From the IMG/VR virus record IMGVR_UViG_3300020469_003050, positions 62,001 through 126,000 of that record: a DNA stretch of 64,000 nucleotides. One strand, 5' to 3'. The notes under the pieces were generated by a model. It had not been told where the DNA came from and ran no database searches. It saw only the letters and a list, made by a program, of their open reading frames with translations. A program made the translations under genes and the position numbers. Every line of letters begins with the position of its first letter. Positions within the stretch are counted from its first letter, which is position 1. Positions 1 to 64,000 of the stretch are shown in pieces.

Positions 1-672
1 CGTTATGCAATGCTTATTTTTGATGATGAGGGTGTAAGAAAAGACGTAGATGGTAAACCTGGTAAAGTAAAAGCTATGGGTCTCGACTTGAAACGTAGTG
101 ATACTCCTGATTATATGCAGAACTTTTTGAGTGATGTTCTTGTTAAAATTTTAACAGACGGAACGGAACAAGACGTAATCGAAATGGTTAAAGAGTTTAA
201 AAAAGAATTCAGAGCAAAGCCTGGTTGGGAAAAGGGTACTCCTAAACGTGTTAACAATCTTACTATGTATAGAAATAAAGTAAAAAAGATTGCAAAGCAA
301 CAAGGCAAAGATTTCAAACTAGAAGGCGAAGATAATAAGAAAGATAAAATTCATTTGCCAGGTCATGTCAGTGCGGCTTTGAATTGGAATACATTACGTG
401 AACTTCATGCAGACAAATACTCTATTGAGATTGTTGATGGTATGAAAACTATTGTATGTAAACTAAAACCTAATGCGTTAAAAATGACAAGTGTTGCATA
501 TCCAATTGATGAAAAACGTATCCCTGAATGGTTTCAAGAACTTCCTTTTGATGATGAGTTAATGGAAGCAACAATCATTGATAAGAAACTAGATAATCTT
601 ATTGGTGTTCTTAAGTGGGACCTAAGTGATGCTGATGCATCTGAACAATTTACAAATCTATTTGAGTTTTAA
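1..672 (+). CDS. Family B DNA polymerase, C-terminal part (5' truncated; T4 gp43-like)
   Basis: Frame 1 is open from base 1 (RYAML..., tail of the PolB KKRYA motif); KAMGLDLKRSDTP matches the PolB K.KG.E..RS.TP motif; clamp-binding-like C-terminus (LFEF). Confidence 0.9.
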   Translation, partial: RYAMLIFDDEGVRKDVDGKPGKVKAMGLDLKRSDTPDYMQNFLSDVLVKILTDGTEQDVIEMVKEFKKEFRAKPGWEKGTPKRVNNLTMYRNKVKKIAKQQGKDFKLEGEDNKKDKIHLPGHVSAALNWNTLRELHADKYSIEIVDGMKTIVCKLKPNALKMTSVAYPIDEKRIPEWFQELPFDDELMEATIIDKKLDNLIGVLKWDLSDADASEQFTNLFEF

Positions 673-1455
673 ATGTGTAAAGTAGGAATAGTCGGGTCTA
701 GTTATAGTGTAGGCAGACATCATAATTATGAAACTAAAGAAAACAATTTAGCATTGCCTTTCGAAGAATGGCTAAATCAATACACAACTAATATAAAGTT
801 TTTTAATTCTGCTTGTTCAAGCAAAGGTACAGAACTTTACCTAAATAAGATTGTGTACTTAAAAGAAAAACATGACATTGATATTTTATTAATGGAGTTA
901 GTAAACAATAGGTCACAGTTGAACTTTAAATGTCTTAGTCAACCTTATAAAAGAATAGAAGAAGTAAGTGATATGTCTGTTATCGAAGATGATGTGTATA
1001 GAGATTCAGCATCTATGTATGAATTTATGAGAGCATTAACGCAAGATATGGAAGAAGACTGGTTTGCAAAAACTAAGAAGGCTTTTATGTATTGGAAAGA
1101 AACACAAGAACAAATGGCTGTAAGCAATATGTCATTAGAATTTTGGGGTATGTTAGATGTATATCAAGCAATCAAACTATGTAAACTATTGAATATAAAA
1201 GTTGTAACATGGCATAAGTCTTGGGACTTTTTTGTTCATCCAGGCTTTAAATCAATGTTGGGTGATTCACTGTATGTAGATTTTAATGGTAAGAATGCAC
1301 ACGATTATTACGCAGAAAAGTATGGTGAAGAAAAAATACTTTGTGATGAAACACACTTTAATGACTTTGCCAATGAAGAAATGGTAAGAGACTTTATTGC
1401 ACCTGTATTAGAAAGAGCAAAAAAGATTGTTAATGTTAACAGGATGTCAAGGTAA
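673..1455 (+). CDS. Hypothetical protein, SGNH/GDSL-like
   Basis: N-terminal GIVGSSYS and C-terminal DETH resemble SGNH blocks I and V. Confidence 0.45.
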   Translation: MCKVGIVGSSYSVGRHHNYETKENNLALPFEEWLNQYTTNIKFFNSACSSKGTELYLNKIVYLKEKHDIDILLMELVNNRSQLNFKCLSQPYKRIEEVSDMSVIEDDVYRDSASMYEFMRALTQDMEEDWFAKTKKAFMYWKETQEQMAVSNMSLEFWGMLDVYQAIKLCKLLNIKVVTWHKSWDFFVHPGFKSMLGDSLYVDFNGKNAHDYYAEKYGEEKILCDETHFNDFANEEMVRDFIAPVLERAKKIVNVNRMSR

Positions 1456-2000
1456 TGTCATACACTGAACTAATAAATCGTAGAGCAACTAATGAGTCTT
1501 CTGATGAATGTTACACTCCAGAAGACCAAGTTATGCCTTTACTCAAATACTTGGATAAGGAGAAAACTTATTATGAAGCGACTAGTGAAAGAAGTGGTAG
1601 CATTGTGTCGGGATTTCGAAAATTCGGTTATTCTATTGTGCCTTCTGGCTCTAGGGATTTCTTTGATTGTACACGGAGTGATGTCTTTGATGGCATTATA
1701 ACAAATCCACCGTATAGTAAGAAAGACCAGTTTTTAGAACACTGCTATTCTTTAGAAAAACCCTTTGCATTATTACTTCCTGTTACAAGTTTTCAGGGTG
1801 CGAAGCGAGGGAAGATGTTTATGGACAAGGGAATGTCTGCACTTGTGTATAACTATAGGATAGATTTTACTGGAAAAGGATCACCTACTTTTGGGAATGC
1901 TTGGTTTATATGGGGTTTTATGCCTCCTAATCAAATACATTGGGTAGATAATCCAGTAGCAGGAAAAGTTAAAAAGAGTATTGACATTGGTATTGATTAG
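1455..2000 (+). CDS. Putative N6-adenine DNA methyltransferase (small phage type)
   Basis: DECYTP near the N-terminus and NPPYS catalytic motif. Confidence 0.7.
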   Translation: MSYTELINRRATNESSDECYTPEDQVMPLLKYLDKEKTYYEATSERSGSIVSGFRKFGYSIVPSGSRDFFDCTRSDVFDGIITNPPYSKKDQFLEHCYSLEKPFALLLPVTSFQGAKRGKMFMDKGMSALVYNYRIDFTGKGSPTFGNAWFIWGFMPPNQIHWVDNPVAGKVKKSIDIGID

Positions 2001-2009
2001 TGTTAATAT
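1981..2009 (+). promoter_or_regulatory. sigma70-like promoter for clamp gene
   Basis: TTGACA-N17-TAATAT, followed by an AGGAG RBS. Confidence 0.55.
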
Positions 2010-2040
2010 AGTATATTAAACCATAAGGAGAACTAATAAC

Positions 2041-2796
2041 ATGCAAGATATATTAAAAGATATCGTTAAACATACGCATTCGTTAGGTATTATTCAAGCG
2101 GCTAAGGTCACTACAGATGATACTGGTACAACGATTGATGCTATGGATGATGATAGAACAGTGGTGTTAAGGGGTAAACTACATACACCAGTAGCAGAGT
2201 TTAAAGGTAAGTTTGGTCTTGGTAGACTAGGCGTACTAAGTGGTTATCTTAATTACGAGGGAGAAGATAATCAAGGTAAAACAGTGAAAGCTGGTGTCGA
2301 AGTAGGACATGAAGAACGTAATGGTGAAATGGTTCCTACTCAACTATCGTTTTCAATTCCAGGTGCAATGGAATCAACTTATCGTGTAATCGTAAGTGAA
2401 CTGGTAGATGCACAAATCAAAACTGCAAACTTCAAAGGTGCTAAATGGGACGTTGAAGTTATGCCAACACAAAAAGCAATCAAGGACTTACAATACTTTT
2501 CAGGTATTCTAGGAGCCTATGATCCACTATTTACTGTTAAGACAGTAGACGGTGTACTGAAATTCTTTATCGGTGACCGTTCAACTGACAGAGTAGAACT
2601 TCCATTCGCACAGAATGTAAACGGTGAACTAAACACTGGTTGGAGTTTCCCTCTATCAACTGTATTAACAATCTTGAAACTTGGTGATACTAGCACGATG
2701 AGTGTTAAAATTTCAGACCAAGGTGCAATGATGATACAAGTAGACAGTGGCATTGGACTCTACGAATACATCTTACCAGCTAAATCAGGTAACTAG
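2041..2796 (+). CDS. DNA polymerase sliding clamp (gp45/PCNA-like)
   Basis: 251 aa, clamp-like beta-rich pattern ending in YEYILPA; next to PolB. Confidence 0.65.
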   Translation: MQDILKDIVKHTHSLGIIQAAKVTTDDTGTTIDAMDDDRTVVLRGKLHTPVAEFKGKFGLGRLGVLSGYLNYEGEDNQGKTVKAGVEVGHEERNGEMVPTQLSFSIPGAMESTYRVIVSELVDAQIKTANFKGAKWDVEVMPTQKAIKDLQYFSGILGAYDPLFTVKTVDGVLKFFIGDRSTDRVELPFAQNVNGELNTGWSFPLSTVLTILKLGDTSTMSVKISDQGAMMIQVDSGIGLYEYILPAKSGN

Positions 2797-2799
2797 AAA

Positions 2800-4341
2800 G
2801 TGATTGACTTAGGTAGAAATAATCTAAGTTCCGGTTATGCAATCTTCTTGCCGGCTATTTCGAATTTCTATGTTCGTAAAATCTCTCAACATTATGCGGA
2901 CAAAACAGATATGTTCCCACCAGAACGTATTCCAAAAGGTTTCGAACACGGCTTAGACGGATTAAATATACTGGACAAAGATAAAGGCTATGTGCATTAT
3001 TCTCATGGTCTTTATTCGGCAGGTCATGCCAATCTTGATTTAGAAGGTTCTAAAATCGATGATGGAATGGTTGTCAATCGTAACAGAGAAAACACAGTAC
3101 TAGTAGGAGATTCAGGAGGCTATCAGATTGGTAGTGGTGCTTGGAAACTTGACTGGTCTCAGTTTGAAAATGGTGCAGATTGGCAAAAGACAAGATGTGG
3201 TATTATGACATGGTTAGAAGAATACTGTGATTATAGTATGACACTTGATATTCCTATGTGGGGTTATCTTCCACAGTATCGTGATAAAACAGGTTTAAAA
3301 TCTGCTGATGAATGTTTAGAGAAAACAATATTCAATCACAAATTTTTTATTGATAACCGTATCCCGGGTAAAACTAAGTTTCTCAATACACTACATGGTG
3401 CTAATTGGGATACTAGTGAGAAATGGTATCAGGCAGTCAAACAATTCAATGATCCTAAAGTCTATGGCGATAGAGCATTTGAAGGTTGGGCTATGGCTGG
3501 TGACCATGCCGGTGATGCAGAACTTCTGCTAAGGCGATTAATCACAATGCGTGATGATGGCATGTTAGCAGGTGACGATGTTTGGATACACGTTCTAGGC
3601 ATTAGCGTTCTCCCATGGGGTTGTTTCTTAACAGCCATTCAAAGACAACTAAGAGAGCATGTTAATCCAAATATCACAATATCTTTTGATGCGGCCTCTC
3701 CCTATATAACTGCATCTAAAGGTTTGGCATACGATTATCCTGACTTGAGCGGAGGTGCTTGGTCTTATAAAACTAAAAAGTTGAACTGGAGACAAGATAT
3801 TTCTAATCCGGATCAACCTTGGATGTATGAAGGTGCTATTGGTTCACGACTTAATATGCGTGATATCAACTACATGCAACCAGGTATGTTGAATAGGAAC
3901 AAGAAGGAAGCAAAATCAAGTTGGGATAGTCTATCCTATATATTAATTCAAGCACATAATACGGAGTATCATATTCGAGGTATGCAAGATGCATTACGTA
4001 GATTCGACCACGAATATGAAATGTTACGTGACAAGATTGATATTCACAACATGAATTTAGGTAAAACTAATGTGTTAAGTGATGTTGTACCTGATACAGT
4101 ATTGTACTTTGCAAAGTTTGTTGAAGAACTTTTTGTATCAGATAAACCAATGGACATGTTAAGTGATTTTAAAGCATTTTTACGTAAGTGTGAAGGATCA
4201 CGTGTTCAAAACATTTCGACAACTCCAGACTTTATGGAGTTTGAGGAAGCAAACGTTAAGACAGATGAATTTGTAGAAGCCGTAAAAGGTAAACGTAAAG
4301 AATACGAAACACCTGATACAGTATCAGACTTATTTGGTTAA
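2800..4341 (+). CDS. tRNA-guanine transglycosylase-like protein (DpdA-like 7-deazaguanine insertase)
   Basis: TGT motifs GDSGGYQI, MTLDIP, HVLG and SFDAASP; clustered with folE/queD/queE. Confidence 0.75.
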   Translation: MIDLGRNNLSSGYAIFLPAISNFYVRKISQHYADKTDMFPPERIPKGFEHGLDGLNILDKDKGYVHYSHGLYSAGHANLDLEGSKIDDGMVVNRNRENTVLVGDSGGYQIGSGAWKLDWSQFENGADWQKTRCGIMTWLEEYCDYSMTLDIPMWGYLPQYRDKTGLKSADECLEKTIFNHKFFIDNRIPGKTKFLNTLHGANWDTSEKWYQAVKQFNDPKVYGDRAFEGWAMAGDHAGDAELLLRRLITMRDDGMLAGDDVWIHVLGISVLPWGCFLTAIQRQLREHVNPNITISFDAASPYITASKGLAYDYPDLSGGAWSYKTKKLNWRQDISNPDQPWMYEGAIGSRLNMRDINYMQPGMLNRNKKEAKSSWDSLSYILIQAHNTEYHIRGMQDALRRFDHEYEMLRDKIDIHNMNLGKTNVLSDVVPDTVLYFAKFVEELFVSDKPMDMLSDFKAFLRKCEGSRVQNISTTPDFMEFEEANVKTDEFVEAVKGKRKEYETPDTVSDLFG

Positions 4342-4362
4342 CGATAAAAGGAGGAACTAACT

Positions 4363-5655
4363 ATGTTAGAAAAACTTTTTGGATTATCTAAAAAGAATAC
4401 GACCGTCAGAACGGAAGTTATGGCCGGTCTTGCGACATTCCTTACTATGGCATATATCACAGTCGTAAACCCTGCGATTTTGTCAACCGAAGGTACTGGA
4501 ATGGATTTTGGTGCAGTATTCACCGCTACAATTATTGCGGCGGTAGTGGGTACCTTAATCATGGGACTATGGGCTAATTGGCCTGTAGCACTTGCTCCAG
4601 GAATGGGACTGAATGCCTTCTTTGCATTCGGTGTTATTTTTGGTATGGGTTACACATATCAACAAGCATTAGCGGCTGTGTTTATCGCAGGTGTTGTGTT
4701 TCTTGGTTTGAGTATGACACCAGCACGAAGGTATATTATTAATAGTATCCCGAAAGGCATGAAGCTAGGTATAGGAGCAGGTATTGGTCTGTTCTTAGCT
4801 ATTATCGGTCTTAAGAATGCAGGTGTCGTTGTTGATAATCCAGCAACACTAGTTGGACTAGGAGACATTTCTAGTTGGCCAGTATTACTTGCAGGTCTAG
4901 GTTTTGCATTAATGGCAATCTTAGATAAGCGAGGAGTACCAGGTTCAATTATTATTGGTATCTTAGCCGTAAGTGTGATTGCTTGGATCACAGGTATCGC
5001 TGACCTTAATGGTGTAGTTGGTGCAGTTCCAAGTCCAGCACATGCATTTACATTAGACTTTAGTTTGATTGCAACAGCCGGTTTCATCGGTGTAGCATTT
5101 GCATTCTTATTTGTTGATTTCTTTGATACGGCAGGTACACTTACAAGTGTTGCCAACCTTACAGGGAAAGTGAATAAGAAGGGAGAAGTAGAAGGTATCG
5201 ACAGAGCCCTTCTAGCAGATTCAACTGCAACAACTATTGGTGCTTTAGCAGGTACTAGTAACACAACTTCATATATTGAAAGTGGTGCTGGTATTAAAGA
5301 AGGTGGTAAGACAGGATTAACTGCGGTTGTCGTAGCAATCTTGTTTGCATTGTGTTTGGTGTTAGCACCATTGGCACAAAGCATTCCAGCATATGCAACT
5401 GCACCTGCGTTAGTCTTTATCGCTACGTATTTCTTACGTAATCTTAAAGATATTAATTGGGATGATGTAAGTGAATATGCACCAGCAGTATTGGCGGCAA
5501 TTATCATGCCACTAACATTTAATATTGCTTATGGTATTGCTTTAGGCTTTATTGCTCATGTAGTAATCAAAGCGGCAAGTGGTAGACATAGTGAACTTAA
5601 TATGGGTTCTCTTGCTATTGCGGCAGTATCAGTACTCTATTTTGTAGTACAATAA
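4363..5655 (+). CDS. NCS2/AzgA family purine permease
   Basis: TEVMAGLATFLTMAYI..VNP, APGMGLNAFF, DFFDTAGT and YIESGAGI..GGKTGL; many TM segments. Confidence 0.92.
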   Translation: MLEKLFGLSKKNTTVRTEVMAGLATFLTMAYITVVNPAILSTEGTGMDFGAVFTATIIAAVVGTLIMGLWANWPVALAPGMGLNAFFAFGVIFGMGYTYQQALAAVFIAGVVFLGLSMTPARRYIINSIPKGMKLGIGAGIGLFLAIIGLKNAGVVVDNPATLVGLGDISSWPVLLAGLGFALMAILDKRGVPGSIIIGILAVSVIAWITGIADLNGVVGAVPSPAHAFTLDFSLIATAGFIGVAFAFLFVDFFDTAGTLTSVANLTGKVNKKGEVEGIDRALLADSTATTIGALAGTSNTTSYIESGAGIKEGGKTGLTAVVVAILFALCLVLAPLAQSIPAYATAPALVFIATYFLRNLKDINWDDVSEYAPAVLAAIIMPLTFNIAYGIALGFIAHVVIKAASGRHSELNMGSLAIAAVSVLYFVVQ

Positions 5656-5664
5656 GATAAGTAT

Positions 5665-5691
5665 TTATAGGGGAGCATTGTTCCCCTATAA
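5665..5691 (+). terminator. Hairpin after permease
   Basis: TTATAGGGGA-gcattgt-TCCCCTATAA inverted repeat. Confidence 0.5.
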
Positions 5692-5719
5692 TCCAACATT
5701 TTTAACTAAGGAGGACAAA

Positions 5720-5923
5720 ATGGCATCAGGACAAAGAGCATTCGCTAAAAAGAAAGCACACAGACTTGAAAAACTCAGAGCGGTCCACAGGGCACTTGAC
5801 AATCAGATTAAAAAAGATTATAATAAGTATCAAGACGTTCAAGGCAAAAAGGTTGAAAAATTGAAATTAAAAGAAGAAATTGTATCCCTAGAAAATGAAT
5901 TAGGGTCACAGTTAAATGGGTAG
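5720..5923 (+). CDS. Small coiled-coil protein (DUF465-like)
   Basis: GAGGA RBS before ATG 5720; HRALDNQI...KKVEKLKLKEEI pattern. Confidence 0.55.
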   Translation: MASGQRAFAKKKAHRLEKLRAVHRALDNQIKKDYNKYQDVQGKKVEKLKLKEEIVSLENELGSQLNG

Positions 5924-6368
5924 TTACTATAACTACATGCTAAACGAAAGTAGAAAGGCTAATATGGAAGATGATATTAAAAAACAAAAACAAAATGCAA
6001 CAAGATGGATTTGGGTTACATTTCAGAAAGAAGGTATACACAAGTATCCAGCGGCACTTGATGACCCTGCGTTAGCAACTGGCGATGAGTATGATGTTAG
6101 TTTTCTAGGATATCCTCATAGACATATCTTTCATTTTCGTGTAGCAATTACAGTTACACACAACGACAGGGATATTGAGTTTATTCAATTCAAACGTTGG
6201 CTAGAGAAACTATATGCAGAGAAGACTTTAGAACTAGATTACAAGTCATGTGAAATGATGAGTGATGATTTGTTTGATAAGATTGCAGATAAGTATCCCG
6301 GTCGTAGTGTTAAAATTGAAGTATCCGAAGATGGAGAAAATGGGGCTTTGATTGAATATGGAACTTGA
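5916..6368 (+). CDS. queD: QueD-like T-fold enzyme (6-carboxytetrahydropterin synthase-like)
   Basis: HKYP...HRHIFH metal-binding His motif, SCEMM and EVSEDGEN; in a folE/queE cluster. Confidence 0.65.
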   Translation: MGSYYNYMLNESRKANMEDDIKKQKQNATRWIWVTFQKEGIHKYPAALDDPALATGDEYDVSFLGYPHRHIFHFRVAITVTHNDRDIEFIQFKRWLEKLYAEKTLELDYKSCEMMSDDLFDKIADKYPGRSVKIEVSEDGENGALIEYGT

Positions 6369-6918
6369 TTATAAAAATTCTCTAGCAGAAGATATACAAG
6401 CAATGGTTCGGGTAGTTCCGGACCATCCTAAACCTGGCATCATGTATCAAGACATGGCAAGTATTTTTAATCACCAAGATGGTTTATCTAAATGCATGAC
6501 ACTTATAAAAGATTGGATGTATGCTACTCAAGTAGCTTATAATTACACTCGAATCGTAGGATTAGAAGCACGTGGGTTTCCTTTAGCAGGATACTTAAGT
6601 GCAGATATGAATAGACCATTTGCTATGGCTAGAAAAAAAGGCAAGTTACCAGGACCAACAATTTTTACAGAATATGAACTTGAATACGGTACGGACGAAC
6701 TACACCTACAAACTGATTCAGTGTTAGAAGGCGACCGTGTTCTAGTACTTGATGATGTTATTGCAACCGGTGGAACACTGGAAGCAGTAACGTCATTGAT
6801 TACACGTATGGGTGCAGAAACAATAGGAATAGGAAGTATAATGGACTTGACTTTCTTAGGTGGTTCTGCTAAACTAAAATCTAAGGGATACAATGTTTAT
6901 AGTATCTTAAAGGAGTAG
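6358..6918 (+). CDS. apt: Adenine phosphoribosyltransferase-like
   Basis: PDHPKPGI, GLEARGF, RKKGKLPG, YELEYG and PRPP motif VLDDVIATGGT. Confidence 0.9.
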   Translation: MELDYKNSLAEDIQAMVRVVPDHPKPGIMYQDMASIFNHQDGLSKCMTLIKDWMYATQVAYNYTRIVGLEARGFPLAGYLSADMNRPFAMARKKGKLPGPTIFTEYELEYGTDELHLQTDSVLEGDRVLVLDDVIATGGTLEAVTSLITRMGAETIGIGSIMDLTFLGGSAKLKSKGYNVYSILKE

Positions 6919-6919
6919 T

Positions 6920-7351
6920 ATGTTAATTAATATTTTATGGGCTTCAATGACTGGTAATGCAGAAGACGTTGCAGATAATTTTGAAGTGATTGCTAAGAAA
7001 AGAAATCATGAGGTCAACTTAGTTGAACTCAACGATGTAACTGCTGATAAACTACAAGAAATGAAACTTGCAGTTGTGGTTACATCAACTACAGGTGATG
7101 GTGATTTGCCTCATAATGGTGACGAGTTTTGGGATTGGTTAGAGAACTCAACTAGTCAATTTAAAAATCTTACATATTCTGTTTGTGCATTAGGTGATAG
7201 TTCACATCAGACTTTTTGTGGAGCAGGTAATAAAATAAACAGTAAACTAGATGAACTAGGTGCAACACGTATTAAAAATATTATAGAATGTGATTGTGGC
7301 ACTGAAGGTTCAGAAGAATGGTTTAAAGAACTACTAAAGGAAATTGAATGA
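6920..7351 (+). CDS. Flavodoxin
   Basis: SMTGNAE, TSTTGDGDLP and LGDSSH..FCGAG. Confidence 0.9.
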   Translation: MLINILWASMTGNAEDVADNFEVIAKKRNHEVNLVELNDVTADKLQEMKLAVVVTSTTGDGDLPHNGDEFWDWLENSTSQFKNLTYSVCALGDSSHQTFCGAGNKINSKLDELGATRIKNIIECDCGTEGSEEWFKELLKEIE

Positions 7352-8430
7352 TATATCTTGTAGATTTGGAAAGTGTTGAATCCCGCTACACTAAGCAATG
7401 GAAGACACATTTCCCAAAAGTTCTTGGAAGCAACGGTTTGAATGTGACGGTGATAGACGGCCCTAGGGCAGGCATTCCCGAAGCCACTACACCCGGTGCT
7501 TTTCTGAACTTTGGTGGTACAAACATCTACAAGGCGGCACAGATAACAAAAATATCTCAAATGTTTTGCGAAGGCAAAATCAAAGATGGTGATTACTTTT
7601 TGTATGCTGATGCCTGGAACCCTACAGTAATACAGTTAAAATATATGGCTGAATTACTTGGGGTGAAAATCCGGATTGGGGGTATGTGGCATGCAGGTTC
7701 GTATGACCCTCAAGACTTTCTAGGAAGATTGATAGGGAACCAACCATGGGTCCGAAATGCTGAAATGTCAATGTATGAATGTTTCGATGATAACTACTTT
7801 GCAACTAAATTTCATATTGACATGTTTACCCAGACATTTTTTGAGGACGATAGGGATATCGACCGGCAACTCCTTCACTCTATTCGACAAGTGGGTTGGC
7901 CTATGGAATATATAGAAAGCGATTTAGCAAACTATAAAGGTATGGCGAAAGAGGACATGATATTATTTCCTCACAGGTTAGCGCCTGAAAAGCAACCAGA
8001 AGTTTTTGACTATCTCTCAGAGCAAATGCCTGAGTATAATTGGGTAAAGTGTCAAGAACTTAATCTATCTAAGGAAGAATACCACACAATGCTTGGTAAG
8101 GCGAAAATGGTTTTTAGTGCCAACTTACAAGAGACTTTGGGTATATCTGTATTTGAAGGACTTGTAGTTGGTGCTATACCATTAGTACCAGACAGACTAT
8201 CTTATACAGAAATGTGGTCAGATACGTTTAAATATCCTAGTGAATGGACAACTAGTTTAGATGCAGTAAAAGAGAATATAGAACAGATTAAAACGCATAT
8301 TCGTATCTTAATGAATAAGAACTCAGATATGAGCGAATCTATGAATAAAGAAATTGAGAATGTACGTAACTTTTATTCAGTAAATGACTTAGTTACTGAA
8401 TTGCATAAATATAACGAAATTAATGATTGA
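7348..8430 (+). CDS. GT-B (family 1/4-like) glycosyltransferase
   Basis: FPHRLAPEKQP and QETLGISVFEG..GAIPLVP C-terminal GT-B motifs. Confidence 0.75.
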   Translation: MIYLVDLESVESRYTKQWKTHFPKVLGSNGLNVTVIDGPRAGIPEATTPGAFLNFGGTNIYKAAQITKISQMFCEGKIKDGDYFLYADAWNPTVIQLKYMAELLGVKIRIGGMWHAGSYDPQDFLGRLIGNQPWVRNAEMSMYECFDDNYFATKFHIDMFTQTFFEDDRDIDRQLLHSIRQVGWPMEYIESDLANYKGMAKEDMILFPHRLAPEKQPEVFDYLSEQMPEYNWVKCQELNLSKEEYHTMLGKAKMVFSANLQETLGISVFEGLVVGAIPLVPDRLSYTEMWSDTFKYPSEWTTSLDAVKENIEQIKTHIRILMNKNSDMSESMNKEIENVRNFYSVNDLVTELHKYNEIND

Positions 8431-8455
8431 CATTAAACTCCCACTCATGTATAAT
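8427..8455 (+). promoter_or_regulatory. Consensus sigma70 promoter upstream of folE
   Basis: TTGACA-N17-TATAAT, exact consensus. Confidence 0.75.
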
Positions 8456-8522
8456 AATAACTGTATATGGGTGGGTTTACCACCATACAGTATACAACTA
8501 AAATATAAGGAACATAGTATAA

Positions 8523-9200
8523 ATGAAAAAGACTTCCGAAATAATCAGAGAGCGGATCAAATCTGCTAAAGGCAAGTTTCATAGTAACGATAATATAGCC
8601 GATTTCATCGAACCGGGTGAAATGGAATCACTTCAAAACGAAGTACAAACTTCAATGCAACAAGTATTAGAAAGTTTAGTTATCGATACAGAGAACGACC
8701 ACAACACACAAGAAACCGCAAAACGTGTAGCTAAAATGTTTTTACATGAAACATTTGGTGGGCGTTATGTACCAGAACCAAGAGTAACAAGTTTTCCTAA
8801 TATGGGATATAACAACTTGTATACGACAGGTCCAATTACTATTCGTAGTACTTGTGCCCATCACTTTCAAAATATTGTAGGTAGATGTTGGGTAGGTATC
8901 TTTCCAGAAGAAGAAGTTATTGGACTATCTAAGTTTAATAGACTTGTTCATCACATTGCAGAAAGACCTCAAATTCAAGAAGAAATGACAACACAAATTG
9001 CGGAGAAACTTGTACAGTATTCTAAGACTCCAAACGTTGCAGTTGTTGTTAAAGCAGAACATCATTGCATGACACATAGAGGTGTTAAAGAACACGAAAG
9101 CGATATGACTACGGCAATTATGTTAGGCAAATTTAGAGAGGATTCAAATCTTAAGCAAGAGTTTTATAATCTAATGCTTAGTATGAAAGGGCACAAATAG
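8523..9200 (+). CDS. folE: GTP cyclohydrolase I
   Basis: TAKRVAKM, STCAHH, GLSKFNR, PQIQE and HHCM..RGV. Confidence 0.95.
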   Translation: MKKTSEIIRERIKSAKGKFHSNDNIADFIEPGEMESLQNEVQTSMQQVLESLVIDTENDHNTQETAKRVAKMFLHETFGGRYVPEPRVTSFPNMGYNNLYTTGPITIRSTCAHHFQNIVGRCWVGIFPEEEVIGLSKFNRLVHHIAERPQIQEEMTTQIAEKLVQYSKTPNVAVVVKAEHHCMTHRGVKEHESDMTTAIMLGKFREDSNLKQEFYNLMLSMKGHK

Positions 9201-9201
9201 A

Positions 9202-10098
9202 ATGAAACTGAGATATTCAGAAGCATTCTATTCTGTACAAGGTGAAGGCAAATATGTAGGAGTACCTAGTGTATTTTTACGTACTTTTGGTTGTAACTTT
9301 CGATGCATGAACTTTGGTTTAGATAGAAGTGAACCAATGCGTGATGAAAAACACAAAATGGGCAATCGTTACAATGACGAAGTAAAAGATTTAATTGATA
9401 AAGGAGTACACGAAACAACAAAAGAATTTGAAGATTTACCAATCATACACACAGGCTGTGATACATACGCAAGTATCTATCCTGAATTTAAAAAATTCAA
9501 TATGCAAAGAACTGTGGATGAAGTTGTTGAACATTTATTAAGTTTAACACCTAATGGTAAATGGGTTCAAGATAACGGACAAGACGTTCATTTAATTATG
9601 ACAGGCGGTGAACCATTGTTAGCATGGCAACGATTGTACATCGACTTGTTTGAACACGAAAGGATGCAAGACTTAAAAAATGTTACATTTGAAACAAACA
9701 CTACACAAAGTTTATACCCAGAGTTTAAAGAATATCTCTCAACTAGGGCAAGATTTAAAACAACATTTAGTTGCTCTCCAAAACTCCCAGTTTCGGGAGA
9801 ACCTTGGGACACTGCTATCAAACCTGATATCGCTAGTGATTACAGTAACGTTCCTGGGTCTAGTATGTATTTTAAGTTTGTTGTTTCTGATAGTACAGAT
9901 GTTGATGATGCTGATAGAGCCGTCAAAGAGTATCGTGCAGTGGGTATTGAATGCCCTGTATACCTTATGCCTTTGGGTGGTAGAAGTGAAGAATATAATC
10001 TTACAATCAAAGATGTGGCAGAACTTTGCATGGAGAAAGGGTGGCGGTTCACGCCAAGATTACACATCAGCCTTTTCGGGAATGCCTGGGGAACCTAG
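9202..10098 (+). CDS. queE: 7-carboxy-7-deazaguanine synthase (radical SAM)
   Basis: FYSVQGEG, FLRTFGCNFRC...GCDT, TGGEPL, SPKL and RLH. Confidence 0.92.
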   Translation: MKLRYSEAFYSVQGEGKYVGVPSVFLRTFGCNFRCMNFGLDRSEPMRDEKHKMGNRYNDEVKDLIDKGVHETTKEFEDLPIIHTGCDTYASIYPEFKKFNMQRTVDEVVEHLLSLTPNGKWVQDNGQDVHLIMTGGEPLLAWQRLYIDLFEHERMQDLKNVTFETNTTQSLYPEFKEYLSTRARFKTTFSCSPKLPVSGEPWDTAIKPDIASDYSNVPGSSMYFKFVVSDSTDVDDADRAVKEYRAVGIECPVYLMPLGGRSEEYNLTIKDVAELCMEKGWRFTPRLHISLFGNAWGT

Positions 10099-10222
10099 AT
10101 ATGATATGCAACATGACGATGGTACCGCATCTAGGCATGAGGAAGATAAGACTTATGAGAATGAAGTCGAAGGAATTGAACAACGTATTCGTAAAGCCGG
10201 ATACTAGACAGAAGGAGTTAAT

Positions 10223-11371
10223 ATGAATAACTATATTTTTACAAGCGAAAGTGTTAGTTGTGGACATCCTGACAAAGTAGCAGACCAAATTAGTGATGCA
10301 CTAGTTGATGCTGGACTTAAAGCAGGTGATGAAACAACACGTGTAGCCATTGAGACACTTGTAACTACCAACCATGTTACGTTGGCGGGCGAAGTAAAAA
10401 ACTTTAATGTGAGCGATGATGAAATAAAAGAGATTGTTCGTAACAAAGTTAAAGAAATCGGATATGAACAAGTAGGATTTCATTGGGATAAACTAAAAAT
10501 CTATAATGAAATTCATGCACAGAGTGGTGACATTGGATTAGGTACTGATGATTTCGGTGCTGGTGACCAAGGACTTATGTTTGGTTATGCATCAAATGAA
10601 ACATCAAGTATGATGCCTGCTCCGATACATTATGCACATGAACTACTAAAAGCATTGAAACGTTTAAGAGTAGAAGAAGGATATGAGTACATACAACCTG
10701 ACTCAAAGTCTCAGGTAAGTTTACAATATGAAGGTGGCAAGGTAAAACGTGTAGACCAAGTGGTGGTCTCGTCACAACATAGTCCTCAATACGAACATTC
10801 TATCAGAATGCCTCTATCGAACATTGTACACGAAGTATTAGGAGATTTAGTTGACAATGATACAGTCAAACATTACAACCCTACAGGAAAATTTGAAATC
10901 GGTGGGCCTGACGGTGATACAGGACTTACAGGAAGAAAAATTATTGTGGATACCTATGGTGGTTTTGCTCCTCACGGTGGGGGTGCTTTTAGTGGAAAAG
11001 ATCCTACGAAAGTAGATAGGTCAGCGGCTTATATGGCACGTTGGTTAGCTAAGAACGTAGTAGCAGATAACATGGCAGATTGGTGTCAGATACAATTATC
11101 ATATGCTATTGGTGTAAAAGAACCTACTAGCATTTATGTAGATAGTAATGGACACAATCGTAGTATTCAAAGGTTTATTAGAGATAATATCGACTTGACA
11201 CCTAAAGGTATTATTGATAGATTTGATTTATTTAATTTTTATAAGTACAGTGAAAATTGTGTTTATGGTCACTTTGGTGACAAGAAAGTTCCATGGGAAC
11301 ATGTAGGGTGGAACGGTGTACAGTATGAAGATGCTGATTCACTAGAAGCTGAAATAAATGAAGGATGTTAG
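10223..11371 (+). CDS. metK: S-adenosylmethionine synthetase
   Basis: FTSESV..GHPDK, GAGDQG, GLTGRKIIVDTYGG and GGGAFSGKDPTKVDRS. Confidence 0.97.
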   Translation: MNNYIFTSESVSCGHPDKVADQISDALVDAGLKAGDETTRVAIETLVTTNHVTLAGEVKNFNVSDDEIKEIVRNKVKEIGYEQVGFHWDKLKIYNEIHAQSGDIGLGTDDFGAGDQGLMFGYASNETSSMMPAPIHYAHELLKALKRLRVEEGYEYIQPDSKSQVSLQYEGGKVKRVDQVVVSSQHSPQYEHSIRMPLSNIVHEVLGDLVDNDTVKHYNPTGKFEIGGPDGDTGLTGRKIIVDTYGGFAPHGGGAFSGKDPTKVDRSAAYMARWLAKNVVADNMADWCQIQLSYAIGVKEPTSIYVDSNGHNRSIQRFIRDNIDLTPKGIIDRFDLFNFYKYSENCVYGHFGDKKVPWEHVGWNGVQYEDADSLEAEINEGC

Positions 11372-11374
11372 CAG

Positions 11375-11713
11375 ATGTTTTATAAAACAAATGATGATGC
11401 ATTAGGTATTACAGTTAAAGAATTCGTTGATGAATGGTATGAAAAACAAGATTATATTCTTGTAGATATCAGAGATACAGAGGAACGTCAAAGTGCAGGT
11501 ACAGTTAAACAAACGTTTAACATTTCAATGTACGAAATACCTGACCAAATTGAAATGGCACCGACACATATCGTGTGTTTGATGTTATGTCAGGATAGCA
11601 CTAAGGCAGAACAAGTTACTAAGTATCTCAAAAATAATGGATATAATAATATGATTTATATTGAGGGAGGTATTGACGAATTATTAAAGGCTGTGCCTGA
11701 ATTGAAAGGATAA
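11375..11713 (+). CDS. Rhodanese-like domain protein
   Basis: LVDIR..EE, active-loop-like LCQDSTKA and YIEGGI. Confidence 0.75.
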   Translation: MFYKTNDDALGITVKEFVDEWYEKQDYILVDIRDTEERQSAGTVKQTFNISMYEIPDQIEMAPTHIVCLMLCQDSTKAEQVTKYLKNNGYNNMIYIEGGIDELLKAVPELKG

Positions 11714-11717
11714 CAAC

Positions 11718-12182
11718 ATGGATATAATGAAACCAAAGACTTGGTTTAAGTCAGAAGAAGAAACTGCCAGAGACCAAGCTAGATTGATAAAAGATGAAAA
11801 AGAACGTGATATTGCGTTAGCTGGTGTCGATTTAAAATACGGTCATATTACAAATAATGACCATGATAAGAAAGTAGCAACTTTAAAAGGTGAACCTTGG
11901 GTTAAAGTACTAAAGATGGAACTTGAACTGAATAAACCTGGTTCAGGCTTCTTTGAGATTGACTTTAACGAAGACTTTGTAGAGTATCTTGCAGACAATG
12001 GTTACGAAGGAAAAGACAACGATGCTATTGTAGATAGTTGGTTCAATGACTTATGTAAAAACATTGTAATGGAAGGCCTTGAAGACGAAGAAGGTACAAC
12101 AAAAACTGCTGATACTAAGAGCAAAGATGGTGTAATCATTCAACGACTAAAAACCGGTGATGATACTGCCGAATACTCTTGA
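11718..12182 (+). CDS. Hypothetical phage protein
   Basis: 154-aa ORF in operon. Confidence 0.6.
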   Translation: MDIMKPKTWFKSEEETARDQARLIKDEKERDIALAGVDLKYGHITNNDHDKKVATLKGEPWVKVLKMELELNKPGSGFFEIDFNEDFVEYLADNGYEGKDNDAIVDSWFNDLCKNIVMEGLEDEEGTTKTADTKSKDGVIIQRLKTGDDTAEYS

Positions 12183-12207
12183 CAAACTGAACAACCTGTG
12201 CTATTCT
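12179..12207 (+). promoter_or_regulatory. sigma70-like promoter
   Basis: TTGACA-N17-TATTCT with extended TG. Confidence 0.55.
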
Positions 12208-12237
12208 AATACTGTATATAACTAAGAGGATCAATTA

Positions 12238-13239
12238 ATGGCTACATTTATTCTTGTTGATAGTTTCAACATGTATCATAGAGCAAAACACGTAGCAATG
12301 CGTGGTGCGAATGTCGATATGAAAATCGGTATGGCTTTTCACATTATGATGAGTAGTGTCAAAATGTGTTATAACAAGTTCAATGCCGACCATGCAGTAT
12401 TTTGTTTAGAAGGACGTAGTTGGCGTAAAGACTTTTATGAACCTTATAAAGCAAATCGTAAGATTGCACGTGAGGCTTTGTCAGTACGTGAACAAGAAGA
12501 AAATCAAATCATGTTTGATGCATATGATAGCATGGTTGAATTCTTAAATAATAAAACTAATGTAACTATGTTGCACAATAAACAAGCAGAAGCAGATGAT
12601 ATGATTGCTTTGTTTATTGAATCACATCCAGATGATGAACATATTATTGTATCAAGTGATAGCGATTACATGCAACTAATACAAGACAATGTAAAGATTT
12701 ATGATGGTGTACAAAATCGTATCATTACTAAAGAAGGGTTCTTTAAAGATGATAAGAACATGACACCAATGAAAGACAAAAAGACTAAAGAACTTCTCCC
12801 TGCTCCAGACCCTGAGTGGTTACTGTTTGAGAAATGTATTCGTGGTGATACAAGTGATAATATCTTTAGTGCATATCCAGGTGTGCGTAAGAAAGGATCT
12901 CGTAACAAAACAGGAATGGTTGAAGCATTTGAAGACAAAGAAACAGGTGGATTCAATTGGAATAACTTCATGTTACAAAAGTGGACAGACCATAACGGTG
13001 TTGAACATACAGTACGTGAAGACTATGAACGTAACGAGAAACTTATCAATCTAACTGCACAACCAACAGAATTAAAAGTAGATTTCGTTCAGACTATTGC
13101 AGATGCAAGTCAACCTAAGAAAGTAGCAGGTGTAGGCATTAACTTTCTAAAATGGTGTGGCGAATGGGACTTACAAAATTTATCAAAGGCGCCTGATGAA
13201 ATGGCGGCTATCTTAAACAAAGCATATCCACATCAATGA
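12238..13239 (+). CDS. rnh: T4-like RNase H / 5'-3' flap exonuclease
   Basis: SWRKDFY..YKANR, EADD, SSDSDY.QL and GDTSDNI. Confidence 0.9.
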   Translation: MATFILVDSFNMYHRAKHVAMRGANVDMKIGMAFHIMMSSVKMCYNKFNADHAVFCLEGRSWRKDFYEPYKANRKIAREALSVREQEENQIMFDAYDSMVEFLNNKTNVTMLHNKQAEADDMIALFIESHPDDEHIIVSSDSDYMQLIQDNVKIYDGVQNRIITKEGFFKDDKNMTPMKDKKTKELLPAPDPEWLLFEKCIRGDTSDNIFSAYPGVRKKGSRNKTGMVEAFEDKETGGFNWNNFMLQKWTDHNGVEHTVREDYERNEKLINLTAQPTELKVDFVQTIADASQPKKVAGVGINFLKWCGEWDLQNLSKAPDEMAAILNKAYPHQ

Positions 13240-13946
13240 AACATTACATATTTGACGTAGACGGAACACTTACACCTAGTAGAGGTAAGATAGACACTGG
13301 CTTCTTAAACTTCTTTAATGAGTTTGTAGAAGAAAACAATGTTTATCTTGCAACGGGTAGTGATGCTCCTAAGACTATTGAACAAATCGGACAACCATTA
13401 TTTAACTCAGTTATCAAAGTTTATAACTGTAGTGGTAATTCAGTTTGGGAAAAAGGTAATAACATCTATAATAATGATTGGGTGTTGCCTCCTGTTCCAA
13501 AGATATTTCTGCAAAGGCAACTTGATGAAAGTAAATTTCCATTAAGAACTGGTACACATTTTGATGCAAGACCAGGCTTACTAAACTTTAGTATAATTGG
13601 TAGAGGTGCTGATACTAAACAAAGAGAAGAATATGTTAAGTATGATACCGAAACAAAAGAACGATGGATTATAGCAAAAGAATTCAATGAAAATTTTAGA
13701 AACGAGAATGTAGTAGCCCAGGTCGCTGGTGAAACTGGTTTAGATATTATGCCTATAGGTAAGGGAAAACAACAAATCATTAATGACTTTAATGAGTCAG
13801 ATAATATCATCTTTGTAGGTGATAAGACTATGGAAGGCGGAAATGATTATGACATTTCAGAAGCAGTAAAGAAACTAGAAAATGGTCAGAGTTATCAAGT
13901 TGAAGACTATGCAGACACATGGGACTTATTGTGCAGGATAGGCTAA
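13236..13946 (+). CDS. HAD-IIB phosphomannomutase (eukaryotic PMM-like)
   Basis: FDVDGTLTPSR, TGSD, NFSIIGR and GDKT..GGND. Confidence 0.85.
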   Translation: MKHYIFDVDGTLTPSRGKIDTGFLNFFNEFVEENNVYLATGSDAPKTIEQIGQPLFNSVIKVYNCSGNSVWEKGNNIYNNDWVLPPVPKIFLQRQLDESKFPLRTGTHFDARPGLLNFSIIGRGADTKQREEYVKYDTETKERWIIAKEFNENFRNENVVAQVAGETGLDIMPIGKGKQQIINDFNESDNIIFVGDKTMEGGNDYDISEAVKKLENGQSYQVEDYADTWDLLCRIG

Positions 13947-14995
13947 CATTAAATGGTACTGATTGGAGTAACCTATATCATTTAGATTACTCTGGTGGCT
14001 GTGGTGGTGAATATCTTACAGAACTAATTGCCGATAAAGCTGGTGCACCATTTGAAAAACCCACACTAACAAATTACGAAATAAAAGATAGCATAGGAAG
14101 TCAGTATGCTACACCTCATATCTATGACTATTCAGAACCTTTTCTTTTAAAAGGTCATTATGATACAGATTTACATAGCATAAGCACTTGGGGAATGAAT
14201 ATTAAATTATGGGATTATTTTAGATTTGATATTAAAAGACATTTAGACCATCTTAATGGCGATGCAACACGGGTGTTACGTTTTCCTAAACATGTAGATA
14301 AGATTAAAATTGCTAGAGAGCATAGATGTACAGCCTCATTAATTGTAAGAACACATTATGCTAAAAGAGATTATGAACAGTTTGAAGGAATGAAAAGTTT
14401 ATGGATGTATCCTGCTACACAAAGTGGAATAGTTTCAGTTAGAATGTTTTTGAGAAGACATCTTAAAGCCATGGATAATTTTGAACAAGATAGAGTCAAA
14501 GAGAGATTAGGTGATAAAATGTTTGAATGGTTTAAAAAGAGATATGACTCAGGAACAGGCATATACTATCATTGGCAATTAGAACAAGCACTTAGAAATA
14601 AAAATAAATTTTATAACAACGAAGACATTGACGGTTCTTTTGAAGATATAGTTGATACATTTATGGGAACTCATTCAGATATAAAAGTATCAGAATTTAG
14701 ACTACATAAAAGAACTGATAAAGACTTTGGTGGCGTATTTGAATGGAAACTAAATAGACTACAAAACTTTATTAACGCAACAGAATGGTTATTTGGTTTT
14801 AGCGAAGACCCTTTTAATATTGTTGAAAAAGTGACAGGGTTTAACATAAAGTCAGACTTAGTACATAGCTGGCAACAAGATAATATAAGGGTAATAAAAG
14901 ATTCTGGAATGAAATTTGATAGTACCCAAGAAGAATGTAAGGACTTTATCTTAAATTATTATAAGAATAATAATATAAAGGTAAAGGTAGAATAA
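13919..14995 (+). CDS. Hypothetical protein
   Basis: 358-aa ORF with an N-terminal YSGGCGGEYL loop; no confident family. Confidence 0.55.
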   Translation: MGLIVQDRLTLNGTDWSNLYHLDYSGGCGGEYLTELIADKAGAPFEKPTLTNYEIKDSIGSQYATPHIYDYSEPFLLKGHYDTDLHSISTWGMNIKLWDYFRFDIKRHLDHLNGDATRVLRFPKHVDKIKIAREHRCTASLIVRTHYAKRDYEQFEGMKSLWMYPATQSGIVSVRMFLRRHLKAMDNFEQDRVKERLGDKMFEWFKKRYDSGTGIYYHWQLEQALRNKNKFYNNEDIDGSFEDIVDTFMGTHSDIKVSEFRLHKRTDKDFGGVFEWKLNRLQNFINATEWLFGFSEDPFNIVEKVTGFNIKSDLVHSWQQDNIRVIKDSGMKFDSTQEECKDFILNYYKNNNIKVKVE

Positions 14996-15005
14996 GGAGT
15001 TACAT

Positions 15006-15980
15006 ATGTTTAGATTTTTTACACAGAAAGAATGGGCCTTATGGTCTTGGTTAGGGTCAGCATTAATCCTATCATCACTCTGGATACAAGTTGAGATTGA
15101 TGTTAAGATTAACGAATGGTTTGGTCAGTTTTATGATATGATTCAAAAAGCCTTAGCAACACCCAATGCTATCACTATTGGTGAGTATTGGGCTAGTTTA
15201 GGAACTTTTATATATCTAGCAATGATATATGTTGCTATTGCAGTAGCAGTGAGTTTCTTTACTGCACACTTTTTATTTAGATGGCGTACTGCAATGGTAG
15301 ATTGGTATCATAGTGTATATGATAAAGCAAGAACTATTGAAGGTGCCGCACAAAGGGTGCAAGAAGATACGATTAAATTTTCACGTATCATGGAAGGATT
15401 AGGTACAAGTTTCATTGAATCAATTATGGTTCTAGTACAGTTTGTTCCTATTCTATTTGGTTTATCAGTAGGTATTCCTATCTTCTTCTTTGGGGATTGG
15501 CAATACGGATTGATTACAGGTGCTATTGTTTGGTCAGTAGGTGGTACTTTATTCTTAATTGGGTTAGGTTGGTTGCTACGTCTAGTAGGAGTTGAATATG
15601 ACTTACAAAAGAAAGAAGCCGCATATCGAAAGATATTAGTTATTGCAGAAGATGATGGTAACGTTAGACCGAAAACAATTAATGAACTGTTTGAAGGCGT
15701 TCGGGCAATTCATTTTAAATCTTATTTGCGTTATTTGTATTTTAATGTAGGTCGTATTACATATCTACAAGCAAACGTATTAAGTGCCTATGTGTTCTTA
15801 GCACCTGCGATTGTGGCAGGGGTTGTGACATTAGGTGTCATGCAACAGATTATTCGTGCATTCGGTAGAGTAGAAGGTTCACTTCAATATCTATTTAAAG
15901 CATGGCCTACTCTTATTGAGTTAATGAGTGTGTTTAAACGTTTGCGTGAGTTTGAACGTCAAATAATTGAAAAGTCTTAG
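15006..15980 (+). CDS. SbmA/BacA-like peptide transporter
   Basis: INEWFGQFYD, FRWRTAM, IEGAAQRVQED, QKKEAAYRK and W.TLIELMSVFKRLREFE. Confidence 0.9.
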   Translation: MFRFFTQKEWALWSWLGSALILSSLWIQVEIDVKINEWFGQFYDMIQKALATPNAITIGEYWASLGTFIYLAMIYVAIAVAVSFFTAHFLFRWRTAMVDWYHSVYDKARTIEGAAQRVQEDTIKFSRIMEGLGTSFIESIMVLVQFVPILFGLSVGIPIFFFGDWQYGLITGAIVWSVGGTLFLIGLGWLLRLVGVEYDLQKKEAAYRKILVIAEDDGNVRPKTINELFEGVRAIHFKSYLRYLYFNVGRITYLQANVLSAYVFLAPAIVAGVVTLGVMQQIIRAFGRVEGSLQYLFKAWPTLIELMSVFKRLREFERQIIEKS

Positions 15981-16090
15981 TGTCAAATTTACATTACGTA
16001 ACTTTTTTGACACCGTGGAAAAGACCGACAAGAAAGGATAAATACATTTGTACGAAGTTAATTCGTGCAAATGGTTTCAATGGGTATTAA

Positions 16091-16585
16091 ATGTATACAA
16101 CAGAAATTATAAAAGACAAGTTTTGGATACTGGAAGATGCTGGAGTTAAACTCGGCACTATCAGAAAAGAAGATAGTACTTCTAACTTTGAAGTAATCAT
16201 GAGGAGTAAAGGTGTTGACTACCTAGACCTTGATGCTCTCACAACAAAGTATGGTAAGGCCATCTTAACACCGAAACTTGTCAATAAAATAGACAGTGTA
16301 GAATACGGAAAGGCACTTGACGAAGTTAATGGTTATCCGTGCAAACACAAGGCTTGTAACTCAGGTATGGAAGAGAAATCTGGAAAACAAATACCTGTTT
16401 ACACAAAGAGTGATACAAGCAAAACATATTATGCCGCTGGCTATTATGGCCTACATTTTAGTGGCGTTTGGCGTAATACGTATTGTGTCAAATTAGAAAC
16501 ATTGGATAATTATGAATTCGTCGGTCCATTCAAGACTAAGACAGAACTTGAAGCAGAGGTACTAAAAGCTAGTAAACAAGATTAA
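16091..16585 (+). CDS. Hypothetical phage protein
   Basis: 164-aa ORF preceded by GATAAATA and a hairpin (16045-16073). Confidence 0.6.
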   Translation: MYTTEIIKDKFWILEDAGVKLGTIRKEDSTSNFEVIMRSKGVDYLDLDALTTKYGKAILTPKLVNKIDSVEYGKALDEVNGYPCKHKACNSGMEEKSGKQIPVYTKSDTSKTYYAAGYYGLHFSGVWRNTYCVKLETLDNYEFVGPFKTKTELEAEVLKASKQD

Positions 16586-16773
16586 TGTATAAAAATTTAA
16601 AGGATTTAATCGCTATCATAAATCGAGCAAATTTAAGAGGCGACACAAGTATCCGTTTGTCAATCGAACAGGCAAAAGGCATTGAAAATGAACTAGCAAC
16701 TTTACTACTTGAACTAAAAGAAAGTGGTAAAGACAAGGACCAGGTACTCGACGGAGGCAAATTCCAATCATAA
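16585..16773 (+). CDS. Hypothetical protein
   Basis: Translationally coupled (TAATG) 62-aa ORF. Confidence 0.55.
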   Translation: MYKNLKDLIAIINRANLRGDTSIRLSIEQAKGIENELATLLLELKESGKDKDQVLDGGKFQS

Positions 16774-16786
16774 AAGGAGAATCTGA

Positions 16787-18058
16787 ATGATTCGTATGAT
16801 TAAGAAGGCGTTGAAGTGGACAGGGATTATCTCAGTTGCAGTGATATTATCATTTGTGGCTAACTCATATGTAAGAGAAATACAAGAGAAGATACATGAG
16901 GGCATCGGTTGGACATTTGAAAACGTCGGCGAAGGTCCTGGTAATTTTATATATGATTTGAATGGTTGGGTATTCAATGGTAAAGGATTTGATGGCGAAC
17001 GTGATATCAAGCATGTTATCCATGAGAGTTATAAGCAAGTTGTACAAGTAAAAATGGTACCGGGCGATGATGCCTTTGTTAACAATCTAGGTGGTCAAGG
17101 GACAGGTTTCTTTGCTAAAGTAACAGATACACATGGATATATTGTAACAAACTTTCACGTAATAGAAAGAAAAATAGCATTACCACTCAATATTAAGTTA
17201 GAAATTAATACTGCTACAGAATGGTGGCCGTATGAAGCAGAGATTGTAGGCTTTGATCCAGTAGCCGATATTGCGGTTCTGAGAGTAGAAAAGGTAGATG
17301 ATGAACCTTGGGAAGCACTAGAGTTTATCAAAGATTCAAGATTAGATATAACTGAAGGTGATCCAATAGTAGTTATTGGTCATGGAATGTCTTTACCTTA
17401 TACTGCGACAGTAGGTAGCATTAGTTATACAAACAGATTTGGTACAGGTCCATATACATTACATCTACAAGTAGATGCAGTTGTCAATCAAGGTAACAGT
17501 GGTGGTCCAGTATTAACTATGGACGGAAAAGTAGCTGGTGTTATACTTAGTATTCTATCTCCAGGAAGACAAACACCTGGATGGGATGGTGTAGGATTAG
17601 CAGTACAATCAGAAATTTCACAAAGGTCTCTTAATTACATATTAGACAATTGGACAGAAGAAGAACCTGTATCATGGGTTCCTTATGCTGAATTACCATT
17701 TTCATTTAAGATATGGACATATGATGAATTAAAAGATAAAGAGATACTAGACTTACCTCGTAAAGATAGAAAGATGATGTATGTTGATTTAGAAGGCATA
17801 GATGAAGATAGTCCCATATGGGAAGCCGGAGTACAACAAGGTGACATCTTTTTAGAGATTAATGGTAAAGAAGTATACGGACCTATGAATATCATCGAAG
17901 CAGGATTACATGCATTTCCTGGTGACACAATGACAATTAAAGTAAAACGTGGTGATGAATTTACAGGGTATGAAGAACTTGAATTTAGTTTTATACTTAA
18001 TGAAAAGGATCCGGCTCAATTACAGTCATGGCTTGACCAAAGAAACAAAGCAAGATAA
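16787..18058 (+). CDS. HtrA/DegP-like serine protease with PDZ domain
   Basis: Triad TNFHV / DIAVL / GNSGGP, N-terminal TM segment, C-terminal PDZ. Confidence 0.9.
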   Translation: MIRMIKKALKWTGIISVAVILSFVANSYVREIQEKIHEGIGWTFENVGEGPGNFIYDLNGWVFNGKGFDGERDIKHVIHESYKQVVQVKMVPGDDAFVNNLGGQGTGFFAKVTDTHGYIVTNFHVIERKIALPLNIKLEINTATEWWPYEAEIVGFDPVADIAVLRVEKVDDEPWEALEFIKDSRLDITEGDPIVVIGHGMSLPYTATVGSISYTNRFGTGPYTLHLQVDAVVNQGNSGGPVLTMDGKVAGVILSILSPGRQTPGWDGVGLAVQSEISQRSLNYILDNWTEEEPVSWVPYAELPFSFKIWTYDELKDKEILDLPRKDRKMMYVDLEGIDEDSPIWEAGVQQGDIFLEINGKEVYGPMNIIEAGLHAFPGDTMTIKVKRGDEFTGYEELEFSFILNEKDPAQLQSWLDQRNKAR

Positions 18059-18129
18059 ATATAAGTTAACTACGAACATTTATCATTAAATTTAGATAAA
18101 TACAAGTAGTAAAATAACAAGGAATTCAT

Positions 18130-18420
18130 ATGGCAAGACCTAAACCAACTATTCTACTTGAGCATACGGATAATAAAACCTACCGAAGTGAGCAAGTCCT
18201 TAAAGCAGAAGCCGTGTATGCGGTTTTTCACAAAGGAATAGCAATCAACCTACGTAGTTTAAATTCATTAGTAAATTTCCCAGGACCAAAGTATAAGAAA
18301 GTATCGTTCTCTAATCCAGGACATGCTATCAACCTGGCACAAAGATTAAATAGCTTATTCCGTTGTGAAGACTTTGAAGTTTATGTTTTGACCAAAGGCG
18401 AGAAACTAGAGTTAGACTAG
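18130..18420 (+). CDS. Hypothetical phage protein
   Basis: 96 aa, basic, YKKVSFSNPGHA; RBS present. Confidence 0.65.
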   Translation: MARPKPTILLEHTDNKTYRSEQVLKAEAVYAVFHKGIAINLRSLNSLVNFPGPKYKKVSFSNPGHAINLAQRLNSLFRCEDFEVYVLTKGEKLELD

Positions 18421-18800
18421 TGTTAAAAGATGAACTGATAAAGTATCTTAATGCACATACCAAAGGTCGAAAAGCAGGCCGCAAAGAATTCCGCCTCAAC
18501 GATATTTTCATTAGTTCCTCTGAAAACAATAAAAACTTTAGATTAACATCATTCGGTGCTAATATATTAAAATCCCATTTCAAAGAGTACGTAATCAAAC
18601 AAACCAATAAAGACGGAGATTTTATCAAACTTGAGCAATCGGGTAAGATGATTCTAGTGCTTGATAGATACTTAAAAAGTCCATATATACTAACGAATCA
18701 ACGTCTTAGAGTGTATGAGGAAGCTATTGCGGCTGAAATATCACTGCTTGGATTACAAGACTGGGTTGAACAAAAGTACATTATTTCCAAATTAGATTAA
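18420..18800 (+). CDS. Hypothetical protein
   Basis: Coupled ORF, 126 aa. Confidence 0.55.
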   Translation: MLKDELIKYLNAHTKGRKAGRKEFRLNDIFISSSENNKNFRLTSFGANILKSHFKEYVIKQTNKDGDFIKLEQSGKMILVLDRYLKSPYILTNQRLRVYEEAIAAEISLLGLQDWVEQKYIISKLD

Positions 18801-18836
18801 AAATAGTTGATTTTATTGGATAATTAATTAGGTCCA

Positions 18837-18892
18837 AAAACTTGACAGAATCAAGAATCGTGTTATTATGTATACATAATGAAAAACAAAGG
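18837..18892 (+). repeat. 56-bp promoter+RBS block, copy 1
   Basis: 54/56 identical to 26550-26605; TTGACA-N16-TATTAT and AAAGG RBS. Confidence 0.9.
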
Positions 18893-18902
18893 AAATGAAA
18901 AT

Positions 18903-20030
18903 ATGTCTGCACAAGTTTCAATGAATGATATGGATGTTAGGATCGTAAGACCTAGCGACATTAAAGCTGAAATCAACTATGCTTTTAATAGGCAAAGACC
19001 AGTGTTTATATGGGGCCCTCCGGGTGTCGGTAAATCTGAAATAGTTGATACTATTACGCAAGAAAGGTCAGGTTATATGATTGACCTTAGACTTGCTCTT
19101 ATGGAACCTACTGATTTAAGAGGTATCCCTTATTACAATGAAAAGACAGGTCAAATGATGTGGGCTCCTCCTGCTGATTTACCAAGTCAAGAACTTGCTG
19201 ACCAGTTTGAAAACATTGTATTGTTTTTAGATGAAATGAACCAAGCACCGCAATCAGTACAAGCGGCGGCTTATCAACTTATTCTTAATAGAAGGTTAGG
19301 TTCTTATACACTTCCTGATAATGTTCTAATCGTTGCCGCTGGTAACAGAGAATCAGATAGAGGTGTTGCTTATAGAATGCCTTCTCCACTTGCTAACAGA
19401 TTTGTACACTTAGAAATGGGTGTTGACTTTGAAGATTGGCAGACTTGGGCTCTTGAAAACAAAATCCATTCTGATGTTGTAGGTTACTTAACATCTAACA
19501 AGATGGACTTGTTTAACTTTGACCCTAAAACTGCATCAAGGGCTTTCGCAACTCCAAGGTCTTGGACATTTACATCACAGTTGATGCCTACTAAGGACGA
19601 GACTATTGATGATAGTAAACTTCATGACTTGATTGCAGGTACTGTCGGTGATGGTGTTGCTACTAAGTTTATGGCTCACAGAGCGATTTCAGGTAAACTC
19701 CCTAATCCAACTGATATCTTAAATGGTAAGGTGAAAACGGTATCTAGGGAAGCTAAGGAAATCTCAGCTATGTTTTCTTTAACTGCATCACTTTGTTACG
19801 AGTTAAAAGAACATGCCGAAAAGAACAAAGGCAAAATGGACGAGTTATACAAAATGGCTGATAACTTTTTCAGGTTCATGATGGATAACTTTGAAACTGA
19901 AATGATTGTTCTAGGTGGTAGAACTGCACTAAAAGTTTACAAACTTCCACTAGAGCCTAGGAAGGTTCCTTGTATCGAGGAGTTCTTTAAGAAATACGGT
20001 AAGTTAATTATCGAGGCTCATAACGCATAA
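18903..20030 (+). CDS. MoxR-like AAA+ ATPase
   Basis: Walker A GPPGVGKS, Walker B FLDEMN, AAGNR and LANRF; start placed at the ATG after the AAAGG RBS. Confidence 0.9.
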   Translation: MSAQVSMNDMDVRIVRPSDIKAEINYAFNRQRPVFIWGPPGVGKSEIVDTITQERSGYMIDLRLALMEPTDLRGIPYYNEKTGQMMWAPPADLPSQELADQFENIVLFLDEMNQAPQSVQAAAYQLILNRRLGSYTLPDNVLIVAAGNRESDRGVAYRMPSPLANRFVHLEMGVDFEDWQTWALENKIHSDVVGYLTSNKMDLFNFDPKTASRAFATPRSWTFTSQLMPTKDETIDDSKLHDLIAGTVGDGVATKFMAHRAISGKLPNPTDILNGKVKTVSREAKEISAMFSLTASLCYELKEHAEKNKGKMDELYKMADNFFRFMMDNFETEMIVLGGRTALKVYKLPLEPRKVPCIEEFFKKYGKLIIEAHNA

Positions 20031-20057
20031 GAGCAGACACTTTATTGCGTTTCCAAG

Positions 20058-20089
20058 GGAGAGAGGTCTTGACTTCTCTCCTTTTTTTT
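20058..20089 (+). terminator. Intrinsic terminator overlapping the next promoter
   Basis: GGAGAGAGG-tcttga-CTTCTCTCC followed by T8. Confidence 0.75.
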
Positions 20090-20097
20090 GTTATAAT
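20069..20097 (+). promoter_or_regulatory. sigma70 promoter of biosynthetic cassette
   Basis: TTGACT-N17-TATAAT with TG extension; the -10 ends 5 nt before ATG 20103. Confidence 0.65.
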
Positions 20098-20102
20098 TAG
20101 AT

Positions 20103-21467
20103 ATGATTTGGGAAACAATTAAAGCACAGGCAAAGATCCACGGCAGTAAAACTGCCCTGATATGCCATGATAAGAAATACACATATAGCGAATTAGTTGA
20201 TAGTGTGGAGAAACTATCTGCTACATTATCTACAGCCATCAGACCTGGTGAGCGAGTATTATTTGCGAGTGAAAAAGAATATCATTATGTAAGAATGGTG
20301 CTGGCGTGTGATGCCTTAGGAGTAACATTCATGCCAACGTTTCCCAATTTATCTGATGAGATAGTTGAACGTATAAAGAATGCAAGTCACCCAAATCATA
20401 TAATTCTAAGTGAGGACGATGCATCAAAACTAGAGCCACATAATAAAGGCTTAATGTTTGCCAAAGGTGCAGATGATTTGTATACCGTTATATTTACTAG
20501 CGGTACTACAGGAGAGCCTAAGGCGGTCCCACATACTAGAATGGCTTGCATTCAAGGTTCAATACAAAACATACTAATACAAACTTTAACAAGTGACGAT
20601 GTAATACTTTCACAACTTCCTCCTTGGACTATTGGTGGTCTGTATCTTTATACACTTCCAGGTCTAATGAAAGGGTGTACAGTAATTTGTGAAATGTTTA
20701 ATGCTAGACGTTACATACAAATATGTAAAGAATACAAACCTACTATAGGTATTATTGTTCCTGCTATGATGTTAGCATTATCTAAAACAAGAGGATGGAA
20801 AGAGGCAGACTTATCTCATTGGCGTGAGTTAGGTTTCGGTAGTACAGTTTGTCCTAAAGAAATGCTACAAGAACTATTTGATAAAGGAGCACCTGCATTA
20901 AGAAACTTATATGGTTGTACTGAAACTCATGTACCAATGTTTACACACTTAGCAACTCCAGATGATCCATATCCTTTACAGATTCATATTACTGATAACT
21001 ATGATTTTAAATTAGATAGATATGGTGTTGCTTGGATTAAAGGTGATTGTGTTACAGAAGGATACTTGAATCAAGAAACACCTATAGACAAAGATGGCTA
21101 TTGGTGTACTGGTGATGTATTAGAAACTCAGCATAATCTTTTATTTTATAAATCACGTAAAACTGATTTAATCAAAGTTAATAGTTATAATGTATCTCCT
21201 GTTAGAGTAGAGAATATGTTTTTACCACATGATAATGTTAACGAAGTTTGTGTAACATATCGTGACAGAGGTCTAGGAGAGAAAGAAATAGTTGCAGTAG
21301 TCAGTACGGATAGCGAGATAAATAGTCTTGAATTGATGGACTTTGTTAAAGACAAACTATTTCAGTACGAGATACCTAAAGAAATTATTGTTACTAAAAA
21401 CCCATTACCTAGAAATCCTATGGGAAAAGTTCAAAGACATGTTGTCAAAGAACAATTTGTGGAGTAG
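20103..21467 (+). CDS. AMP-binding acyl-CoA/acyl-ACP synthetase
   Basis: FTSGTTGEPK, YGCTE, TGD and PRNPMGK ANL-family motifs. Confidence 0.9.
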   Translation: MIWETIKAQAKIHGSKTALICHDKKYTYSELVDSVEKLSATLSTAIRPGERVLFASEKEYHYVRMVLACDALGVTFMPTFPNLSDEIVERIKNASHPNHIILSEDDASKLEPHNKGLMFAKGADDLYTVIFTSGTTGEPKAVPHTRMACIQGSIQNILIQTLTSDDVILSQLPPWTIGGLYLYTLPGLMKGCTVICEMFNARRYIQICKEYKPTIGIIVPAMMLALSKTRGWKEADLSHWRELGFGSTVCPKEMLQELFDKGAPALRNLYGCTETHVPMFTHLATPDDPYPLQIHITDNYDFKLDRYGVAWIKGDCVTEGYLNQETPIDKDGYWCTGDVLETQHNLLFYKSRKTDLIKVNSYNVSPVRVENMFLPHDNVNEVCVTYRDRGLGEKEIVAVVSTDSEINSLELMDFVKDKLFQYEIPKEIIVTKNPLPRNPMGKVQRHVVKEQFVE

Positions 21468-21469
21468 AT

Positions 21470-23146
21470 ATGAAAACTAAATTAAACAAACTTGTAATCG
21501 TTGGCGGTGGAATAAACGGTTGGTTCACTGCAGGTTACATGAAAAATAAACACCCTTGGTTAGATGTTAAAATAATTGAGAGTGATACTATTCCTATTAT
21601 AGGTGTAGGAGAGAGTGTAGTTCCTCAAGTAAATGATTTACTAGAAACTTTAGGACTTGAGGAAAGAGATTGGATGAGTTATACAAATTCAATTTATAAA
21701 TTAGGCAATAAGTTTGTTGGTTGGAGTTCACCAGGCAAACGACACCATGTTACAGACCATTGGAACGCACCAAAGGAAGATGTACAATACTATTCATTTT
21801 CATTTGCATTGCCAGAAAAACATCTAACATCTAGTTTTTATAATCAATTAACAACTGATGATTATTTTACTAACTCTAAAGGCGAGGCAGGAGTAGATGA
21901 TAAATGGAATGACTATTGGTTACAATTAGTACGTGAGGGTAAAAGAAATCCTAAAGAATCCTCACAAGATACGCATGAACAACATTATCTGATGGACGGT
22001 AATAAGGCACCATTTGATATGAATGACAATCCTTTACTCGGAGACTGGCAGTCATACTCATTTCATTTAGATGCAAATAGATTTCCAGAACTTATTAGAG
22101 ACAAAGTTGCTTTACCTAAAGGTGTTCAGCATATCATAGGTGATGTAAAAGAAATCATCAAAGATGAGGACGGTTATATTACTAAACTATTATTAGAAGA
22201 TGGCACAGAACACGAAGCCGATTTGTTTGTCGATTGTTCAGGTTTACATAAAGTATTAGTAGGTGGAATGAATAATGAATGGCATGATTATGACTTTATT
22301 CATACACAGGATGCAGTAGTTGGTCCATTAAAATATAAAGATGTTTATAACGAGTTTAGACCTTACACACAAACATATGCACAAGATGAAGGTTGGAACT
22401 TTATTATCTCATTATATAATAGAATGGGTTCAGGATATATCTTTGATAGAACTGAGATATCTCCAGAAGATGCAATGGAAAAGTTTAAAAAGTATTGGGA
22501 AGGTTATGAGTTTATCAAACCACCAAAACATATTTCATGGAAAGCAGGACGTATGGTCACACCATGGAATAAAAATGTGTTAAGTATAGGAATGAGTCAT
22601 TCATTTATTGAACCAATGGAAGGCAATGCAATGTACATATCACAATGGGGTATACAGTTATTAGATAGATTCGTAAATCGACAACAAGAAGATGATGAAA
22701 TTATATCAGCAGGAAGTATACATGCATACAATAAGAGTATGAACGGTTTAGAAGACCATGTTGCAGACTTTATTGCATATCATTATACACTTACGAATAG
22801 AGAAGATACTAACTTTTGGAAGAAACAAAAAGAGTATGGTAAGAAACATAATCATAAAGAAGCCATATGGAAAGAATACAAAAACCCTTATAATCAAATA
22901 GGAAATAGTTTATATCCAGACTATATGTGGATGACTGTAGCAACTGCCATGGGGCATTTCGATGATACAGTTGAACTAAATACTAAAAAAGAATTAATGA
23001 ATAAAGCAGATATCATGTTTGAATATTGCAGAAAATTAAGTGAGGCACAAGGAGAAATGGCTCCACATGCATATGATTGGCATAGAAAGTTTCTGTTTAA
23101 CGGAAAGAGCCATGAGGAAGTATTAGAGGAAGCATTAAAGAAATAA
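21470..23146 (+). CDS. Flavin-dependent (tryptophan halogenase family) halogenase
   Basis: IVGGG..GW, IGVGES, YKLGNKF (catalytic Lys position), DLFVDCSG and FIEPME. Confidence 0.88.
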   Translation: MKTKLNKLVIVGGGINGWFTAGYMKNKHPWLDVKIIESDTIPIIGVGESVVPQVNDLLETLGLEERDWMSYTNSIYKLGNKFVGWSSPGKRHHVTDHWNAPKEDVQYYSFSFALPEKHLTSSFYNQLTTDDYFTNSKGEAGVDDKWNDYWLQLVREGKRNPKESSQDTHEQHYLMDGNKAPFDMNDNPLLGDWQSYSFHLDANRFPELIRDKVALPKGVQHIIGDVKEIIKDEDGYITKLLLEDGTEHEADLFVDCSGLHKVLVGGMNNEWHDYDFIHTQDAVVGPLKYKDVYNEFRPYTQTYAQDEGWNFIISLYNRMGSGYIFDRTEISPEDAMEKFKKYWEGYEFIKPPKHISWKAGRMVTPWNKNVLSIGMSHSFIEPMEGNAMYISQWGIQLLDRFVNRQQEDDEIISAGSIHAYNKSMNGLEDHVADFIAYHYTLTNREDTNFWKKQKEYGKKHNHKEAIWKEYKNPYNQIGNSLYPDYMWMTVATAMGHFDDTVELNTKKELMNKADIMFEYCRKLSEAQGEMAPHAYDWHRKFLFNGKSHEEVLEEALKK

Positions 23147-23871
23147 TGACATACCAAAATAGAGTAACATTGAAAGTATTTTTTATGTTAGCAGTATCCG
23201 TAATTGGAATACCTGCTTACTTCTATATGGGTGGTTCATGGCAACTTGCTCTTGCTTTTACTTTGTATGGTTGTGTTACAAATGCATTATCACAAATTGC
23301 ATATCATAGATGGTTATGTCACGACCAGTTTGTTCCACATAGACTAGGACGTTTAGCAATGTTATATGGTATTGTTATGAGTGCTAATGGTAGTCCTATA
23401 CAATATGTTTACTCACATTTAAATCATCATAAGAATTCAGATAAAGAAAAAGATACACACAATCCAGCAGAGTTAGGATTGTTTAAAATGTGGTTAGGTC
23501 AGTATAAGTCACCAGAAGATTATATTAGTTTACGTTTCTTGTTAAGAAAACGTGATGTAGTTTTTGTTAATAGATATTACTGGAAACTATATGCATTGTT
23601 TACATTAATACATTTTATCATAACACCTTGGTTAGTTGTATGGCAAGCATTTAATTTTACTCACATGTGGATAGCATTAACTTGGTTGAACTATGCGGCT
23701 CACAAAGATGGTGGTCCTAGTAAACTAACTGGCTTTGCAAACATATGGATGATGGGCGAAGGTTGCCATGACATACATCATAAGTATGCGAGTAGATTAG
23801 ATATGTCACACGAAGATTTAACAGATTGGGCTGGCAGATATTATATACCAGCATTGTTGGCTAGAAGATGA
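23146..23871 (+). CDS. Membrane fatty-acid desaturase family protein
   Basis: His boxes HRWLCH, HLNHH and HDIHH; TM segments. Confidence 0.85.
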   Translation: MTYQNRVTLKVFFMLAVSVIGIPAYFYMGGSWQLALAFTLYGCVTNALSQIAYHRWLCHDQFVPHRLGRLAMLYGIVMSANGSPIQYVYSHLNHHKNSDKEKDTHNPAELGLFKMWLGQYKSPEDYISLRFLLRKRDVVFVNRYYWKLYALFTLIHFIITPWLVVWQAFNFTHMWIALTWLNYAAHKDGGPSKLTGFANIWMMGEGCHDIHHKYASRLDMSHEDLTDWAGRYYIPALLARR

Positions 23872-24038
23872 GAAGTTTATTAAAAATATGGCAGTATGCT
23901 TTAGGTTCTTATTCAGATGATAAGACAAAACCTTATGACAAACAAATGTTAATCATAAGAACTTTTTGGGTACTACTACACATTGCTACATGTGTAATGA
24001 TTATATTAGGTAACGGTCATTTGATGGGCTGGTGGTAA
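23868..24038 (+). CDS. 56-aa membrane protein (not in ORF track)
   Basis: MRSLLKIWQYALGSYSDDKTKPYDKQMLIIRTFWVLLHIATCVMIILGNGHLMGWW; ATGA and TAATG coupling at both ends. Confidence 0.7.
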   Translation: MRSLLKIWQYALGSYSDDKTKPYDKQMLIIRTFWVLLHIATCVMIILGNGHLMGWW

Positions 24039-24652
24039 TGAAAGTATTAGAAACTTTTACTGGTGCAGATAATTATGAATTCAAAGTAGTAGAATACGAT
24101 AGCACATTAAAGTCAGACCTAGAAGAATTCTGTCAGAAATGTGACAAGGTAGGTATTCTAAATAATGCAAGTTTAAAAGCATTGAAGTTTGGTAAATGGG
24201 GTAAGCAAGAGAATTGGTGGTTTGTTTATCATAAGGATGAAATAGTATCAATGGCAGGCGCACATTATTTGCCTCATGTACATGATAAATGTTATATGAT
24301 AAATTATAGATTAGCAACACTTCCTGAATGGAGAAACATGGCAGACGATAGACAAAATAGTAGAAGAATGTATCATGAGTTTGGATTTGCTAGACTTGTT
24401 CCTTTCATGGCTGATTGGGCTGTAGAACAAGGTGCAACTGATTGTGTAGTAACTACTGCATCAGAAGACCACAGTGAAGATAGAAGTGGTACGATGCATA
24501 AGATATGGAGATTTGCTTATGTAGTTTGGCCACATGAAGATAAGTTATCTCTATTACATAAAGATTTCCCATTGTATGGTATTAAGCAAGATGTTTGGAG
24601 ATTTAATTGGAGAAACTTTCGTACAGGTGAGAGGATAGAATATGCTAGATAA
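24038..24652 (+). CDS. GNAT-like acyltransferase (putative)
   Basis: IVSMAG..YRLATLPEWRN resembles GNAT motif A. Confidence 0.5.
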   Translation: MKVLETFTGADNYEFKVVEYDSTLKSDLEEFCQKCDKVGILNNASLKALKFGKWGKQENWWFVYHKDEIVSMAGAHYLPHVHDKCYMINYRLATLPEWRNMADDRQNSRRMYHEFGFARLVPFMADWAVEQGATDCVVTTASEDHSEDRSGTMHKIWRFAYVVWPHEDKLSLLHKDFPLYGIKQDVWRFNWRNFRTGERIEYAR

Positions 24653-25418
24653 AATAACATATGGTTGGAAAATGAGAATACTATGGATTGTATTGCATAT
24701 TGTATTAATTTACAGTATCATATCAGCGCCAGAGTATTTTTGGTATTCATTTGCATGGGGGTGTATAACAACTATGGTAGGCGGCTTTGCTGGTTGGCAT
24801 AGATATTGGGCACACAGAAGTTATCAGACAGGAAGGAAAAGACAAGTACTTCTTCTTTGGTGGGGTGCATTAGGCTTTCCAGGTAAACCACTTCCTACTA
24901 TAGGTGGACATAGATTGCATCACAAATATGCAGATGTAGAAGGCATGGATATTCATTCACCAAGAGAAAAATCATGGTGGGAAAACTTAATGGGATTCTA
25001 TGAAGACTTCCCTAAAGAAAGAAGAATTTTTAAAGACTTGTATATGGATCCGCAAGTAAGATTTATGCAACGATATTATTTTCAAATTATAACAGTTGCA
25101 ATGATTGTACTATTCTTAATTGATCCAATCTTACCAGGTTATGTATTAGGTATCACAGGTGTATATCAATTCTGGGTAGGTACATTTGGTATAGTACATT
25201 TGCTACACATATTTGGTAAAGCAGACCATGATACAGGAGACGATAGTAAAAATAGTTGGTTACTTGCATTGTTTACATTCGGAGAAGGTTGGCACAACAA
25301 TCATCATAACAATAGTTTAAGTTATACCACACAAGAAAAATGGTATCAGTTTGACCCAACCGGGTTAGTAATTAAATATTTCATAGCAACGGATTTAAAA
25401 CATGACCGTATATATTAA
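24642..25418 (+). CDS. Delta-9-type acyl desaturase
   Basis: HRYWAHRSY, HRLHH..D...DIHSP and GEGWHNNHH. Confidence 0.92.
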   Translation: MLDKITYGWKMRILWIVLHIVLIYSIISAPEYFWYSFAWGCITTMVGGFAGWHRYWAHRSYQTGRKRQVLLLWWGALGFPGKPLPTIGGHRLHHKYADVEGMDIHSPREKSWWENLMGFYEDFPKERRIFKDLYMDPQVRFMQRYYFQIITVAMIVLFLIDPILPGYVLGITGVYQFWVGTFGIVHLLHIFGKADHDTGDDSKNSWLLALFTFGEGWHNNHHNNSLSYTTQEKWYQFDPTGLVIKYFIATDLKHDRIY

Positions 25419-26550
25419 CGACTTGTCTTGCTTTACACCTTTCGGTGATTTAGAGCAAACATGGAAGGGCGTAACAGAAAACAAAGTAGCATACGGACCT
25501 ATTACTAAGTTTGACCCAAACGAAAGTAGATATACACGAAGCAAAGTAGCGGGCGAGTTTCATTTTAATGCAGAAGATTATCCTATCATAACTGAGTCAG
25601 AACGTGATAGACTTCCAGAATCTAATCAATGGGCTTTAGCATTAGCAAGTAAGATAGATTTAGATATTATAGATAAAAGCAGAACAGGTGTTATTGTATC
25701 ACCAGGCTTTTCAATGTACTTAGAAATACTAAAAGCAAATAAGGACAATGCAGATAACATTTATCATTACTGTCCTGATATGATTGCACACAATATAAAC
25801 ATGAAATATGGTTTAACTGGTGCTAGTGCAATGACATTAACCGCATGTAGTACAGGTGTTTATAGTGTAATATGGGCGGCTATGATGATTGAAATGGGAA
25901 TGATAGACCATGCTTTAGCAGGCTCAGTAGACGTAACAATACACCCTGATGCATTCAAACAGATGGGTAAATTAAGAGCATTGACAACTAAATTCAATGA
26001 TACACCAGAAAAAGCATCAAGACCTTATGATACAAAACGTGACGGTTTAGTATTAAGTGAGGGTGGTGCAATATTCTTATTAAGTAAAAATAAAACAAAT
26101 AAAACAATCTGTCAGATAGATGGTTATGCAGTAAACAATGATGCATATCAAACTGTCGCACCTCACCCTAACGGAGAAGAAGTGCAGAAATGTATGGCAG
26201 AGGCTCTAAAAGGCAGAATACCTAGTCTTATTAATGTACACGGTACATCTACTCCTATGGGAGATTATGCTGAATTAGATGCTATTAATAGACTAGGATT
26301 ACAAGAAGTGCCGATTACTGCGAACAAATCTCAACTAGGACATTGTATGGGAGCCGCTGGTTCTGTAGAGTTAGCTATGTCTATAATGTCTCTAAAACAT
26401 GCTATTATACCGCCTACGGTGAACGTAGAAGAGGTTGAAGAAGGATATAGTCCAAAGATATACAATAAGTCAACTAGTGCAGAAATAACGTCTGTATTGT
26501 GTAATTCCTTCGGTTTTGGCGGTACAAATGCTAGTATTTTAGTTAGTTGA
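25402..26550 (+). CDS. fabF: Beta-ketoacyl-ACP synthase II
   Basis: TACSTG (Cys), SRPYD..RDG, HGTST, KSQLGH and NSFGFGGTN. Confidence 0.92.
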   Translation: MTVYINDLSCFTPFGDLEQTWKGVTENKVAYGPITKFDPNESRYTRSKVAGEFHFNAEDYPIITESERDRLPESNQWALALASKIDLDIIDKSRTGVIVSPGFSMYLEILKANKDNADNIYHYCPDMIAHNINMKYGLTGASAMTLTACSTGVYSVIWAAMMIEMGMIDHALAGSVDVTIHPDAFKQMGKLRALTTKFNDTPEKASRPYDTKRDGLVLSEGGAIFLLSKNKTNKTICQIDGYAVNNDAYQTVAPHPNGEEVQKCMAEALKGRIPSLINVHGTSTPMGDYAELDAINRLGLQEVPITANKSQLGHCMGAAGSVELAMSIMSLKHAIIPPTVNVEEVEEGYSPKIYNKSTSAEITSVLCNSFGFGGTNASILVS

Positions 26551-26605
26551 AAACTTGACAATATCAAGAATCGTGTTATTATGTATACATAATGAAAAAC
26601 AAAGG
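26550..26605 (+). repeat. 56-bp promoter+RBS block, copy 2
   Basis: Near-identical to 18837-18892. Confidence 0.9.
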
Positions 26606-26615
26606 TAACTCAAAT

Positions 26616-27935
26616 ATGCAAGTACAAGAACAAAAATCTATTGACGATATTGTAGATGGTGCATTAAAAGATGCAGGTATCGAAATTGATGAGAACTCAG
26701 CAGAACCCGTAGTATTTGACTATACTGATAGGGAAGTCAAAGAAATGATTGTTGCTGGTAGAGTTAGAATGCTTATCAAACATCCGTTCTTTGGTACACT
26801 TGCTACAAGATTAAAATTAGTTGAGGCAGAATGGTGTCCAACAGCCGCAGTTGACGGCAAACATTTTTATTATAACTGTGATTTTTTCAGAACTCTAACA
26901 CCGGAAGAGATTGACTTTGTAGTAGGTCATGAGGTTCTTCACTGTGTTTATGACCATTGTGGTGAAGGTGGTCGTCTATTTGATTTCGATGAGAAGGATC
27001 GTGATGCTAAACTTTGGAACATAGCCGCTGACTATAAAGTTAATCAAGGTTGTGTTGAAAGTAGAATTGGTGTTATGCCAAAGTCTGCATTATTTGATCC
27101 TAAGTATCATGGTAAGTACACTGAGGAGATTTATCAGTATCTAAAAACTACAGGTCAAGGTCAAGATAAAGAAACACTTGACCAACATATCATGGGTAAT
27201 GGTAATGACTCAACAGGTGGTACTGGTGAAAACGATCCTACAGGACGTAAAGCACCAATCAAGATTTCTAAGGAAGAGGCAAAACAACTTAAAGACCAAA
27301 TGAAACAGGCTGTTGTTCAAGCGGCTCAAACTGCTGGTGCTGGTAATATGCCTGGTGATATTAAAAGACTTGTCAAATCTATGACAGAACCTAAGATGGA
27401 TTGGAGACAGTTACTTAATACATCTATTCTAAGTTTACTTAAATCAGATTTTACATGGATGAAACAATCAAGAAAATCTAGGTCAATGGGTGTTTATCTT
27501 CCAGGTCAAAACAATGATACTATGATTGACTTAGGTATTGGTCTTGATGTTTCAGGTTCTATTGACAATAAAATGTTAGCCGACTTCATGGGTGAAGTTG
27601 GAGGCATCATGCAACAGTTTCAGGACTTTAGACTTAGAGTTTGGACTTTCGATACTGAGGTCAACGAATATTCTTTCAAAGAATTCACACCAATGAATGC
27701 TGATGAGATTAAAGATTACGAAATCAAAGGCGGTGGTGGTACTGATTTTGATTGTAACTTTACTTTCATGGAAAACAACGATATCATTCCTGATAAGTTT
27801 GTAATGTTTACTGATGGGTATCCATTTGGTAGTTGGGGTAACCCAAACTATTGTGATACACTATTTGTTATTCATGGTAGTGACCAAATTATCCCACCAT
27901 TCGGCGAACACGCCTACTATCACAAAGCCGCATAA
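26616..27935 (+). CDS. Metallopeptidase-like + VWA domain protein (DUF2201-like), MoxR partner
   Basis: HEVLH, WNIAADY.VN, MIDAS DVSGS, GGGGTDF and FTDG. Confidence 0.85.
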   Translation: MQVQEQKSIDDIVDGALKDAGIEIDENSAEPVVFDYTDREVKEMIVAGRVRMLIKHPFFGTLATRLKLVEAEWCPTAAVDGKHFYYNCDFFRTLTPEEIDFVVGHEVLHCVYDHCGEGGRLFDFDEKDRDAKLWNIAADYKVNQGCVESRIGVMPKSALFDPKYHGKYTEEIYQYLKTTGQGQDKETLDQHIMGNGNDSTGGTGENDPTGRKAPIKISKEEAKQLKDQMKQAVVQAAQTAGAGNMPGDIKRLVKSMTEPKMDWRQLLNTSILSLLKSDFTWMKQSRKSRSMGVYLPGQNNDTMIDLGIGLDVSGSIDNKMLADFMGEVGGIMQQFQDFRLRVWTFDTEVNEYSFKEFTPMNADEIKDYEIKGGGGTDFDCNFTFMENNDIIPDKFVMFTDGYPFGSWGNPNYCDTLFVIHGSDQIIPPFGEHAYYHKAA

Positions 27936-27939
27936 ATAG

Positions 27940-27960
27940 TAGGGAGTGCAAAACTCCCTA
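27940..27960 (+). terminator. Hairpin after VWA gene
   Basis: TAGGGAGT-gcaaa-ACTCCCTA. Confidence 0.5.
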
Positions 27961-27984
27961 ATCATAAGAGACTAAATATCATTA

Positions 27985-28527
27985 ATGAGCGATACATTAC
28001 TATTGAATGCGGACTACAAACCTCTTGGACTCTCACCTCTTTCTACTCTAACATGGCAAGAAAGTATTAAACTTATCTGGCTTGATAAGATTAATATAGT
28101 TGAATGGCATGATGATTGGGAAGTACATAGTCCTAATCATACTATGAAAGTTCCAAGTGTAATAGCCGTACGTGAATACGTACAACAGGATAGAGAAGGT
28201 ATAAATTTCTCACGTAGGAACGTATTCATACGTGACCATTATACTTGTCAATATTGTTTAGATGCATTCTCTCCGAAAGAACTTACACTGGATCATGTTA
28301 TCCCTAGGTCAAAAGGTGGTAAGTCTGGTTGGGAGAATATGGTATCTGCATGTAAGAAATGTAATCTAGCAAAGGGATCCCGTACTGATATTAAGCCAGT
28401 TAGGACACCAATTAAACCAAACTTCTATAATCTAATGTCTCAAAAGAACTTTACACTAAAGATAAAACACCATATTTGGTTAAATTATTTAGATTGGCCA
28501 GAAGAATATGTTAATTTAGTAGCATAA
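27985..28527 (+). CDS. HNH endonuclease
   Basis: RDHYTCQYC, TLDHVIPRSKGG and WENMVSACKKCN. Confidence 0.92.
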   Translation: MSDTLLLNADYKPLGLSPLSTLTWQESIKLIWLDKINIVEWHDDWEVHSPNHTMKVPSVIAVREYVQQDREGINFSRRNVFIRDHYTCQYCLDAFSPKELTLDHVIPRSKGGKSGWENMVSACKKCNLAKGSRTDIKPVRTPIKPNFYNLMSQKNFTLKIKHHIWLNYLDWPEEYVNLVA

Positions 28528-28542
28528 TAATCAAATAAAGGC

Positions 28543-28571
28543 TTGACTTCACTCCCTCATTTTGTTATAAT
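28543..28571 (+). promoter_or_regulatory. sigma70 promoter
   Basis: TTGACT-N17-TATAAT. Confidence 0.65.
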
Positions 28572-28638
28572 AGTAGTTGAATAATAAGTTATTCTATTAT
28601 ATATAATAAACTAAACTAATGTCAAAGGAGTATACACA

Positions 28639-28923
28639 ATGACAGAAGCAAATAAACAATCGGAGGCTCCAGCAAGTGCAGAAGCACCAGCAGAGGCGCC
28701 GACGGTTACAGTAAATGACTTGGTTAATATTTACAATATTATTGACCTAGCATCAAAACGTGGCGCTTTTCAAGCCGCGGAATTATCATCAGTTGGAGCA
28801 ATCGCTAATAAAGTAAAGGCATTCGTTGACCATGTCCAAGCACAACAAAAGGCGGCGGCAGACGCGGCTGGTGAGGCGGCTGGCGAAAAGCCTGCTGAAA
28901 CTACAGAAGGAACGGATAGTTAA
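28639..28923 (+). CDS. Hypothetical phage protein
   Basis: AAGGAG RBS; IIDLASKRGAF core with low-complexity Ala/Glu ends. Confidence 0.65.
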   Translation: MTEANKQSEAPASAEAPAEAPTVTVNDLVNIYNIIDLASKRGAFQAAELSSVGAIANKVKAFVDHVQAQQKAAADAAGEAAGEKPAETTEGTDS

Positions 28924-28925
28924 TT

Positions 28926-29567
28926 ATGGCAACTATTACTAAACATATCGGTAGACATAAAGGCACGGGTCAACGCCTAAGTGTAGTCTTTATGCAAATA
29001 CCAGAAGACAAGGAACATGCTCTAGTAGTTTACTCAGACATGTTGCAAGATAAATTTCATGATGATTTTATGGCGGCAATTACATCGCCTGAAGGTCAAT
29101 CTGCAAATCATTTGCATGAGGCACTTCAACGTAAAACATTTTGGAATGGGGAAACAATGTTACAATCTCTACACTCTAGTGGTCACTTAAAAAAAGTACC
29201 AGTAGATGCAGTGATTATGCAACCAACGCCATCACAACAAATCCCACTAGCAGATATTCTTACAGAAATGGATAATATCAAAGAGGGAGCAGTTGAACCG
29301 TCACCTGACGTAGGCGAAATGCCAGGTCAGAGAATTGACGAACAAGTAGCACTTAATAGTGAAATGGATAATAAAGCAATCGCACAAAATCTTTTACAAC
29401 AGGCTGTTCTATTAGAGGACGAGGCTGTAAAGAAAAGAAATGAAGCGGTTAAGTATGATCCAACTCTAGCACAAAAGGCGGCAGAAGAACCGAAACGTGG
29501 TAGAGGTAGACCGAAAGGTACTACTAAGGAAGCTATGTCGGCGAAAACAACCTCAGCAGAGGTATAA
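28926..29567 (+). CDS. Hypothetical protein with AT-hook-like tail
   Basis: C-terminal KRGRGRPKG. Confidence 0.6.
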   Translation: MATITKHIGRHKGTGQRLSVVFMQIPEDKEHALVVYSDMLQDKFHDDFMAAITSPEGQSANHLHEALQRKTFWNGETMLQSLHSSGHLKKVPVDAVIMQPTPSQQIPLADILTEMDNIKEGAVEPSPDVGEMPGQRIDEQVALNSEMDNKAIAQNLLQQAVLLEDEAVKKRNEAVKYDPTLAQKAAEEPKRGRGRPKGTTKEAMSAKTTSAEV

Positions 29568-29571
29568 AACT

Positions 29572-29841
29572 ATGAGTAGGCGTAGTGAAATATTAGATGC
29601 AATTACACGTGAACGTGAAAAGCATACAGATATGCCCGGTTCAGAATTAGATATTAAGAACACACCCAATGATTGGGTTGCTATAGCATCTTATTATCTT
29701 GTTCAGAATACACGGAGAGCCACTATGCTTACTCCACCATCAGCGGAAGATTATAAGGATAACTTGGTAAAAGCAGGTGCAGTAATCTTAGCCGCAATCG
29801 AACACATAGATTCGATGAAAGATAAGGACGAACTATCGTAA
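29572..29841 (+). CDS. Hypothetical protein
   Basis: ATG 29572 after GAGG; likely the true start of the 29497 ORF. Confidence 0.55.
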   Translation: MSRRSEILDAITREREKHTDMPGSELDIKNTPNDWVAIASYYLVQNTRRATMLTPPSAEDYKDNLVKAGAVILAAIEHIDSMKDKDELS

Positions 29842-30185
29842 TGGAATTTGATAGAGAAGGAGAATTTGATAGGGTAATGGAAGAAATCTTTCCAGTAAGC
29901 ATTCCTTCTGCATTCGTTAAAAGTATCAGTGTAAAATTAGCAAACGGTCAGCAAGTCGTTTTAAAAGGCGATGAACTAGTAAATCCACTACCTGTTGCAA
30001 ATGACTTTAGTTGGGATAAACTTGTAGAGCAATTCGATGCCATAGAAGATATCCAAGTGTTTATTGATATGCCTGCCATTAGGCAGAACGTAGTAATGAA
30101 CGTAAAAAAGATACTAAATAATCATTTTAAAGAGTACTTAGAAAAGGAAGCTAAGAAAAAGCAGGAGAAGGATGATGGCGATTAA
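29841..30185 (+). CDS. Hypothetical protein
   Basis: Coupled ORF, 114 aa. Confidence 0.55.
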   Translation: MEFDREGEFDRVMEEIFPVSIPSAFVKSISVKLANGQQVVLKGDELVNPLPVANDFSWDKLVEQFDAIEDIQVFIDMPAIRQNVVMNVKKILNNHFKEYLEKEAKKKQEKDDGD

Positions 30186-30693
30186 TATGATTTTAGCCGC
30201 CGACGAATACGGTGGCATCGGTTACAAAAACGATTTACCTTGGGCAAAAATCAAACTAGATTTAAAATGGTTCGCAGGTTGGACAACTGATAATGTAGTT
30301 GTCATGGGCTCTAATACTTGGAAGAGTTTAGGAAAAATAGCCCCATTAAAAGACAGACTCAATTACGTAATAACTTCTAAACATATGGAAGACTTTCCAG
30401 GTGCTCATGATTTATATGACCACAATCAATATTCACTTGAAAGTATCATTACTGCAATTCAATCAAGACATGGAACTAAAGACATATACATTATAGGTGG
30501 TAAAAAACTTTATGATGATGGTTATAAGTTTTGTGATAAAATATTTTTAACTAGAATTGAAGGTGCATTTTCAGTAGACACTACAGTAGATATTATGGAA
30601 TATCTAAAAGAATTCAAAAAGACTAAAGCAACCAAATACGTAAACCCATACCCAGAACCTCATTGTACATTTGAGATATGGGATAGAAAATAG
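30172..30693 (+). CDS. folA: Dihydrofolate reductase
   Basis: GIGYKNDLPW, VVMGSNTWKS, LKDRLN and IIGG. Confidence 0.93.
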   Translation: MMAINMILAADEYGGIGYKNDLPWAKIKLDLKWFAGWTTDNVVVMGSNTWKSLGKIAPLKDRLNYVITSKHMEDFPGAHDLYDHNQYSLESIITAIQSRHGTKDIYIIGGKKLYDDGYKFCDKIFLTRIEGAFSVDTTVDIMEYLKEFKKTKATKYVNPYPEPHCTFEIWDRK

Positions 30694-30701
30694 GATAGTA
30701 A

Positions 30702-31571
30702 ATGGCTAATTGGGAAGAAGAGGAATACCTTTCCTTACTACAACATGTAATGGATACAGGCGAGAAGCGAGACCAAGAACGAACTGGTACAGGAACTCGT
30801 AGTATATTTTATGCACATTTAAACTTTCAACTTGAAGCTGGTCTACCTTTATTAACAACTAAAAAAGTAAACTTCAAAGCAATACTAAGTGAATTACTTT
30901 GGTTCTTAGAAGGGTCTAGTGATGAACGTAGACTAGCAGAAATTCATTACGGTGATAAACGAGAGAATTTAATTGGTAAGAGAACTATTTGGACTGACAA
31001 TGCTGACAAGCAAGGTAAAGAATTAGGCTTTACTAACACTGATACAGTAAAGAACTTAGGACCAGTGTATGGTGTTCAATGGAGAAATTCTAACGGTGTT
31101 GACCAGATAGCTGAAATTATAAAAACTATTAAAGAGAATCCACAATCACGTAGACATATTCTTAATGCATGGAATCCAAGGGATGTAGATATGATGGCTT
31201 TACCACCATGTCATACTATGTCACAATTCTATGTATCTAATGATAGAAAATTATCTTGTAACATGTATCAACGTAGTGCAGATTTATTTTTAGGAGTTCC
31301 ATTTAACATTGCATCATATTCATTATTAACTTATATGATTGCACATGTTTGTAAGTTAGGTGTTGGTGATTTTAATCATATCTTTGGTGACTGTCACGTA
31401 TATGAGGATCACTTTGATGCAGTCAAAGAGCAATTAGAAAGACAAGCAGAACATTTTCCTAAACTAAAAATTAATAGAACTGTTGAGTCTATAGATGATT
31501 TTAAAATAGAAGATTTTGAATTGATTGGTTACGACCCTCAGCCTTTTATTAAAGCATCGATGTCAGTTTAG
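30702..31571 (+). CDS. thyA: Thymidylate synthase
   Basis: RTGTGT, PLLTTKK, LPPCH and YQRSADLFLGVPFN. Confidence 0.97.
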   Translation: MANWEEEEYLSLLQHVMDTGEKRDQERTGTGTRSIFYAHLNFQLEAGLPLLTTKKVNFKAILSELLWFLEGSSDERRLAEIHYGDKRENLIGKRTIWTDNADKQGKELGFTNTDTVKNLGPVYGVQWRNSNGVDQIAEIIKTIKENPQSRRHILNAWNPRDVDMMALPPCHTMSQFYVSNDRKLSCNMYQRSADLFLGVPFNIASYSLLTYMIAHVCKLGVGDFNHIFGDCHVYEDHFDAVKEQLERQAEHFPKLKINRTVESIDDFKIEDFELIGYDPQPFIKASMSV

Positions 31572-32007
31572 CAACTCTATCTTTATGTCTACCACCTTCA
31601 AATTTGGTAGTTAAAAACTTATCAACAATTTTTAATGCATCTTTTGTAGAAGTAAAATCTGCACCTAAACATAATACGTTTGCATCATTATGTAGTCTTG
31701 CCATTTCTGCTTCTTTAGGAGTGCGAACTGTTACTGCACGAATATGTGGATATCGATTGGCCGCTATTGCTACACCAAACCCAGAACCACATACTAAAAT
31801 CCCTCTATCAAAAACTGACTTCATTTCTAAAGCCAAACTCTTTACTACATCTGGATAATCTACTTTTGCTTTACTATCATAGCAACCACAATCTAAATAT
31901 GTTACTATATCGCTTGTTATATCTTTGTCAATAGGAACAAGATGTTTCTCTATTGCACATTTTAATTCATAACCTCTATGGTCTGAACCTGTTATTAAAT
32001 CAGTCAT
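31549..32007 (-). CDS. rpiB: Ribose-5-phosphate isomerase B
   Basis: GSDHRG, DYPD, CGSGFG, ARLHNDAN and FEGGRH; start reassigned to ATG 32007. Confidence 0.92.
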   Translation of the reverse strand: MTDLITGSDHRGYELKCAIEKHLVPIDKDITSDIVTYLDCGCYDSKAKVDYPDVVKSLALEMKSVFDRGILVCGSGFGVAIAANRYPHIRAVTVRTPKEAEMARLHNDANVLCLGADFTSTKDALKIVDKFLTTKFEGGRHKDRVAKLTSML

Positions 32008-32696
32008 TAAAAATCTATTTCCCTTCCTTTGTTTTCCCATGTACCAAATCTTGTAGGCTCTGCACCTTTAGGTCCACCCAACTCAGTAGGTATTTCCCAC
32101 GGTAAAGGTTTAGATTTATCTATTATTGGTTTAGGTAAACAAAATACTAAATGTGTTCTTAATATCTTACTTGCGTTTATGGCGGTGTGTCTTTTTGTAG
32201 TATCAACTTTATATACTCCACCATATGGTATTCTGCATACTTTATCATCGATAACCATAAAACATTTATCATCAGTTACTAAAGGAATATGCAATCTTGG
32301 TGTGTTGTCTTTATGATATGTTAAACATTTTTTCATTCCTAACATCATAAATCTACCTCTCAGGACTCCATATTCTTCGTATAATGCATTTACTACTTCG
32401 CCTATATATGTACCTTTCCATATATCACAAACTAGATTAAATACATCTTCTTCTAGTACTACATCACGTACTTTAGGTCCTGAGTTTTCGTAATCTTGTT
32501 CTGGAAAGTAATTATCCCAATCGTATAGCAAACTGCCACAACTATCAGTTAATTGCTTTTCACCCTCAATACCTTCTCTACATTGAACTGCTATCTGATA
32601 TTCATTATCAATAAGTTTCTGTTCAATGTCAAGTCCTTTGAACTCTCCTACAAGTCTCTTGTAATCGAATTCTATGTCTAATTTTTCTACACTCAT
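32007..32696 (-). CDS. 2OG-Fe(II)/Asp-Asn beta-hydroxylase-like oxygenase
   Basis: YHKD...RLHIPL...HTAIN...RTHLV. Confidence 0.7.
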   Translation of the reverse strand: MSVEKLDIEFDYKRLVGEFKGLDIEQKLIDNEYQIAVQCREGIEGEKQLTDSCGSLLYDWDNYFPEQDYENSGPKVRDVVLEEDVFNLVCDIWKGTYIGEVVNALYEEYGVLRGRFMMLGMKKCLTYHKDNTPRLHIPLVTDDKCFMVIDDKVCRIPYGGVYKVDTTKRHTAINASKILRTHLVFCLPKPIIDKSKPLPWEIPTELGGPKGAEPTRFGTWENKGREIDF

Positions 32697-33613
32697 TCAA
32701 AGTCCTCGTAATGTTTGTCGTGTTCTTGCAAAGCATAAGACAAACATAATCTATTAATATATCCGTCTCTTTCAAAATGATTGTCTTTATCTTTTGTACT
32801 AATGCCAAAGATAACACTATCACTTGGTTCTATTTCTAATGTCTTTGCTAACTCGATTTGTTTCTGTCTATATTTATTACACATATAATCAGGACTGAAC
32901 TCTTTCATTAATTCTGAATGTATTTTCATTCCAGCCATCTGTGTATAAAAGTGTTGATTTTGTAATTGCAATGCGGTACGTTCAACATTTCTTTTATATA
33001 ACATACCTGTACGCAATCCTCCAGTAGCGAATGTCTTACTGAAACTAAATGCTACATGGGTTATGCATTTATGATTTAAATCTAATCTAGGTACTTCTGC
33101 TACACCAAACAAACAACAATCTATGAATATAGCAACATTTCTTTTATTACATGTTTCTATTATTCTATCCCAGTCAAAATGTACGTTCCCAGTAGCACTA
33201 AAAGGATAACTTATAATCAAAGATGAATTGATTGGTATGTCTTTATATGTATCTAATACAGGTATCCCTAGGTCCCTGTGATACGTGTACTCGCCTCTGA
33301 GTACATGTAAGTATTTTGCAGTCTCATAGAAGTCGGTAAATGCATCAGTAATACCGTTAGTAACTAATCTATTAGTAAACTTATCAAGTCCCATTATCTT
33401 AAACTTTTTACTAGAATGTATCCACTCATCATATTGTTCTAAGAATGCCATTTGGTCATGTAATATTGAAAAGTCATAAGAGTCATTAAAGATATTAACT
33501 GAACTTCCTACCTCAATAACATCTTCATCTACAATAGCTTTTGCTTTACGAATAGCCTGTTCTCTATTCTCACAATGTTCTGTAAATAAATCTATCTTAT
33601 CTAATCTTTTCAT
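32693..33613 (-). CDS. PLP-dependent aminotransferase-like (fold I)
   Basis: PFSATGN, IFIDC and FSFSKTF..GLRTG (PLP lysine). Confidence 0.7.
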   Translation of the reverse strand: MKRLDKIDLFTEHCENREQAIRKAKAIVDEDVIEVGSSVNIFNDSYDFSILHDQMAFLEQYDEWIHSSKKFKIMGLDKFTNRLVTNGITDAFTDFYETAKYLHVLRGEYTYHRDLGIPVLDTYKDIPINSSLIISYPFSATGNVHFDWDRIIETCNKRNVAIFIDCCLFGVAEVPRLDLNHKCITHVAFSFSKTFATGGLRTGMLYKRNVERTALQLQNQHFYTQMAGMKIHSELMKEFSPDYMCNKYRQKQIELAKTLEIEPSDSVIFGISTKDKDNHFERDGYINRLCLSYALQEHDKHYEDFE

Positions 33614-34760
33614 TTGGATATATTCTTACTTGGTGGCCTGGTGCCCTTTTTGGTATCTTACTATCTGCACTTGAAACACAACTTTCACTAATACACGGCT
33701 TAGGCTTATCAAATAGTTTAAATCCACTTTCGATATATCCTAGTGGTTCATCTGCACAACTGTAAGAACGTTTAATACTTCCGTCTGGTTCTCTTATGAT
33801 AACACCTTTGAAGCCACTAGTACAATCCCAACCTTTGAACTTATTAAAGTTGAAAGCATTAAATCTTTCTGCTTGGTCTATGTACCACTTCTTGCCTTTG
33901 CTATCTTCAAACTCTACTTGCATGATTGGTGGGACACCTTTATCATCACCATTCATTATGTCTTGGTTCCACATAGTCTTTGCTGGCTTAGGTCTTATAA
34001 TCTTTTTACCTGTTGTCTTTTGTAAATCATCTGTGTATGCACGTTGTGGCATACCATTCTGCATAATCTCTAATTGCTTATCTGTATAACCTTTAACAAC
34101 AAAAGAAGCAGTAGGATCAGATTGAGGCTTTAACGTAACATTAATACCTCTGTTATGAAAGTATAATGCATTATCCCAATCAACATCAAATCTTTCAGGA
34201 ACAAGAACCATATTAATAGTTACTTGTATATCATATTCCATACATAATAAAAGTTTGTCTGCAAATTCTTCTGGCTTTGCAAACTCTCTATGATAACTGG
34301 CTGTAATACTTGCTCTATGCATTTTACCTACTATCTCAGCATACTTTATAAACCAATCTTTTTTACGAGAGATATTACTAGTCATATGAACGCTAGTGTA
34401 ATTACAATTATCGACATCATCAGCCAAATGTTGTAAGATGTCCAAGTATCCTGGATGGAAAGTAGGCTCACCACCAGATAAACTAAAATGAAAACTATTA
34501 AACCCATTATCACGTGCTTGCCTCTTTATCTCATCAATAGTTGCTAAACACAATTCTGTAGGTCTATGGTCTTTTCTATCTGACCTAGCATAAGGCCAAC
34601 AGTAACTACATTTATAATTACAGAAACGACCTAGTAACCAAGACACTGAGAATAAATCTCTATACAATAAAGTACGTTGTCCTACTTTGACAATATCATC
34701 AAAAGGTATCTTAGTAAAATCATACTGTGACCATTTAAGTGATTGCTTATCTATTTCCAT
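33597..34760 (-). CDS. Radical SAM protein (class C)
   Basis: WLLGRFCNYKCSYC, SGGEPT and C-terminal Cys cluster (WDCTSG...C...C...C). Confidence 0.9.
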   Translation of the reverse strand: MEIDKQSLKWSQYDFTKIPFDDIVKVGQRTLLYRDLFSVSWLLGRFCNYKCSYCWPYARSDRKDHRPTELCLATIDEIKRQARDNGFNSFHFSLSGGEPTFHPGYLDILQHLADDVDNCNYTSVHMTSNISRKKDWFIKYAEIVGKMHRASITASYHREFAKPEEFADKLLLCMEYDIQVTINMVLVPERFDVDWDNALYFHNRGINVTLKPQSDPTASFVVKGYTDKQLEIMQNGMPQRAYTDDLQKTTGKKIIRPKPAKTMWNQDIMNGDDKGVPPIMQVEFEDSKGKKWYIDQAERFNAFNFNKFKGWDCTSGFKGVIIREPDGSIKRSYSCADEPLGYIESGFKLFDKPKPCISESCVSSADSKIPKRAPGHQVRIYPNEKIR

Positions 34761-34761
34761 C

Positions 34762-36189
34762 TTATACCTTATATTTCTTCATTGCGTTATACAACTCTGG
34801 TAATTGTTTTTCCATGTTTTCGTTTCTGATTCCATCAAGTTTCTCATTGTATTGCCAGAACTTCTTGTTATTTTCTTCTGTGAACCAATCTTCATCATAC
34901 ATAAACTTAATATTATTATCAAGTAATTGGTCCATTTTCATTATAGCCCACTCTTTGTTTGCAGGCTTAATCATTCCCATTGCCATAGGATTTTTCTTAG
35001 CGAGTGAATGATAGTCAATATTATTTACTATTTCTGTTTTGAACTCTGTTCTAAATTCTTCCCATTTATCACGTACTTGGTCTTTTACTTCTAATGGTAG
35101 AAATCTTGTTGCTAATTCATGTGGTTTATGTATTGGGTGTGCATTAATAAATGGCTTAGGATTATTCTTTAGCATAGGAGATATAACTGCAAAGTCTTGT
35201 TCTATCTTCCACTTTAAGAAATCTGTAAAATGAAAAGCATTCAGGGCACCAATAGTAAATGCTATCCAGGCTCTGAAATTCATTTTCTCTAAACCAACTT
35301 CATCTAGTCTTACTAAATTCTTTTCCATTAGTTTTGACTTAAGTGGGTTACGTACATATTCTAATGTCTCACCTATTCCGTCCATTGATATACCAAACTG
35401 AACTTGCTTAAATTGTTTCCATAACTCTAATGCTCTAGGTTGAATGTTAGTTAAGTTAGTATTGTATTCAAGTGTCATTTCTTTTGCTTTATCTACTTCG
35501 ACACAATACTTTAAGAAATCATAATGTTCTTCAATGATAAGAGGTTCACCACCTACTAGATAAACATGTTGCATTCCTTTTACGTTTTCTTTTAAATTCT
35601 CCCAGAAGTGATCCTTCTTAACCCAATCGTAATCGTTTGATACAAATCTACCTTTGTTATTCTTATACATTTCTACGATACCATGTGTATCTTTAAACTT
35701 ATTTGTACCCCACATCTTAACATAATCATCGTACCAAGAACTACTATCCATCGGAGAACACATACGACATTTTAAGTTACAGAAATTACCTAAACGAATA
35801 TCATAGTAAGTTTGTTTTATATGATTTAAATCTATTGTACCATCTTCTGAGGTATGTTCTTTCGCTTGTTCAAATGTTATATGTTGAGCAAATCTTTCGC
35901 CATCGTTAATACGTCTGGACTTCATACCTGATTTTTCTTCACGTAAACATCTAATACACTCTGCATGCCATTTGTTATCTAACATTGTTTTACGAATTTC
36001 TTTTGCTAGTGGAGAGTTAATCGCATCAGTAATCTTATCTTGTTTAAGATTATAGTTTGTCCCATCTTCTTTCTTATAGATACCTCGAGTAGGTCCTTGA
36101 TTGGCATGACAACATACACGCAAATCTCCATTTGCACGTGTTGAGATATTAATCCAAGGTAATATGCAAAATGTATCAGGCATATTCAT
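34762..36189 (-). CDS. Radical SAM protein with N-terminal Twitch/SPASM-like domain (class A)
   Basis: FCILPW..RVCC..CIRC; CNLKCRMC; GGEPL. Confidence 0.9.
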   Translation of the reverse strand: MNMPDTFCILPWINISTRANGDLRVCCHANQGPTRGIYKKEDGTNYNLKQDKITDAINSPLAKEIRKTMLDNKWHAECIRCLREEKSGMKSRRINDGERFAQHITFEQAKEHTSEDGTIDLNHIKQTYYDIRLGNFCNLKCRMCSPMDSSSWYDDYVKMWGTNKFKDTHGIVEMYKNNKGRFVSNDYDWVKKDHFWENLKENVKGMQHVYLVGGEPLIIEEHYDFLKYCVEVDKAKEMTLEYNTNLTNIQPRALELWKQFKQVQFGISMDGIGETLEYVRNPLKSKLMEKNLVRLDEVGLEKMNFRAWIAFTIGALNAFHFTDFLKWKIEQDFAVISPMLKNNPKPFINAHPIHKPHELATRFLPLEVKDQVRDKWEEFRTEFKTEIVNNIDYHSLAKKNPMAMGMIKPANKEWAIMKMDQLLDNNIKFMYDEDWFTEENNKKFWQYNEKLDGIRNENMEKQLPELYNAMKKYKV

Positions 36190-37414
36190 TCATCTCCGTA
36201 TCCTCAAAGTTCTTTTCTCCGTTTCCTCTGAAATCTAATTCTTTTCCACATGTCTTGCCACATATCCATAATCTGTCAGGAGAGTTTATCTCCCAACTAT
36301 CTACTAAATCATTTGAAAAGTATGGTGAGTTTAGTATATCATGAATGCTATGCTTTGACAAGTCATTAAATCCTTCTCCGTATTTTCTATTCATAATAGC
36401 ATTGTCTTCGATACGTCTAGGTGTTGCCATGTCATGTCCTACTTTACTGTAGTAATGTCCTTGCCAACAACAAGGCCAAACTTTACCTTCGTAATCTACA
36501 AATATACTTTTATCTCTCATAGTCTGACAAGCAATGTCTGTAGCTTTTACATAATTATCAAATGTCTTATGTTTCTTAATCACTTTTTCAACGTTGTTTG
36601 TTGTATTTGCATTATCTGTTTTCTCTGGTGCCTTCAATATAGTAGCCATTGCTTTTGCTTTTTCTTCTGTAGTTTTTGCTTTTTTCTTTTCCATGGCTAC
36701 GTGTTGTTTCGCAACAAATTTCAATTCTGTTTTTGTTTCTACTTTTTCTTCTTTGTCGCCTGCATAATGTGTAGGTATTACATAGCGATTAGATTTCTTA
36801 TATCTAAATTTAACAAAGCCCATCTTATCTGCTAATGCTTTGGCTTCTTCAATTTGATGTTCGTTGTGTGCAAATGCAATAAAGTCCCATCTTGCTAGTC
36901 CACCAGCATCTATGAATGCCTGTGCATTTTCCATTATCTTGTTAAAGTTTGTATTCACTCTATATAAATGATTAGTATCCTCTAACCCATCTACTGCGAA
37001 AATAACTTTATCAGGCTTTCTCATTATACTTGCTAACTCTATCCACCACTCTGGTTTATGTACTGAACCATTCGTACTCAGCGTTACTTGTGGAACTCCA
37101 GCGTCTTTGTACATTCTTATAATCTCTAATAGATGAGGATACATAATTGGATCACCAAAGTTACCATTGATAAAAACATGATTAGGTAAGAACGGTTTCA
37201 TTTCTTCTATCATGTTTGTTAACAACTGTGGATCTGTATCAAGTAAATGTACATCATCACGTTTCTTTAATACTACTTCACCACCTTCTACTGCACCATC
37301 CATACCAGTAGTTCTTCCACACATAGGACATAATGCATTACATCGTGAGGTTAACTCTAAGTGTAACACACCTACATCAAATTTTATATATCTTAGTTTC
37401 TCTTGCTTCGCCAT
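36176..37414 (-). CDS. Radical SAM protein with C-terminal SPASM-like domain (class B)
   Basis: CNALCPMC, GNFGDP, YRVN and PCCW...CGKTCG. Confidence 0.9.
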   Translation of the reverse strand: MAKQEKLRYIKFDVGVLHLELTSRCNALCPMCGRTTGMDGAVEGGEVVLKKRDDVHLLDTDPQLLTNMIEEMKPFLPNHVFINGNFGDPIMYPHLLEIIRMYKDAGVPQVTLSTNGSVHKPEWWIELASIMRKPDKVIFAVDGLEDTNHLYRVNTNFNKIMENAQAFIDAGGLARWDFIAFAHNEHQIEEAKALADKMGFVKFRYKKSNRYVIPTHYAGDKEEKVETKTELKFVAKQHVAMEKKKAKTTEEKAKAMATILKAPEKTDNANTTNNVEKVIKKHKTFDNYVKATDIACQTMRDKSIFVDYEGKVWPCCWQGHYYSKVGHDMATPRRIEDNAIMNRKYGEGFNDLSKHSIHDILNSPYFSNDLVDSWEINSPDRLWICGKTCGKELDFRGNGEKNFEDTEMNEYA

Positions 37415-38994
37415 TTTAAAAATAACTCTTCCGGATATCCGTATGCGTGATTAATTTCTTCTAATTTCATTCCTCTAGTTGGTGAACCATCCCAATCTGC
37501 ACTATGCAATCTAAGATGTTTGTTTTTATCGCACATTTTCTTTACTACTTCTTTGTAGATATCTCTACGTTCTTCATATGATAGTAACCACGTAGTATAT
37601 CTTGTTGTAATATAATTACTACTCCATACCACACTATCAAATCCTTCTTCATGTGGTTGAATTCTATCTACAAGAGGCTGATAGTCTCTACATAAATCTG
37701 CTACTCCGTATGTTATATTAGGATTATGTTTAACTTTCTCATGCATTTCATAGAAGTCTTCCATTGTATCAAAGATTCTTAGAATGCTTTTTTGATATGC
37801 CTCTTTTGCTTTTTCTCTTTCACTATCCCAATTAGGTGACATGAAATCAAAGTCTTCATAAATTGATATCAGGGCTTTATCAGTCTTATACCATTCATCG
37901 TGTAAATAATCTAAGTACTGATTAAAGTCTCTCGGATCCCATTCAGTGTGTAACCATTTTCTTGCTTCTAAACTGTTCTCTGATATATCAAAGTAATGTA
38001 GACCTACATTCTCTACATCAGTATTAGGGTTCCAATTATTTAAGAATGCAAATGTTTTAAATCCTGCGGCTACACTGTAAATATTCTTTAGTGGAAACTT
38101 TCTAGGAACAAATATAACATCATTTACTGACTCTGTATTCATAACCCATATGGCATCTGGTGAGCGTTGAACTGTATAGGCTTGATATTGTAAGAAGTCT
38201 TTTTTAGTTTGACCTAGATTACTTTCGTGTGCTTTAAAGTTAGCACAATCTTCTCTAAAGAACTTTTTGAATTCTTCTTGTTCTTCTTTAATCTCTGGAT
38301 ACAAATATGTTTTAGTCTTACGAGCCTGCTCATCAAAGTTTAATACTGATAGTCCTGCTTTTAAACTCTCATTGATTAGATTCCAACCAAAGCCTGTACG
38401 ATTAATTGTTTCTTGTTCTGTTCCCGGTGACAAATACTTAGGCGTATGTCCGTCATGAAAGTTTTCTGTACTTCTCACAGCCTGTCTAACTTCCTGTTGC
38501 TTAACCCCAAAGTCTCCAAACGCAGGTCTTCCCATTGCTTTCCACATAGGATAATTGATAACGAAACATTGCTCATGTAATCTAAACCATCTATCTTTGT
38601 GTTGGTCATCAAGTATATGTCCCATTAATAAAAACTTATTTGCTTTAGCATCTGCTAACCAATCATGATTGCAATACTCTCTGAATAAACTATAACCATG
38701 TTCCAGTGGTTGCCACGTATCATATAATATGTTACCGTATGCTTGAACTACTAAAAGAACAATATCACTTTCTTCTGGATCATTGGCTAAGTCTGCTAGT
38801 ATCTTATCAACTGTATCCTCTTCGTAAATCTTATGTCTATAATGACTGTAATTGTTTCTAAGAAAGTTATAAGTCATCTGTCTAGTGTATTGTGATATTT
38901 CGTCATCACCAATAGTTTTAGATGTATCTAATACTGCACATCTAACTCTCTTGCTAAAATTGGTTGAACGTTGATGGTCTGTGTGTTTAGTCAT
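37393..38994 (-). CDS. Hypothetical protein (533 aa)
   Basis: Long ORF within the operon; no recognised motif. Confidence 0.6.
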   Translation of the reverse strand: MTKHTDHQRSTNFSKRVRCAVLDTSKTIGDDEISQYTRQMTYNFLRNNYSHYRHKIYEEDTVDKILADLANDPEESDIVLLVVQAYGNILYDTWQPLEHGYSLFREYCNHDWLADAKANKFLLMGHILDDQHKDRWFRLHEQCFVINYPMWKAMGRPAFGDFGVKQQEVRQAVRSTENFHDGHTPKYLSPGTEQETINRTGFGWNLINESLKAGLSVLNFDEQARKTKTYLYPEIKEEQEEFKKFFREDCANFKAHESNLGQTKKDFLQYQAYTVQRSPDAIWVMNTESVNDVIFVPRKFPLKNIYSVAAGFKTFAFLNNWNPNTDVENVGLHYFDISENSLEARKWLHTEWDPRDFNQYLDYLHDEWYKTDKALISIYEDFDFMSPNWDSEREKAKEAYQKSILRIFDTMEDFYEMHEKVKHNPNITYGVADLCRDYQPLVDRIQPHEEGFDSVVWSSNYITTRYTTWLLSYEERRDIYKEVVKKMCDKNKHLRLHSADWDGSPTRGMKLEEINHAYGYPEELFLKWRSKRN

Positions 38995-39793
38995 TCACTT
39001 TTTCCCAACTGTCTATCATAATATCTTCATAACTTTTGCCACCATACTGTCCGTGTACAATCATATGAACTCTTACTTCATCTGTATCATTCATCACTGC
39101 ATGTTGATGTCCCACATTCATCTTAATCATACGACCAGGTTTCCACGGAACATATGCATTATCGTCAATCATTTTAAAATAACAATGCTCGGGATTGTTT
39201 AATGATATATTCAATGGTCCTAACTTATTATGTTCATAATCATTATGAGGAGTAATGTATCCGCCTGGTTCTAAGTACATATAACGAACTCTATCGAATG
39301 ACATATAACCTGGAATAGACTTAATCATTTCTACTGTCTTAGGACATTTGTCTGCAATCTCTGTCCAATGATATGCTTCTCTCACTTCTTCTTCGCTTTT
39401 AAAATCAAAACCCATGGCTTTAACATCTTTACTATCCCAATGCTGAGATACATGTTTACCTAAACCATGTAATGTTAAACTACGCCAGCCTCTGTGTCCA
39501 TAATCATCTGGGTTACTTTCATCGTAATCATTTTTTCTATGTTGAATAGCTTCATTATACACTGCCATTGCTTCGCCCCAACATGCTTTCCAATCGAACT
39601 CAGGAACATCTAACTCTAACCAAGGGATGCCTGACTCGTGTGAAATCCATTTAGCTTTTCTGAATCTTGCTGACTCTGGAAACTTAGGCTCATTGAATAT
39701 TGCATCTATAAATGCACTAGGTACAGTATCAAAACTATAACTATTTCTATCTTTAAATACTTCTTCGATTATGTTTGGGTAATTAATTGTCAA
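38987..39793 (-). CDS. Asp/Asn beta-hydroxylase-like 2OG oxygenase
   Basis: LEPGGYITPHND, HAVMN and RVHMIVH. Confidence 0.8.
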   Translation of the reverse strand: MTINYPNIIEEVFKDRNSYSFDTVPSAFIDAIFNEPKFPESARFRKAKWISHESGIPWLELDVPEFDWKACWGEAMAVYNEAIQHRKNDYDESNPDDYGHRGWRSLTLHGLGKHVSQHWDSKDVKAMGFDFKSEEEVREAYHWTEIADKCPKTVEMIKSIPGYMSFDRVRYMYLEPGGYITPHNDYEHNKLGPLNISLNNPEHCYFKMIDDNAYVPWKPGRMIKMNVGHQHAVMNDTDEVRVHMIVHGQYGGKSYEDIMIDSWEKVND

Positions 39794-41330
39794 TGTCTAA
39801 CTCCTGCTGATTAACGTGAAACCCTGAATCTTCTAACTCTTTTAGTAATCTATCATCGAACTCTCCGTCCCAATCTTCACCATCTTCTGGTGTCCAATCT
39901 AAAAGAGGAGCCATCTCAGGAAACACATCTCTAAAATTTGTATCTCTTATACCGTCCATCTTATTGATATACTCAATAAACTCTGGCATACGTTGTCGTG
40001 ACCAGTCACCACTATTCATAAATGAAAGCATACCTCTTAGTCTTTTAATACCGTAGTTTGCATTTTTCCATTCATCATAGTTTGTGACACCATCACATTT
40101 TTCCCAGTTTGCATCAAGCCACTCAATAAACTTGTCATACTTTGCAACTGTCATTTCTTTGAACCACTTAGGTAAAACTTTAACATTTAAATGAGGTGGG
40201 TGATAAACAAAGTGATAGTTAATCATACCTGCACCTAGTGGCCATAAGTTAATCTTTTTAAAATTCTGTTCAATCTTCCACTTAACAAAGTCAGGAAGAT
40301 AATATATGTTAAGAGCCTGAACTGCACAAGCAACTGTAACTTCTACGTTAGGTCCTGTGTTATCTAATAAATGAAATTGTCTTACTGTGTGTTCCCATTC
40401 ACTTGGAAAACGTATGTAATCATTCATAAGACCTATACTGTCTACGCTATAATGGAAACGTACACGCTTGAATTGTTTCCACAAGTCAAATAAACGTTGT
40501 GGCATTTCTAAACCATTTGAGTTATATCTTAATTCAATACCGGGAGCATATCCTCTTTCTACAACTTCTTCAAGTAAAGTATAATGTTCTTCAATGATTG
40601 TAGCTTCCCCACCAGCAAAGTATAACTGTTTCATATGTGGGATTTGGTCATACAACTGATCCCAAAATGCATCATTCTTTTTATGCCAGTTATATGTTGC
40701 ACCATCTATCTGACCTTTGTTACCCCATTGCATAGTTTCTTTTAATGATTCGTTTTCAATCTGTGGATGTAATTTAATCCAATCTTTAACCCACATTGAA
40801 CTGTCATGAGGAGAACACATAATACATTTAAGATTACATTTAGAACCTAAACGCAAGTCTAAGTATCTAATCTTTGGAGGGATTGCACCGTCTTCTGTTG
40901 TCTCATCAAGTATCTCTTTCATATCAACTCTACGAGACCAGTACTCTGTTTCCCAATATCTTTTTGACATATGACCTGCATCTTCCTCTTTGTAACATTT
41001 CATACAACTAGGAGGCATTTCGTTATTAAGCATTTGCTTTCTAACATTCTTCATATAATCATTATTCCAACTTGACATCAAGTCACTATGATTTAAGTTT
41101 GAAGGTTTACCATCAGCATTTTTTAGAACACCTACTTCTCCGCCGTGTTCTTTATCATTTGTAGGACCAACTGAACTTGCATTTGCCGTACAACATACAC
41201 GCATATGTCCATTAGGTCTTGTACTTAAATGAACCCACGGTAACAAACAAAATGTTTTTGTAGGTGCACCTGTTCTTCGAACAAATTCGTTTAAGTTTTT
41301 CTCTAATTCTGGATTGTTTTTCTTGGACAT
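39783..41330 (-). CDS. Radical SAM protein with N-terminal Twitch-like domain (class A)
   Basis: FCLLPW..RVCC..CMKC; CNLKCIMC; AGGEA. Confidence 0.9.
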   Translation of the reverse strand: MSKKNNPELEKNLNEFVRRTGAPTKTFCLLPWVHLSTRPNGHMRVCCTANASSVGPTNDKEHGGEVGVLKNADGKPSNLNHSDLMSSWNNDYMKNVRKQMLNNEMPPSCMKCYKEEDAGHMSKRYWETEYWSRRVDMKEILDETTEDGAIPPKIRYLDLRLGSKCNLKCIMCSPHDSSMWVKDWIKLHPQIENESLKETMQWGNKGQIDGATYNWHKKNDAFWDQLYDQIPHMKQLYFAGGEATIIEEHYTLLEEVVERGYAPGIELRYNSNGLEMPQRLFDLWKQFKRVRFHYSVDSIGLMNDYIRFPSEWEHTVRQFHLLDNTGPNVEVTVACAVQALNIYYLPDFVKWKIEQNFKKINLWPLGAGMINYHFVYHPPHLNVKVLPKWFKEMTVAKYDKFIEWLDANWEKCDGVTNYDEWKNANYGIKRLRGMLSFMNSGDWSRQRMPEFIEYINKMDGIRDTNFRDVFPEMAPLLDWTPEDGEDWDGEFDDRLLKELEDSGFHVNQQELDIDN

Positions 41331-41337
41331 ACTGTAT

Positions 41338-42408
41338 TTATTTCACCTTAATTTTCGTTACTTCTGTGTCCGATACACAACTGCACCAAGTTTGTGGGCA
41401 TATTAATCCATCTGTAGGAAAGTCTATTTCATCTGGTTTGTTTATATGTCCATGAACTAGTTTAGTAAAACAACTGTTACCACTTGTTATAGTTCCATTT
41501 AATTGAACAACTAATGCTTCAATTCCTATCATACACTTCCAGCCTTTCCACGTATTGTGTCCTTGTTCCATAATATGATTTGGGTTATTGAATACTACTG
41601 ATTTGCCTGTCTTAGTATTAAGATAACGCATTTGTTTACCCATACTTTTTCTAAGGAACTTTCTTTTTGCTACAAGATGTACTGCTTCTTTTGAATCACT
41701 TTGTTCTATATCTTGCCAATGCTTTGGTTGTCCATCATATCTACGCAATATTTCAAACGCACCTTCTGGATATACAAACGTATTGTTACTGCCTAATGTT
41801 TCTTGTAATGCTTTTGAATTATGCGTTATACATTTAGAATTCTCATGGTAATACTTTGCCGCTTCAATACATCTATCAAGTAACGGAGGATATATAGCTG
41901 ACTGAATAGAACATATTGTTCCCTTATCCATAAGTATGTTTGATACATCTGTTACATGTTTATAATCTGCACTTTGTGGATGATAACTTATAATAACTTC
42001 ATCAAATATATTTGCATTCTTCTCCCACCAGCGTAGGGTTCTTGAACCATTGGTCAATATTCTCACGCTGGAACTTGAGTCATATTCTTTCATTTTATGA
42101 AATACCTCTGAGAACTTAGGCCATACTGTTGGTTCGCCACCTAATAAGTTCCATAGTATTCTTTTACCTGGTGCATACTTTCTGTAATGGTCTGTTAATC
42201 TTTTTGTAAACTCTAATACTACATCAACTTCTGGCCAAGGAGTTGAACCATCATGAAACTCCTCATCACAATAAGTACAGGCATAATTACAGGTATTACC
42301 CATCATCCAATCAACTACGATATAATCATTACCAACTATAGGTTCGTATCTATCATATTGACTATGATACGAATCATTGGCTTTATATCTTAGTTTTAAT
42401 TCAGCCAT
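41338..42408 (-). CDS. Radical SAM protein (class C)
   Basis: WMMGNTCNYACTYC, GGEPT and WKCMIG...CPQTWCSC. Confidence 0.9.
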   Translation of the reverse strand: MAELKLRYKANDSYHSQYDRYEPIVGNDYIVVDWMMGNTCNYACTYCDEEFHDGSTPWPEVDVVLEFTKRLTDHYRKYAPGKRILWNLLGGEPTVWPKFSEVFHKMKEYDSSSSVRILTNGSRTLRWWEKNANIFDEVIISYHPQSADYKHVTDVSNILMDKGTICSIQSAIYPPLLDRCIEAAKYYHENSKCITHNSKALQETLGSNNTFVYPEGAFEILRRYDGQPKHWQDIEQSDSKEAVHLVAKRKFLRKSMGKQMRYLNTKTGKSVVFNNPNHIMEQGHNTWKGWKCMIGIEALVVQLNGTITSGNSCFTKLVHGHINKPDEIDFPTDGLICPQTWCSCVSDTEVTKIKVK

Positions 42409-43499
42409 TACTTGAACTGCTCCGCAAATGCATCGAACTCTTTACCACATTTCTGTGAACATACCATTGGTTTCCCTGCATGTACATTTGGTTGTTTCCA
42501 ACTATCTACTAATCTATGAGAAAAGTATTCATTGTTTAATACATATTCTATTCCATGTCTCTTAGCATCAAATTCATCTTTACCACCTGACTGTTGTAGA
42601 AGTTCCCATACTTGATTTTCTCCTGGCTTCTGCCACCACTTATACATATTACCAGCTACCCAACAACATGGAAGAATTAATCCTTCTGCACTAATATACA
42701 TATTCTTTTCAGCCGCAACTTTACAACTGATTTGTACATTATCAAAATACTTTTCTAATGAACCATGCTTGTTTGTAATTTCTTTAATCTTATCTAGTGC
42801 TTTATTCTGATACTTAACTTCCTTTGGTTGTTGTAGTAATTGTGTTTCAGCACCTTTTCTATTCTTTGCTTGATGTTCATCTTTCTTAACTTGTTTCATT
42901 GTAGAAAAGAAACGACCTGTCTTTTTAGGTATGAACTTTTTAAAGCCTGTTTTCTCTGCTAATGCTCTAGCCTCTTCTACTTGATGTTCATTGTGTTCAA
43001 AGATTAAGTAATCCCAATGTGCTTTACCACCTGCCTCAATAAACGCTACCGCATTTTCCCACGCTATATCCCAATTAACATTCTGTCTATATAAATGATT
43101 TGTATCTTTCAGTCCATCAAATCCAAACTTAACATAACTCCAGTTACCTAATGTCTTTGCTAATTCTCTCCACCACTCTGGTTTCTTCGCACCAGCGTTG
43201 GTATTCATTCCCAGCGTTAACTCCCGTTTCTGTGAACGAAAGTATTGCATGACTTCTAATGTATCTTTAGCAACAATAGGATCACCAAAGTTACCACACA
43301 TATAAATTCTTTCTAACTGCTTTACAAACTCTGGAGGCATCATCTCCTGAATATCTTGTAATGATAATTCATGCATACCAAGATTAGGATTATCTTTACC
43401 ACCATGTACGTTTCTATCGCACATAGGACAAGCGGCTTGACACTTTTCAGTTATTTCCAAGTGTATTGCTCTTACTTCATCATATTTGTAAATCATCAT
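42408..43499 (-). CDS. Radical SAM protein with C-terminal SPASM-like domain (class B)
   Basis: CQAACPMC, GNFGDP and PCCW...CSQKCG. Confidence 0.9.
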   Translation of the reverse strand: MMIYKYDEVRAIHLEITEKCQAACPMCDRNVHGGKDNPNLGMHELSLQDIQEMMPPEFVKQLERIYMCGNFGDPIVAKDTLEVMQYFRSQKRELTLGMNTNAGAKKPEWWRELAKTLGNWSYVKFGFDGLKDTNHLYRQNVNWDIAWENAVAFIEAGGKAHWDYLIFEHNEHQVEEARALAEKTGFKKFIPKKTGRFFSTMKQVKKDEHQAKNRKGAETQLLQQPKEVKYQNKALDKIKEITNKHGSLEKYFDNVQISCKVAAEKNMYISAEGLILPCCWVAGNMYKWWQKPGENQVWELLQQSGGKDEFDAKRHGIEYVLNNEYFSHRLVDSWKQPNVHAGKPMVCSQKCGKEFDAFAEQFK

Positions 43500-44775
43500 A
43501 GTCCTTTTTTATGATTTCATATATTTCTGGTATGTAATCTTTTATGTGTTGATTTCTTACTTTATCAAATCTCTTTGTTGCTCTTGCTAGATGTATAGGA
43601 TTATATTGTTCCTTGTCATTCAACATTTGATATAATGCAGGAATAACTCTATATGAATATCTGTTCTCCCATGGTTCAATCTCTTTTATTAACGAATAAA
43701 TGTATGGAGTACGAATATCTACTGGGATATTTCTTATTGAAGACCACTCTGGTGTTCTAAGAATCTCTGGTCTCATAGTTATACCTATACTTTGTGCCCA
43801 CTTAATCGTATCAAGCAAATTAAATAAATTATATGCTTGCCATGTAAAACTTATTTCACTTACCGCATGTGGATGTTTTTGTGCTATTTCATGATATAAT
43901 CTAATTGTTTTGTCTATCGTTTTAAATTTAACTGGTGTTCTGATATATTCAACTACTGATTCAGTTCCATCAATACTATAATTGAATGATACGTTATTAA
44001 ACTTTGCTAATTTATCAACAAATCTTCTATTATTATTTGTACAGTTTGTAGTAAAATGTAATGGAACATTAAGATATTTCTTATCAATTAATATATCTAA
44101 GAACTTATCAACTTCTGGCATAATAGTGGGTTCTCCGCCTAAGAACTTAATTCTATTTCCTTTGTCTGCCGCTTCTAATAAAAATTCTATATTATGCTCA
44201 TTTGCTAAAACATCTGACCTTATTATCTTTCCATGACCTAAAATAGGACGTAATAATTCTTGATTATCTTGTACTTCTTTTTCTATTTGTGAACTTGATA
44301 TAGGTCCGCACATTCTACATTTTAAATTACATAAGTTGCCTGGTCTAACGTCAATATCTATTGGTGCATTCCATTGATTACCTGTTTCTATATTTGGTTC
44401 AATCTTTGTACTGTACATAGTATTGAAATTAATTCTATCACTTCTACCACCTGCACTTTCTAAGTTATAACATTTAACACAAACATCTGGTTGTTCATTA
44501 CGCAAGAATTTCTTTCTGAACTCTTTGTAATAATCATTACTCCAACGTTTCTTTAAATCTAATTCAGTATCATCTTCTACTACATTGTACTCGGTTGACA
44601 TACAACAAACTCTTTGCCCTTCATTACTGTGAACATACATATGTGCAAATGGTGCCGCACAAAAGTTACTTGTATCGGCTTTGCCATTTTGGTGTTCCTT
44701 CAACAATTCTTTAAAAGCCTCTCTTGCTTTTATTTTCTCTTTGTCTATATAACCTCTGACTTGAGCATTTTTCAC
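43480..44775 (-). CDS. Radical SAM protein with N-terminal Twitch-like domain (class A)
   Basis: FCAAPF..RVCC..CVKC; CNLKCRMC; GGEPT. Confidence 0.9.
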   Translation of the reverse strand: MKNAQVRGYIDKEKIKAREAFKELLKEHQNGKADTSNFCAAPFAHMYVHSNEGQRVCCMSTEYNVVEDDTELDLKKRWSNDYYKEFRKKFLRNEQPDVCVKCYNLESAGGRSDRINFNTMYSTKIEPNIETGNQWNAPIDIDVRPGNLCNLKCRMCGPISSSQIEKEVQDNQELLRPILGHGKIIRSDVLANEHNIEFLLEAADKGNRIKFLGGEPTIMPEVDKFLDILIDKKYLNVPLHFTTNCTNNNRRFVDKLAKFNNVSFNYSIDGTESVVEYIRTPVKFKTIDKTIRLYHEIAQKHPHAVSEISFTWQAYNLFNLLDTIKWAQSIGITMRPEILRTPEWSSIRNIPVDIRTPYIYSLIKEIEPWENRYSYRVIPALYQMLNDKEQYNPIHLARATKRFDKVRNQHIKDYIPEIYEIIKKDYDDLQI

Positions 44776-46188
44776 TTATTTCTCTCCGATAATCATATAC
44801 CGGTTGTAATGCTCCAATTCTAGTGTCCCAGTGAATATATTTTTAGATAGTTTCAACTCTTTAGCCCAACTATCAACATCTGTTTTAGTATTAACAACTG
44901 TTTCATCTTCATGTTCAATAAAATCATTATTCTGTAATATCACTAGTGTACCCTTTGGAATAGCATTCCACCATTTGTCAAACTCTGCAATATGTTCGCA
45001 ACTTGTATTGATTACACATGTTGGATGACCAATAGTATGTGTTGTATCCATGACTTCGAACTTAACTGCATCACTGTATTTATAATGTTTTATTGGCAGT
45101 GTTTCCTCAGAAAACTTCAATTCTGCTATATCTTTTACGAATGATTTGAACTTCATATTGTCAATTATATACTCTTTATTGAGTGTATCTGCTGGATTAT
45201 CTGTAGTAGGATCACTATCAAAGCTATAGATATTACCTTCAATCTTGCATCTTTCAAACAATAATGCTGGTAAAACTCCATACCAACCTGCACAAGTGTA
45301 AATAGTTTTACCTAAGTTTATATCATAATTATTCACAATGTCAATTAACCACAGTTTAGACTGTAACTGTCCTCTACTAAATGCATCAGTCAACGCTTGA
45401 CCTTCAAATCTTTTAGTCATTTTCTTCATATTCATAGGAATACTATACTTGCCTTCAGTAAGAGTGTGAACTAATTCAAATACTTTTGTTTTAAATATTG
45501 TTGCACTTTTTACGTTAGCAATATCTTCATTAGATTCATCAAAACCCTGAATAACTTTAAATAATAAATATAAGTCTGGATCAGTATCAACTGCAATAAT
45601 ATTTTTTAATGCACTTAATATTTCATCATCAGGGTATTCAATATTCATTATTACTCTGAATAATAATTCTGTTTGTGATTTAATAAAATTATGATTACCA
45701 CAAACATTTTTTAATGCACCTAATCCTTCTTCATCATCTATTATTTTTTCTAGTACATTAAATAATAAAAATACTAAGTCTCTATCAAACTCACCACCTT
45801 CCGCACAAATAGTATTTTTTAAATCATCTAATGTATCTGCATTGTCTGGATACATTCCATTCAAAACTCTAAACACAAGATACATTGATTTTCTATCAAT
45901 AGTTTCACATGCCATAAAGTTTCTTAATGCGTCCAATGAATCATCGTTTTGAGATATTTTGTCTAACACTTTAAACAGGACGAATGTGTTATCACAAACT
46001 TGTCTCTCATAAACGAGATTCATTAGAGCATTCATATTCGCTCTATGTTTCTTACCTAAGAAGTAAGAGCATAAAGTAAATATACTACTGAGTTCCTCAG
46101 TATTAACAACTCTTTCTAATTCAGATAGCATAGGTCTACTATTCCCATAAAGGAGATTTAATCTATCTGCAATTTCATACGGCTTCAT
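44776..46188 (-). CDS. Helical-repeat protein fused to SAM-dependent methyltransferase-like domain
   Basis: About 6 LFxV...L.ALKN repeats; DAFSRGQLQSKLWL, CAGWYG, SFDSD and INTSCEH. Confidence 0.6.
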   Translation of the reverse strand: MKPYEIADRLNLLYGNSRPMLSELERVVNTEELSSIFTLCSYFLGKKHRANMNALMNLVYERQVCDNTFVLFKVLDKISQNDDSLDALRNFMACETIDRKSMYLVFRVLNGMYPDNADTLDDLKNTICAEGGEFDRDLVFLLFNVLEKIIDDEEGLGALKNVCGNHNFIKSQTELLFRVIMNIEYPDDEILSALKNIIAVDTDPDLYLLFKVIQGFDESNEDIANVKSATIFKTKVFELVHTLTEGKYSIPMNMKKMTKRFEGQALTDAFSRGQLQSKLWLIDIVNNYDINLGKTIYTCAGWYGVLPALLFERCKIEGNIYSFDSDPTTDNPADTLNKEYIIDNMKFKSFVKDIAELKFSEETLPIKHYKYSDAVKFEVMDTTHTIGHPTCVINTSCEHIAEFDKWWNAIPKGTLVILQNNDFIEHEDETVVNTKTDVDSWAKELKLSKNIFTGTLELEHYNRYMIIGEK

Positions 46189-47132
46189 TACTTAAGCCCC
46201 ATTTTCAAAAAGAATTGTTTCGATCCAACTGTAATCACTCCACTGTACTGTTCGTATGACATTGGAAATCTTAAGTTGAAATTTTGTGAACTAGGAAAAG
46301 GTCTAGGGACATCTCCTGTTTCGCCAACTAATACCACTCTTTTAGTGTCTGGTATCATATCATACCAATCCTGGAAATTGGTTAGATAACTTACACTGCA
46401 ATTAATGATAGTACCTGGGATCTCATTGTATGGAGTAGATAATTTTCCATCAGCTAAACGTGTTTGAAACTCATTTTCTATATAATTAACCTCAAACAAA
46501 TCTTGCGTATTTGATTTAAATTTCCAATCCTGCAATAATTCTTTTTTGTGAAATTCATCTGCTAAGAACTGACACGTACCATTAATATCGAATGAACGAA
46601 TATTCTCAAATCGCATCTTAGTATCTAAGAGCATAGAACCTAATAATCCCATACCCCCTCCTAATAGATAAACAACACCAATATATTTCTGACCATATAC
46701 GTAAATCATTTGTTGTACAATCCAACTATACAGTTTTGCATTATCTTTATTTGCAAATGTACTCATATCTACGTTAGGATAGTTATATATTATTTCTTTA
46801 AATCTATCGACAATAGTATCATTGTCTGTTAAATTAACGTGTGCTAAGAATTCCATTGCACATCGATAATTATGTAATTGCTGACTTACGTTCTCTAAAG
46901 AATATTCAACTGCCATTTTCTGATAGTCGTATTCTTTTACAAGTAAGTCACGCCTTCTTTTAGTCTTTCTGTTAGGCTTTTCTGTTATTTCAATAGTTTC
47001 ATTTTTAGGAATATCAGGTAATTCTTCTGAACTTATATCTACTGACGGATCTTTACTGTCGTAAAGGTCATCTGACTTTGTAATTTTACTTTTGTCAAAC
47101 CTAGCCTTTCTTCTTTCTTTTATATTACTCAT
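46188..47132 (-). CDS. Methyltransferase-like paralog
   Basis: LGGGMG, RSFDIN and INCSVSY, aligning by eye with the neighbour's C-terminal domain. Confidence 0.5.
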   Translation of the reverse strand: MSNIKERRKARFDKSKITKSDDLYDSKDPSVDISSEELPDIPKNETIEITEKPNRKTKRRRDLLVKEYDYQKMAVEYSLENVSQQLHNYRCAMEFLAHVNLTDNDTIVDRFKEIIYNYPNVDMSTFANKDNAKLYSWIVQQMIYVYGQKYIGVVYLLGGGMGLLGSMLLDTKMRFENIRSFDINGTCQFLADEFHKKELLQDWKFKSNTQDLFEVNYIENEFQTRLADGKLSTPYNEIPGTIINCSVSYLTNFQDWYDMIPDTKRVVLVGETGDVPRPFPSSQNFNLRFPMSYEQYSGVITVGSKQFFLKMGLK

Positions 47133-49902
47133 TGTTAAAGTCCTGTTTAAATTGAGAATTTAACCAATCATAGTCATTGATTAATCCTAGTTTTTCTGGG
47201 TTGTCTGCGTTCTCACTACCAAACTTTCTGCCAGCGTTTGCTCCTGCAACTGAATACTTACCATACTTTGCATTATCATCAGATACAGTACACCAAGTAT
47301 CTAATCGTTCTTTATCCTCATCTGCTTTGAGATTATGAATAATACCTGAACTCAACTTAGTACACTCTCTGAAAGCAGACTTCCAGGTGTCGTATGGGTT
47401 AGTATTAAATGCGGTGTAGTTAGCAACTACAGGCATAGGTTTAAACTTTTCTGAAATTGATGTAGTAAAGTCAATGTTCCAATCTTTCGCATCACGTAAT
47501 AATTGTGTTGGAAATAATTTAAGTCCACCGAAACCATATATTAATCCATTGATAGGATTTTTAGACTTCCAAACATGAACTGCATCTTCGTCCCACACTG
47601 TAGGAAAGTATTCGAACTTAAATTCATCTAATAATATTGCATCTGCATCAAGTACATAAAACATTTTCGTATCTGCAACTTCGGCCGCACGTTTATGAGC
47701 ATTAAAGATACCTTTAACTCCGTGAACTCGTTTTGCATTTGGTACACGTGAAAGTAATTTAGCATAGTTTTCTTCTGCTTCTTTTTCACGATAGGAAAGA
47801 AACACTACATCAAAGGGTATATCGGCTGATGATGGCGTCTTCGATTTGACTGGCTTTTTATTCTTAAAATTCATCTTACGAATTTTATCATCATCCGGCT
47901 TCAATTCTTTTAGAGCGGCAGTGGGTATAAGGCTCAGTCCACCATATTGATGAACGTAACCAGTGTAGGGATTAGACTTAGGCCATACATGAAAATGTGA
48001 TTTATGGTGTCTGTCTACATAGAATGTTCTACTGAAATCTTCTGTTAATTCTACATCATTATTGATAGCCCAAAAATAACCTGACTTGGTCATCTTCGTT
48101 GCTCTCATATATGCTTTTGCAAGACCTTTACTTGCATCAATTACATCGATATTCTCATGGTCGTTAAAGTACTTGGCATGTTCTTTATACATACCTTCAT
48201 CGAAATAAAATGCAGGATGTCCTACAACTCTACTCGCAACTTCATCAACTCTGATAATATTTTTAAATCTATCGAATGAGAAGTCTTGCTCAGTTAGTTT
48301 AAACTTATCTAAGTGAGGTCTATGAACTAAATATACTCCAGCCTCTTTGCCTTCTTCACTTTTAAATGCAAATACATTTTCGATAGAAAAGATATCGGGA
48401 TAGTAATCAAATTGAAAATCATCTAACAACTCTACCGCGGTATCTATTACCCAATAAAACACTCTACCCTTTGACTGCTTATATGCTTTGAAAGGATCAC
48501 GTGTAAAATACTTTTTAATATTATGTTTATCTGGTATTCTCATACCATAACTATCATGCAGATTTACATTATCTGGATGATAATCTTTATTACTGAATGC
48601 TAATCCACCATGACCTAAATCTTTACCTGTTCTTGCACGTTGTCTCCATATATGTGTTGGACCCAAGTTATATAAATCAGGATAAAAATCATCAATCATT
48701 GGATTAATTAATTTTAAATCTGGATTGACCATCCAGAAAGTATATTCTTTTGCAAGTTTAACTGCTTCTTCAACTGTTCTTGCTTCAACTATTTCTATTT
48801 CTTTTAATCTACCTACAATTAAATCAATATCTTTTTGTTGTTCTTCATCAGGTTTATGAGGAACAAGTCGTACACCGTTACGCACAGGCATACCAGTTGA
48901 TGTATTAACTTTAAAATTATGAATTTTATCTCTATCGTAAATAAATGGATAGAAATTAATATCAAATTCTTCTACATCATCATGAATTAACCAATACATA
49001 TCTGTATCAACTTCGTGACTTAAATCATGCATGTCTTTTGTTCTAATTACAGGAAACTCTAAATCTTTACACATAGCATCTTTTTCATAGACTGCTTTCT
49101 TTTTAAAGTTAAATATTTCGTAATCTTTTTCTTTAAACATAGGACCTTCTTTAGGAAATAATCCTAGTCCATGATATTCACGTGTTAAATTAGTTATTGG
49201 ATTTTGTTTCTGCCATACAACTACTTTTTGTTTCTCTTTATCTAAGCCAAACGCAAAAGAATAATCAAATTCGAATTTATTAAATATTTCTGTATTAGGA
49301 TGAATTAAATAATAAAAATCAGTACGAGTCATTTCTCTGCACTTAGTATGCACATCAACATTATTATCGCCAGTAACTGTTTTTATTTCAGGAAAGCGTT
49401 GTTTTAATCTTTTTAAATTAACTTTACCGTAGTCTTTTTCCCAATAAAATATTTCATATGTTTCTGTTGTTGGTTTATATTTTACGAATTGTTTGGTATC
49501 ATGCTCTTTGAACTCTCCAGTCAAATAATAAGCATCTTTGATATGTTCTTCTGATTGTTTTAATACTTCGCTAGTCTTAAATAATTTGACACCAACAACT
49601 GAACGCCATGAATTTCTTTCATCAGCATTCCAGACATGAGTTATATTTTCATCCCATTCATTGGTCTGAAAGTCATAATCAAAATGTGGATTGACTTCGA
49701 CATCTGGATCAATAACCCAGAAGTGTTTAGTATTAGCAACGGTACCAATTTTCTTGATTGCTGACGTTAACTTAGGGTCATTCCAATCTTCTAAATTGAT
49801 TTTAACCATACGAAAATTAGGGTACTTTTCTTTTATTCTATCGTACCTTTCGTTGGTCTCTCTATCGTTCTTATATGTTAGAAAAAATCCATCGTAAGCC
49901 AT
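47125..49902 (-). CDS. Multi-repeat GT-A glycosyltransferase-like protein
   Basis: Seven ~120-aa repeats; the last has GVKGIFNAH..FYVLDAD (DxD). Confidence 0.65.
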   Translation of the reverse strand: MAYDGFFLTYKNDRETNERYDRIKEKYPNFRMVKINLEDWNDPKLTSAIKKIGTVANTKHFWVIDPDVEVNPHFDYDFQTNEWDENITHVWNADERNSWRSVVGVKLFKTSEVLKQSEEHIKDAYYLTGEFKEHDTKQFVKYKPTTETYEIFYWEKDYGKVNLKRLKQRFPEIKTVTGDNNVDVHTKCREMTRTDFYYLIHPNTEIFNKFEFDYSFAFGLDKEKQKVVVWQKQNPITNLTREYHGLGLFPKEGPMFKEKDYEIFNFKKKAVYEKDAMCKDLEFPVIRTKDMHDLSHEVDTDMYWLIHDDVEEFDINFYPFIYDRDKIHNFKVNTSTGMPVRNGVRLVPHKPDEEQQKDIDLIVGRLKEIEIVEARTVEEAVKLAKEYTFWMVNPDLKLINPMIDDFYPDLYNLGPTHIWRQRARTGKDLGHGGLAFSNKDYHPDNVNLHDSYGMRIPDKHNIKKYFTRDPFKAYKQSKGRVFYWVIDTAVELLDDFQFDYYPDIFSIENVFAFKSEEGKEAGVYLVHRPHLDKFKLTEQDFSFDRFKNIIRVDEVASRVVGHPAFYFDEGMYKEHAKYFNDHENIDVIDASKGLAKAYMRATKMTKSGYFWAINNDVELTEDFSRTFYVDRHHKSHFHVWPKSNPYTGYVHQYGGLSLIPTAALKELKPDDDKIRKMNFKNKKPVKSKTPSSADIPFDVVFLSYREKEAEENYAKLLSRVPNAKRVHGVKGIFNAHKRAAEVADTKMFYVLDADAILLDEFKFEYFPTVWDEDAVHVWKSKNPINGLIYGFGGLKLFPTQLLRDAKDWNIDFTTSISEKFKPMPVVANYTAFNTNPYDTWKSAFRECTKLSSGIIHNLKADEDKERLDTWCTVSDDNAKYGKYSVAGANAGRKFGSENADNPEKLGLINDYDWLNSQFKQDFNNE

Positions 49903-49928
49903 TGTTGTCCTGTCAAATTCATACTAGT

Positions 49929-49957
49929 ATTATAGCAGATTACGTCTTGCTTGTAAA
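49929..49957 (-). promoter_or_regulatory. Minus-strand sigma70 promoter
   Basis: Reverse complement reads TTTACA-N17-TATAAT with TG extension, upstream of the 925-aa gene. Confidence 0.6.
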
Positions 49958-51505
49958 GACCAAAGTTTTGTAATAATTCGCAAAATCCCTAGCATCTTGC
50001 TCGTTATTGACTATTGGCATACCTTTGATATTCAGTGAAGTATTCAGTAACATAGGACAACCTGTTTTATCATAAAAACGTGTTAATAATTCATGTAGAC
50101 CTGCATGTTGTTCTTTGTTAACTGTTTGGACACGTGAAGTTCCATCTTTATGAATAATTGCTGGAAAATCTTTTGGGTGCTTACACTTAGCTATGAACTG
50201 CATATAAGGACCTGAAGGACCATCGAAATAATCATTCACGTATTCTTCTAATATCATAGGCGCAAACGGTCTGAACTGTTGTCTGCGTTTTATTTCATTT
50301 ACAGTATCTTTTATGTCATTCCCTCTAGGATCTGCACATAAACTACGATTACCTAATGCACGTGGACCGAACTCTGCACGACCTGATGCTATACCACAAA
50401 TAGACCCTTGAAGTAAAGCATTAAGTACATCTTCGACAGGATACTCTCCAGGTATGTCATGTCCAAGATATGGGCTTTTCCATTGAATTCTTTCACGTGA
50501 ATATTTCTGAGCAACACCGATACAACTACCAGCATCGCCAGGATTAGGCATAATCCATACTGACTTGAAATAATCTTTTATCATACTATTCGCACTACAA
50601 TTTAAAGCACAACCACCCATCAGAACTAAATTCTCTGAGTGACACATTGCTTTAGATTTAATTAATATTTCGGATAGTATCATTTCATACACATGTTGCG
50701 TTGCGGCGGCTAAGTCGAATAAGTCTTGTTCCTCTTTTAATTCAGGTAAGAACCATCGACAACCACGATGCAAATTCTGTGTAAATTTAATTAGGGTATT
50801 CTTTTGCATAGTATATCCAACTAATCCAGACTCATGAATAATACCGAACTCATCATATATATGTTGAATTAATTCTTTACCTTCATATAATCTGTGTGGA
50901 TCACCATAAGCGGCCATACCCATTAAAATATATTCATCTTCGTTAGGCTTTAATCCAAGACGTTGAGTCATTGCTGAATAAAATAAACCTATTGAACTTG
51001 GATAACTCTGAGAATATACTTTCTCTAATCTCATTCCATGTCCCTTCCAGAACGTAAGTGTTTCGAATTCTCCTATTGAATCGATAACAACTATCGTAGC
51101 TTCATCATACGGCGAAGTAAAGTAACCACTTGCGGCATGAGTATAATGATGCTTTTGATATTTAATTGGAATATGTTTTAATTGTGGAAACTTTTCTAAG
51201 TATTGACTCGGTAATTCAGACGTATCTAAACTTAATTTCCATTGACCTGCACGTAATTGACGTAATTTTTTAAGCATTGGTTTCTCATACCAAGCAATTA
51301 AATCAGGCTTACCCCCATAATGAATAGCATCTGTTAATAGAGCCTCATTTAAATCAGGGTCATTTTTCTTTTTAGAATAACGTTCCGCATGCCCGGCGAA
51401 TTTAATCTCGCCTTCATCAATAATAGCTACTGCGGCGTCATGATTTATGGCACCACTAATACCCATTATTACGGGTTCACGCCTATTTATAAATGAACGG
51501 ATCAC
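49940..51505 (-). CDS. Carbamoyltransferase (NodU/CmcH family)
   Basis: HDAA, HAERY, HHYTHA, EFGPRALGNRS, RPFAP and LNTSLN. Confidence 0.93.
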   Translation of the reverse strand: MIRSFINRREPVIMGISGAINHDAAVAIIDEGEIKFAGHAERYSKKKNDPDLNEALLTDAIHYGGKPDLIAWYEKPMLKKLRQLRAGQWKLSLDTSELPSQYLEKFPQLKHIPIKYQKHHYTHAASGYFTSPYDEATIVVIDSIGEFETLTFWKGHGMRLEKVYSQSYPSSIGLFYSAMTQRLGLKPNEDEYILMGMAAYGDPHRLYEGKELIQHIYDEFGIIHESGLVGYTMQKNTLIKFTQNLHRGCRWFLPELKEEQDLFDLAAATQHVYEMILSEILIKSKAMCHSENLVLMGGCALNCSANSMIKDYFKSVWIMPNPGDAGSCIGVAQKYSRERIQWKSPYLGHDIPGEYPVEDVLNALLQGSICGIASGRAEFGPRALGNRSLCADPRGNDIKDTVNEIKRRQQFRPFAPMILEEYVNDYFDGPSGPYMQFIAKCKHPKDFPAIIHKDGTSRVQTVNKEQHAGLHELLTRFYDKTGCPMLLNTSLNIKGMPIVNNEQDARDFANYYKTLVFTSKT

Positions 51506-51599
51506 GCTTCTTTAATTCCTCTAATCTCTTTTTCATTTCTCTACGTCTTTTAAACTCTGTCCAAGGATAAAGAATTATATCAATTATCTTTCTAATCAT
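51483..51599 (-). CDS. 38-aa peptide ending PFIYK (not in ORF track)
   Basis: MIRKIIDIILYPWTEFKRRREMKKRLEELKKRDPFIYK; ATGA-coupled to the upstream gene, AAAGGA RBS. Confidence 0.65.
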   Translation of the reverse strand: MIRKIIDIILYPWTEFKRRREMKKRLEELKKRDPFIYK

Positions 51600-52315
51600 G
51601 ATTTATTTCCTTTAATATCCACATGTAATATCTCTGCCCATTCGGCATGAGCCTCTTCATCTGGATGCATATATCGTTCATCTCCTTCTACAGGAAAGAA
51701 CTTTTTATTTTCATACATATAAGTAAAAAACGTTTGGTCTTCATATATTTTACTCATATCTAATTGTTTATAAACTGAAACCATATCACTTTGCTCACAT
51801 AACTCAGTAAACTTAGTTGGCTCTAATAAATTAGGTGTTAAATTAAGTGAATTAAATATTATATAAGGTATCTTATTAGCAGTAAAGAAATTCTGGAGTG
51901 TCATTAAATGAATTAAATAACAATGAAAATCATATACTGGTGACCAGAAATGCTTCATATACAACTGATTAAATAAATCTAAATCACGGTTGTTTTGCTC
52001 ATCTAAATTAATATTCCCATGATATTCATGCGATGGAATATTATGAACTAATAAATTCTTTTTCTCAATAAAATGCTCTCTACGATTAGGAGCGGTCATA
52101 CCAATAGCAACGAAATCAACTGTTTCTTTATTAACTAATTTATCGCTTATAGTAGTAATAGTATTACGAACAATATAATTATTCGATACCCCACGCTGAG
52201 CCTCAGTCTCTACTCCATCAATATTCATTTTATCAGCTAGAATAAAAGGCCATGCTCGGTCTTTATGGGCTAGACCAGTTCCATAAGTGAAACTGCATCC
52301 GTTTGCATATAACAT
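51596..52315 (-). CDS. SGNH/GDSL-like hydrolase or acyltransferase
   Basis: NGCSFTYG, GVSN and HPDEEAH. Confidence 0.7.
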   Translation of the reverse strand: MLYANGCSFTYGTGLAHKDRAWPFILADKMNIDGVETEAQRGVSNNYIVRNTITTISDKLVNKETVDFVAIGMTAPNRREHFIEKKNLLVHNIPSHEYHGNINLDEQNNRDLDLFNQLYMKHFWSPVYDFHCYLIHLMTLQNFFTANKIPYIIFNSLNLTPNLLEPTKFTELCEQSDMVSVYKQLDMSKIYEDQTFFTYMYENKKFFPVEGDERYMHPDEEAHAEWAEILHVDIKGNKS

Positions 52316-52325
52316 ATTTTAATCC

Positions 52326-52925
52326 TTATTCATTATTATATCTGAAACAGCCAAGTAATGCAAGTCTTTTTTGGTCTGAATTGACTACTTGATGTTCCCA
52401 ATTAGTATTAATGTACCAGACATCTCCAGGAGTTTGCATTTCTTTTACTACTGCTTTGCGTTTTTTAATCTCAAAACTCTGAATACCATTTAATACACAT
52501 ACAAATCTATCTAATTCAGGTTGGTCTATATGCCAAGGTAAAGTCTCATTTGGCTCCATAACTGCATATCTTAGACGATATACTGGACCACCTAATATCT
52601 TTTCTAAACTTTCAACTGCTGGTTTAAGTCTTAAAAATCTCTCATCTAAGTAATTAAAATCTGTTTCTACAGGCTCATAGTCTGGATCATCATAACGAGT
52701 ACGCTGGAACGTTTGGATATCACGCTGGTCATAACCCGCTGGCATATAAGAATCTTGTTCTTTATACATACCTGAACGTGAACGTAATGCACTAGTAGAA
52801 GCCATAGTCGAACTTGCCGTGTGAAAACAATCTCTAAAAAGATGAATTTCTGGACCCGTAATAGAACCCATATTATCGAATAGGGGTAATTTAATTCTTT
52901 TATTTGCTATTGCTCTGCGATCCAT
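52326..52925 (-). CDS. Asp/Asn beta-hydroxylase-like 2OG oxygenase
   Basis: LPWHID, HQVVN and RLALL; start reassigned to ATG 52925 after AGGAG. Confidence 0.7.
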   Translation of the reverse strand: MDRRAIANKRIKLPLFDNMGSITGPEIHLFRDCFHTASSTMASTSALRSRSGMYKEQDSYMPAGYDQRDIQTFQRTRYDDPDYEPVETDFNYLDERFLRLKPAVESLEKILGGPVYRLRYAVMEPNETLPWHIDQPELDRFVCVLNGIQSFEIKKRKAVVKEMQTPGDVWYINTNWEHQVVNSDQKRLALLGCFRYNNE

Positions 52926-52980
52926 AGGAAACTCCTGATAAATAATATCTGTACATAATGTATTTATACAAGAAGGGATT

Positions 52981-53217
52981 ATGAGTAAAACACTAAAAGT
53001 ACTTAAAGAACTAGCATTAAAAGACCATGAGGTAACTCTAACAGAACAACATATTAGTGCGGGAACCAAGTTTTCAGAACTAGGAATAGACAGTTTAGAT
53101 GCAATAGAAATGATGGTATCGCTAGAAGACGAACTAGACATAGAACTCAACAACGACCGATTAGAGAAGATTTCGAACATCGCACAACTAGTAGAGTATC
53201 TACGAGAGTTTGATTAA
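52981..53217 (+). CDS. acpP: Acyl carrier protein
   Basis: 78 aa, acidic, LGIDSLDAIEM phosphopantetheine motif and LEDELDIEL. Confidence 0.9.
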   Translation: MSKTLKVLKELALKDHEVTLTEQHISAGTKFSELGIDSLDAIEMMVSLEDELDIELNNDRLEKISNIAQLVEYLREFD

Positions 53218-53301
53218 AAGAAAAAGGCAAGGGCGTAGCCCGGAGCGAAGCGACTTCTTCGGCAAATTTTTTTGGAGCTGATAAACAACTGACTTATTAA
53301 T

Positions 53302-53511
53302 ATGAGCAAGATTACCGATACACAGCCAATATACCTCAACCGTACCATAACAGTAGAATACAGTAGACTATGGGGTAGATACACGCTGAACCAAGGTACC
53401 ATGTCAATATTAGATACAGATGACCGTGCTTTAGCTTACTCAATATATCGTAGAAGAACTGGTCAAGATATTACTCTTAAAGAATTCCTAACTTTGGTTA
53501 AATACACATAA
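53302..53511 (+). CDS. Hypothetical protein
   Basis: 69-aa ORF, weak support. Confidence 0.35.
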   Translation: MSKITDTQPIYLNRTITVEYSRLWGRYTLNQGTMSILDTDDRALAYSIYRRRTGQDITLKEFLTLVKYT

Positions 53512-53574
53512 CAGACTATTAACGATAGAGGATATAGTAACAAACAGAACTAAACCACTTAACTGAGATAAACT

Positions 53575-53868
53575 ATGAAAACAACCTATACACGGGACGC
53601 AAGTAGATACAGAAGATTCATACTTGAGCATATTCACACATCAAAGGGTTATCGACATACTGCTTATCTTAGTGGAAAAGTTTTAATGATTACACATTCA
53701 CTACCACTCTTATACAGATACTTACACACTCTAGGGCCTGCGAATAGTGACACCACTGACCGGGACAGGATTATAACACATAAGTACGTTACTAACAGAA
53801 CTTCATATAGTGACGATATAAGTAAGCAAGAAGAAAGACAGAAACAGAATGAAGATACTTCCAAGTGA
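53575..53868 (+). CDS. Hypothetical protein
   Basis: 97-aa ORF, weak support. Confidence 0.35.
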   Translation: MKTTYTRDASRYRRFILEHIHTSKGYRHTAYLSGKVLMITHSLPLLYRYLHTLGPANSDTTDRDRIITHKYVTNRTSYSDDISKQEERQKQNEDTSK

Positions 53869-54031
53869 CGATTTAAATCACAATCCAGACTATAATAAAC
53901 ACTATAAGCGATACTTCCCAGAACTGCACCCTAATTACACAGTTAAGCACAGTATACCGGAAAGGTTTAAAAACGCTCTAGCTAAGGTTGTGGTATGGTT
54001 TAAATCCCCTATAGACGATAAGTGGAAATAA
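53849..54031 (+). CDS. Hypothetical protein
   Basis: 60-aa ORF. Confidence 0.35.
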   Translation: MKILPSDDLNHNPDYNKHYKRYFPELHPNYTVKHSIPERFKNALAKVVVWFKSPIDDKWK

Positions 54032-54254
54032 TTCAATTAATTAATTAATTTATTTAATTTATAGCATTCCTTTTAGGAACAACGTCCCTCCTTCCACGGT
54101 AATTATTTTATTTTCCTGCAACATATGGGCTAAACCCCCCTTTAAGACGCCATAGAGTGCGATACAGAGTGATTCGCACCAGGATTTAATACTATCCTTA
54201 ACCGTACCATAACCGTCTCTCTACGTTGCTTATAACGGTTTATTAATTGTGTTG

Positions 54255-54288
54255 AAAACTTGACAAAACCGCGAATCAGTGCTATAGT
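54255..54288 (+). promoter_or_regulatory. Repeated phage promoter
   Basis: AAAACTTGACA..GAATCAGTGC-TATAGT. Confidence 0.7.
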
Positions 54289-54318
54289 ATATACATAATG
54301 AGAAATGAGAGGGAAACA

Positions 54319-54666
54319 ATGCAAGAACAATTAGACAGTTTAATTCAGAATATTAAAGATGATTATTTCAAGTGGACTTCACGTAACGGTACGAAAGAGT
54401 TAACAGAAGTTAACAAGAACATGATTGCTGAATTTAATTCAAAGATTACCCTTAAAGAGGGTCAAAAGTATATCAAAGTCATTAGTGGAAGTTCAGTATG
54501 GGGCTTTATCGCTAAGTCTGACTTTAATAAAGGAAGTAAGTGTTTTTCGAAGGGTGATATCCTTAAAGCCGCTGGATGGCAGGCTCCTGCTTTAAATGCC
54601 GCTAGAGGTAATATCTTTGACGATGATTACACTATACAATGGACAGGTCCTCTATATCTGAATTAA
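54319..54666 (+). CDS. Hypothetical phage protein
   Basis: GAGGG RBS; KYIKV, VWGF and GDILKAAGWQAPA..ARGNI, a pattern I associate with aquatic myovirus early genes. Confidence 0.7.
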   Translation: MQEQLDSLIQNIKDDYFKWTSRNGTKELTEVNKNMIAEFNSKITLKEGQKYIKVISGSSVWGFIAKSDFNKGSKCFSKGDILKAAGWQAPALNAARGNIFDDDYTIQWTGPLYLN

Positions 54667-54679
54667 TTCGGATAGATGA

Positions 54680-54965
54680 CCCAGAGTACTTTTTAGGGGT
54701 GCCCCTAGTTTTGAACTCTTTAAACTCATAAACTGAATTGCGGACTACTTTTTCATAATCCGGTTTTTGTCCTTAAAATAAAACCGGATAGCTTATATCG
54801 GCCTCTATGGGAAACCGTATGCTACAGGGACAATTTATGCAGAGGGCCCTATGCTTTAAGTGAAACTACCGGGGGTTGAACCGTTGAACGAACAGTTGCG
54901 TGTAGCCCGGCGTACAATATACAAGAATACCGGAAAAGGGTGTCTTGCATAGCACTCTTTCCACC
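54680..54965 (+). ncRNA. Candidate structured RNA / multi-hairpin element
   Basis: Five consecutive inverted repeats in a relatively GC-rich gap with no credible ORF. Confidence 0.35.
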
Positions 54966-55024
54966 TCTCCAGGAACTCAATACTAGAACAAAACATGAAC
55001 AAACCTCCCGGAAACCTTTATTAA

Positions 55025-55057
55025 AAAACTTGACAATATCGAGAATCATGTTATATT
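55025..55057 (+). promoter_or_regulatory. Repeated phage promoter
   Basis: AAAACTTGACA-atatcgaGAATCATGT-TATATT. Confidence 0.75.
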
Positions 55058-55088
55058 ATTAATATATGATAAAGAAAGAGAGAGAAAA

Positions 55089-55287
55089 TATGACAGTTAA
55101 AACACTAGAACAAGCCTTTGCTGATGCGGTTATTAACCCTGAGAACCTTAAGGCTAACGGTAACGTCAACTGGAACTATGTTGATGCTGACTGTTATATG
55201 GATGCCGATGGTGATTCTATCGACAATTATTTAGAACAATTTAATGCGTTGGCTGACGCCTATTTAAGCCAGAAAGTGAGTATATAA
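55089..55287 (+). CDS. Hypothetical protein
   Basis: NWNYVDAD motif; follows the promoter; start approximate. Confidence 0.55.
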
Positions 55288-55496
55288 TGAGTAAGACCGG
55301 AGCATGGATAATGGAACTCCAAGAACAGTTCGAAGATAAAGTTGCTGACATCATAAAAGAGTCAGAGAATGTTGCAGAAGCATATGCAAGTTCAGTTAAA
55401 TTAAACAATGAGAACCACTATGTTAATTGGGATAATTCAGAAATAGAGTGTCTGGTTGATGATATGTGGAGTGAAGTTTGGAGCGAATATCAATGA
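55287..55496 (+). CDS. Hypothetical protein
   Basis: Coupled acidic ORF. Confidence 0.6.
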   Translation: MSKTGAWIMELQEQFEDKVADIIKESENVAEAYASSVKLNNENHYVNWDNSEIECLVDDMWSEVWSEYQ

Positions 55497-55666
55497 GTAC
55501 AGTATTAGGTATTAGCGGTATTATCTGCTTAGTATTAGGTGTTGGGTGTATCGACGGTGGTTATAACGGTGTCCCAATGAATGATAACTGGATTGGTTTC
55601 GGTATGTTTTCCGTTACTGGAATCCTTTTGATGTTAGGATGTTTAGCTACACAAGAGGGAGAGTAG
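55493..55666 (+). CDS. Small two-TM membrane protein
   Basis: ATGA-coupled; two hydrophobic segments. Confidence 0.55.
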   Translation: MSTVLGISGIICLVLGVGCIDGGYNGVPMNDNWIGFGMFSVTGILLMLGCLATQEGE

Positions 55667-55667
55667 A

Positions 55668-55886
55668 TTGGGACCATTTGATTTTAATACACAGTGGAAA
55701 CGTGCGGACAGATTGAAACAGTTCATACACCGCCTTCCCGAAGATATAGACCCTAACTATAAAGCTATGTGGGAACAGAAGCTACAGAACATAGCATGGG
55801 ATCCTAAGACGTATTACGATAGATATAAATTGGTATATACTATAAACGGTCTATACAATGCAACTATAATAAAGGAGGCTAGATGA
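55668..55886 (+). CDS. Hypothetical protein
   Basis: 72-aa ORF in operon. Confidence 0.5.
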   Translation: MGPFDFNTQWKRADRLKQFIHRLPEDIDPNYKAMWEQKLQNIAWDPKTYYDRYKLVYTINGLYNATIIKEAR

Positions 55887-56248
55887 AGACAGAGTATAAC
55901 AAAGATGATATCCATAAGGATATAGGTAAGAGTAAGTACAGAGTAAGACAACAGTATGTCTCATGGGTAGAGTATGATGTTGTTGCTAACTCTAAAGAAG
56001 AAGCACAAGAGGCCGTGCTAGAGCAAGGTGGTATTGAGAGAATACAATACAGAGAAGGGTTCCACAATGGTAATGAAGTGGAAGTCTATGCACAAGACTG
56101 GAACACAGACTACAGTGCAGAACTATATGAAACTAATAAGATTGCAGAATGCATACCATATGAAGATAGTGACAGTATAGACTATGGTGACTATAACTGG
56201 AGCACAGATGATTATGAATGGAAGAATGCAGAAGAAGAAACAGCCTAA
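55883..56248 (+). CDS. Hypothetical acidic protein
   Basis: GGAGG RBS; V.ANSKEEA motif. Confidence 0.6.
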   Translation: MKTEYNKDDIHKDIGKSKYRVRQQYVSWVEYDVVANSKEEAQEAVLEQGGIERIQYREGFHNGNEVEVYAQDWNTDYSAELYETNKIAECIPYEDSDSIDYGDYNWSTDDYEWKNAEEETA

Positions 56249-56625
56249 GGTAAAGAATGATACGGGACACTGGATAGCACCAGATGGTACTGTAGTATCT
56301 ATCCCTGATATGGACTATCTACTAGAGCAGAATAAGACATCACAGACAGAGTGGTTACGTGGGTATCGTAAGTGGAAACGTTCACAGGCAAAACCCTAAC
56401 CAATAGTGCCCGAGGTTTGGCCTGGTGGCGTTGGTAAATAAAATAAAATAATAATTCCGGAACTTTTGTATATATAGCGGAAGGTGGCTTGGTCCTTAGG
56501 TGGCGTTTGGTCGCAGACCATTTTTTGAGTTCATTTACTATATGGGATCCTACTTTTTTATTCTGGTTCCACTTCCCAAAAAAATACGCAGAAATTTTTC
56601 ACTTATAGTTTCCTTATAGGGTGCC

Positions 56626-56659
56626 AAAACTTGACAAACCGTAACTAATCGTGTATACT
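56626..56659 (+). promoter_or_regulatory. Repeated phage promoter
   Basis: AAAACTTGACA-N17-TATACT. Confidence 0.7.
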
Positions 56660-56688
56660 ACGTATATCTTAATTAAGGAGTTTCCCCT

Positions 56689-57018
56689 ATGATTGTTTCT
56701 AATATCCACAACCGTATCTCTAGTGAATCTAGTCAGTTTGCTACTACTCAGTATAATAACTTTCTATCTAAGCACGATTTAGAGCCTGATACTGAATTTG
56801 TTAACTTCAAGCATGACTATCTCGTATTAGAACCAGGATTAACTCATTTAGACTATGCTGATTGTTTAACTGCTAATCAGTATAGTGAGTATGTAGATAC
56901 GTATAAAGAAGATGCGTTTGAAGTAGTTCCTTTTCATCCACATACTCAATTAGCTATTCTACATCATAATAATATGATTGCTGATGAGATATATAATAAT
57001 CCAAAATACTATCAATAA
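56689..57018 (+). CDS. Hypothetical protein
   Basis: AAGGAG RBS, 109 aa. Confidence 0.6.
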   Translation: MIVSNIHNRISSESSQFATTQYNNFLSKHDLEPDTEFVNFKHDYLVLEPGLTHLDYADCLTANQYSEYVDTYKEDAFEVVPFHPHTQLAILHHNNMIADEIYNNPKYYQ

Positions 57019-57050
57019 AAACTTGACAAAGTAGAGAATCATGTTATATT
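57018..57050 (+). promoter_or_regulatory. Repeated phage promoter
   Basis: AAAACTTGACA..GAGAATCATGT-TATATT. Confidence 0.75.
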
Positions 57051-57168
57051 AATTAAGTAATTAGAGAAAGGTTTAATCAATGAGAATATATGGTATGGCT
57101 ATAGCATTATATAACTTTCGTATAGCAAGAGAAAAGCGAATTATCGAACTACTAAGGAGTGTAGAATA

Positions 57169-57549
57169 ATGTGGGTATGTGATAACTTAAGTTCAGTAGT
57201 TGATAAGCTAGACGAGTCAATACCGCTAGAGGGGCAAGTTCATTCAGTTAATAAGAATAAGTGTTTAGAACGACTACGTAAAGCAATCAATGTCACACAT
57301 GATATATTCAATAACGGATTATGTAATAGGGGTCGAGAACTACGTGTTCTAGGCTTACGTAAGGATCAATTACCATTACCTGAATATCGTTATGGGTATT
57401 ATCATGAAGGTCAGTGGGATCGAATTCGGGAGATAGTATCACCTATTATGGAACAGATTATCCTTGATGCGGCTGTAGAACAAAATCTACATATGGAATT
57501 AATCCCTAATAGTGTATCGGGTAAGATTGAATTGCAGGTAGCTTCTTAA
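57169..57549 (+). CDS. Hypothetical protein
   Basis: AAGGAG RBS; HDIFNNGLCN motif. Confidence 0.6.
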   Translation: MWVCDNLSSVVDKLDESIPLEGQVHSVNKNKCLERLRKAINVTHDIFNNGLCNRGRELRVLGLRKDQLPLPEYRYGYYHEGQWDRIREIVSPIMEQIILDAAVEQNLHMELIPNSVSGKIELQVAS

Positions 57550-57873
57550 TGTGGGTATATCATTTTTTCACATTCTGGGTTATACTGTTTGTAGTGTATG
57601 CGATAGGAGAATGGTTGGCGTATGTATTCTGATGCGATAATCCTAATGGGTTTGTCAGTAGTTCTAGGCGTAGTCGTACTAGGGTGTGATTACTTGCAAT
57701 ACCGTTATCAGATGTATCGTGAAATGAAACGTGTCACTAGGGAGCTCCGGAGGACTAGACAACAATAGATTATATATGACGTTATTAAAGTATTTAAAAA
57801 TTTTCCGAAAGAAGAAGTGTTCTTTTGCGGCGCCTTTTCGGACGGGCAGTACTAAAAATAAATCAACAGAGAG

Positions 57874-58194
57874 GTGGTAGATATGAGTACATTAACAATG
57901 ACGGATCGATATGAACGAACAGAAGAGGACGAATACGGTCCCGGCTATAAACAAGCCAAGATGTTCCTACAGTTTTCTAAGATAGAAGACTCACAAGGGA
58001 ACCCTAAACCGCTTACGTCAGTTCTAACTGATGATAATAAACGTGTGCGTGTTACACTAGAACAAGCACGTAAAATGAAAGCACTAGAGCAAACTATCGA
58101 AAAGCCTTACGATAAACAAAAGTTTGCTGATACCATTCAATACGAGAAAGGTCTACGTGCTTGGTTGAAATCTCCTGTTCTGGATATGTTGTAA
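57874..58194 (+). CDS. Hypothetical protein
   Basis: 106-aa ORF. Confidence 0.55.
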   Translation: MVDMSTLTMTDRYERTEEDEYGPGYKQAKMFLQFSKIEDSQGNPKPLTSVLTDDNKRVRVTLEQARKMKALEQTIEKPYDKQKFADTIQYEKGLRAWLKSPVLDML

Positions 58195-58225
58195 AACTTG
58201 ACAGATATGAGAATCATGTTATACT
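58193..58225 (+). promoter_or_regulatory. Repeated phage promoter
   Basis: AAAACTTGACA..GAGAATCATGT-TATACT. Confidence 0.75.
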
Positions 58226-58258
58226 GTAAGTATAGTCAATTAAAGAGAGGAAACTATT

Positions 58259-58555
58259 ATGATGAGTAAAGAATTAGAAAATGCAATCCTAGCCCTAGGT
58301 CGTTTAACTTCTACTAGTGATATGTCTGTATTAGCAGACCACTTTCGTAGGCATCAAACGTTTCTAGGTAAACAAAAGGGTGCTGGTCTTAAGATTGGTG
58401 ATACTATAGAATGGGAATATGGCGGACTTCTCAAGCAAGGTGTCATTACTAAGAACAATCGTTCTACAGTAGACGTTACTAACGTTGGGAATAACACGGG
58501 TTTTAAAACTAGAACTCGACTTCATAAATCAATGATTACTAGAAAGGTAGCATAA
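58259..58555 (+). CDS. Hypothetical protein (SH3-like C-terminus)
   Basis: LKIGDTIEW...GVITK pattern; RBS present. Confidence 0.55.
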   Translation: MMSKELENAILALGRLTSTSDMSVLADHFRRHQTFLGKQKGAGLKIGDTIEWEYGGLLKQGVITKNNRSTVDVTNVGNNTGFKTRTRLHKSMITRKVA

Positions 58556-58556
58556 T

Positions 58557-58835
58557 ATGACAAATCTATATCTATTTGACCACGCAAGTGGTAACACTGA
58601 CAATAATACTAACAACATTATTGTTGACCATGCATTTGGTAATACCGGCATTGACTTCTCTAAAGTTAATGTAACAGAAGTAGACGGCATTGATATGACC
58701 GACTATCCAAAATTCTGTGATGCTTATATCTCTGAGGCTGAAATCAATGGTGTCGAAGCCACTGAGGAACAGTTGGAAGAGATTAATGAAAATGGGGAGT
58801 TCGTACTCGAATCAGTTTACGACTTCATCTATTAA
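58557..58835 (+). CDS. Hypothetical acidic protein
   Basis: DYPKFCDAYI..A motif. Confidence 0.6.
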   Translation: MTNLYLFDHASGNTDNNTNNIIVDHAFGNTGIDFSKVNVTEVDGIDMTDYPKFCDAYISEAEINGVEATEEQLEEINENGEFVLESVYDFIY

Positions 58836-58996
58836 TGGAATCACTTCAAGTATTTTGGGATACACTTCAACCCTTAATCATTACCGGTATAACTGTTGGT
58901 GTAGTACTAGCAGTTATAGTTGGCTCTATTAAATTCGGTTGGCGATATGCGCCCTGGATTGTGTTATTAGGACTAGTTATTTTATTCCTAAACTAA
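58835..58996 (+). CDS. 53-aa membrane protein (not in ORF track)
   Basis: MESLQVFWDTLQPLIITGITVGVVLAVIVGSIKFGWRYAPWIVLLGLVILFLN; TAATG-coupled. Confidence 0.55.
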   Translation: MESLQVFWDTLQPLIITGITVGVVLAVIVGSIKFGWRYAPWIVLLGLVILFLN

Positions 58997-59006
58997 ATAG
59001 CGAGGT

Positions 59007-59474
59007 ATGAAAATGATAATTCGAAATATAGCTATAGGTCTCCTACTCCTCACTTGTTGGGGTATGATTATATCTGGCACGGTCTCAATGGCTAGGGCAC
59101 AGATGGTAGATAACAATCCTTTAAATTTAAATCCACCACAAGAAGAACCTGATGCAGAAGTAACAACTCCAGAGATTAAATTACTTTGCAGGTTCCCGGA
59201 GACATTAGATTTCGCTATCGCTATGTACATACTTCCAGAATATGGACGTGCTAGTGTCAAACCACTAAGTGAAGAATACGATGCAGTACCTTGGGTACCA
59301 GTACATCTACAACCAAGCAATGACGGTACTGAATATCGTCTATGGTTACAATTAGACAATGGCTTTATGGTGTTTGCAGTTAACAGACAAACTCTAGCCT
59401 ATACAGTTTTACAATCTATAAATATGTTAGGGAAGCAACTATACCAAGGTGGTTGGTGTGCTATTGTAGAATAA
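59007..59474 (+). CDS. Secreted/periplasmic hypothetical protein
   Basis: Signal-peptide-like N-terminus ending ARA. Confidence 0.55.
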   Translation: MKMIIRNIAIGLLLLTCWGMIISGTVSMARAQMVDNNPLNLNPPQEEPDAEVTTPEIKLLCRFPETLDFAIAMYILPEYGRASVKPLSEEYDAVPWVPVHLQPSNDGTEYRLWLQLDNGFMVFAVNRQTLAYTVLQSINMLGKQLYQGGWCAIVE

Positions 59475-59699
59475 TTGTATATGAAAATTATATATAATAA
59501 TCAACTTATTGATATTGATGAATTGAGTGGGTTAATGACCGAAGATGAACTTATACACTTAATAGAAGTATTCGGGTTTCCAGGTTGGGCTTCACCGGGT
59601 TTCTATCGTTGTGTAGAGTTAGGCTTTATTGAAGAAGGTCTTGATGAATGGGATTACATTCATGCTTATATAGAACGTGACCCGGCTACTCTACATTAA
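59475..59699 (+). CDS. Hypothetical protein
   Basis: Acidic 74-aa ORF. Confidence 0.5.
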   Translation: MYMKIIYNNQLIDIDELSGLMTEDELIHLIEVFGFPGWASPGFYRCVELGFIEEGLDEWDYIHAYIERDPATLH

Positions 59700-60700
59700 A
59701 AGTTACGTTGTAAAGTTTTAGCAAACCCACGATTAATCTCAGAACCCCAATGCGGAGCCCGGAACTTTGGGTCTCCTTTTTTATAATTACTGATATCTCT
59801 AGCACAACACTTATTAATGTAAAACCATTTTGCTTTTTCAGTTAGACTATTAAAGTCTCCTGTAACAAACCACTTATCGAATTGTGGTTTAAAGTCTCCG
59901 GGTATTGTAACATTAGCTTTGTCGAATATAGAACCAGTATTTGAATTATTCATATTGTGCATAGATATCTCAGCAAGAGGTATTTTACGTTCTCTGCATA
60001 TTAATTTGATTGCAACACGGTATTGATTAATTAAGTAGATGCTATGTGGGTTATCTAAGCATAGACTTTTACTTAACTTAGGATGAACTTCATTCAGTTT
60101 ACGTGTAACCCATTCGCCCTCATAGTTAAAACTAATCTTATCTTCACTAAGTCTTAAATCATGTCTTTGCCATTTTTCCGTTTCATATGGCATATCAGTA
60201 TCACCGTAACGCCAGACAGATGTATGTCTAACAGTATTAGGCCACATGATTGCTATACCTTTACAAGTGTCATGTGTATTTAAAAAATTTAAGATATTAT
60301 TATATGTGGTAGTAATAGAACCACCTTCTACACCATAATTTAAACATGGGTGACCTGTGTATGTCTTTAGAAAATATGACACGGTTTCTTCAACATGATT
60401 ACCTGTACCTAAAACATGAGAACAACCAAACACTGCAACTGAATTTGCTACATCTTGTTTGTCAGTATCAATTTCTCTAAACCCTATATCATTATAGTAA
60501 TACTCTATTGGCTTTTTGGATGCATGATAAGTCCAACTTTTGCCTATTGCATCAGAACTTTCTAAGTGATTTGACTTTTCAAGGTCATTCATATATTGTT
60601 TTGTAACTTTATAAGTACCATGTGCCATCCAATCTATTCCTAGATTTTCTATTGTGACAGGATCATCAAAGTTTAAACCTATTTTAATTTCTCTCGGCAT
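59696..60700 (-). CDS. SGNH-like protein, paralog 3
   Basis: N..GFR, FGCSHVLGTG, NYGVEGGS and ARD...PHWG. Confidence 0.65.
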   Translation of the reverse strand: MPREIKIGLNFDDPVTIENLGIDWMAHGTYKVTKQYMNDLEKSNHLESSDAIGKSWTYHASKKPIEYYYNDIGFREIDTDKQDVANSVAVFGCSHVLGTGNHVEETVSYFLKTYTGHPCLNYGVEGGSITTTYNNILNFLNTHDTCKGIAIMWPNTVRHTSVWRYGDTDMPYETEKWQRHDLRLSEDKISFNYEGEWVTRKLNEVHPKLSKSLCLDNPHSIYLINQYRVAIKLICRERKIPLAEISMHNMNNSNTGSIFDKANVTIPGDFKPQFDKWFVTGDFNSLTEKAKWFYINKCCARDISNYKKGDPKFRAPHWGSEINRGFAKTLQRNF

Positions 60701-61922
60701 GTAATTCTAACCATTGTTTTATATAAAGTTTATTAATAACTTCACCCCAATGTCCACCTTGAGGCCCGTTCTCATCTGTATAAGATACTATGTCCCTACA
60801 TTTGACACGATTTACAATATACAACTGTTCTTTACTAAGAGTACCATCTGGATTACTATAGTCTATCCACTTCTTATCATTACTTTCTATACAGCCTAGT
60901 ACTATATCCTTATATGCGTCTGGTACACATTCACTTAAAACATATGGAGACACAGGTTTGACATCCTCAGTCCACATCCAGGCTGGATTGTCTGCACGTA
61001 ACTCATAAACTCTTTCATCACCCATGATAGCATGAATGGTTTCTTGTGCAAGTGTTCGTCTGTAATACATTTCAGGGTTCGGAAGAAAGTCGTGTTCGTG
61101 TACTTGTAAATGTTCCCACATTTTATTTGGACCAATATTGTCCCGATAGTTTTTAGGTGTGCATTGTCCCGGTAACAAATCCCTCCTGTGCCAAACAGAA
61201 TCAAAATACTGACCTTGTGCATCATATCCTTCTCGTTGATAACCTATGTTCTTTGTAAACCTATAAGGGTAAGTCCATAGAACAAATATACCTTTTGGTT
61301 TACCATATTTTCTACATAGATGAACAAAATTATGCATGATAGTATCATTGCCAGTTCCACCTACGGATAAATTAATTACTGGTGCATTTAATTTTTTTGA
61401 TAATATTTCTCCCATCGTTTCATTCATATACTGACCTATACCAAATGTATGTGAGCAACCTGTAATGACATAACTATTCCTCCAATCTACTTCATCAAAG
61501 TCAGTATCACATCTAAACCCTTGTTTGTTAAGACGATATTCAATAGGTACATTATAATATTTCCACTGTTCTCCGATATGCTTTTTCATGTTTTCAGTCT
61601 TATCGTCTGTATCAAGCCCCAGGAATCCAGTAGTCCAATAAGGTTTTTTGCCCTTCTTCTGATGTTTCAACCATTTTAAAGGAGTAGCAGATACTCCTGG
61701 ATTGCTATTATCATTCAACTTAGTAGAAAATATATACTCAGCTGGATGTGTAATATTAACAGAATTTCTCCACCCTAAATCAAATTCATCCATTGGCAAA
61801 TCGTTAGCACCGTCCCAAGTATCAAACCTCATATATTCCCATGGTAGTTTTCCCTGCTTTTCAATCCACTTATCTTTTTCTTTTTCTACTAATTGTTTTC
61901 TTTTTCTATCGAACTCTGACAT
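60684..61922 (-). CDS. SGNH-like protein, paralog 2
   Basis: LNKQGFR, GCSHTFGIG, NLSVGGTGN and CRD...GGHWG. Confidence 0.65.
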   Translation of the reverse strand: MSEFDRKRKQLVEKEKDKWIEKQGKLPWEYMRFDTWDGANDLPMDEFDLGWRNSVNITHPAEYIFSTKLNDNSNPGVSATPLKWLKHQKKGKKPYWTTGFLGLDTDDKTENMKKHIGEQWKYYNVPIEYRLNKQGFRCDTDFDEVDWRNSYVITGCSHTFGIGQYMNETMGEILSKKLNAPVINLSVGGTGNDTIMHNFVHLCRKYGKPKGIFVLWTYPYRFTKNIGYQREGYDAQGQYFDSVWHRRDLLPGQCTPKNYRDNIGPNKMWEHLQVHEHDFLPNPEMYYRRTLAQETIHAIMGDERVYELRADNPAWMWTEDVKPVSPYVLSECVPDAYKDIVLGCIESNDKKWIDYSNPDGTLSKEQLYIVNRVKCRDIVSYTDENGPQGGHWGEVINKLYIKQWLELHAERN

Positions 61923-61924
61923 TA

Positions 61925-63172
61925 CTAATTCCTTGACAAAAGTTCTAAGAACTTACCGGCATAATAATCTTGCATTATCGGACCCCAATGTCCACCAATA
62001 GGACCAAGTTCTGGATCCATTGACTTTATATCTCTTGCTTTACATTTGTTTAAGATAAACAACTGTTCTTTCTCACTAAAGCTATCCCAAGGTTTGAACT
62101 TCTCAGGTTCTCTCTTTTTATTCTCAATACAGTTTATTACAATATCATGAGTCCACTTTGGTACCATTGTTCTTAAACTTACTGGTTTTGTCTTTTCTGT
62201 ATCTTCTCTCCAGATCCAACCTGGAAATTCTGCACACAATTCGAACACATTTTCTTTTCCCATTATTGCATGAAACGTTTCACGTGCCAGTGTTCTTCTA
62301 TAAAAATGTCTAGGGTTTGGTACAAACTCAGTAATATGATGATGTAGATTTCTTAAACTTTCAGGATAGTGATTCATTTTTTTATTGAGTTTAGCTGGAG
62401 TATCTTCTCCTGGCATTATATCCTGTCTTTGCCATACTGGTTCGTACACAGAATCCCATGCATCAACTCCCTTTGGTTGATAAGCCAATGGCTCACTGTA
62501 TCTAGGAGAATATGTCCAGAGTACAAATAATCCTTTTGGTTTACCATATTTTTGGATAGCATGGACAACATTGTGCATCATGACATCATTACCTGTTCCA
62601 CCTACACCTAAATTAATAACAGGTGTATTAAGTTTTCTACTTATTATTTGTCCTATAGTTTGCTCGTACTTGTTGCCTACGCCCATTACATGAGAGCATC
62701 CTACAATAACATAGCTATTTTGCCAATCATATCGGTCGAAGTCTAATGGATTTCTAAAGCCTTCTTTGTTTAATCTGTATTCTACTTGATTGTCAGACCA
62801 GTACCAATCAGGACCAATCTCTTGTTTTAGGTCTAACCATGTTTCTTTTTTATCTCCACCAAAGAACTCAGCTATCCAATAAGGATCTTTTCCCTCTGGT
62901 TCAATACAAGCCCAATTAGTTTCAGGTGGGGGAGTAGGTGTATCTTCTACTGTTTTGTCTCTAGTACTTTCAATAGGTATTAACGCATTTACAGAACTCC
63001 AAAAGCCCAATTCAAAATCATTGATTGGCATTACGGTTGCATAACCCCAATCTTGTACCCTCATATAAAACCAAGGTCTTTGTTTCTTTAGATTAGGTCT
63101 ATCTGCCCAAGGGTTATCCCCTTGGTTCTTTACATACTCTTTGAATTTCAGATATTCTTCTTTTTTATTCAT
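61925..63172 (-). CDS. SGNH-like protein, paralog 1
   Basis: LNKEGFR, GCSHVMGVG, NLGVGGTGN and ARD...GGHWG. Confidence 0.65.
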   Translation of the reverse strand: MNKKEEYLKFKEYVKNQGDNPWADRPNLKKQRPWFYMRVQDWGYATVMPINDFELGFWSSVNALIPIESTRDKTVEDTPTPPPETNWACIEPEGKDPYWIAEFFGGDKKETWLDLKQEIGPDWYWSDNQVEYRLNKEGFRNPLDFDRYDWQNSYVIVGCSHVMGVGNKYEQTIGQIISRKLNTPVINLGVGGTGNDVMMHNVVHAIQKYGKPKGLFVLWTYSPRYSEPLAYQPKGVDAWDSVYEPVWQRQDIMPGEDTPAKLNKKMNHYPESLRNLHHHITEFVPNPRHFYRRTLARETFHAIMGKENVFELCAEFPGWIWREDTEKTKPVSLRTMVPKWTHDIVINCIENKKREPEKFKPWDSFSEKEQLFILNKCKARDIKSMDPELGPIGGHWGPIMQDYYAGKFLELLSRN

Positions 63173-63182
63173 GTGTAAGTCC

Positions 63183-63269
63183 TTGACAATCTGGTCGAAT
63201 CATTATATACTATATTTATGTTCGTAGTTAAAGGGGAAAACTTGACAACTATAAAAAAGGTGTTATTAT
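63183..63269 (+). promoter_or_regulatory. Tandem sigma70-like promoters
   Basis: TTGACA-N17-TATACT (63183-63211) and AAAACTTGACA-N16-TATTAT (63237-63269). Confidence 0.6.
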
Positions 63270-63302
63270 AATATTATGATGAATTCAGCAGAGGTATATG
63301 AT

Positions 63303-64000
63303 ATGGAACATGTAGGTGGTAAACACACTCACTTTGAAAGAAACGTACTTTATCACCACAAGTATAATTTCCAAATAGATAATTCAGGTGTTGACTATAA
63401 AGATATTTTAGAACGTGAAGAAATTGGTTTCTCACGTGAGCAAGTTGTAGCGGCGGCTATTGTTGCCGATAGTTTCAATGAAGGTACATATGTAAAAGCA
63501 CAAGGTGGTGTTTTTGATTTTGCTGATACAAAACAAGGTAGTCGATATCTTCAAATGAAAATTCCGAATAAAGATATTCTTGTAGGTATTCTACATTTAT
63601 ATCCACATCTAATCGAAGATAAGCACATTGAAAGTGCAAAAGAAATTATTAAAGAACTTGAAATGGACTTCATGTTTAAAATCATGTCAGAAAAAATGAC
63701 AGAATTTGAAAGTGGCATTGCAAGTATACTGGCGTCTACAGATAAACTAGCCAAGCAATTTTGGGGTGTAGCCGCATATCTACCGACTTATGCAGTTAAG
63801 AAAGTATGGGAACGGGAAGTTACTGACCGTAGTGAAAACTCAGTACACATAACATCAACACGCAACGATGGTAAAGTGTTCATGGACATTACAGTATTGA
63901 AATCAAGTGCGAGTCAAACATATCCTGGTTTCAACGTATCTGCTATTTCTAGTGACGGCAATCGTGTAAGTTTCTTTAGTACTAAAAGTGGTTGGGAAGT
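63303..64000 (+). CDS. Hypothetical protein, 3' truncated
   Basis: Frame appears open from MEHVGGKHTHF toward the window end; GAGG RBS. Confidence 0.6.
   Translation, partial: MEHVGGKHTHFERNVLYHHKYNFQIDNSGVDYKDILEREEIGFSREQVVAAAIVADSFNEGTYVKAQGGVFDFADTKQGSRYLQMKIPNKDILVGILHLYPHLIEDKHIESAKEIIKELEMDFMFKIMSEKMTEFESGIASILASTDKLAKQFWGVAAYLPTYAVKKVWEREVTDRSENSVHITSTRNDGKVFMDITVLKSSASQTYPGFNVSAISSDGNRVSFFSTKSGWE

What the first reader, a model, noticed from the sequence alone, without database searches (positions are those of the whole stretch)
2800..10098. 7-deazaguanine DNA-modification locus with a glycosyltransferase and no QueC
Seen: a TGT/DpdA-like gene directly after the clamp, plus QueD-like, FolE and QueE, with a GT-B glycosyltransferase immediately before folE. 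No QueC, QueF or ArcS is in the window, and the TGT-like protein shows no CxCxxC zinc motif. Known: FolE-QueD-QueE makes CDG, and phage DpdA swaps deazaguanines into DNA to resist restriction. Inference: CDG or a derivative is inserted and then glycosylated, which would be a new hypermodified base.
Basis: partly seen in the sequence, partly recalled or inferred. Interest (0 to 1): 0.8.

Follow-up and report, generated by a model that had tools for sequence, protein, structure and literature searches.

The report
Phage deazaguanine DNA-modification locus with glycosyltransferase
A marine jumbo-phage gene cluster that makes a 7-deazaguanine base and swaps it into the phage's own DNA always carries a sugar-adding enzyme next to the base-tailoring gene, so these phages (and the Pseudomonas phage PA5oct) may have a sugar-decorated G substitute that nobody has yet identified chemically.

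Summary
The observation largely holds. Window 2800-10098 (+) encodes a TGT/DpdA-fold transglycosylase directly after the polB fragment and sliding clamp. It keeps all three catalytic Asp and has no CxCxxC. FolE, a QueE variant and a GT-B/GT4 glycosyltransferase with an intact EX7E motif are also present. No QueC, QueF or ArcS was found in the window.

One correction matters. The "QueD-like" gene is DpdL, the QueD paralogue proposed to decarboxylate CDG to 7-deazaguanine (motif LxxxHRHxF). No canonical QueD was found in the window.

In all 43 related viral contigs spanning DpdA to QueE, DpdL, GT and FolE are present. 41 of the 43 have a purine PRTase, APRT-like or Gpt-like but never both.

The same DpdA-GT-DpdL-QueE set occurs in PA5oct-group phages, Phosso, ACP17 and Xanthomonas BUDD. 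GT and DpdL also lie close together in Xanthomonas X1 and Burkholderia BCSR5. PA5oct DNA is reported to carry an unidentified modified G.

Glycosylation of the deazaguanine is therefore well motivated but unproven. A plain dDG product and a tubercidin-like nucleotide route remain open. Verdict: a new variant of a known kind, of high interest.

The parts
10..672 (+). C-terminal part of family-B DNA polymerase (context; start of the conserved polB-clamp-DpdA order)
   Evidence: BLASTP to the polB ORFs of L004 (91%), L006, PA5oct, Phosso; Pfam DNA_pol_B on the full gene in L004/L006
2041..2796 (+). Sliding clamp (gp45/PCNA-like)
   Evidence: Atlas: nearest named clusters are gp45-slide_C/PCNA_N at 0.93-0.95, and the nearest cluster's model has TM 0.83 to PCNA; Phosso homologue annotated as sliding clamp
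2800..4341 (+). Long, Zn-motif-less TGT/DpdA-family transglycosylase (predicted DNA guanine to deazaguanine exchange enzyme)
   Evidence: AF2 pLDDT 81. VIA Z 20 to TGT 6yry. BFVD matches include nt-1 DpdA2 and phiST DpdA3. D104, D150 and D297 are invariant. No CxCxxC
4363..5655 (+). NCS2/AzgA-type nucleobase permease (accessory; only in the window's close relatives)
   Evidence: Pfam Xan_ur_permease 1.5e-52. Best tblastn matches (53%) lie under genes annotated yieG, inorganic anion transporter. Present in 1 of 80 related loci plus L004/L005
5678..5923 (+). Small DUF465-like protein, function unknown
   Evidence: Weak Pfam DUF465 hit; a DUF465 gene follows DpdA in L006 too
5796..5824 (+). Perfect sigma-70 consensus promoter ahead of DpdL
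   Evidence: TTGACA-17-TATAAT. One of only two in 64 kb (expected 0.03). The same placement before DpdL occurs in 20 of 75 related loci
5916..6368 (+). DpdL: T-fold QueD paralogue, proposed 7-carboxy-7-deazaguanine decarboxylase
   Evidence: Motif LGYPHRHIF matches LxxxHRHxF. tblastn to ACP17 DpdL 57%, phiST DpdL 31%, PA5oct 60%, Phosso 70%. No Pfam PTPS hit
6352..6918 (+). APRT-like purine phosphoribosyltransferase
   Evidence: NCBIfam adenine PRT NF002636 1.6e-50, above its cut-off. Mutually exclusive with a Gpt-like PRTase in relatives; 41 of 43 loci have one or the other
6920..7351 (+). Flavodoxin (likely reductant for radical-SAM QueE)
   Evidence: Pfam Flavodoxin_1 8e-31. Absent from the 91%-identical relative L004. 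Its role is an inference
7348..8430 (+). GT-B / GT4-like glycosyltransferase, core partner of DpdL
   Evidence: AF2 pLDDT 84. Z 24 to sucrose-phosphate synthase and Z 22-23 to BshA. EX7E (E262/E270) and R210/K215 invariant. Co-occurs with DpdL in 78 of 80 loci
8427..8455 (+). Perfect sigma-70 consensus promoter ahead of FolE
   Evidence: the same placement occurs in 30 of 62 related loci
8523..9200 (+). GTP cyclohydrolase I (FolE)
   Evidence: Pfam 2.6e-46; NCBIfam FolE 2.5e-48, below that model's curated cut-off
9202..10098 (+). QueE-type radical-SAM CDG synthase with an insertion of about 50 aa inside the cluster motif
   Evidence: PHROG 2076 QueE-like 2.8e-52; NCBIfam and PDB QueE hits to the N-terminus. 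C31, C35 and C86-D87, and the GG of TGGE, are invariant in an alignment with phage QueEs
10223..11371 (+). SAM synthetase MetK (possible cofactor supply; accessory)
   Evidence: Three Pfam MetK domains, 1e-32 to 1e-57; present in 8 of 80 related loci
11718..12182 (+). Conserved 154-aa protein of unknown function that follows QueE
   Evidence: Homologues in 49 of 80 loci, always after QueE, and in PA5oct and Phosso. Only viral clusters without a named family in the Atlas
13236..13946 (+). Phosphomannomutase (possible supply of sugar-1-phosphate for the GT donor; uncertain)
   Evidence: Pfam PMM 1.8e-23; within 10 kb of the GT in 20 of 80 loci

Best explanation
This is a DpdL-type 7-deazaguanine DNA-modification module of a jumbo phage of about 340 kb, with a glycosyltransferase as a core member.

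Proposed mechanism:
1. FolE turns GTP into dihydroneopterin triphosphate.
2. A CPH4 synthase not encoded in the window (host QueD, or a gene elsewhere in the genome) makes CPH4.
3. The QueE variant, probably reduced by the adjacent flavodoxin, makes 7-carboxy-7-deazaguanine (CDG).
4. DpdL, as proposed for phage phiST, converts CDG to 7-deazaguanine.
5. The GT4 enzyme, transcribed with DpdL, puts a sugar on that base. This may happen on the free base or after insertion.
6. The long DpdA-family transglycosylase, encoded straight after polB and the clamp, exchanges guanine in phage DNA for the deazaguanine.
7. The purine phosphoribosyltransferase (APRT-like here, Gpt-like in most relatives) removes and recycles the released guanine. 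Alternatively it activates the deazapurine.

Shown: the folds, the catalytic motifs, the synteny and the promoter placement.
Inferred: every substrate, the order of the steps, and the glycosylated product.
For: - DpdA fold and all three catalytic Asp.
- DpdL signature motif and homology.
- FolE and QueE.
- GT4 fold with intact EX7E and R/K donor motifs.
- All 43 loci spanning DpdA to QueE have DpdL, GT and FolE, and 41 have a purine PRTase.
- GT and DpdL are more conserved across relatives (56-64% and 58-78%) than DpdA (30-45%) or polB (52-58%).
- Perfect sigma-70 promoters lie before DpdL and FolE, never before GT.
- The same DpdA, GT, DpdL and QueE set occurs in the PA5oct group, Phosso, ACP17 and Xanthomonas BUDD. 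GT and DpdL lie within a few kb of each other in Xanthomonas X1 and Burkholderia BCSR5.
- Heterologous DpdA plus DpdL from ACP17 gave no dDG, and the authors suggested that other enzymes may be missing (PMC10516641).
- Sugar-metabolism genes vary nearby: PMM in 20 of 80 loci, an epimerase-like gene in PA5oct, and GFO/IDH/MocA in one relative.
Against: - No chemistry is known for any GT-carrying phage.
- 7-deazaguanine has no obvious O- or N-nucleophile at C7, so the acceptor atom is unclear.
- phiST makes plain dDG with DpdL and no GT. Several phages with close DpdL homologues (RHph_I1_18, Bakedbeans, Ahp1) gave no GT hit.
- The GT family is acidic (median pI 5.2), unlike what one would expect of a DNA-binding enzyme.
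- No QueD was found in the window or within 10 kb in 80 relatives.
- DpdL's decarboxylase activity is itself only predicted.
- Most of the synteny comes from one viral lineage, so part of it reflects shared descent.
Confidence: 0.55

Rival explanations
1. Plain dDG, or another non-glycosylated deazaguanine, is the final DNA base, as in phiST. The GT serves something else, such as a pterin or other small-molecule glycoside, or a cell-envelope or virion glycan. It would then only be genetically linked to the locus.
For: phiST has 100% dDG with DpdL and no GT. Some phages have close DpdL homologues without a GT hit. The GT's nearest folds are generic GT4 enzymes acting on small molecules and lipids. 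The GT family has an acidic pI.
Against: The GT is present in 43 of 43 complete loci, shares a transcription unit with DpdL, and is more conserved than the replication proteins. All GT homologues of at least 40% identity in cultured phages sit beside DpdL, with DpdA and QueE in the same locus. ACP17 DpdA plus DpdL alone gave no dDG.
Confidence: 0.25
2. A pre-replicative, tubercidin-like nucleotide route. The PRTase joins CDG (or DG) to PRPP and DpdL decarboxylates, giving 7-deaza-GMP. This is converted to the dNTP and incorporated by the phage polymerase. The TGT-like protein would have a secondary role (proofreading, exchange or tRNA).
For: A purine PRTase is present in 41 of 43 complete loci and in PA5oct. 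Two unrelated PRTase types replace each other. In tubercidin biosynthesis, which lacks QueC, TubE couples CDG with PRPP and TubF then decarboxylates (PMC6112128; bioRxiv 2026.04.15.718813). HIT and MazG genes lie next to the PRTase in relatives, and MazG lies next to DpdL in phiST.
Against: The DpdA-like enzyme keeps every catalytic residue under strong conservation and is universal in the loci. No PRTase was seen in the ACP17 or BUDD clusters. No dedicated kinase or reductase for the analogue was identified. The window's PRTase scores as a typical adenine PRT.
Confidence: 0.15
3. The TGT-like enzyme modifies tRNA (host or phage) rather than DNA.
For: Its closest solved folds are tRNA-guanine transglycosylases.
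Against: The gene is embedded between the clamp and replication genes in 66 or more of 80 loci. The window has no tRNA genes. The N-terminal and Zn features of tRNA TGTs are missing. A PA5oct-family member shows modified G in DNA. It matches phage DpdA2/DpdA3 models.
Confidence: 0.05

Closest known systems
phiST / ACP17-type dDG system (FolE, QueD, QueE, DpdL, DpdA; Cui et al. 2023, PMC10516641)
   Same: No QueC. The DpdL has the LxxxHRHxF motif. FolE and QueE are present. A DpdA-family transglycosylase lies next to replication genes. ACP17 even has the GT homologue (gp124, 40% identical) between its DpdA and DpdL.
   Different: phiST has no GT and has a short DpdA3 (259 aa). The window has no QueD, a 513-aa DpdA of a different subfamily, a GT4, a purine PRTase, a permease, flavodoxin and MetK. 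The product of the GT-carrying clusters has never been determined.
Pseudomonas jumbo phage PA5oct (Wroclawvirus) locus EST35_0314-0325
   Same: Same order: clamp, DpdA-like (36%), GT (44%), DpdL (60%), PRTase, QueE, x154 homologue, RNase H. DNA with a restriction-resistant modified G.
   Different: PA5oct has a Gpt-like rather than APRT-like PRTase and an epimerase-like gene. It has no FolE, permease, flavodoxin or MetK in the locus.
Bacterial DpdA and tRNA-guanine transglycosylase (TGT)
   Same: TIM-barrel TGT fold. The general acid/base, base-recognition and nucleophile Asp are all conserved.
   Different: The CxCxxC...H zinc site, conserved in bacterial DpdA and TGT, is reduced to the His alone. 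There is no Pfam TGT hit. The protein has about 130 extra residues, including a disordered acidic C-terminal tail.
Tubercidin biosynthesis (TubC/A/B, TubE PRTase, TubF decarboxylase)
   Same: A QueC-less pathway that uses CDG, a phosphoribosyltransferase and a decarboxylation step.
   Different: TubF is a UbiD enzyme, not a T-fold protein. Tubercidin clusters lack any nucleic-acid transglycosylase and any GT, and their product is a free nucleoside.
Glycosylated 7-deazaguanines: huimycin/dapiramicin (HuiG) and mannosyl-/galactosyl-queuosine in tRNA (QTMAN, a GT4-like enzyme)
   Same: A glycosyltransferase decorates a 7-deazaguanine derivative. QTMAN appears among the GT4 fold matches.
   Different: The QTMAN matches are no better than those to other GT4 enzymes. 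The acceptors there are the 2-amino group of a preQ0 derivative, or the cyclopentenediol of queuosine, which this pathway cannot make. Neither occurs in DNA.

Membership tests
TGT/DpdA transglycosylase superfamily | TGT-type (beta/alpha)8 barrel fold | tested here: met
   VIA Z 20.0/18.8/18.1 to TGT and QTRT2, against about 11 for other barrels. Foldseek E 3.5e-7
TGT/DpdA transglycosylase superfamily | Three invariant active-site Asp (general acid/base, base recognition, nucleophile) | tested here: met
   D104 (GDSGGYQ), D150 (LDIP) and D297 (SFDAAS) correspond to E. coli D89, D143 and D264. All are invariant in 39 sequences
TGT/DpdA transglycosylase superfamily | Structural Zn site CxCxxC...H | tested here: not met
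   No CxCxxC and no Cys in residues 300-390; H386 is retained. The motif is also absent from the ACP17 DpdA2-type, BUDD and phiST DpdA3 proteins
TGT/DpdA transglycosylase superfamily | Guanine exchange on DNA | not testable with these tools
   Supported only indirectly, by the replication-module context and by the modified G in PA5oct
Named phage DpdA subfamilies (DpdA1-4) | Sequence-level membership in a described subfamily | tested here: inconclusive
   No BLAST link to the ACP17 DpdA (listed in the DpdA2 column) or to phiST DpdA3. hhalign gives only weak, motif-consistent matches. Foldseek is nearer to nt-1 DpdA2 (6e-9) than to phiST DpdA3 (1e-3). The Vibrio 2.275.O homologue was not listed as a DpdA in 2019
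DpdL (proposed CDG decarboxylase) | LxxxHRHxF in place of QueD's CxxxHGH | tested here: met
   L64-G-Y-P-H-R-H-I-F72
DpdL (proposed CDG decarboxylase) | Homology to phiST and ACP17 DpdL | tested here: met
   57% identity to ACP17 (1e-36) and 31% to phiST (6e-11)
DpdL (proposed CDG decarboxylase) | [quoted passage not shown] | tested here: inconclusive
   DpdA, FolE and QueE are present and QueC is absent. QueD was not found in the window or within 10 kb in 80 relatives. The rest of the genome could not be read
DpdL (proposed CDG decarboxylase) | CDG decarboxylase activity | not testable with these tools
   Not demonstrated even for the founding members
QueD (CPH4 synthase) | CxxxHGH motif with catalytic Cys; Pfam PTPS | tested here: not met
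   Cys is replaced by Leu. There is no PF01242 hit, and a QueD HMM does not detect it
GT-B / CAZy GT4-like glycosyltransferase | Two-Rossmann GT-B fold | tested here: met
   Z 24.1 (6kih) and Z 22-23 (BshA) over 300 or more residues
GT-B / CAZy GT4-like glycosyltransferase | EX7E and Arg/Lys donor-binding motifs | tested here: met
   E262...E270 and R210/K215 are invariant in 30 sequences. The motif definition comes from general knowledge of GT4
GT-B / CAZy GT4-like glycosyltransferase | Pfam Glycos_transf_1 above the gathering score | tested here: not met
   18.4 bits against a cut-off of 26.4
QueE (CDG synthase) | Radical-SAM three-Cys cluster motif and SAM-binding GGE | tested here: met
   C31, C35 and C86-D87 are invariant; of TGGE, T134-G135-G136 are invariant and E137 is not (phiST has Ser). 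There is an unusual insertion of about 50 aa between Cys2 and Cys3. PHROG QueE-like 2.8e-52. All NCBIfam QueE hits are far below their curated cut-offs
Adenine phosphoribosyltransferase | NCBIfam equivalog score above cut-off | tested here: met
   NF002636 scores 171 bits against a cut-off of 125, but is below the cut-off for four other APRT models. Base specificity was not tested

The most novel reading that the evidence does not exclude
The GT4 enzyme attaches a sugar to a 7-deazaguanine made by FolE, QueE and DpdL. The Zn-less DpdA installs that base in place of G, or the GT decorates it once in DNA. This would be the first glycosylated purine analogue in any genome. It would be present in a very abundant group of marine jumbo phages and in cultured phages of Pseudomonas, Acidovorax, Xanthomonas, Burkholderia and Sinorhizobium. 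A coupled purine PRTase would recycle the displaced guanine into new precursor.
Probability: 0.4. Interest if true: 0.9.

Novelty: new variant of a known kind. Interest (0 to 1): 0.72.

Why it matters
Eight 7-deazaguanine bases are known in phage DNA. None is glycosylated, and all known DNA glycosylation is on pyrimidines.

This module is very common.

It also occurs in PA5oct-group phages, which have been proposed for phage therapy. Their DNA carries an unidentified modified G that decides sensitivity to restriction enzymes and END nucleases.

Identifying the base would do three things:
- explain why DpdA plus DpdL alone failed in heterologous tests;
- define a further DpdA lineage that lacks the Zn motif;
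- show whether guanine salvage is coupled to base exchange.

PA5oct and ACP17 are cultivable, so the question can be tested directly.

Tried and rejected
- Megablast of the locus against 50,697 phage records found nothing.
- Pfam, PHROG, NCBIfam and PDB sequence searches of the 513-aa protein found nothing. Only fold comparison identified it.
- hhalign of the family profile against single E. coli TGT or ACP17 DpdA sequences gave low probabilities (5-6%). The registers were consistent with the motifs, so I used them only to map residues.
- A pterin-glycoside reading (FolE, PTPS-like enzyme and GT) was considered. I ranked it low because QueE and DpdA are universal in the loci. No pteridine glycosyltransferase appeared among the top Swiss-Prot fold matches.
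- A special relationship of the GT to tRNA-queuosine mannosyltransferase is rejected. Those matches are no better than matches to other GT4 enzymes.
- The missing zinc motif is rejected as evidence against DpdA function, because other phage DpdAs lack it too.
- The 154-aa conserved protein gave no functional lead.
- I started a whole-genome scan of PA5oct for QueD and QueC and stopped after the first 50 kb because of its cost in output. The END-nuclease preprint reports a separate PTPS gene in PA5oct.
- Supplementary tables of Cui et al. 2023 are not held in the library.
- I found no paper on a glycosylated deazaguanine in DNA.
- I did not use the sequencing-run tools. Short-read contigs cannot show base chemistry.

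Full report
**What the window is**

The window has about 35% G+C. It carries a family-B polymerase fragment, replication genes and many auxiliary metabolic genes. The window's own GT protein occurs on a contig of 342,717 bp, and a 91%-identical relative of the DpdA-like protein on one of 336,430 bp. The source is therefore a jumbo phage of about 340 kb known from metagenomes. Megablast finds no close cultured relative.

**Gene map, all on the + strand**

| Coordinates | Gene |
|---|---|
| 10-672 | polB C-terminus |
| 673-2000 | two ORFs resembling a split DNA methyltransferase |
| 2041-2796 | sliding clamp |
| 2800-4341 | 513-aa TGT/DpdA-like protein |
| 4363-5655 | nucleobase permease |
| 5678-5923 | small DUF465-like protein |
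| 5916-6368 | T-fold protein (DpdL) |
| 6352-6918 | APRT-like phosphoribosyltransferase |
| 6920-7351 | flavodoxin |
| 7348-8430 | glycosyltransferase |
| 8523-9200 | FolE |
| 9202-10098 | QueE |
| 10223-11371 | MetK |
| 11375-11713 | rhodanese |
| 11718-12182 | conserved unknown (x154) |
| 12238-13239 | 5'-3' exonuclease / RNase H |
| 13236-13946 | phosphomannomutase |

These assignments rest.

**The transglycosylase**

The 513-aa protein matches no profile library and no PDB sequence. It does have about 2,700 homologues in metagenomes.

An AF2 model built from 39 homologues (pLDDT 81) aligns to Zymomonas TGT at Z 20 and to QTRT1/2 at Z 18. Generic TIM barrels reach only about Z 11.

Among viral models it matches its Vibrio phage 2.275.O homologue, an 'Achromobacter phage Motura TGT', a Vibrio phage nt-1 protein of DpdA2-like size (E 6e-9), actinophage DpdAs, and a phiST protein of the same length as DpdA3 (E 1e-3).

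Read against E. coli TGT:
- GDSGGYQ corresponds to TDSGGFQ (D104 = D89).
- LDIP corresponds to FDEC (D143).
- SFDAASP corresponds to MFDCVMP (D297 = D264, the nucleophile).
- AHN corresponds to IHN (H386 = H333).

The hhalign register agrees for the second half of the protein. All three Asp are invariant in the family. They are the residues shown to be essential in bacterial DpdA (PMC10164549).

It is equally absent from the ACP17 DpdA (placed in the DpdA2 column of Hutinet 2019 Supplementary Data 1), the BUDD DpdA and phiST DpdA3. This is a feature of several phage lineages, not a sign of inactivity.

**The 'QueD-like' gene is DpdL**

The 150-aa protein reads ...SFLGYPHRHIFHF.... Cui et al. 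2023 define DpdL by exactly this change, from CxxxHGH in QueD to LxxxHRHxF. They propose that DpdL decarboxylates CDG to 7-deazaguanine, the base that fully replaces G in phiST.

tblastn links the window protein to several DpdL genes:

| Phage | Identity |
|---|---|
| Phosso | 70% |
| PA5oct | 60% |
| ACP17 | 57% |
| phiST | 31% |

A QueD HMM built from three phage QueDs detects no ORF in the window, in the 80 related loci, or in the PA5oct, Phosso or Vibrio loci I held. BLASTP with phage QueC, QueF, Gat and YhhQ also finds nothing. Pfam scans of nearly all the larger window ORFs show no QueC, QueF or ArcS domain.

So QueC really is absent from the window, but the CPH4 synthase step is missing as well.

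**FolE and QueE**

FolE is canonical.

QueE is a variant. The three cluster cysteines (C31, C35, C86) are conserved, and the GG of the TGGE motif is invariant. About 50 residues are inserted between the second and third Cys. PA5oct, Vibrio 2.275.O and BUDD share this insertion; ACP17 and phiST do not.

Flavodoxin is the usual reductant of QueE, by established knowledge, and SAM is its cofactor. The adjacent flavodoxin and MetK therefore fit a supporting role. They are accessory, however: flavodoxin is missing in the 91% relative, and MetK occurs in 8 of 80 loci.

**The glycosyltransferase**

The AF2 model (pLDDT 84) is a GT-B fold. It is closest to retaining GT4 enzymes: sucrose-phosphate synthase at Z 24, then BshA, glycogen synthase and PglA. 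E262-x7-E270 and R210/K215 are invariant, so it looks like an active enzyme that uses an NDP-sugar.

At least 8,000 homologues exist.

**Is the GT part of the system?**

I fetched 80 IMG/VR loci by GT similarity (54-94% identity).

| Gene | Loci with it (of 80) |
|---|---|
| DpdL | 78 |
| DpdA-like | 72 |
| FolE | 62 |
| QueE | 51 |

The absences mostly fall where a contig end cuts the locus short. Of the 43 loci that span DpdA to QueE, all 43 have DpdL, GT and FolE.

GT and DpdL are the best-conserved proteins of the locus.

Perfect TTGACA-17-TATAAT promoters occur only twice in the 64-kb window, and both are in this locus: before DpdL and before FolE (expected 0.03). In the relatives they recur at these positions:

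| Gene downstream | Loci with a perfect promoter |
|---|---|
| clamp | 24 of 65 |
| DpdL | 20 of 75 |
| FolE | 30 of 62 |
| RNase H | 16 of 48 |
| DpdA | 0 of 67 |
| GT | 0 of 78 |

This suggests three units: clamp-DpdA, DpdL-GT and FolE-QueE.

Most of these loci belong to one viral lineage, so part of the synteny reflects shared descent. Independent support comes from unrelated cultured phages:
- PA5oct group: DpdA-like, then GT (44%), then DpdL (60%), then a PRTase, then QueE.
- Phosso: clamp, a gene annotated 'glycosylase', DpdL, GT, FolE and QueE. Its DpdA-like gene lies 170 kb away.
- ACP17: QueD, FolE, gp122, DpdA, GT (40%), DpdL, QueE.
- Xanthomonas BUDD: the same set, in the order GT, DpdA, DpdL, QueE.
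- Xanthomonas X1 and Burkholderia BCSR5: GT and DpdL hits within a few kb of each other. I did not inspect their neighbouring genes.

These rest.

DpdL also occurs without a GT (the phiST group, RHph_I1_18 and others). The GT is therefore an add-on to the DpdL pathway, not a requirement for it.

**Experimental anchor**

A 2025 preprint (PMC12191111) reports several things about PA5oct:
- The authors infer a modified G.
- It carries QueE and a PTPS gene.
- It is restricted by END nucleases that sense hypermodified bases.

The base was not identified.

Cui et al. could not obtain dDG from ACP17 or phiST DpdA plus DpdL in E. coli, and suggested that other enzymes may be needed. For ACP17, the conserved GT is an obvious candidate.

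I found no report of a glycosylated deazaguanine in DNA.

**The phosphoribosyltransferase**

The window's enzyme scores as an adenine PRT and is found only in the window's sub-lineage. Most relatives, and PA5oct (EST35_0321), instead carry a short PRTase that aligns with E. coli Gpt.

Of the 43 complete loci, 41 have one or the other and none has both. This pattern looks like one enzyme type displacing another in the same role, so a purine PRTase appears to be functionally part of the module.

Two roles are possible:
- *Guanine removal and recycling.* Base exchange releases one guanine per inserted base. Converting it to GMP would pull the exchange forward and refill the GTP pool for FolE. This is inference.
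- *Activation of the deazapurine.* TubE does this with CDG and PRPP in tubercidin biosynthesis. That pathway also lacks QueC and follows with a decarboxylation.

The second role supports a nucleotide-level rival route.

The permease is confined to the window's closest relatives and is probably a salvage accessory.

**Where the sugar would go**

This is the weakest link. Decarboxylated 7-deazaguanine has no side-chain nucleophile.

Precedents exist for glycosylating deazaguanines: on the 2-amino group (huimycin), and on queuosine in tRNA by a GT4-like enzyme. Neither occurs in DNA.

The GT family is acidic, with a median pI of 5.2. That weakly favours a soluble acceptor, meaning glycosylation before insertion.

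Sugar-metabolism genes vary near the locus: PMM, an epimerase-like gene in PA5oct, and GFO/IDH/MocA with HIT in relatives. This variation fits a glycosylation step whose donor is tailored.

**Verdict**

The gene identities needed correcting, and the product is unknown.

The locus is best described as a GT- and PRTase-containing variant of the DpdL-type deazaguanine DNA-modification system, using a long DpdA that lacks the Zn motif.

| Claim | My estimate |
|---|---|
| It is a DpdA-based deazaguanine DNA-modification module | about 0.8 |
| The GT glycosylates that base | about 0.4-0.45 |

Noticed in passing
window 5796-5824 and 8427-8455 (+): These are the only two perfect sigma-70 consensus promoters in the 64-kb window (expected 0.03). 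One lies just before DpdL and the other just before FolE. Related loci repeat this placement and also put such promoters before the clamp and RNase H genes.
   Followed up: yes
window 4200-4341 (DpdA-like C-terminus) and 583-672 (polB C-terminus): The disordered tail of the DpdA-like protein carries a conserved (L/F)(F/M)E(V/F)E motif. In the window's lineage it ends ...SDLFG, and polB ends ...TNLFEF. These could be clamp-binding tails, which would tether base exchange to the replisome. The gene order polB-clamp-DpdA is conserved.
   Followed up: partly
window 9202-10098: This QueE has an insertion of about 50 residues between the second and third cysteines of the radical-SAM cluster motif. 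PA5oct, Vibrio phage 2.275.O and Xanthomonas BUDD share the insertion; ACP17 and phiST do not.
   Followed up: partly
window 673-1455 and 1455-2000 (+): Two abutting ORFs (260 and 181 aa). The second matches the middle of a DNA methyltransferase PHROG (2e-30) and weakly matches Eco57I. This may be a split or two-subunit DNA methyltransferase between polB and the clamp. Close relatives keep the same arrangement.
   Followed up: partly
window 33597-46188 (-): Seven radical-SAM ORFs lie in one same-strand block, three of them with SPASM domains. Nearby are two Asp/Arg beta-hydroxylase-like genes, and further along a carbamoyltransferase (49940-51505), a 925-aa protein with a weak GT2 hit (47125-49902) and a cupin. 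This is an unusual maturase-like or glycan-tailoring cluster for a phage.
   Followed up: no
window 15006-27935 (+): A run of auxiliary genes: an SbmA/BacA-like transporter, an HtrA-like protease with PDZ, a MoxR-type AAA ATPase, an AMP-binding enzyme, a tryptophan-halogenase-like flavoprotein, a fatty-acid desaturase, a beta-ketoacyl synthase and a DUF2201 VWA/metallopeptidase.
   Followed up: no
window 30172-31571 (+): DHFR and a canonical thymidylate synthase are present, and no dCMP/dUMP hydroxymethylase was seen in the scanned ORFs. Thymine and cytosine are probably unmodified, so the GT is unlikely to serve a hydroxymethyl-pyrimidine.
   Followed up: partly
L006 12455-12973; L007 6297-6695 (ACP17 gp122); 36 of 43 complete related loci: A protein of 130-170 aa with unknown fold lies just upstream of DpdL, or upstream of DpdA in ACP17. 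It is a further near-core member of the module. It is missing exactly in the window's sub-lineage, which is where the APRT-like gene replaces the Gpt-like PRTase.
   Followed up: partly
L003 (Vibrio phage 2.275.O) 8815-10605: This phage pairs the same long DpdA-like family with QueC, QueF, a YhhQ-like transporter and FolE, which is a preQ1-type set. It has no GT or DpdL in the locus fetched. The 2019 survey lists it as having no DpdA. The DpdA family is therefore not tied to the DpdL/GT chemistry.
   Followed up: partly
window 31500-32000: Coding strand and GC skew both switch sign near 31.5 kb, from + strand genes to - strand genes, and switch back near 53-54 kb.
   Followed up: no

What the first reader, a model, noticed from the sequence alone, without database searches (positions are those of the whole stretch)
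20103..26550. Phage-encoded mini biosynthetic cluster for a halogenated/unsaturated acyl product
Seen: seven tightly coupled genes behind their own promoter: acyl-adenylating enzyme, flavin halogenase, desaturase, 56-aa membrane protein, GNAT-like protein, second desaturase and FabF ketosynthase, with the main catalytic motifs present. Known: ligase + ACP + desaturase is the logic of JamABC-type alkyne and polyyne pathways, and isolated halogenases and desaturases occur in marine phages. Inference: this is a complete load-extend-desaturate-halogenate-transfer line making a modified acyl chain, which the GNAT transfers to an amine (small molecule, lipid or virion protein). I do not know of a characterised phage pathway of this kind.
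Basis: partly seen in the sequence, partly recalled or inferred. Interest (0 to 1): 0.9.

Follow-up and report, generated by a model that had tools for sequence, protein, structure and literature searches.

The report
Phage acyl-tailoring operon linked to radical-SAM island
An uncultivated marine jumbo phage carries a conserved seven-gene operon that most likely builds, desaturates, halogenates and transfers an acyl chain, and its parts recur in other phages attached to a widespread radical-SAM gene cluster, so it looks like the lipid arm of a larger, uncharacterised viral biosynthetic system.

Summary
At 20103-26550 (+) seven translationally coupled ORFs lie behind a conserved promoter: an adenylating ligase, a Trp-type flavin halogenase, two SCD/DesC-type desaturases, a 56-aa membrane protein, a GNAT-fold protein of a new family ("o206") and a FabF-like ketosynthase. 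Their catalytic motifs are intact. The window is part of a 342.6-kb IMG/VR contig.

The operon is conserved down to about 40-66% amino-acid identity, with dN/dS 0.06-0.23. It always sits between a MoxR ATPase and its peptidase-vWA partner. These two genes are directly adjacent in 17 relatives that lack the cassette.

It is not self-contained. No version carries an ACP, thioesterase, reductase or PPTase. The real ACP at 52981-53217 lies 26 kb away and was found only in close relatives.

Two new results change the reading. Ligase plus o206 is the conserved core: the two are fused in one protein and paired in a bacterial contig. In other uncultivated phages o206, ligase, halogenase, desaturases and an ACP follow directly, on the same strand, a homologue of the window's rSAM gene at 33597-34760.

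The cassette is therefore probably the acyl-tailoring and transfer module of the 31.5-53.2 kb rSAM cluster. The product is unknown.

The parts
20055..20084 (+). Terminator-like hairpin after the MoxR gene; it overlaps the -35 of the cassette promoter.
   Evidence: 13-pair stem followed by a T run; the stem is kept in relatives through changes on both arms.
20069..20097 (+). Sigma-70-like promoter TTGACT-17-TATAAT with an extended -10 TG. The ATG lies 5 nt after the -10, so the mRNA is leaderless or nearly so.
   Evidence: Both hexamers are conserved (the -35 TTGAC and five of six -10 positions invariant) in all 9 aligned relatives. No site of equal score lies inside the cassette.
20103..21467 (+). 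Lig: compact (454 aa) ANL-superfamily adenylate-forming ligase.
   Evidence: More than 80 metagenomic clusters at 50-89% identity, then a drop to 29% for cellular homologues.
21470..23146 (+). Hal: two-component flavin-dependent halogenase of the Trp-halogenase family (558 aa).
23146..23871 (+). Des1: divergent SCD/DesC-type membrane di-iron desaturase paralogue (241 aa).
   Evidence: E 9e-18 to Des2, His boxes aligned. His boxes at 54-59, 91-95, 208-212 and NYAAH at 182-186. TM segments.
23868..24038 (+). sm56: facultative 56-aa single-TM protein (phrog_1679).
   Evidence: Present only in the window, L003 and L047.
24038..24652 (+). o206: GNAT-fold protein of a new, mostly viral family, and the likely acyl-transfer step. 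The start is refined from GTG 24032 to ATG 24038.
24642..25418 (+). Des2: SCD/DesC-type membrane desaturase (258 aa).
25402..26550 (+). KS: FabF-like elongating beta-ketoacyl synthase with the Cys149/His280/His314 triad.
18879..20030 (+). Left flank: MoxR-like AAA+ ATPase (chaperone of group 2.2 jumbo phages).
   Evidence: PMC7824862. Directly adjacent to its vWA partner in 17 cassette-less relatives.
26592..27935 (+). Right flank: metallopeptidase-vWA (DUF2201) co-chaperone.
31549..52930 (-). Probable partner cluster. It holds seven radical-SAM/SPASM enzymes, an aminotransferase, two AspH-like oxygenases, a GT2-like 924-aa protein, a carbamoyltransferase, RpiB and a cupin. The upstream (5') end, at the high coordinate, is approximate.
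   Evidence: Homologous clusters in other phages carry o206, ligase, halogenase, desaturase and ACP genes as direct neighbours.
52981..53217 (+). Acyl carrier protein (78 aa, Ser37 in GIDSLD), divergent from the head of the rSAM cluster.
6920..7351 (+). Flavodoxin: a possible electron donor for the desaturases and rSAM enzymes (speculative link).
   Evidence: Flavodoxin_1, 8e-31.

Best explanation
The operon is the acyl-chain building, tailoring and transfer module of a larger phage biosynthetic system. The core of that system is the multi-radical-SAM cluster at 31.5-53.2 kb, with the ACP at its far end.

Proposed mechanism:
1. One conserved promoter drives a leaderless-type mRNA, and the seven ORFs are translationally coupled. 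The sequence shows this directly.
2. The ANL ligase adenylates a carboxylic acid, either a fatty or an aryl acid. This is inferred from intact motifs.
3. The FabF-like KS extends an acyl thioester by C2 units using malonyl-ACP, on the host AcpP or the phage ACP. Inferred.
4. One or two SCD/DesC-type O2-dependent desaturases introduce unsaturation. Inferred.
5. The Trp-type flavin halogenase, fed FADH2 by a host reductase, halogenates an electron-rich carbon (aromatic, enol or alkyne). It would not attack a plain alkyl carbon. This follows from family chemistry.
6. The GNAT-fold protein o206 works hand in hand with the ligase and moves the acyl group onto an amine. The most likely acceptor is a scaffold made by the rSAM/aminotransferase/glycosyltransferase/carbamoyltransferase cluster. 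This is inferred from fusions and recurrent linkage.

The end product would be a lipidated, possibly halogenated, metabolite or glycoconjugate made during infection. Its identity and role are unknown.
For: One functional unit:
- Synteny Lig-Hal-Des-(sm56)-o206-(Des)-KS is kept in about 20 viral or metagenomic loci down to 40-66% identity.
- dN/dS is 0.06-0.23 for every gene.
- Start and stop codons overlap, and the promoter is conserved.

Ligase plus o206 is the core:
- The reduced variant in L019-21 keeps only these two.
- P0249 is a natural AMP-binding plus o206 fusion, next to a FabF-like KS.
- A bacterial contig, L049, has an N-domain-only ligase overlapping an o206 gene.
- o206 has a GNAT fold.

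Link to the rSAM cluster:
- 27 of 80 viral loci fetched through rSAM386 carry an o206-family ORF within 10 kb, and 24 carry a desaturase homologue.
- Same-strand arrays occur directly after rSAM386: o206>Trp_halogenase>AMP-binding (L080); o206>AMP-binding (L101, L068, L085, L089); GNAT-like>desaturase>desaturase (L091, L117); ACP>desaturase>AspH-like>desaturase (L095, L108). See; Pfam-confirmed for L080, L091, L095 and L101.
- The same link appears in contigs of very different GC: L050 at 22% and L048 at 56%.
- o206 plus halogenase also pair in L026.

The cassette is an insertion: MoxR and vWA are adjacent in 17 relatives.
Against: - No chemistry was observed. Substrates, order of steps and product are all inferred.
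- Within the window's own lineage the rSAM cluster is present in every member, including the reduced variant, so co-occurrence there cannot discriminate.
- The linkage evidence comes from other phage groups, whose loci are partly related to one another.
- In the window the cassette is separated from the rSAM cluster by about 5 kb of nucleotide-metabolism genes and has its own promoter.
- o206 lacks the canonical GNAT Q/RxxGxG/A CoA-binding signature, and its acceptor is unknown.
- The ACP was found only in close relatives.
- SCD/DesC-type desaturases and fabF also occur in phages as plain lipid AMGs (PMC5776448, PMC7029224).
Confidence: 0.45

Rival explanations
1. Host membrane-lipid remodelling. 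The genes are auxiliary metabolic genes that change the host's fatty acids. The ligase re-activates free fatty acids, FabF elongates them, the Delta9-type desaturases raise unsaturation, and the GNAT-like enzyme makes N-acyl amino (phosphorus-free) lipids. The halogenase would be a passenger.
For: - Des2 is an SCD/DesC-type desaturase.
- Cyanophage DesC-like desaturases have proven Delta9 activity (PMC5776448).
- Freshwater pelagimyophages carry fabF plus a stearoyl-CoA desaturase (PMC7029224).
- The KS is closest to housekeeping FabF.
- The cassette holds no ACP or thioesterase, which fits use of host pools.
Against: - The halogenase is kept in every full cassette under purifying selection and pairs with o206 elsewhere.
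- Ligase and o206 occur without any lipid gene, next to rSAM operons.
- The ligase is no closer to fatty-acid ligases than to aryl-acid ligases.
Confidence: 0.2
2. One reading: a self-contained pathway of the JamABC or polyyne type. The ligase loads a fatty acid on the phage ACP, the KS extends it, the desaturases make ene/yne groups, the halogenase caps a terminal alkyne, and the GNAT off-loads the chain.
For: - The parts list matches: ligase, two desaturases, a flavin halogenase, and a real ACP in the genome.
- In L095 and L108 an ACP is directly followed by a desaturase.
Against: - The ACP is never in or next to the cassette and was seen only in relatives of at least 86% identity.
- The desaturases align with SCD1-type enzymes. 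Relation to JamB could not be tested.
- The halogenase groups with Trp/indole halogenases.
- The recurrent attachment of the parts to rSAM operons is left unexplained.
Confidence: 0.15
3. An aryl-starter pathway. The 4CL/MenE-like ligase activates an aromatic acid, the Trp-type halogenase halogenates its ring, and the KS extends it, as in brominated aryl-polyene or alkyl-aryl lipids.
For: - The best solved matches of the ligase include 4-coumarate, feruloyl and o-succinylbenzoate ligases.
- The halogenase class prefers aromatic substrates.
Against: - Similarity to fatty-acid ligases is equal.
- No KR/DH for polyene formation was found.
- This model leaves the desaturases without an obvious role.
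Confidence: 0.1
4. The genes are unrelated auxiliary genes that happen to lie together in a variable slot.
For: The MoxR-vWA interval holds unrelated genes in PA5oct and in Vibrio phage 2.275.O.
Against: - Order is conserved, the ORFs are translationally coupled and there is a single promoter.
- Subsets of the same genes recur together in independent contexts.
Confidence: 0.05

Closest known systems
Cyanophage DesC-like lipid desaturases (vFAD-I/II; Roitman et al., PMC5776448)
   Same: Phage-encoded membrane di-iron desaturases of the SCD/DesC type with three His boxes, from marine phages.
   Different: Here two paralogues only 26% identical to each other sit inside a seven-gene operon. tblastn found only Pelagibacter phage Mosig (24% identity) among cultured phages; the two other records that matched appear to be bacterial contigs (my reading). 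Substrate and regiochemistry are untested.
VirX1 and other cyanophage/pelagiphage Trp-halogenase homologues
   Same: Same Pfam family (PF04820), the catalytic Lys is conserved, and all are viral and marine.
   Different: Only 28-30% identical. There is a roughly 100-residue poorly aligned insert and a W-x-F-x-I-S variant of WxWxIP. The gene sits in an acyl-tailoring operon.
Cyanophage halogenase / carbamoyltransferase / 2OG-oxygenase clusters predicted to make a halogenated secondary metabolite (Iyer et al. 2021, PMC7824862)
   Same: Phage islands that combine a halogenase, carbamoyltransferase, cupin/DSBH oxygenases and sugar enzymes. A secondary-metabolite or glycan-decoration role has been proposed for them.
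   Different: No ligase, KS, desaturases, GNAT-like o206 or multi-rSAM core is described there.
JamABC(+JamD) alkyne/haloalkyne starter module and bacterial polyyne clusters
   Same: The logic of ligase plus carrier protein plus membrane desaturases, with a flavin halogenase in the jamaicamide case (PMC10088813 for JamB/JamC; the rest is from memory).
   Different: The ACP is not in the cassette. A FabF-type KS and a GNAT-fold protein are present. Homology to JamB or JamD was not tested.
Fatty-acyl nucleoside (tunicamycin-type) clusters: rSAM + GNAT N-acyltransferase + ACP + glycosyltransferase (recalled from memory; a lead, not a test)
   Same: A GNAT enzyme attaches an ACP-borne unsaturated fatty acyl chain to an amine on a scaffold built with a radical-SAM enzyme. 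Carbamoyltransferase, aminotransferase and 2OG oxygenases are common in related nucleoside pathways.
   Different: No sequence relationship was shown here. The phage system has seven rSAM enzymes and a ligase/KS/desaturase/halogenase set.
MoxR AAA+ / peptidase-vWA chaperone pair of group 2.2 jumbo phages (PMC7824862)
   Same: The flanking genes 18879-20030 and 26592-27935 are this pair, with 45% identity to PA5oct.
   Different: In the window's lineage the pair is split by the 6.5-kb cassette. It is contiguous in 17 relatives.

Membership tests
ANL adenylate-forming superfamily (Lig) | Core motifs A3 (T/SGTTGxPK), A5 (YGxTE), A7 (TGD), the A8 hinge and the A10 catalytic Lys; Pfam AMP-binding above its gathering score. 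| tested here: met
   (167 bits against a cut-off of 29.9; AMP-binding_C 27.7 against 24.5). One search gives the motif positions, including Lys442.
Named acyl-CoA ligase equivalogs or fatty acyl-AMP ligases (Lig) | A score above an NCBIfam equivalog cut-off, or the FAAL-specific insertion. | tested here: not met
   the best hit scores 206.8 bits against a cut-off of 476, and all hits are below cut-off. At 454 aa the protein leaves no room for a FAAL insertion (inference). Substrate class is undetermined.
Flavin-dependent (Trp-type) halogenase | GxGxxG FAD motif, the catalytic Lys (PrnA K79) and the conserved Glu segment. | tested here: met
   GGGINGW 12-18, Lys77 and EPME 381-384, all kept in the orthologues.
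Flavin-dependent (Trp-type) halogenase | A strict WxWxIP motif. | tested here: not met
   the motif is W-x-F-x-I-S/T/P in all cassette orthologues. It is a conserved variant, so function as a halogenase is probable but not certain.
SCD/DesC-type membrane fatty-acid desaturase (Des2) | Three His boxes (HxxxxH, HxxHH, HxxHH) and Pfam FA_desaturase above its gathering score. | tested here: met
   42.7 bits against 29.7; SCD1, E 1e-19, residues 4-256.
SCD/DesC-type membrane fatty-acid desaturase (Des1) | The same His boxes and family-model membership. | tested here: inconclusive
   No Pfam or PDB hit. However, it is homologous to Des2 (E 9e-18) with all His boxes aligned.
Beta-ketoacyl-ACP synthase II (FabF) | Cys-His-His triad, Lys, the GFGG gate, and the equivalog score. 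| tested here: inconclusive
   The triad and motifs are present. The TIGR03150 score of 249.6 is below the 493.75 cut-off. The protein is FabF-like, not a FabF equivalog.
GNAT superfamily (o206) | The GNAT fold. | tested here: met
   (pLDDT 92.7). (197 PDB hits at E<=1e-3; top 50 all GNAT; TM 0.45-0.63).. A profile hit to 3T9Y at E 2.3e-5. 3 of 97 family members hit Acetyltransf_1.
GNAT superfamily (o206) | The acyl-CoA pyrophosphate-binding signature Q/RxxGxG/A after strand beta4. | tested here: not met
   By inspection of alignments A1 and A2, no such motif lies in the 97-116 loop. The acyl donor may therefore not be CoA-bound (inference).
Acyl carrier protein (52981-53217) | The PP-binding domain with the DSL serine. 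| tested here: met
   47.9 bits against 20.8; GIDSLD 35-40.
JamABC-type alkyne cassette | Adjacent ligase, ACP and JamB-type desaturase. | tested here: not met
   No ACP lies within 10 kb of the cassette in any relative. JamB/JamD homology could not be tested because no reference sequence was at hand.
Self-contained biosynthetic gene cluster | Carrier protein, release enzyme and PPTase encoded with the core enzymes. | tested here: not met

The most novel reading that the evidence does not exclude
Uncultivated marine phages carry a widespread family of radical-SAM-centred biosynthetic islands: at least 269 IMG/VR loci, and none among 50,697 GenBank phage records. These islands accept plug-in lipid modules (ANL ligase plus a new GNAT-like transferase, ACP, desaturases, KS, halogenase). 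During infection they would make a previously unknown class of lipidated, sometimes halogenated, viral natural products or glycoconjugates. The window holds the most elaborate lipid module seen so far.
Probability: 0.35. Interest if true: 0.9.

Novelty: new variant of a known kind. Interest (0 to 1): 0.72.

Why it matters
Phage auxiliary genes are usually single enzymes that tweak host metabolism. Here five to seven enzymes are kept together under purifying selection in jumbo phages that have no cultured relative carrying them. Their parts are wired again and again to a multi-radical-SAM cluster.

If the system makes a lipidated, halogenated compound, it would be a rare case of a virus-encoded multi-step natural-product pathway. 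It would also supply new biocatalysts:
- a compact ligase;
- a GNAT-like transferase that may accept acyl-adenylates;
- minimal SCD-type desaturases of 241-258 aa;
- a variant flavin halogenase.

It would also open the question of what such a product does during infection: superinfection exclusion, host-envelope change, signalling or a toxin.

Tried and rejected
- DNA-level search of the cassette against GenBank phages found no match.
- tblastn of KS and ligase against phages gave only identities below 36%, in unannotated or evidently bacterial records. I rejected these as relatives.
- Looking for an ACP inside the extra DNA between KS and vWA in relatives found none.
- Genome-contig scans with the o206 alignment and with the fusion protein P0249 found nothing. 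These scans are pattern-limited, so absence from cellular genomes is not proven, and the bacterial contig L049 shows that cellular members exist. The broad alignment A3 was too diverse for a scan.
- The first o206 model, from 8 sequences, was only moderately confident (pLDDT 72.7). I replaced it with a 97-sequence model.
- Foldseek did not single out LuxI- or FeeM-type acyl-ACP-dependent GNATs among the top 50 matches, so I make no such assignment.
- Des1 alone finds nothing in the PDB.
- The rSAM386 profile against the PDB gave only generic rSAM similarity.
- The weak NCBIfam CmlS hit of the halogenase covers only the FAD motif, so I ignored it.
- Literature searches found no description of this cassette.
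- No tRNA lies in the window to help predict the host.


Full report
**1. What is there**

The window is part of IMGVR_UViG_3300020469_003050, a 342,607-bp viral contig. Several features mark it as a jumbo phage of the PA5oct / Rak2 / Atu_ph07 kind:
- a tail protein (phrog_27398, E 8e-136);
- HNH endonucleases, ThyA and DHFR;
- a MoxR ATPase with a peptidase-vWA partner, whose best cultured matches are jumbo phages (PA5oct 45% identity).

Iyer et al. describe this MoxR/vWA pair as a chaperone system of group 2.2 jumbo phages (PMC7824862).

Between the two chaperone genes lie seven + strand ORFs at 20103-26550.

| Gene | Coordinates | Evidence |
|---|---|---|
| ANL ligase | 20103-21467 | Intact A3, A5, A7, A8 and A10 motifs |
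| Trp-type flavin halogenase | 21470-23146 | FAD motif, Lys77 and the Glu segment |
| Des1 | 23146-23871 | 26% identical to Des2, E 9e-18, His boxes aligned; no Pfam hit |
| sm56 | 23868-24038 | 56-aa single-TM protein |
| o206 | 24038-24652 | GNAT fold: pLDDT 92.7; 197 PDB matches at E<=1e-3, top 50 all GNAT |
| Des2 | 24642-25418 | Aligns end to end with SCD1, E 1e-19 |
| KS | 25402-26550 | FabF-like, Cys149/His280/His314 |

Further support that o206 is a GNAT comes from a profile hit to GNAT 3T9Y (E 2.3e-5) and from 3 of 97 family members hitting Acetyltransf_1.

Gene junctions are +2, -1, -4, -1, -11 and -17 nt. A TTGACT-17-TATAAT promoter with an extended -10 overlaps the MoxR terminator hairpin and ends 5 nt before the ligase ATG. 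Nine relatives keep the promoter, and their hairpins carry changes on both arms that preserve pairing.

**2. Conservation**

Three architectures occupy the same slot.
- Type A: Lig-Hal-Des1-(sm56)-o206-Des2-KS. Found in the window, L003, L004, L006, L009-14 and L047.
- Type B: Lig-Hal-Des-o206-KS. Found in L005/L045, L022 (on a 472-kb contig), L043, L044 and L046.
- Type C (reduced): an N-domain-only ligase, o206, a DUF6356-like small protein and other genes. Found in L019-21.

Identities fall to 40-66%, and pairwise dN/dS is 0.06-0.23 for all cassette genes, similar to the flanking chaperones.

In 17 other relatives the MoxR and vWA genes are directly adjacent. In PA5oct and Vibrio phage 2.275.O the interval holds unrelated genes. 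The cassette is therefore an insertion into a variable slot.

The ligase has more than 80 metagenomic clusters at 50-89% identity, then drops to 29% for cellular enzymes. No GenBank phage has a close KS, ligase or desaturase. The halogenase is only 28-30% identical to cyanophage and pelagiphage halogenases, including that of Syn10.

**3. It is not self-contained**

No ACP-like ORF lies within 10 kb of the cassette in any version. The ACP at 52981-53217 is genuine. However, it lies 26 kb away and was found only in relatives of at least 86% identity. No thioesterase, KR/DH/ER, PPTase or flavin reductase turned up in the window. A flavodoxin (6920-7351) and a SAM synthetase (10223-11371) are present.

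**4. The ligase/o206 core**

A profile search shows that o206 belongs to a family of about 195 clusters at 50% identity (E<=1e-3), mostly 170-210 aa long. Four contexts are informative.
- P0249 is a natural fusion of an AMP-binding N-domain with an o206 domain. It lies next to a FabF-like KS.
- The bacterial contig L049 (which also carries PheST, FTHFS and HU) has an N-domain-only ligase overlapping an o206 gene, downstream of a GT2 gene.
- L019-21 keep only ligase plus o206.
- L026 has an o206 fusion next to a 351-aa Trp-halogenase (32-39% identical to the window's), an aminotransferase and a ligase fragment.

In several of these the ligase lacks its C-terminal subdomain and o206 follows at once. 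I found no Q/RxxGxG/A CoA-binding loop in o206. A plausible reading is that o206 accepts the acyl group straight from the ligase. This is an inference.

**5. Link to the radical-SAM cluster**

The minus strand from 31549 to about 52930 encodes seven rSAM/SPASM enzymes, an aminotransferase, two AspH-like oxygenases, a GT2-like protein, a carbamoyltransferase, RpiB and a cupin.

Two o206 family members from unrelated contigs abut homologues of this cluster. These are L048 (GC 56%) and L050 (GC 22%, where o206 is the last, overlapping gene of the rSAM operon).

I then used the most conserved rSAM gene (rSAM386, 33597-34760) as bait. IMG/VR returned at least 269 loci. GenBank phages returned none. 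Within 10 kb in the best 80 loci, 27 carry an o206-family ORF and 24 carry a desaturase homologue.

Same-strand arrays follow rSAM386 directly (Pfam-confirmed for L080, L091, L095 and L101):
- o206 > Trp_halogenase > AMP-binding (L080);
- o206 > AMP-binding (L101; also L068, L085 and L089, after an AspH-like gene);
- GNAT-like > desaturase > desaturase (L091, L117);
- ACP > desaturase > AspH-like > desaturase (L095, L108).

The window's parts list, apart from the KS and sm56, thus recurs piecemeal as add-ons of the rSAM cluster. In the window's lineage they are gathered with a KS into one operon 7 kb from the cluster, and the ACP sits at the cluster's other end.

**6. Interpretation**

The best-supported reading (confidence 0.45) is that the cassette is the acyl-chain building, tailoring and transfer arm of the rSAM-centred system, and that o206 acylates an amine made by that system.

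The halogenase class argues against halogenation of a plain alkyl carbon. It matches free-substrate Trp/indole halogenases and no carrier-tethered type at E<1e-5. Its target is probably an aromatic, enol or alkyne carbon, on either the acyl part or the scaffold.

The rivals are:
- host membrane-lipid remodelling (0.2). Precedents are cyanophage DesC-like desaturases (PMC5776448) and fabF plus SCD in pelagimyophages (PMC7029224);
- an aryl-starter pathway (0.1);
- chance co-location (0.05).

None of the chemistry has been observed.

**7. Novelty**

All the enzyme families are known, and phage islands with halogenases and carbamoyltransferases have been proposed to make secondary metabolites (PMC7824862). 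Four things are new:
- this conserved combination of genes;
- the o206 GNAT-like family and its coupling to truncated ANL ligases;
- the repeated wiring of these genes to a multi-rSAM cluster known only from uncultivated viruses;
- the absence of any description in the literature I could search.

I rate it a new variant of a known kind, with interest 0.72.

Noticed in passing
window 31549-53180 (- strand): A 22-kb cluster with seven radical-SAM/SPASM enzymes, an aminotransferase, two AspH-like oxygenases, a GT2-like 924-aa protein, a carbamoyltransferase, RpiB, DUF6071 and a cupin. Its most conserved gene (33597-34760) has at least 269 relatives in IMG/VR but none in 50,697 GenBank phage records.
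   Followed up: partly
window 18842-18869, 20069-20097, 26555-26582, 28543-28571: The four best promoter matches (11/12, all with an extended -10 TG) lie in intergenic DNA. For the three where I checked the distance (18842, 20069, 26555), the -10 ends 5-9 nt before the start codon. This suggests leaderless or near-leaderless mRNAs as a habit of this phage.
   Followed up: partly
L003:6051-7724 compared with window 21470-23146: In the 94%-identical relative the halogenase alone is only 64% identical (dS 1.35, against 0.15-0.45 for its neighbours). The halogenase allele seems to have been swapped by recombination inside the cassette.
   Followed up: partly
L019:10001-13367; L080:14014-14784; L101:12863-13630; L068:4026-4709: ANL ligases associated with o206 are often truncated. 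Some have only the N-domain (308-342 aa). Others are 228-257-aa ORFs that cover only the middle part of the Pfam AMP-binding profile (about positions 170-355). How these would adenylate without the C-terminal Lys is unexplained.
   Followed up: no
L019:11570-11851, L026:10280-10537, L030:1160-1444: A small DUF6356-like membrane protein (85-94 aa) follows o206 or its halogenase partner in three different contexts. It is absent from the window, where the unrelated sm56 occupies a similar place.
   Followed up: no
L027:7530-8588: A T4_deiodinase-family gene lies about 5 kb from the ligase-o206 fusion and its KS. This may be coincidence, or a dehalogenation or redox partner.
   Followed up: no
window 52326-53180 (-): The listed 284-aa ORF runs antisense through the ACP gene. 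Its low-complexity N-terminal third is probably not translated, and the cupin gene likely starts at an internal Met near 52930.
   Followed up: no
window 6920-7351, 8523-9200, 10223-11371, 13236-13946, 15006-15980, 16787-18058: Other auxiliary genes are present: flavodoxin, GTP cyclohydrolase I, SAM synthetase, a phosphomannomutase-like protein, an SbmA/BacA-like inner-membrane transporter and a DegP-like protease with a PDZ domain.
   Followed up: no
L048:8551-9912: The rSAM386 homologue of this GC-56% contig is split into two ORFs (303 and 49 aa). This could be a frameshift, a pseudogene or an assembly error.
   Followed up: no

Follow-up and report, generated by a model that had tools for sequence, protein, structure and literature searches.

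A marine phage genome of about 342 kb carries an operon-like island of 21 kb, in which seven genes for radical SAM (rSAM) enzymes surround genes for a glycosyltransferase-like and a methyltransferase-like protein. The island was examined within a stretch of 64,000 nt (hereafter the window), and all coordinates below refer to it. The locus is viral, being 100% identical to a 342.6-kb IMG/VR contig. Positions 31549-52925 form a single, continuous minus-strand run of 18 genes, numbered g01 to g18 from the low-coordinate end, with gaps of at most 90 nt. Of the 17 gene junctions, 11 overlap (by 1-34 nt), one abuts, and five are gaps of 1, 7, 10, 37 and 90 nt, while the GC skew flips to negative exactly over 32-52 kb.

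Gene content of the island

The genes of the run, and one gene outside it, are the following.

31549-32040 (minus): g01, RpiB/LacAB-family sugar-phosphate isomerase, last gene of the run
32007-32696 (minus): g02, Asp/Arg-hydroxylase-family (cupin, Fe/2OG-type) oxygenase with a C-terminal DUF1674/SDHAF4-like tail
32693-33613 (minus): g03, short fold-type-I PLP-enzyme-like protein (putative aminotransferase)
33597-34760 (minus): g04, rSAM class C, core member; CxxxCxxC at residues 47-54 and C-terminal Cys313/335/356/361
34762-36189 (minus): g05, rSAM class A (N-terminal twitch), accessory paralogue
36176-37414 (minus): g06, rSAM class B (C-terminal twitch/SPASM-like), accessory paralogue
37393-38994 (minus): g07, 533-aa protein, inferred functional partner of the g08 hydroxylase
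38987-39793 (minus): g08, Asp/Arg-hydroxylase-family oxygenase (weak LpxO/OlsC-like)
39783-41330 (minus): g09, rSAM class A, core member, with the N-terminal Cys28/46/47/109/112 cluster
41338-42408 (minus): g10, rSAM class C, divergent accessory paralogue of g04
42408-43499 (minus): g11, rSAM class B, core member, with C-terminal Cys259/278/279/347/351
43480-44775 (minus): g12, rSAM class A, accessory paralogue
44776-46188 (minus): g13, helical N-domain (residues 1-287) plus a predicted class I SAM-methyltransferase-fold C-domain (295-470), the latter a core member
46188-47132 (minus): g14, divergent paralogue of the g13 C-domain
47125-49902 (minus): g15, 925-aa protein with five truncated or degenerate GT-A N-terminal half-domains plus one complete GT-A/GT2-like domain (residues about 695-925, DAD motif), the latter a core member
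49940-51505 (minus): g16, NodU/CmcH-type carbamoyltransferase
51596-52315 (minus): g17, DUF6071 protein, possibly an SGNH-like hydrolase or esterase
52326-52925 (minus): g18, cupin-like protein, first gene of the run
10223-11371 (plus): S-adenosylmethionine synthetase (MetK), outside the island, with all three Pfam S-AdoMet_synt domains

The observation made in the preliminary description, i.e. a nearly gap-free minus-strand run with seven radical SAM proteins, was confirmed, with two corrections. The run continues one gene beyond the low-coordinate end given there (32007), to 31549, thus including g01. Its upstream end, 52925, is the likely true start of g18, because the longer ORF extending to 53180 overlaps a plus-strand acyl-carrier-protein (ACP) gene (52981-53217), and because relatives and public gene calls give proteins of about 200 aa (191-210 aa).

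Each of the seven rSAM proteins has exactly one CxxxCxxC motif plus four to five further clustered cysteines. Six of them (g04, g05, g06, g10, g11 and g12) exceed the Pfam Radical_SAM cut-off (e.g. 45.1 bits for g06, which also matches SPASM at 22.8 bits, and 36.9 bits for g10). In contrast, g09 is below it (25.6 against 29.5), but scores 437 bits on the NCBIfam N_Twi_rSAM profile, whose cut-off is 170; g05 and g12 score 353 and 294.8 bits on the same profile. The seven are not independent enzymes, but fall into three paralogue classes: A (g05, g09, g12), B (g06, g11) and C (g04, g10). In pairwise comparisons, g05 is 34% identical to g09, g12 is 29% identical to g05 and g09, g06 is 34% identical to g11, and g10 shows 21% identity to g04 over 312 aa (E 3e-15). 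The extra cysteines are invariant in 112 of 112 orthologues of g04 (the four C-terminal Cys), in 100 of 100 of g09 and in 66 of 66 of g11.

The remaining enzymes listed in the preliminary description were largely confirmed. Two of its three oxygenases, g02 (Pfam Asp_Arg_Hydrox 35.4 bits, cut-off 22.6; DUF1674 37.7 bits) and g08 (61.4 bits), are above the Pfam cut-off, while the third, g18, has only a sub-threshold Cupin_2 hit (20.4 bits). Homologues of g02 are present in 34 of 80 viral loci. NCBIfam hits of g08 to LpxO and OlsC are far below their cut-offs (27.7 against 450, 23.8 against 500). The evidence for g03 as a PLP enzyme is weak but consistent: it matches Pfam Aminotran_1_2 at 25.2 bits, its family profile hits aminotransferases in the PDB weakly (E 0.007), and D165, S190, K193 (the lysine of an SxSK motif) and R201 are invariant or near-invariant. 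The carbamoyltransferase g16 has both Pfam domains (Carbam_trans_C 178 bits, Carbam_trans_N 147 bits). The protein described as SGNH, g17, is Pfam DUF6071 (38.4 bits), with a plausible N-terminal G-C-S (of G-x-S type) and a C-terminal D..H recognized by eye only. As for g01, it matches Pfam LacAB_rpiB (154.6 bits) and NCBIfam PRK05571 (145.7 bits against a cut-off of 135), and is present only in the closest relatives. Searches with g07 gave no Pfam, NCBIfam, PHROG or PDB hit.

The two methyltransferase-like proteins, g13 and g14, gave no Pfam or PDB sequence hit. However, the C-terminal domain of the AF2 model of g13 (pLDDT 86.9) matches class I SAM methyltransferases, with 83 PDB hits at E <= 1e-3 in a Foldseek search, including SibL, NodS, TleD, RebM and NovO (prob 1.0, E about 1e-4). 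The g14 protein matches the g13-family HMM at 109.7 bits, and keeps the G-rich loop and the acidic residue of strand 2, but loses the NTSCEH motif. The repeat glycosyltransferase-like nature of g15 was confirmed by HMM repeats and by its AF2 model (pLDDT 91.8), whose Foldseek matches in the PDB are SunS, WrtF, PcManGT, RmlT and K4CP, and in BFVD are viral GTs. A homologue (L077) passes the Pfam GT2 cut-off, and g15 orthologues are 925-1522 aa long. It should be considered that Foldseek scores for both models are moderate (E about 1e-4, TM 0.3-0.6).

A five-gene core shared with Bdellovibrionota

One member of each rSAM class (g09, g11 and g04), the GT2-like C-terminal domain of g15 and the methyltransferase-fold C-terminal domain of g13 form a five-gene core. 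These are the five most conserved families around the anchor in 74 genome loci, mostly from predatory Bdellovibrionota. The island is not a phage invention, but is built on a core shared with Bdellovibrionota chromosomes, where it lies next to dnaG/rpoD and GT2 genes; neither this nor the paralogy of the rSAMs had been recognized in the preliminary description. Bdellovibrionota proteins are 55-73% identical to g04, many bacterial proteins are 65-70% identical to g09 and bacterial orthologues are 40-54% identical to g11, and the bacterial homologues of g13 lie next to the GT-like gene. Among viruses, g04 orthologues occur in hundreds of large contigs (at least 65% identity in at least 594 viral stretches). 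In the tree of class A rSAMs, which is midpoint-rooted, the viral copies nest within the Bdellovibrionota branches.

Synteny is conserved in relatives of the phage, with the gene content varying cassette by cassette around a fixed core. The PLP gene recurs next to class A rSAM genes. The bacterial loci are full of GT2 genes, and contain a PMT_2/ArnT-like membrane GT and an FAD oxidase. No conserved small ORF, and hence no conserved precursor peptide, was found in the 74 bacterial loci or upstream of the phage run.

Gene fusions provided further links. The GT-like domain is fused to a class A rSAM in a 722-aa protein (L032), and g07 is fused to an Asp_Arg_Hydrox domain in three bacterial proteins of 651-808 aa. 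Class C rSAM domains are embedded in proteins of 1100-2500 aa with chondroitin/heparosan-synthase-like and SpsA-like GT2 domains.

Possible function of the island

The preliminary description proposed an undescribed pathway building a heavily decorated glycan or modification on virion proteins, DNA or the host surface, and this interpretation is partly supported. The enzyme inventory and the lack of a previous description hold: public sources call every member hypothetical, and literature searches returned, apart from catalogue entries for rSAM families, only a passing mention of rSAM cassettes in pelagimyophages. A carbohydrate pathway gains real support from the predicted GT-A/GT2 fold of g15 with its DxD motif, the GT-like::rSAM-A fusion, the class C rSAM domains within multi-GT2 proteins, the GT2 and PMT_2 neighbours in the bacterial loci, and the presence of a carbamoyltransferase and a sugar-phosphate isomerase in the run. 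The RiPP alternative also raised there is disfavoured, because no conserved small ORF exists. The comparison with BtrN is not supported, in that none of the three rSAM classes has detectable sequence similarity to BtrN or to any solved sugar-acting rSAM, and only the gene-pair logic (a PLP enzyme next to a class A rSAM) recurs; nor do the data discriminate between virion, DNA and host surface as the target.

The reading we favour, although we consider it only about as likely as not, is that the island is a phage-borne, expanded copy of a conserved bacterial module that builds and decorates an unusual sugar on a glycoconjugate through radical chemistry. In this view, the core would comprise a soluble GT2-like transferase, a class I methyltransferase-fold protein and three rSAMs each carrying an auxiliary Fe-S cluster, and would build or remodel one unusual sugar residue during infection. 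The GT-like domain would bind or transfer a nucleotide-activated sugar; the three rSAMs would each abstract a hydrogen atom with a 5'-deoxyadenosyl radical, to oxidise, epimerise, dehydrate or form C-C bonds on that sugar; and the methyltransferase-fold protein would methylate it. The accessory genes, including the extra rSAM paralogues g05, g06, g10 and g12, would diversify the product: a class A rSAM and g03 would act as an oxidise-then-transaminate pair making an amino sugar, the hydroxylases g02 and g08 (with g07) would add OH groups, g16 would O-carbamoylate, g17 may de-esterify and g18 may isomerise. Sugar phosphate and SAM would be supplied by g01 and perhaps by the phosphomannomutase and MetK elsewhere in the window; for MetK, as a SAM source for seven rSAM and two methyltransferase-fold proteins, this link is inference only. 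The product would most likely be a glycoconjugate at a cell or virion surface, with an acceptor (host envelope, virion or other) left undetermined by the present evidence. What the analysis demonstrates is limited to gene content, folds, conservation of the Fe-S ligands, synteny, fusions, taxonomic distribution and the absence of a precursor peptide, while every chemical step, the substrate class and the target are inferred.

Besides the carbohydrate-related features above, this reading is favoured by the seven rSAMs in three classes with invariant auxiliary-cluster cysteines, by the five core families being the most conserved ones around the anchor in the 74 genome loci, by the sugar and Nod-factor methyltransferases RebM and NodS among the matches of g13, by the action of carbamoyltransferases of this family (NodU, TobZ, NovN) on sugar hydroxyls, by the recurrent PLP gene, and by the cassette-wise variation, as in surface-glycan islands. 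On the other hand, no nucleotidyltransferase, Wzx/Wzy/ABC exporter, polyprenyl-phosphate transferase or acceptor protein is encoded in the island, none of the rSAM classes resembles a characterised sugar-acting rSAM, SPASM/twitch enzymes are more often peptide maturases, and the two hydroxylases belong to a family that also acts on proteins and lipids. In addition, fatty-acid-desaturase-family genes recur near the island, and KAS and ACP genes flank it in the close relatives.

Other functions are conceivable, but each appears unlikely. The island might make a diffusible glycoside, aminocyclitol or nucleoside-like metabolite rather than a surface polymer, used by both predatory bacteria and phages against the cell they attack. 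The very strong conservation of the core enzymes (55-73% identity between phage and bacteria), the lack of polymer export or assembly genes, the distribution centred on predators and viruses, and the resemblance of the rSAM, PLP, carbamoyltransferase and methyltransferase mix to aminoglycoside and nucleoside antibiotic clusters would agree with this, but the fusions of class C rSAM domains to polysaccharide-synthase-type GT2 domains, the many GT2 genes and the GT-C-type PMT_2 of the bacterial loci, the hypervariable accessory content and the lack of any resistance or export gene speak against it. Almost as likely is that acyl chains or lipid head groups (such as those of lipid A, ornithine lipid or a glycolipid) are modified by the rSAMs and oxygenases, considering the weak LpxO/OlsC-type hits of g08, the FA_desaturase-family genes inside or near the cluster in about 24 loci (with two copies in the window), the KAS, ACP and AMP-binding enzyme genes of the window, and the existence of lipid-altering rSAM enzymes such as Tes. 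However, these lipid genes are outside the co-oriented run and on the other strand, the LpxO/OlsC scores are very low, no acyltransferase is in the island, and the core partner is a soluble GT2-like protein.

A similarly low likelihood is assigned to the modification of a peptide (RiPP) or of a structural or fibre protein by SPASM/twitch maturases, hydroxylases and a peptide glycosyltransferase. Weak NCBIfam hits to many such maturases do appear, the top PDB fold match of the GT-like domain is the peptide S-glycosyltransferase SunS, Asp/Asn hydroxylases act on proteins, the cluster of Bdellovibrio sp. HCB2-146 lies next to a 1959-aa Peptidase_S74 fibre protein, and pelagimyophage rSAM cassettes sit in the tail-fibre region (PMC7029224). 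Against this, besides the missing small ORF, profile searches of the island revealed no PqqD/RRE domain, leader peptidase or exporter, the fibre neighbour is seen in only 3-4 loci, and the island of the window is not next to structural genes. Least likely is hypermodification of DNA or nucleotides, which would fit a phage in which class C rSAMs have viperin/MoaA/QueE-like N-terminal regions, GTP cyclohydrolase I is encoded in the window, and the island abuts thyA-DHFR in many relatives, given that GT and carbamoyl-type DNA decorations occur in phages. Yet the core is chromosomal in Bdellovibrionota, the viperin score is 40-47 bits against a cut-off of 180, a true ThyA with DHFR suggests canonical thymidine, and there is no DNA transglycosylase, kinase or hydroxymethylase.

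Comparison with known systems

The class A proteins belong to the NCBIfam family NF033640 (twitch domain-containing radical SAM protein, N_Twi_rSAM), to which g05, g09 and g12 align over their full length (295-437 bits), sharing the N-terminal C-x17-CC-x(40-61)-CxxC cluster ahead of the CxxxCxxC core. This family is only a sequence catalogue entry, for which our searches found no described substrate, reaction or genomic system, and classes B and C are not in it. The BtrN/BtrS step of 2-deoxystreptamine biosynthesis, in which a twitch rSAM dehydrogenase is followed by a PLP aminotransferase, has its gene-pair logic repeated in phage and bacterial loci, where a twitch-type rSAM lies next to a fold-type-I PLP enzyme. 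However, the twitch domain is N-terminal here and C-terminal in BtrN, no sequence similarity to BtrN or any solved rSAM is detectable, g03 is a truncated PLP protein of about 300 aa, and no inositol or cyclitol synthase is present. RiPP maturation systems with SPASM/twitch rSAMs and glycocin S-glycosyltransferases (SunS/ThuS) share auxiliary-cluster rSAMs and the GT-like fold, but here there is no precursor peptide, RRE, protease or exporter.

The hypervariable glycan or host recognition islands of marine T4-like pelagimyophages and cyanomyophages (PMC7029224) match the cassette variation seen here, although that paper only mentions the rSAM cassettes and defines no core, no bacterial counterpart and no classes; moreover, the present island is not beside tail-fibre genes, and its phage has only weak links to PA5oct-like jumbo phages. 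In the multi-domain bacterial GT2-TPR-rSAM proteins (P0216, P0238, P0241, P0245 and P0249), the rSAM domain aligns with g04 and g10 over the full length (E 1e-15 to 1e-26) and sits between the two types of GT2 domains mentioned above, but identity is only 21-32%, and these are single giant polypeptides without assigned function, not an operon with classes A and B. Finally, the jumbo phages RsoM2USA and Vibrio K566/K567, whose genes are all annotated as hypothetical, have no class B or C orthologues, and the identity of their rSAMs is only 23%; nonetheless, K566 has several class A-like rSAMs in a row, and RsoM2USA (genes 347-350) has the minimal trio of methyltransferase-like, GT-like and class A rSAM genes in the same order (31-40% identity).

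The gene run and its radical SAM proteins

The window matches a 342,607-bp IMG/VR viral contig at 100% identity, and its proteins recur on contigs of about 322-343 kb in many ocean assemblies, including Tara surface samples, where they are always annotated as 'hypothetical'. Megablast of the whole island against 50,697 phage records returned no match. The genes of the island are numbered g01 to g18 from the low-coordinate end. From 31549 to 52925 every gene lies on the minus strand; of the 17 gene junctions, 11 overlap, one abuts, and five are gaps of 1-90 nt, and the GC skew inverts over exactly this stretch. The island lies between plus-strand genes as follows.

30172-31571 (+): DHFR and ThyA
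31549-52925 (-): the 18-gene run, g01 to g18
52981-53217 (+): 78-aa acyl carrier protein (ACP), with a DSL phosphopantetheine motif and PP-binding in public gene calls, transcribed divergently from the island

The preliminary description of a co-oriented minus-strand run with seven radical SAM (rSAM) genes is therefore confirmed, with one change of boundary. The run extends one gene beyond the lower bound previously proposed, to g01, an RpiB/LacAB sugar-phosphate isomerase. At the other end, the ACP gene overlaps the long ORF form of g18 (to 53180) and shows that form to be spurious; the start of g18 is most likely at 52925, as the preliminary description had it, and relatives and public gene calls give a protein of about 200 aa. 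A promoter and terminator scan performed no better than on shuffled sequence, and no tRNA and no Rfam family were found in the window.

Each of the seven rSAM proteins has one CxxxCxxC motif, which in this superfamily binds the SAM-cleaving [4Fe-4S] cluster, and the motif cysteines are invariant in 66-112 orthologues. The Pfam family PF04055 is above its cut-off for six of them; g09 is below it (25.6 against 29.5), but scores 437 bits on the NCBIfam family NF033640 (N_Twi_rSAM). All-against-all comparison sorted the seven proteins into three paralogue classes. Class A (g05, g09 and g12) carries an additional C-x17-CC-x(40-61)-CxxC cluster N-terminal to the barrel, and its members match NF033640 over their full length (g05 353 bits, g09 437 bits and g12 295 bits, against a curated cut-off of 170); g04, g06, g10 and g11 score 29-46 bits, and are therefore not members of this family. 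Class B (g06 and g11) has a C-terminal C-x18-CC-x67-CxxxC set, and class C (g04 and g10) has four C-terminal cysteines. In orthologue alignments, the auxiliary cysteines are invariant: the five N-terminal cysteines of g09 in 100 of 100, C259/278/279/347/351 of g11 in 66 of 66, and C313/335/356/361 of g04 in 112 of 112. This conservation is that of a set able to bind an extra Fe-S cluster, the binding itself being inferred from sequence. Pfam SPASM is marginal for g06 (22.8 against 21.5) and absent for g04, g10 and g11.

Profile and single-sequence searches of all PDB chains with classes A, B and C found no match to BtrN, and none of the classes has a detectable relative among solved structures beyond the generic N-terminal rSAM segment. 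In addition, the twitch domain of class A is N-terminal, whereas a BtrN-like dehydrogenase would have it at the C-terminus. Membership of the viperin family was likewise not supported, as g04 and g10 score 39.7 and 46.6 bits against an NCBIfam cut-off of 180, over the first ~80-115 model positions only. A search of the PHROGs gave only generic 'radical SAM domain' hits.

The other genes of the island and of the window

The glycosyltransferase-like protein g15 (925 aa) consists of five truncated copies of the N-terminal half of a GT-A domain, with degenerate DxD positions, followed by one complete domain in which a DAD motif lies at the invariant Asp column. The complete domain was modelled with 26 homologues (AF2, pLDDT 91.8), and the predicted GT-A fold was matched by Foldseek to the GT2 enzymes SunS, PcManGT, RmlT and the chondroitin polymerase K4CP (prob 1.0) and to WrtF in the PDB. 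In BFVD, it matched viral glycosyltransferases as well as two uncharacterized Caudovirales proteins of 804 and 1076 aa at TM about 0.85. The Pfam Glycos_transf_2 score of g15 is 21.1 against a gathering score of 23.3, while one bacterial member of the family (locus protein L077) scores 29.8, and stand-alone homologues have no precomputed Pfam hit. Orthologues of g15 range from 925 to 1522 aa.

The protein g13 has a helical N-domain and a C-domain with a predicted class I SAM-methyltransferase fold. Its AF2 model (pLDDT 86.9) matches 83 PDB methyltransferase chains at E <= 1e-3, including NodS and RebM, with TM up to 0.64 normalized to the target, and G301 and D326, at the G-rich loop expected after strand 1 and the acidic residue expected at the end of strand 2 of this seven-stranded Rossmann-like fold, are invariant. 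It should be noted that all sequence-level tests were negative, namely Pfam run on all 33 members of the g13 family, a PDB profile search, and hhalign of the family against E. coli UbiG, and that only the fold search settled the fold. The protein g14 is a divergent paralogue of the same domain.

The protein g16 is a NodU/CmcH-type carbamoyltransferase with both Carbam_trans_N (146.9 bits) and Carbam_trans_C (178.2 bits) above their cut-offs; its score on the NodU equivalog is 140 against 1000, so that it is a member of the family and not NodU itself. The proteins g02 and g08 are Asp/Arg-hydroxylase-family oxygenases (PF05118, 35.4 and 61.4 bits against 22.6). The last ~28 residues of g02 form a DUF1674/SDHAF4-type motif (Pfam 37.7 bits), which is normally a small stand-alone protein of alphaproteobacteria and mitochondria. 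The PLP-enzyme-like protein g03 has an invariant lysine (K193) in an SxSK motif and an invariant D165, but its Pfam match (25.2 against 19.7) is just above the cut-off and covers only 108 residues, its best PDB profile hit has E 0.007, and it is about 60-100 aa shorter than typical members. The protein g17 is DUF6071, and g18 is cupin-like below threshold. No fold could be assigned to g07, and hhalign of g07 against the GT-like and MTase-like profiles was negative. PDB sequence searches with g07, g13, g14, g15, the g09 profile, g04 and g11 gave nothing useful.

Outside the island, the window holds an unusually rich set of cellular-type genes, a run of lipid and secondary-metabolism-type genes (20103-26550), and a few further ORFs. 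The features of the window considered here, including the C-terminal motif of g02, are the following.

2800-4341 (+): 513-aa protein with no family hit, 36.5% identical over 89% of its length to a hypothetical protein of PA5oct-like Pseudomonas jumbo phages, the only clear link to cultured phages seen in the window
4363-5655 (+): xanthine/uracil permease (Pfam 179 bits), whose best PHROG (phrog_27398) is labelled 'tail protein', probably a mislabelled PHROG family
8523-9200 (+): GTP cyclohydrolase I
10223-11371 (+): S-adenosylmethionine synthetase (MetK)
13236-13946 (+): eukaryotic-type phosphomannomutase
15006-15980 (+): SbmA/BacA-like transporter
16787-18058 (+): DegP-like trypsin-PDZ protease
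18879-20030 (+): MoxR-like AAA ATPase
20103-21467 (+): AMP-binding enzyme
21470-23146 (+): tryptophan halogenase
23146-23871 (+): FA_desaturase-family paralogue
24642-25418 (+): FA_desaturase-family paralogue
25402-26550 (+): beta-ketoacyl synthase (KAS)
26592-27935 (+): DUF2201 VWA-metallopeptidase-like protein
32007-32090 (-): DUF1674/SDHAF4-type C-terminal motif of g02
59696-63172 (-): three consecutive ORFs of 334, 412 and 415 aa, none with a Pfam hit; the two larger have no PHROG hit, and the 415-aa one has no phage tblastn match

The core module in bacteria and viruses

The core class A protein g09 is 65-70% identical to thousands of database proteins. A scan of one genome per species returned 74 loci, about 60 of which are from Bdellovibrionota (Bdellovibrionales, Pseudobdellovibrionaceae, Bacteriovoracaceae, Halobacteriovoraceae and Oligoflexia), including megabase chromosomes and the isolate Bdellovibrio sp. 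HCB2-146. Clustering of all the ORFs of these loci showed that the five most conserved families are the counterparts of g09, g11, g04, the g15 C-domain and the g13 C-domain, a typical order being MTase-like, GT-like, A, B, C within about 6 kb. Some loci abut dnaG and rpoD, and are therefore chromosomal.

Everything else varies. Some loci have further class A, B or C paralogues, up to ten rSAM genes in a row, while others add GT2 genes, a PMT_2 membrane glycosyltransferase, FAD amine-oxidase-like proteins, a PP-loop ATPase, an acetyltransferase or a fatty-acid-desaturase-family gene. Desaturase-family genes recur near the rSAM island in about 24 other loci, and KAS in the close relatives. A ~211-aa PP-loop ATPase-like gene with a faint QueC hit lies directly after the g04 orthologue in L174 (11107-11742), a related 363-kb contig with an eight-rSAM island, and has homologues in 49 other fetched loci, but is absent from the window. 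The same contig carries rubredoxin, rubrerythrin and a NifU/IscU-like scaffold (17975-19288) a few kb from its island, which would be Fe-S assembly and redox support; such genes travel with the island in only 6-8 loci and are absent from the window. In Bdellovibrio sp. HCB2-146 (locus L169, 17278-21377), the cluster lies next to a 1959-aa protein with a Peptidase_S74 (tail-spike chaperone) domain, like the phage-fibre-like adhesins of Bdellovibrio. However, this neighbour is present in only 3-4 loci, and the idea that the module modifies Peptidase_S74 fibre proteins was dropped as a general explanation.

Among viruses, g04 orthologues (65-99% identity) occur in at least 594 IMG/VR stretches. 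Of the 80 that were fetched, 74 have class A paralogues nearby and 44 have the g09 orthologue, and in many of them the island ends with the g04 orthologue beside thyA-DHFR, as here. The close relatives of the window keep the whole run in order, but the divergence is mosaic: in comparison with the nearest relative (loci L005/L091), most genes are 89-99% identical, while the accessory rSAM genes g06 (36176-37414) and g12 (43480-44775) are 69% identical between flanking genes of 90-99%, which suggests cassette replacement or diversifying selection on particular accessory rSAMs. Cultured jumbo phages have only distant versions, namely genes 347-350 of RsoM2USA and those of Vibrio phage K566.

Three independent gene fusions bear on function. 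The GT-like domain is fused to a class A rSAM in a 722-aa protein (locus L032), and similar proteins of 713-722 aa appear in the database search; g07 and the g08 hydroxylase are one polypeptide in three bacteria; and a class C-type rSAM domain that aligns with g04 and g10 end to end sits inside proteins of 1100-2500 aa, which in one of them (P0241) carry TPR repeats and GT2 domains resembling chondroitin synthase, heparosan synthase and SpsA.

A maximum-likelihood tree of 100 rSAM-A orthologues places all 32 viral sequences in one subtree, which lies among the Bdellovibrionota branches, beside the Bacteriovoracaceae/Halobacteriovoraceae group. Because the tree is midpoint-rooted, with SH-aLRT support only, the direction from bacterium to phage is likely but not proven. 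The few 'cellular' rows that are not from Bdellovibrionota (L015, L055-L057, L069, L071 and L074-L076, contigs from Planctomycetota, Verrucomicrobiales, Acidimicrobiaceae, Chloroflexota, Rickettsiales, Gammaproteobacteria, Neisseriaceae and Bacteroidota MAGs) fall inside the viral subtree, and are therefore probably viral contigs mis-binned with cells. The module points to gene flow between predatory bacteria and huge phages.

Proposed function and comparison with known systems

The most economical reading is a carbohydrate pathway, in which a GT2-like transferase, a methyltransferase and three auxiliary-cluster rSAMs would make or remodel an unusual sugar. The phage adds four more rSAM paralogues, a probable oxidize-and-transaminate pair (a class A rSAM with g03, a gene that recurs next to class A rSAM genes), two hydroxylases, a carbamoyltransferase and a sugar-phosphate isomerase. 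The MetK and phosphomannomutase encoded elsewhere in the window fit a need for SAM and sugar phosphate, but are not linked to the island. While gene content, cysteine conservation, synteny, fusions and distribution come directly from the sequences, and the folds from predicted models, all the chemistry is inferred, including reductive cleavage of SAM to the 5'-deoxyadenosyl radical, binding of the auxiliary clusters, transfer of a sugar from an NDP-sugar donor, and the substrate class of the hydroxylases. A nucleotidyltransferase, an exporter and any named acceptor are missing, and we consider this reading about as likely as not. The interpretation given in the preliminary description, of an undescribed pathway producing a heavily decorated glycan or modification, is partly supported.

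The alternatives appear unlikely. A diffusible glycoside-type metabolite is marginally the best placed among them, followed closely by modification of lipids or glycolipids and by modification of a peptide or protein, while DNA or nucleotide modification appears very unlikely. Against a peptide substrate and a RiPP cluster, no small ORF is conserved in more than 5 of the 74 loci, no plausible minus-strand peptide lies upstream of g18, and no RRE (with no PqqD-type hit in the family searches), protease or exporter is present. A bolder version of the carbohydrate reading, compatible with the data but doubtful on present evidence, is that the three invariant rSAMs, with their dedicated GT2-like and MTase-fold partners, carry out a multi-step radical construction of a sugar type not yet known, possibly branched-chain, high-carbon or carbocyclic; in this view, the trait originated in predatory Bdellovibrionota, was captured once by a large clade of marine and freshwater huge phages, and is used by both at the surface where attacker meets prey or host.

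If the product is a new sugar, it would add new radical carbohydrate chemistry and a new way for phages to alter cell or virion surfaces. Considering the number of viral stretches involved, and the recurrence of the window's own proteins on ~342-kb contigs in many Tara and other ocean assemblies, the encoded chemistry is probably common in the sea. In addition, Bdellovibrio sp. HCB2-146 is a culturable organism carrying the core, which makes its function accessible to genetics without isolating the phage.

Literature searches for the N-terminal twitch family, for a Bdellovibrio rSAM/GT cluster, for rSAM in O-antigen or nucleotide-sugar pathways, and for rSAM in huge phages found, among open-access papers and preprints, no description of the five-gene core, its Bdellovibrionota home or the fusions. 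Class A belongs to a catalogued but uncharacterized NCBIfam family, and RadicalSAM.org notes only that some members of the SPASM/twitch megacluster carry N-terminal Cys sets, and that no structures of them are available; the other two classes are not catalogued, although all three have clear orthologue sets and invariant putative Fe-S ligands. The analogy with BtrN put forward in the preliminary description holds for gene pairing, not for family membership. The pelagimyophage study (PMC7029224) mentions rSAM cassettes in hypervariable islands without analysing them. We therefore regard the locus not as categorically new, but as a glycan-type tailoring island, on the reading preferred here, for which what had been only 'radical SAM cassettes' in marine phage islands now receives a specific five-gene definition.
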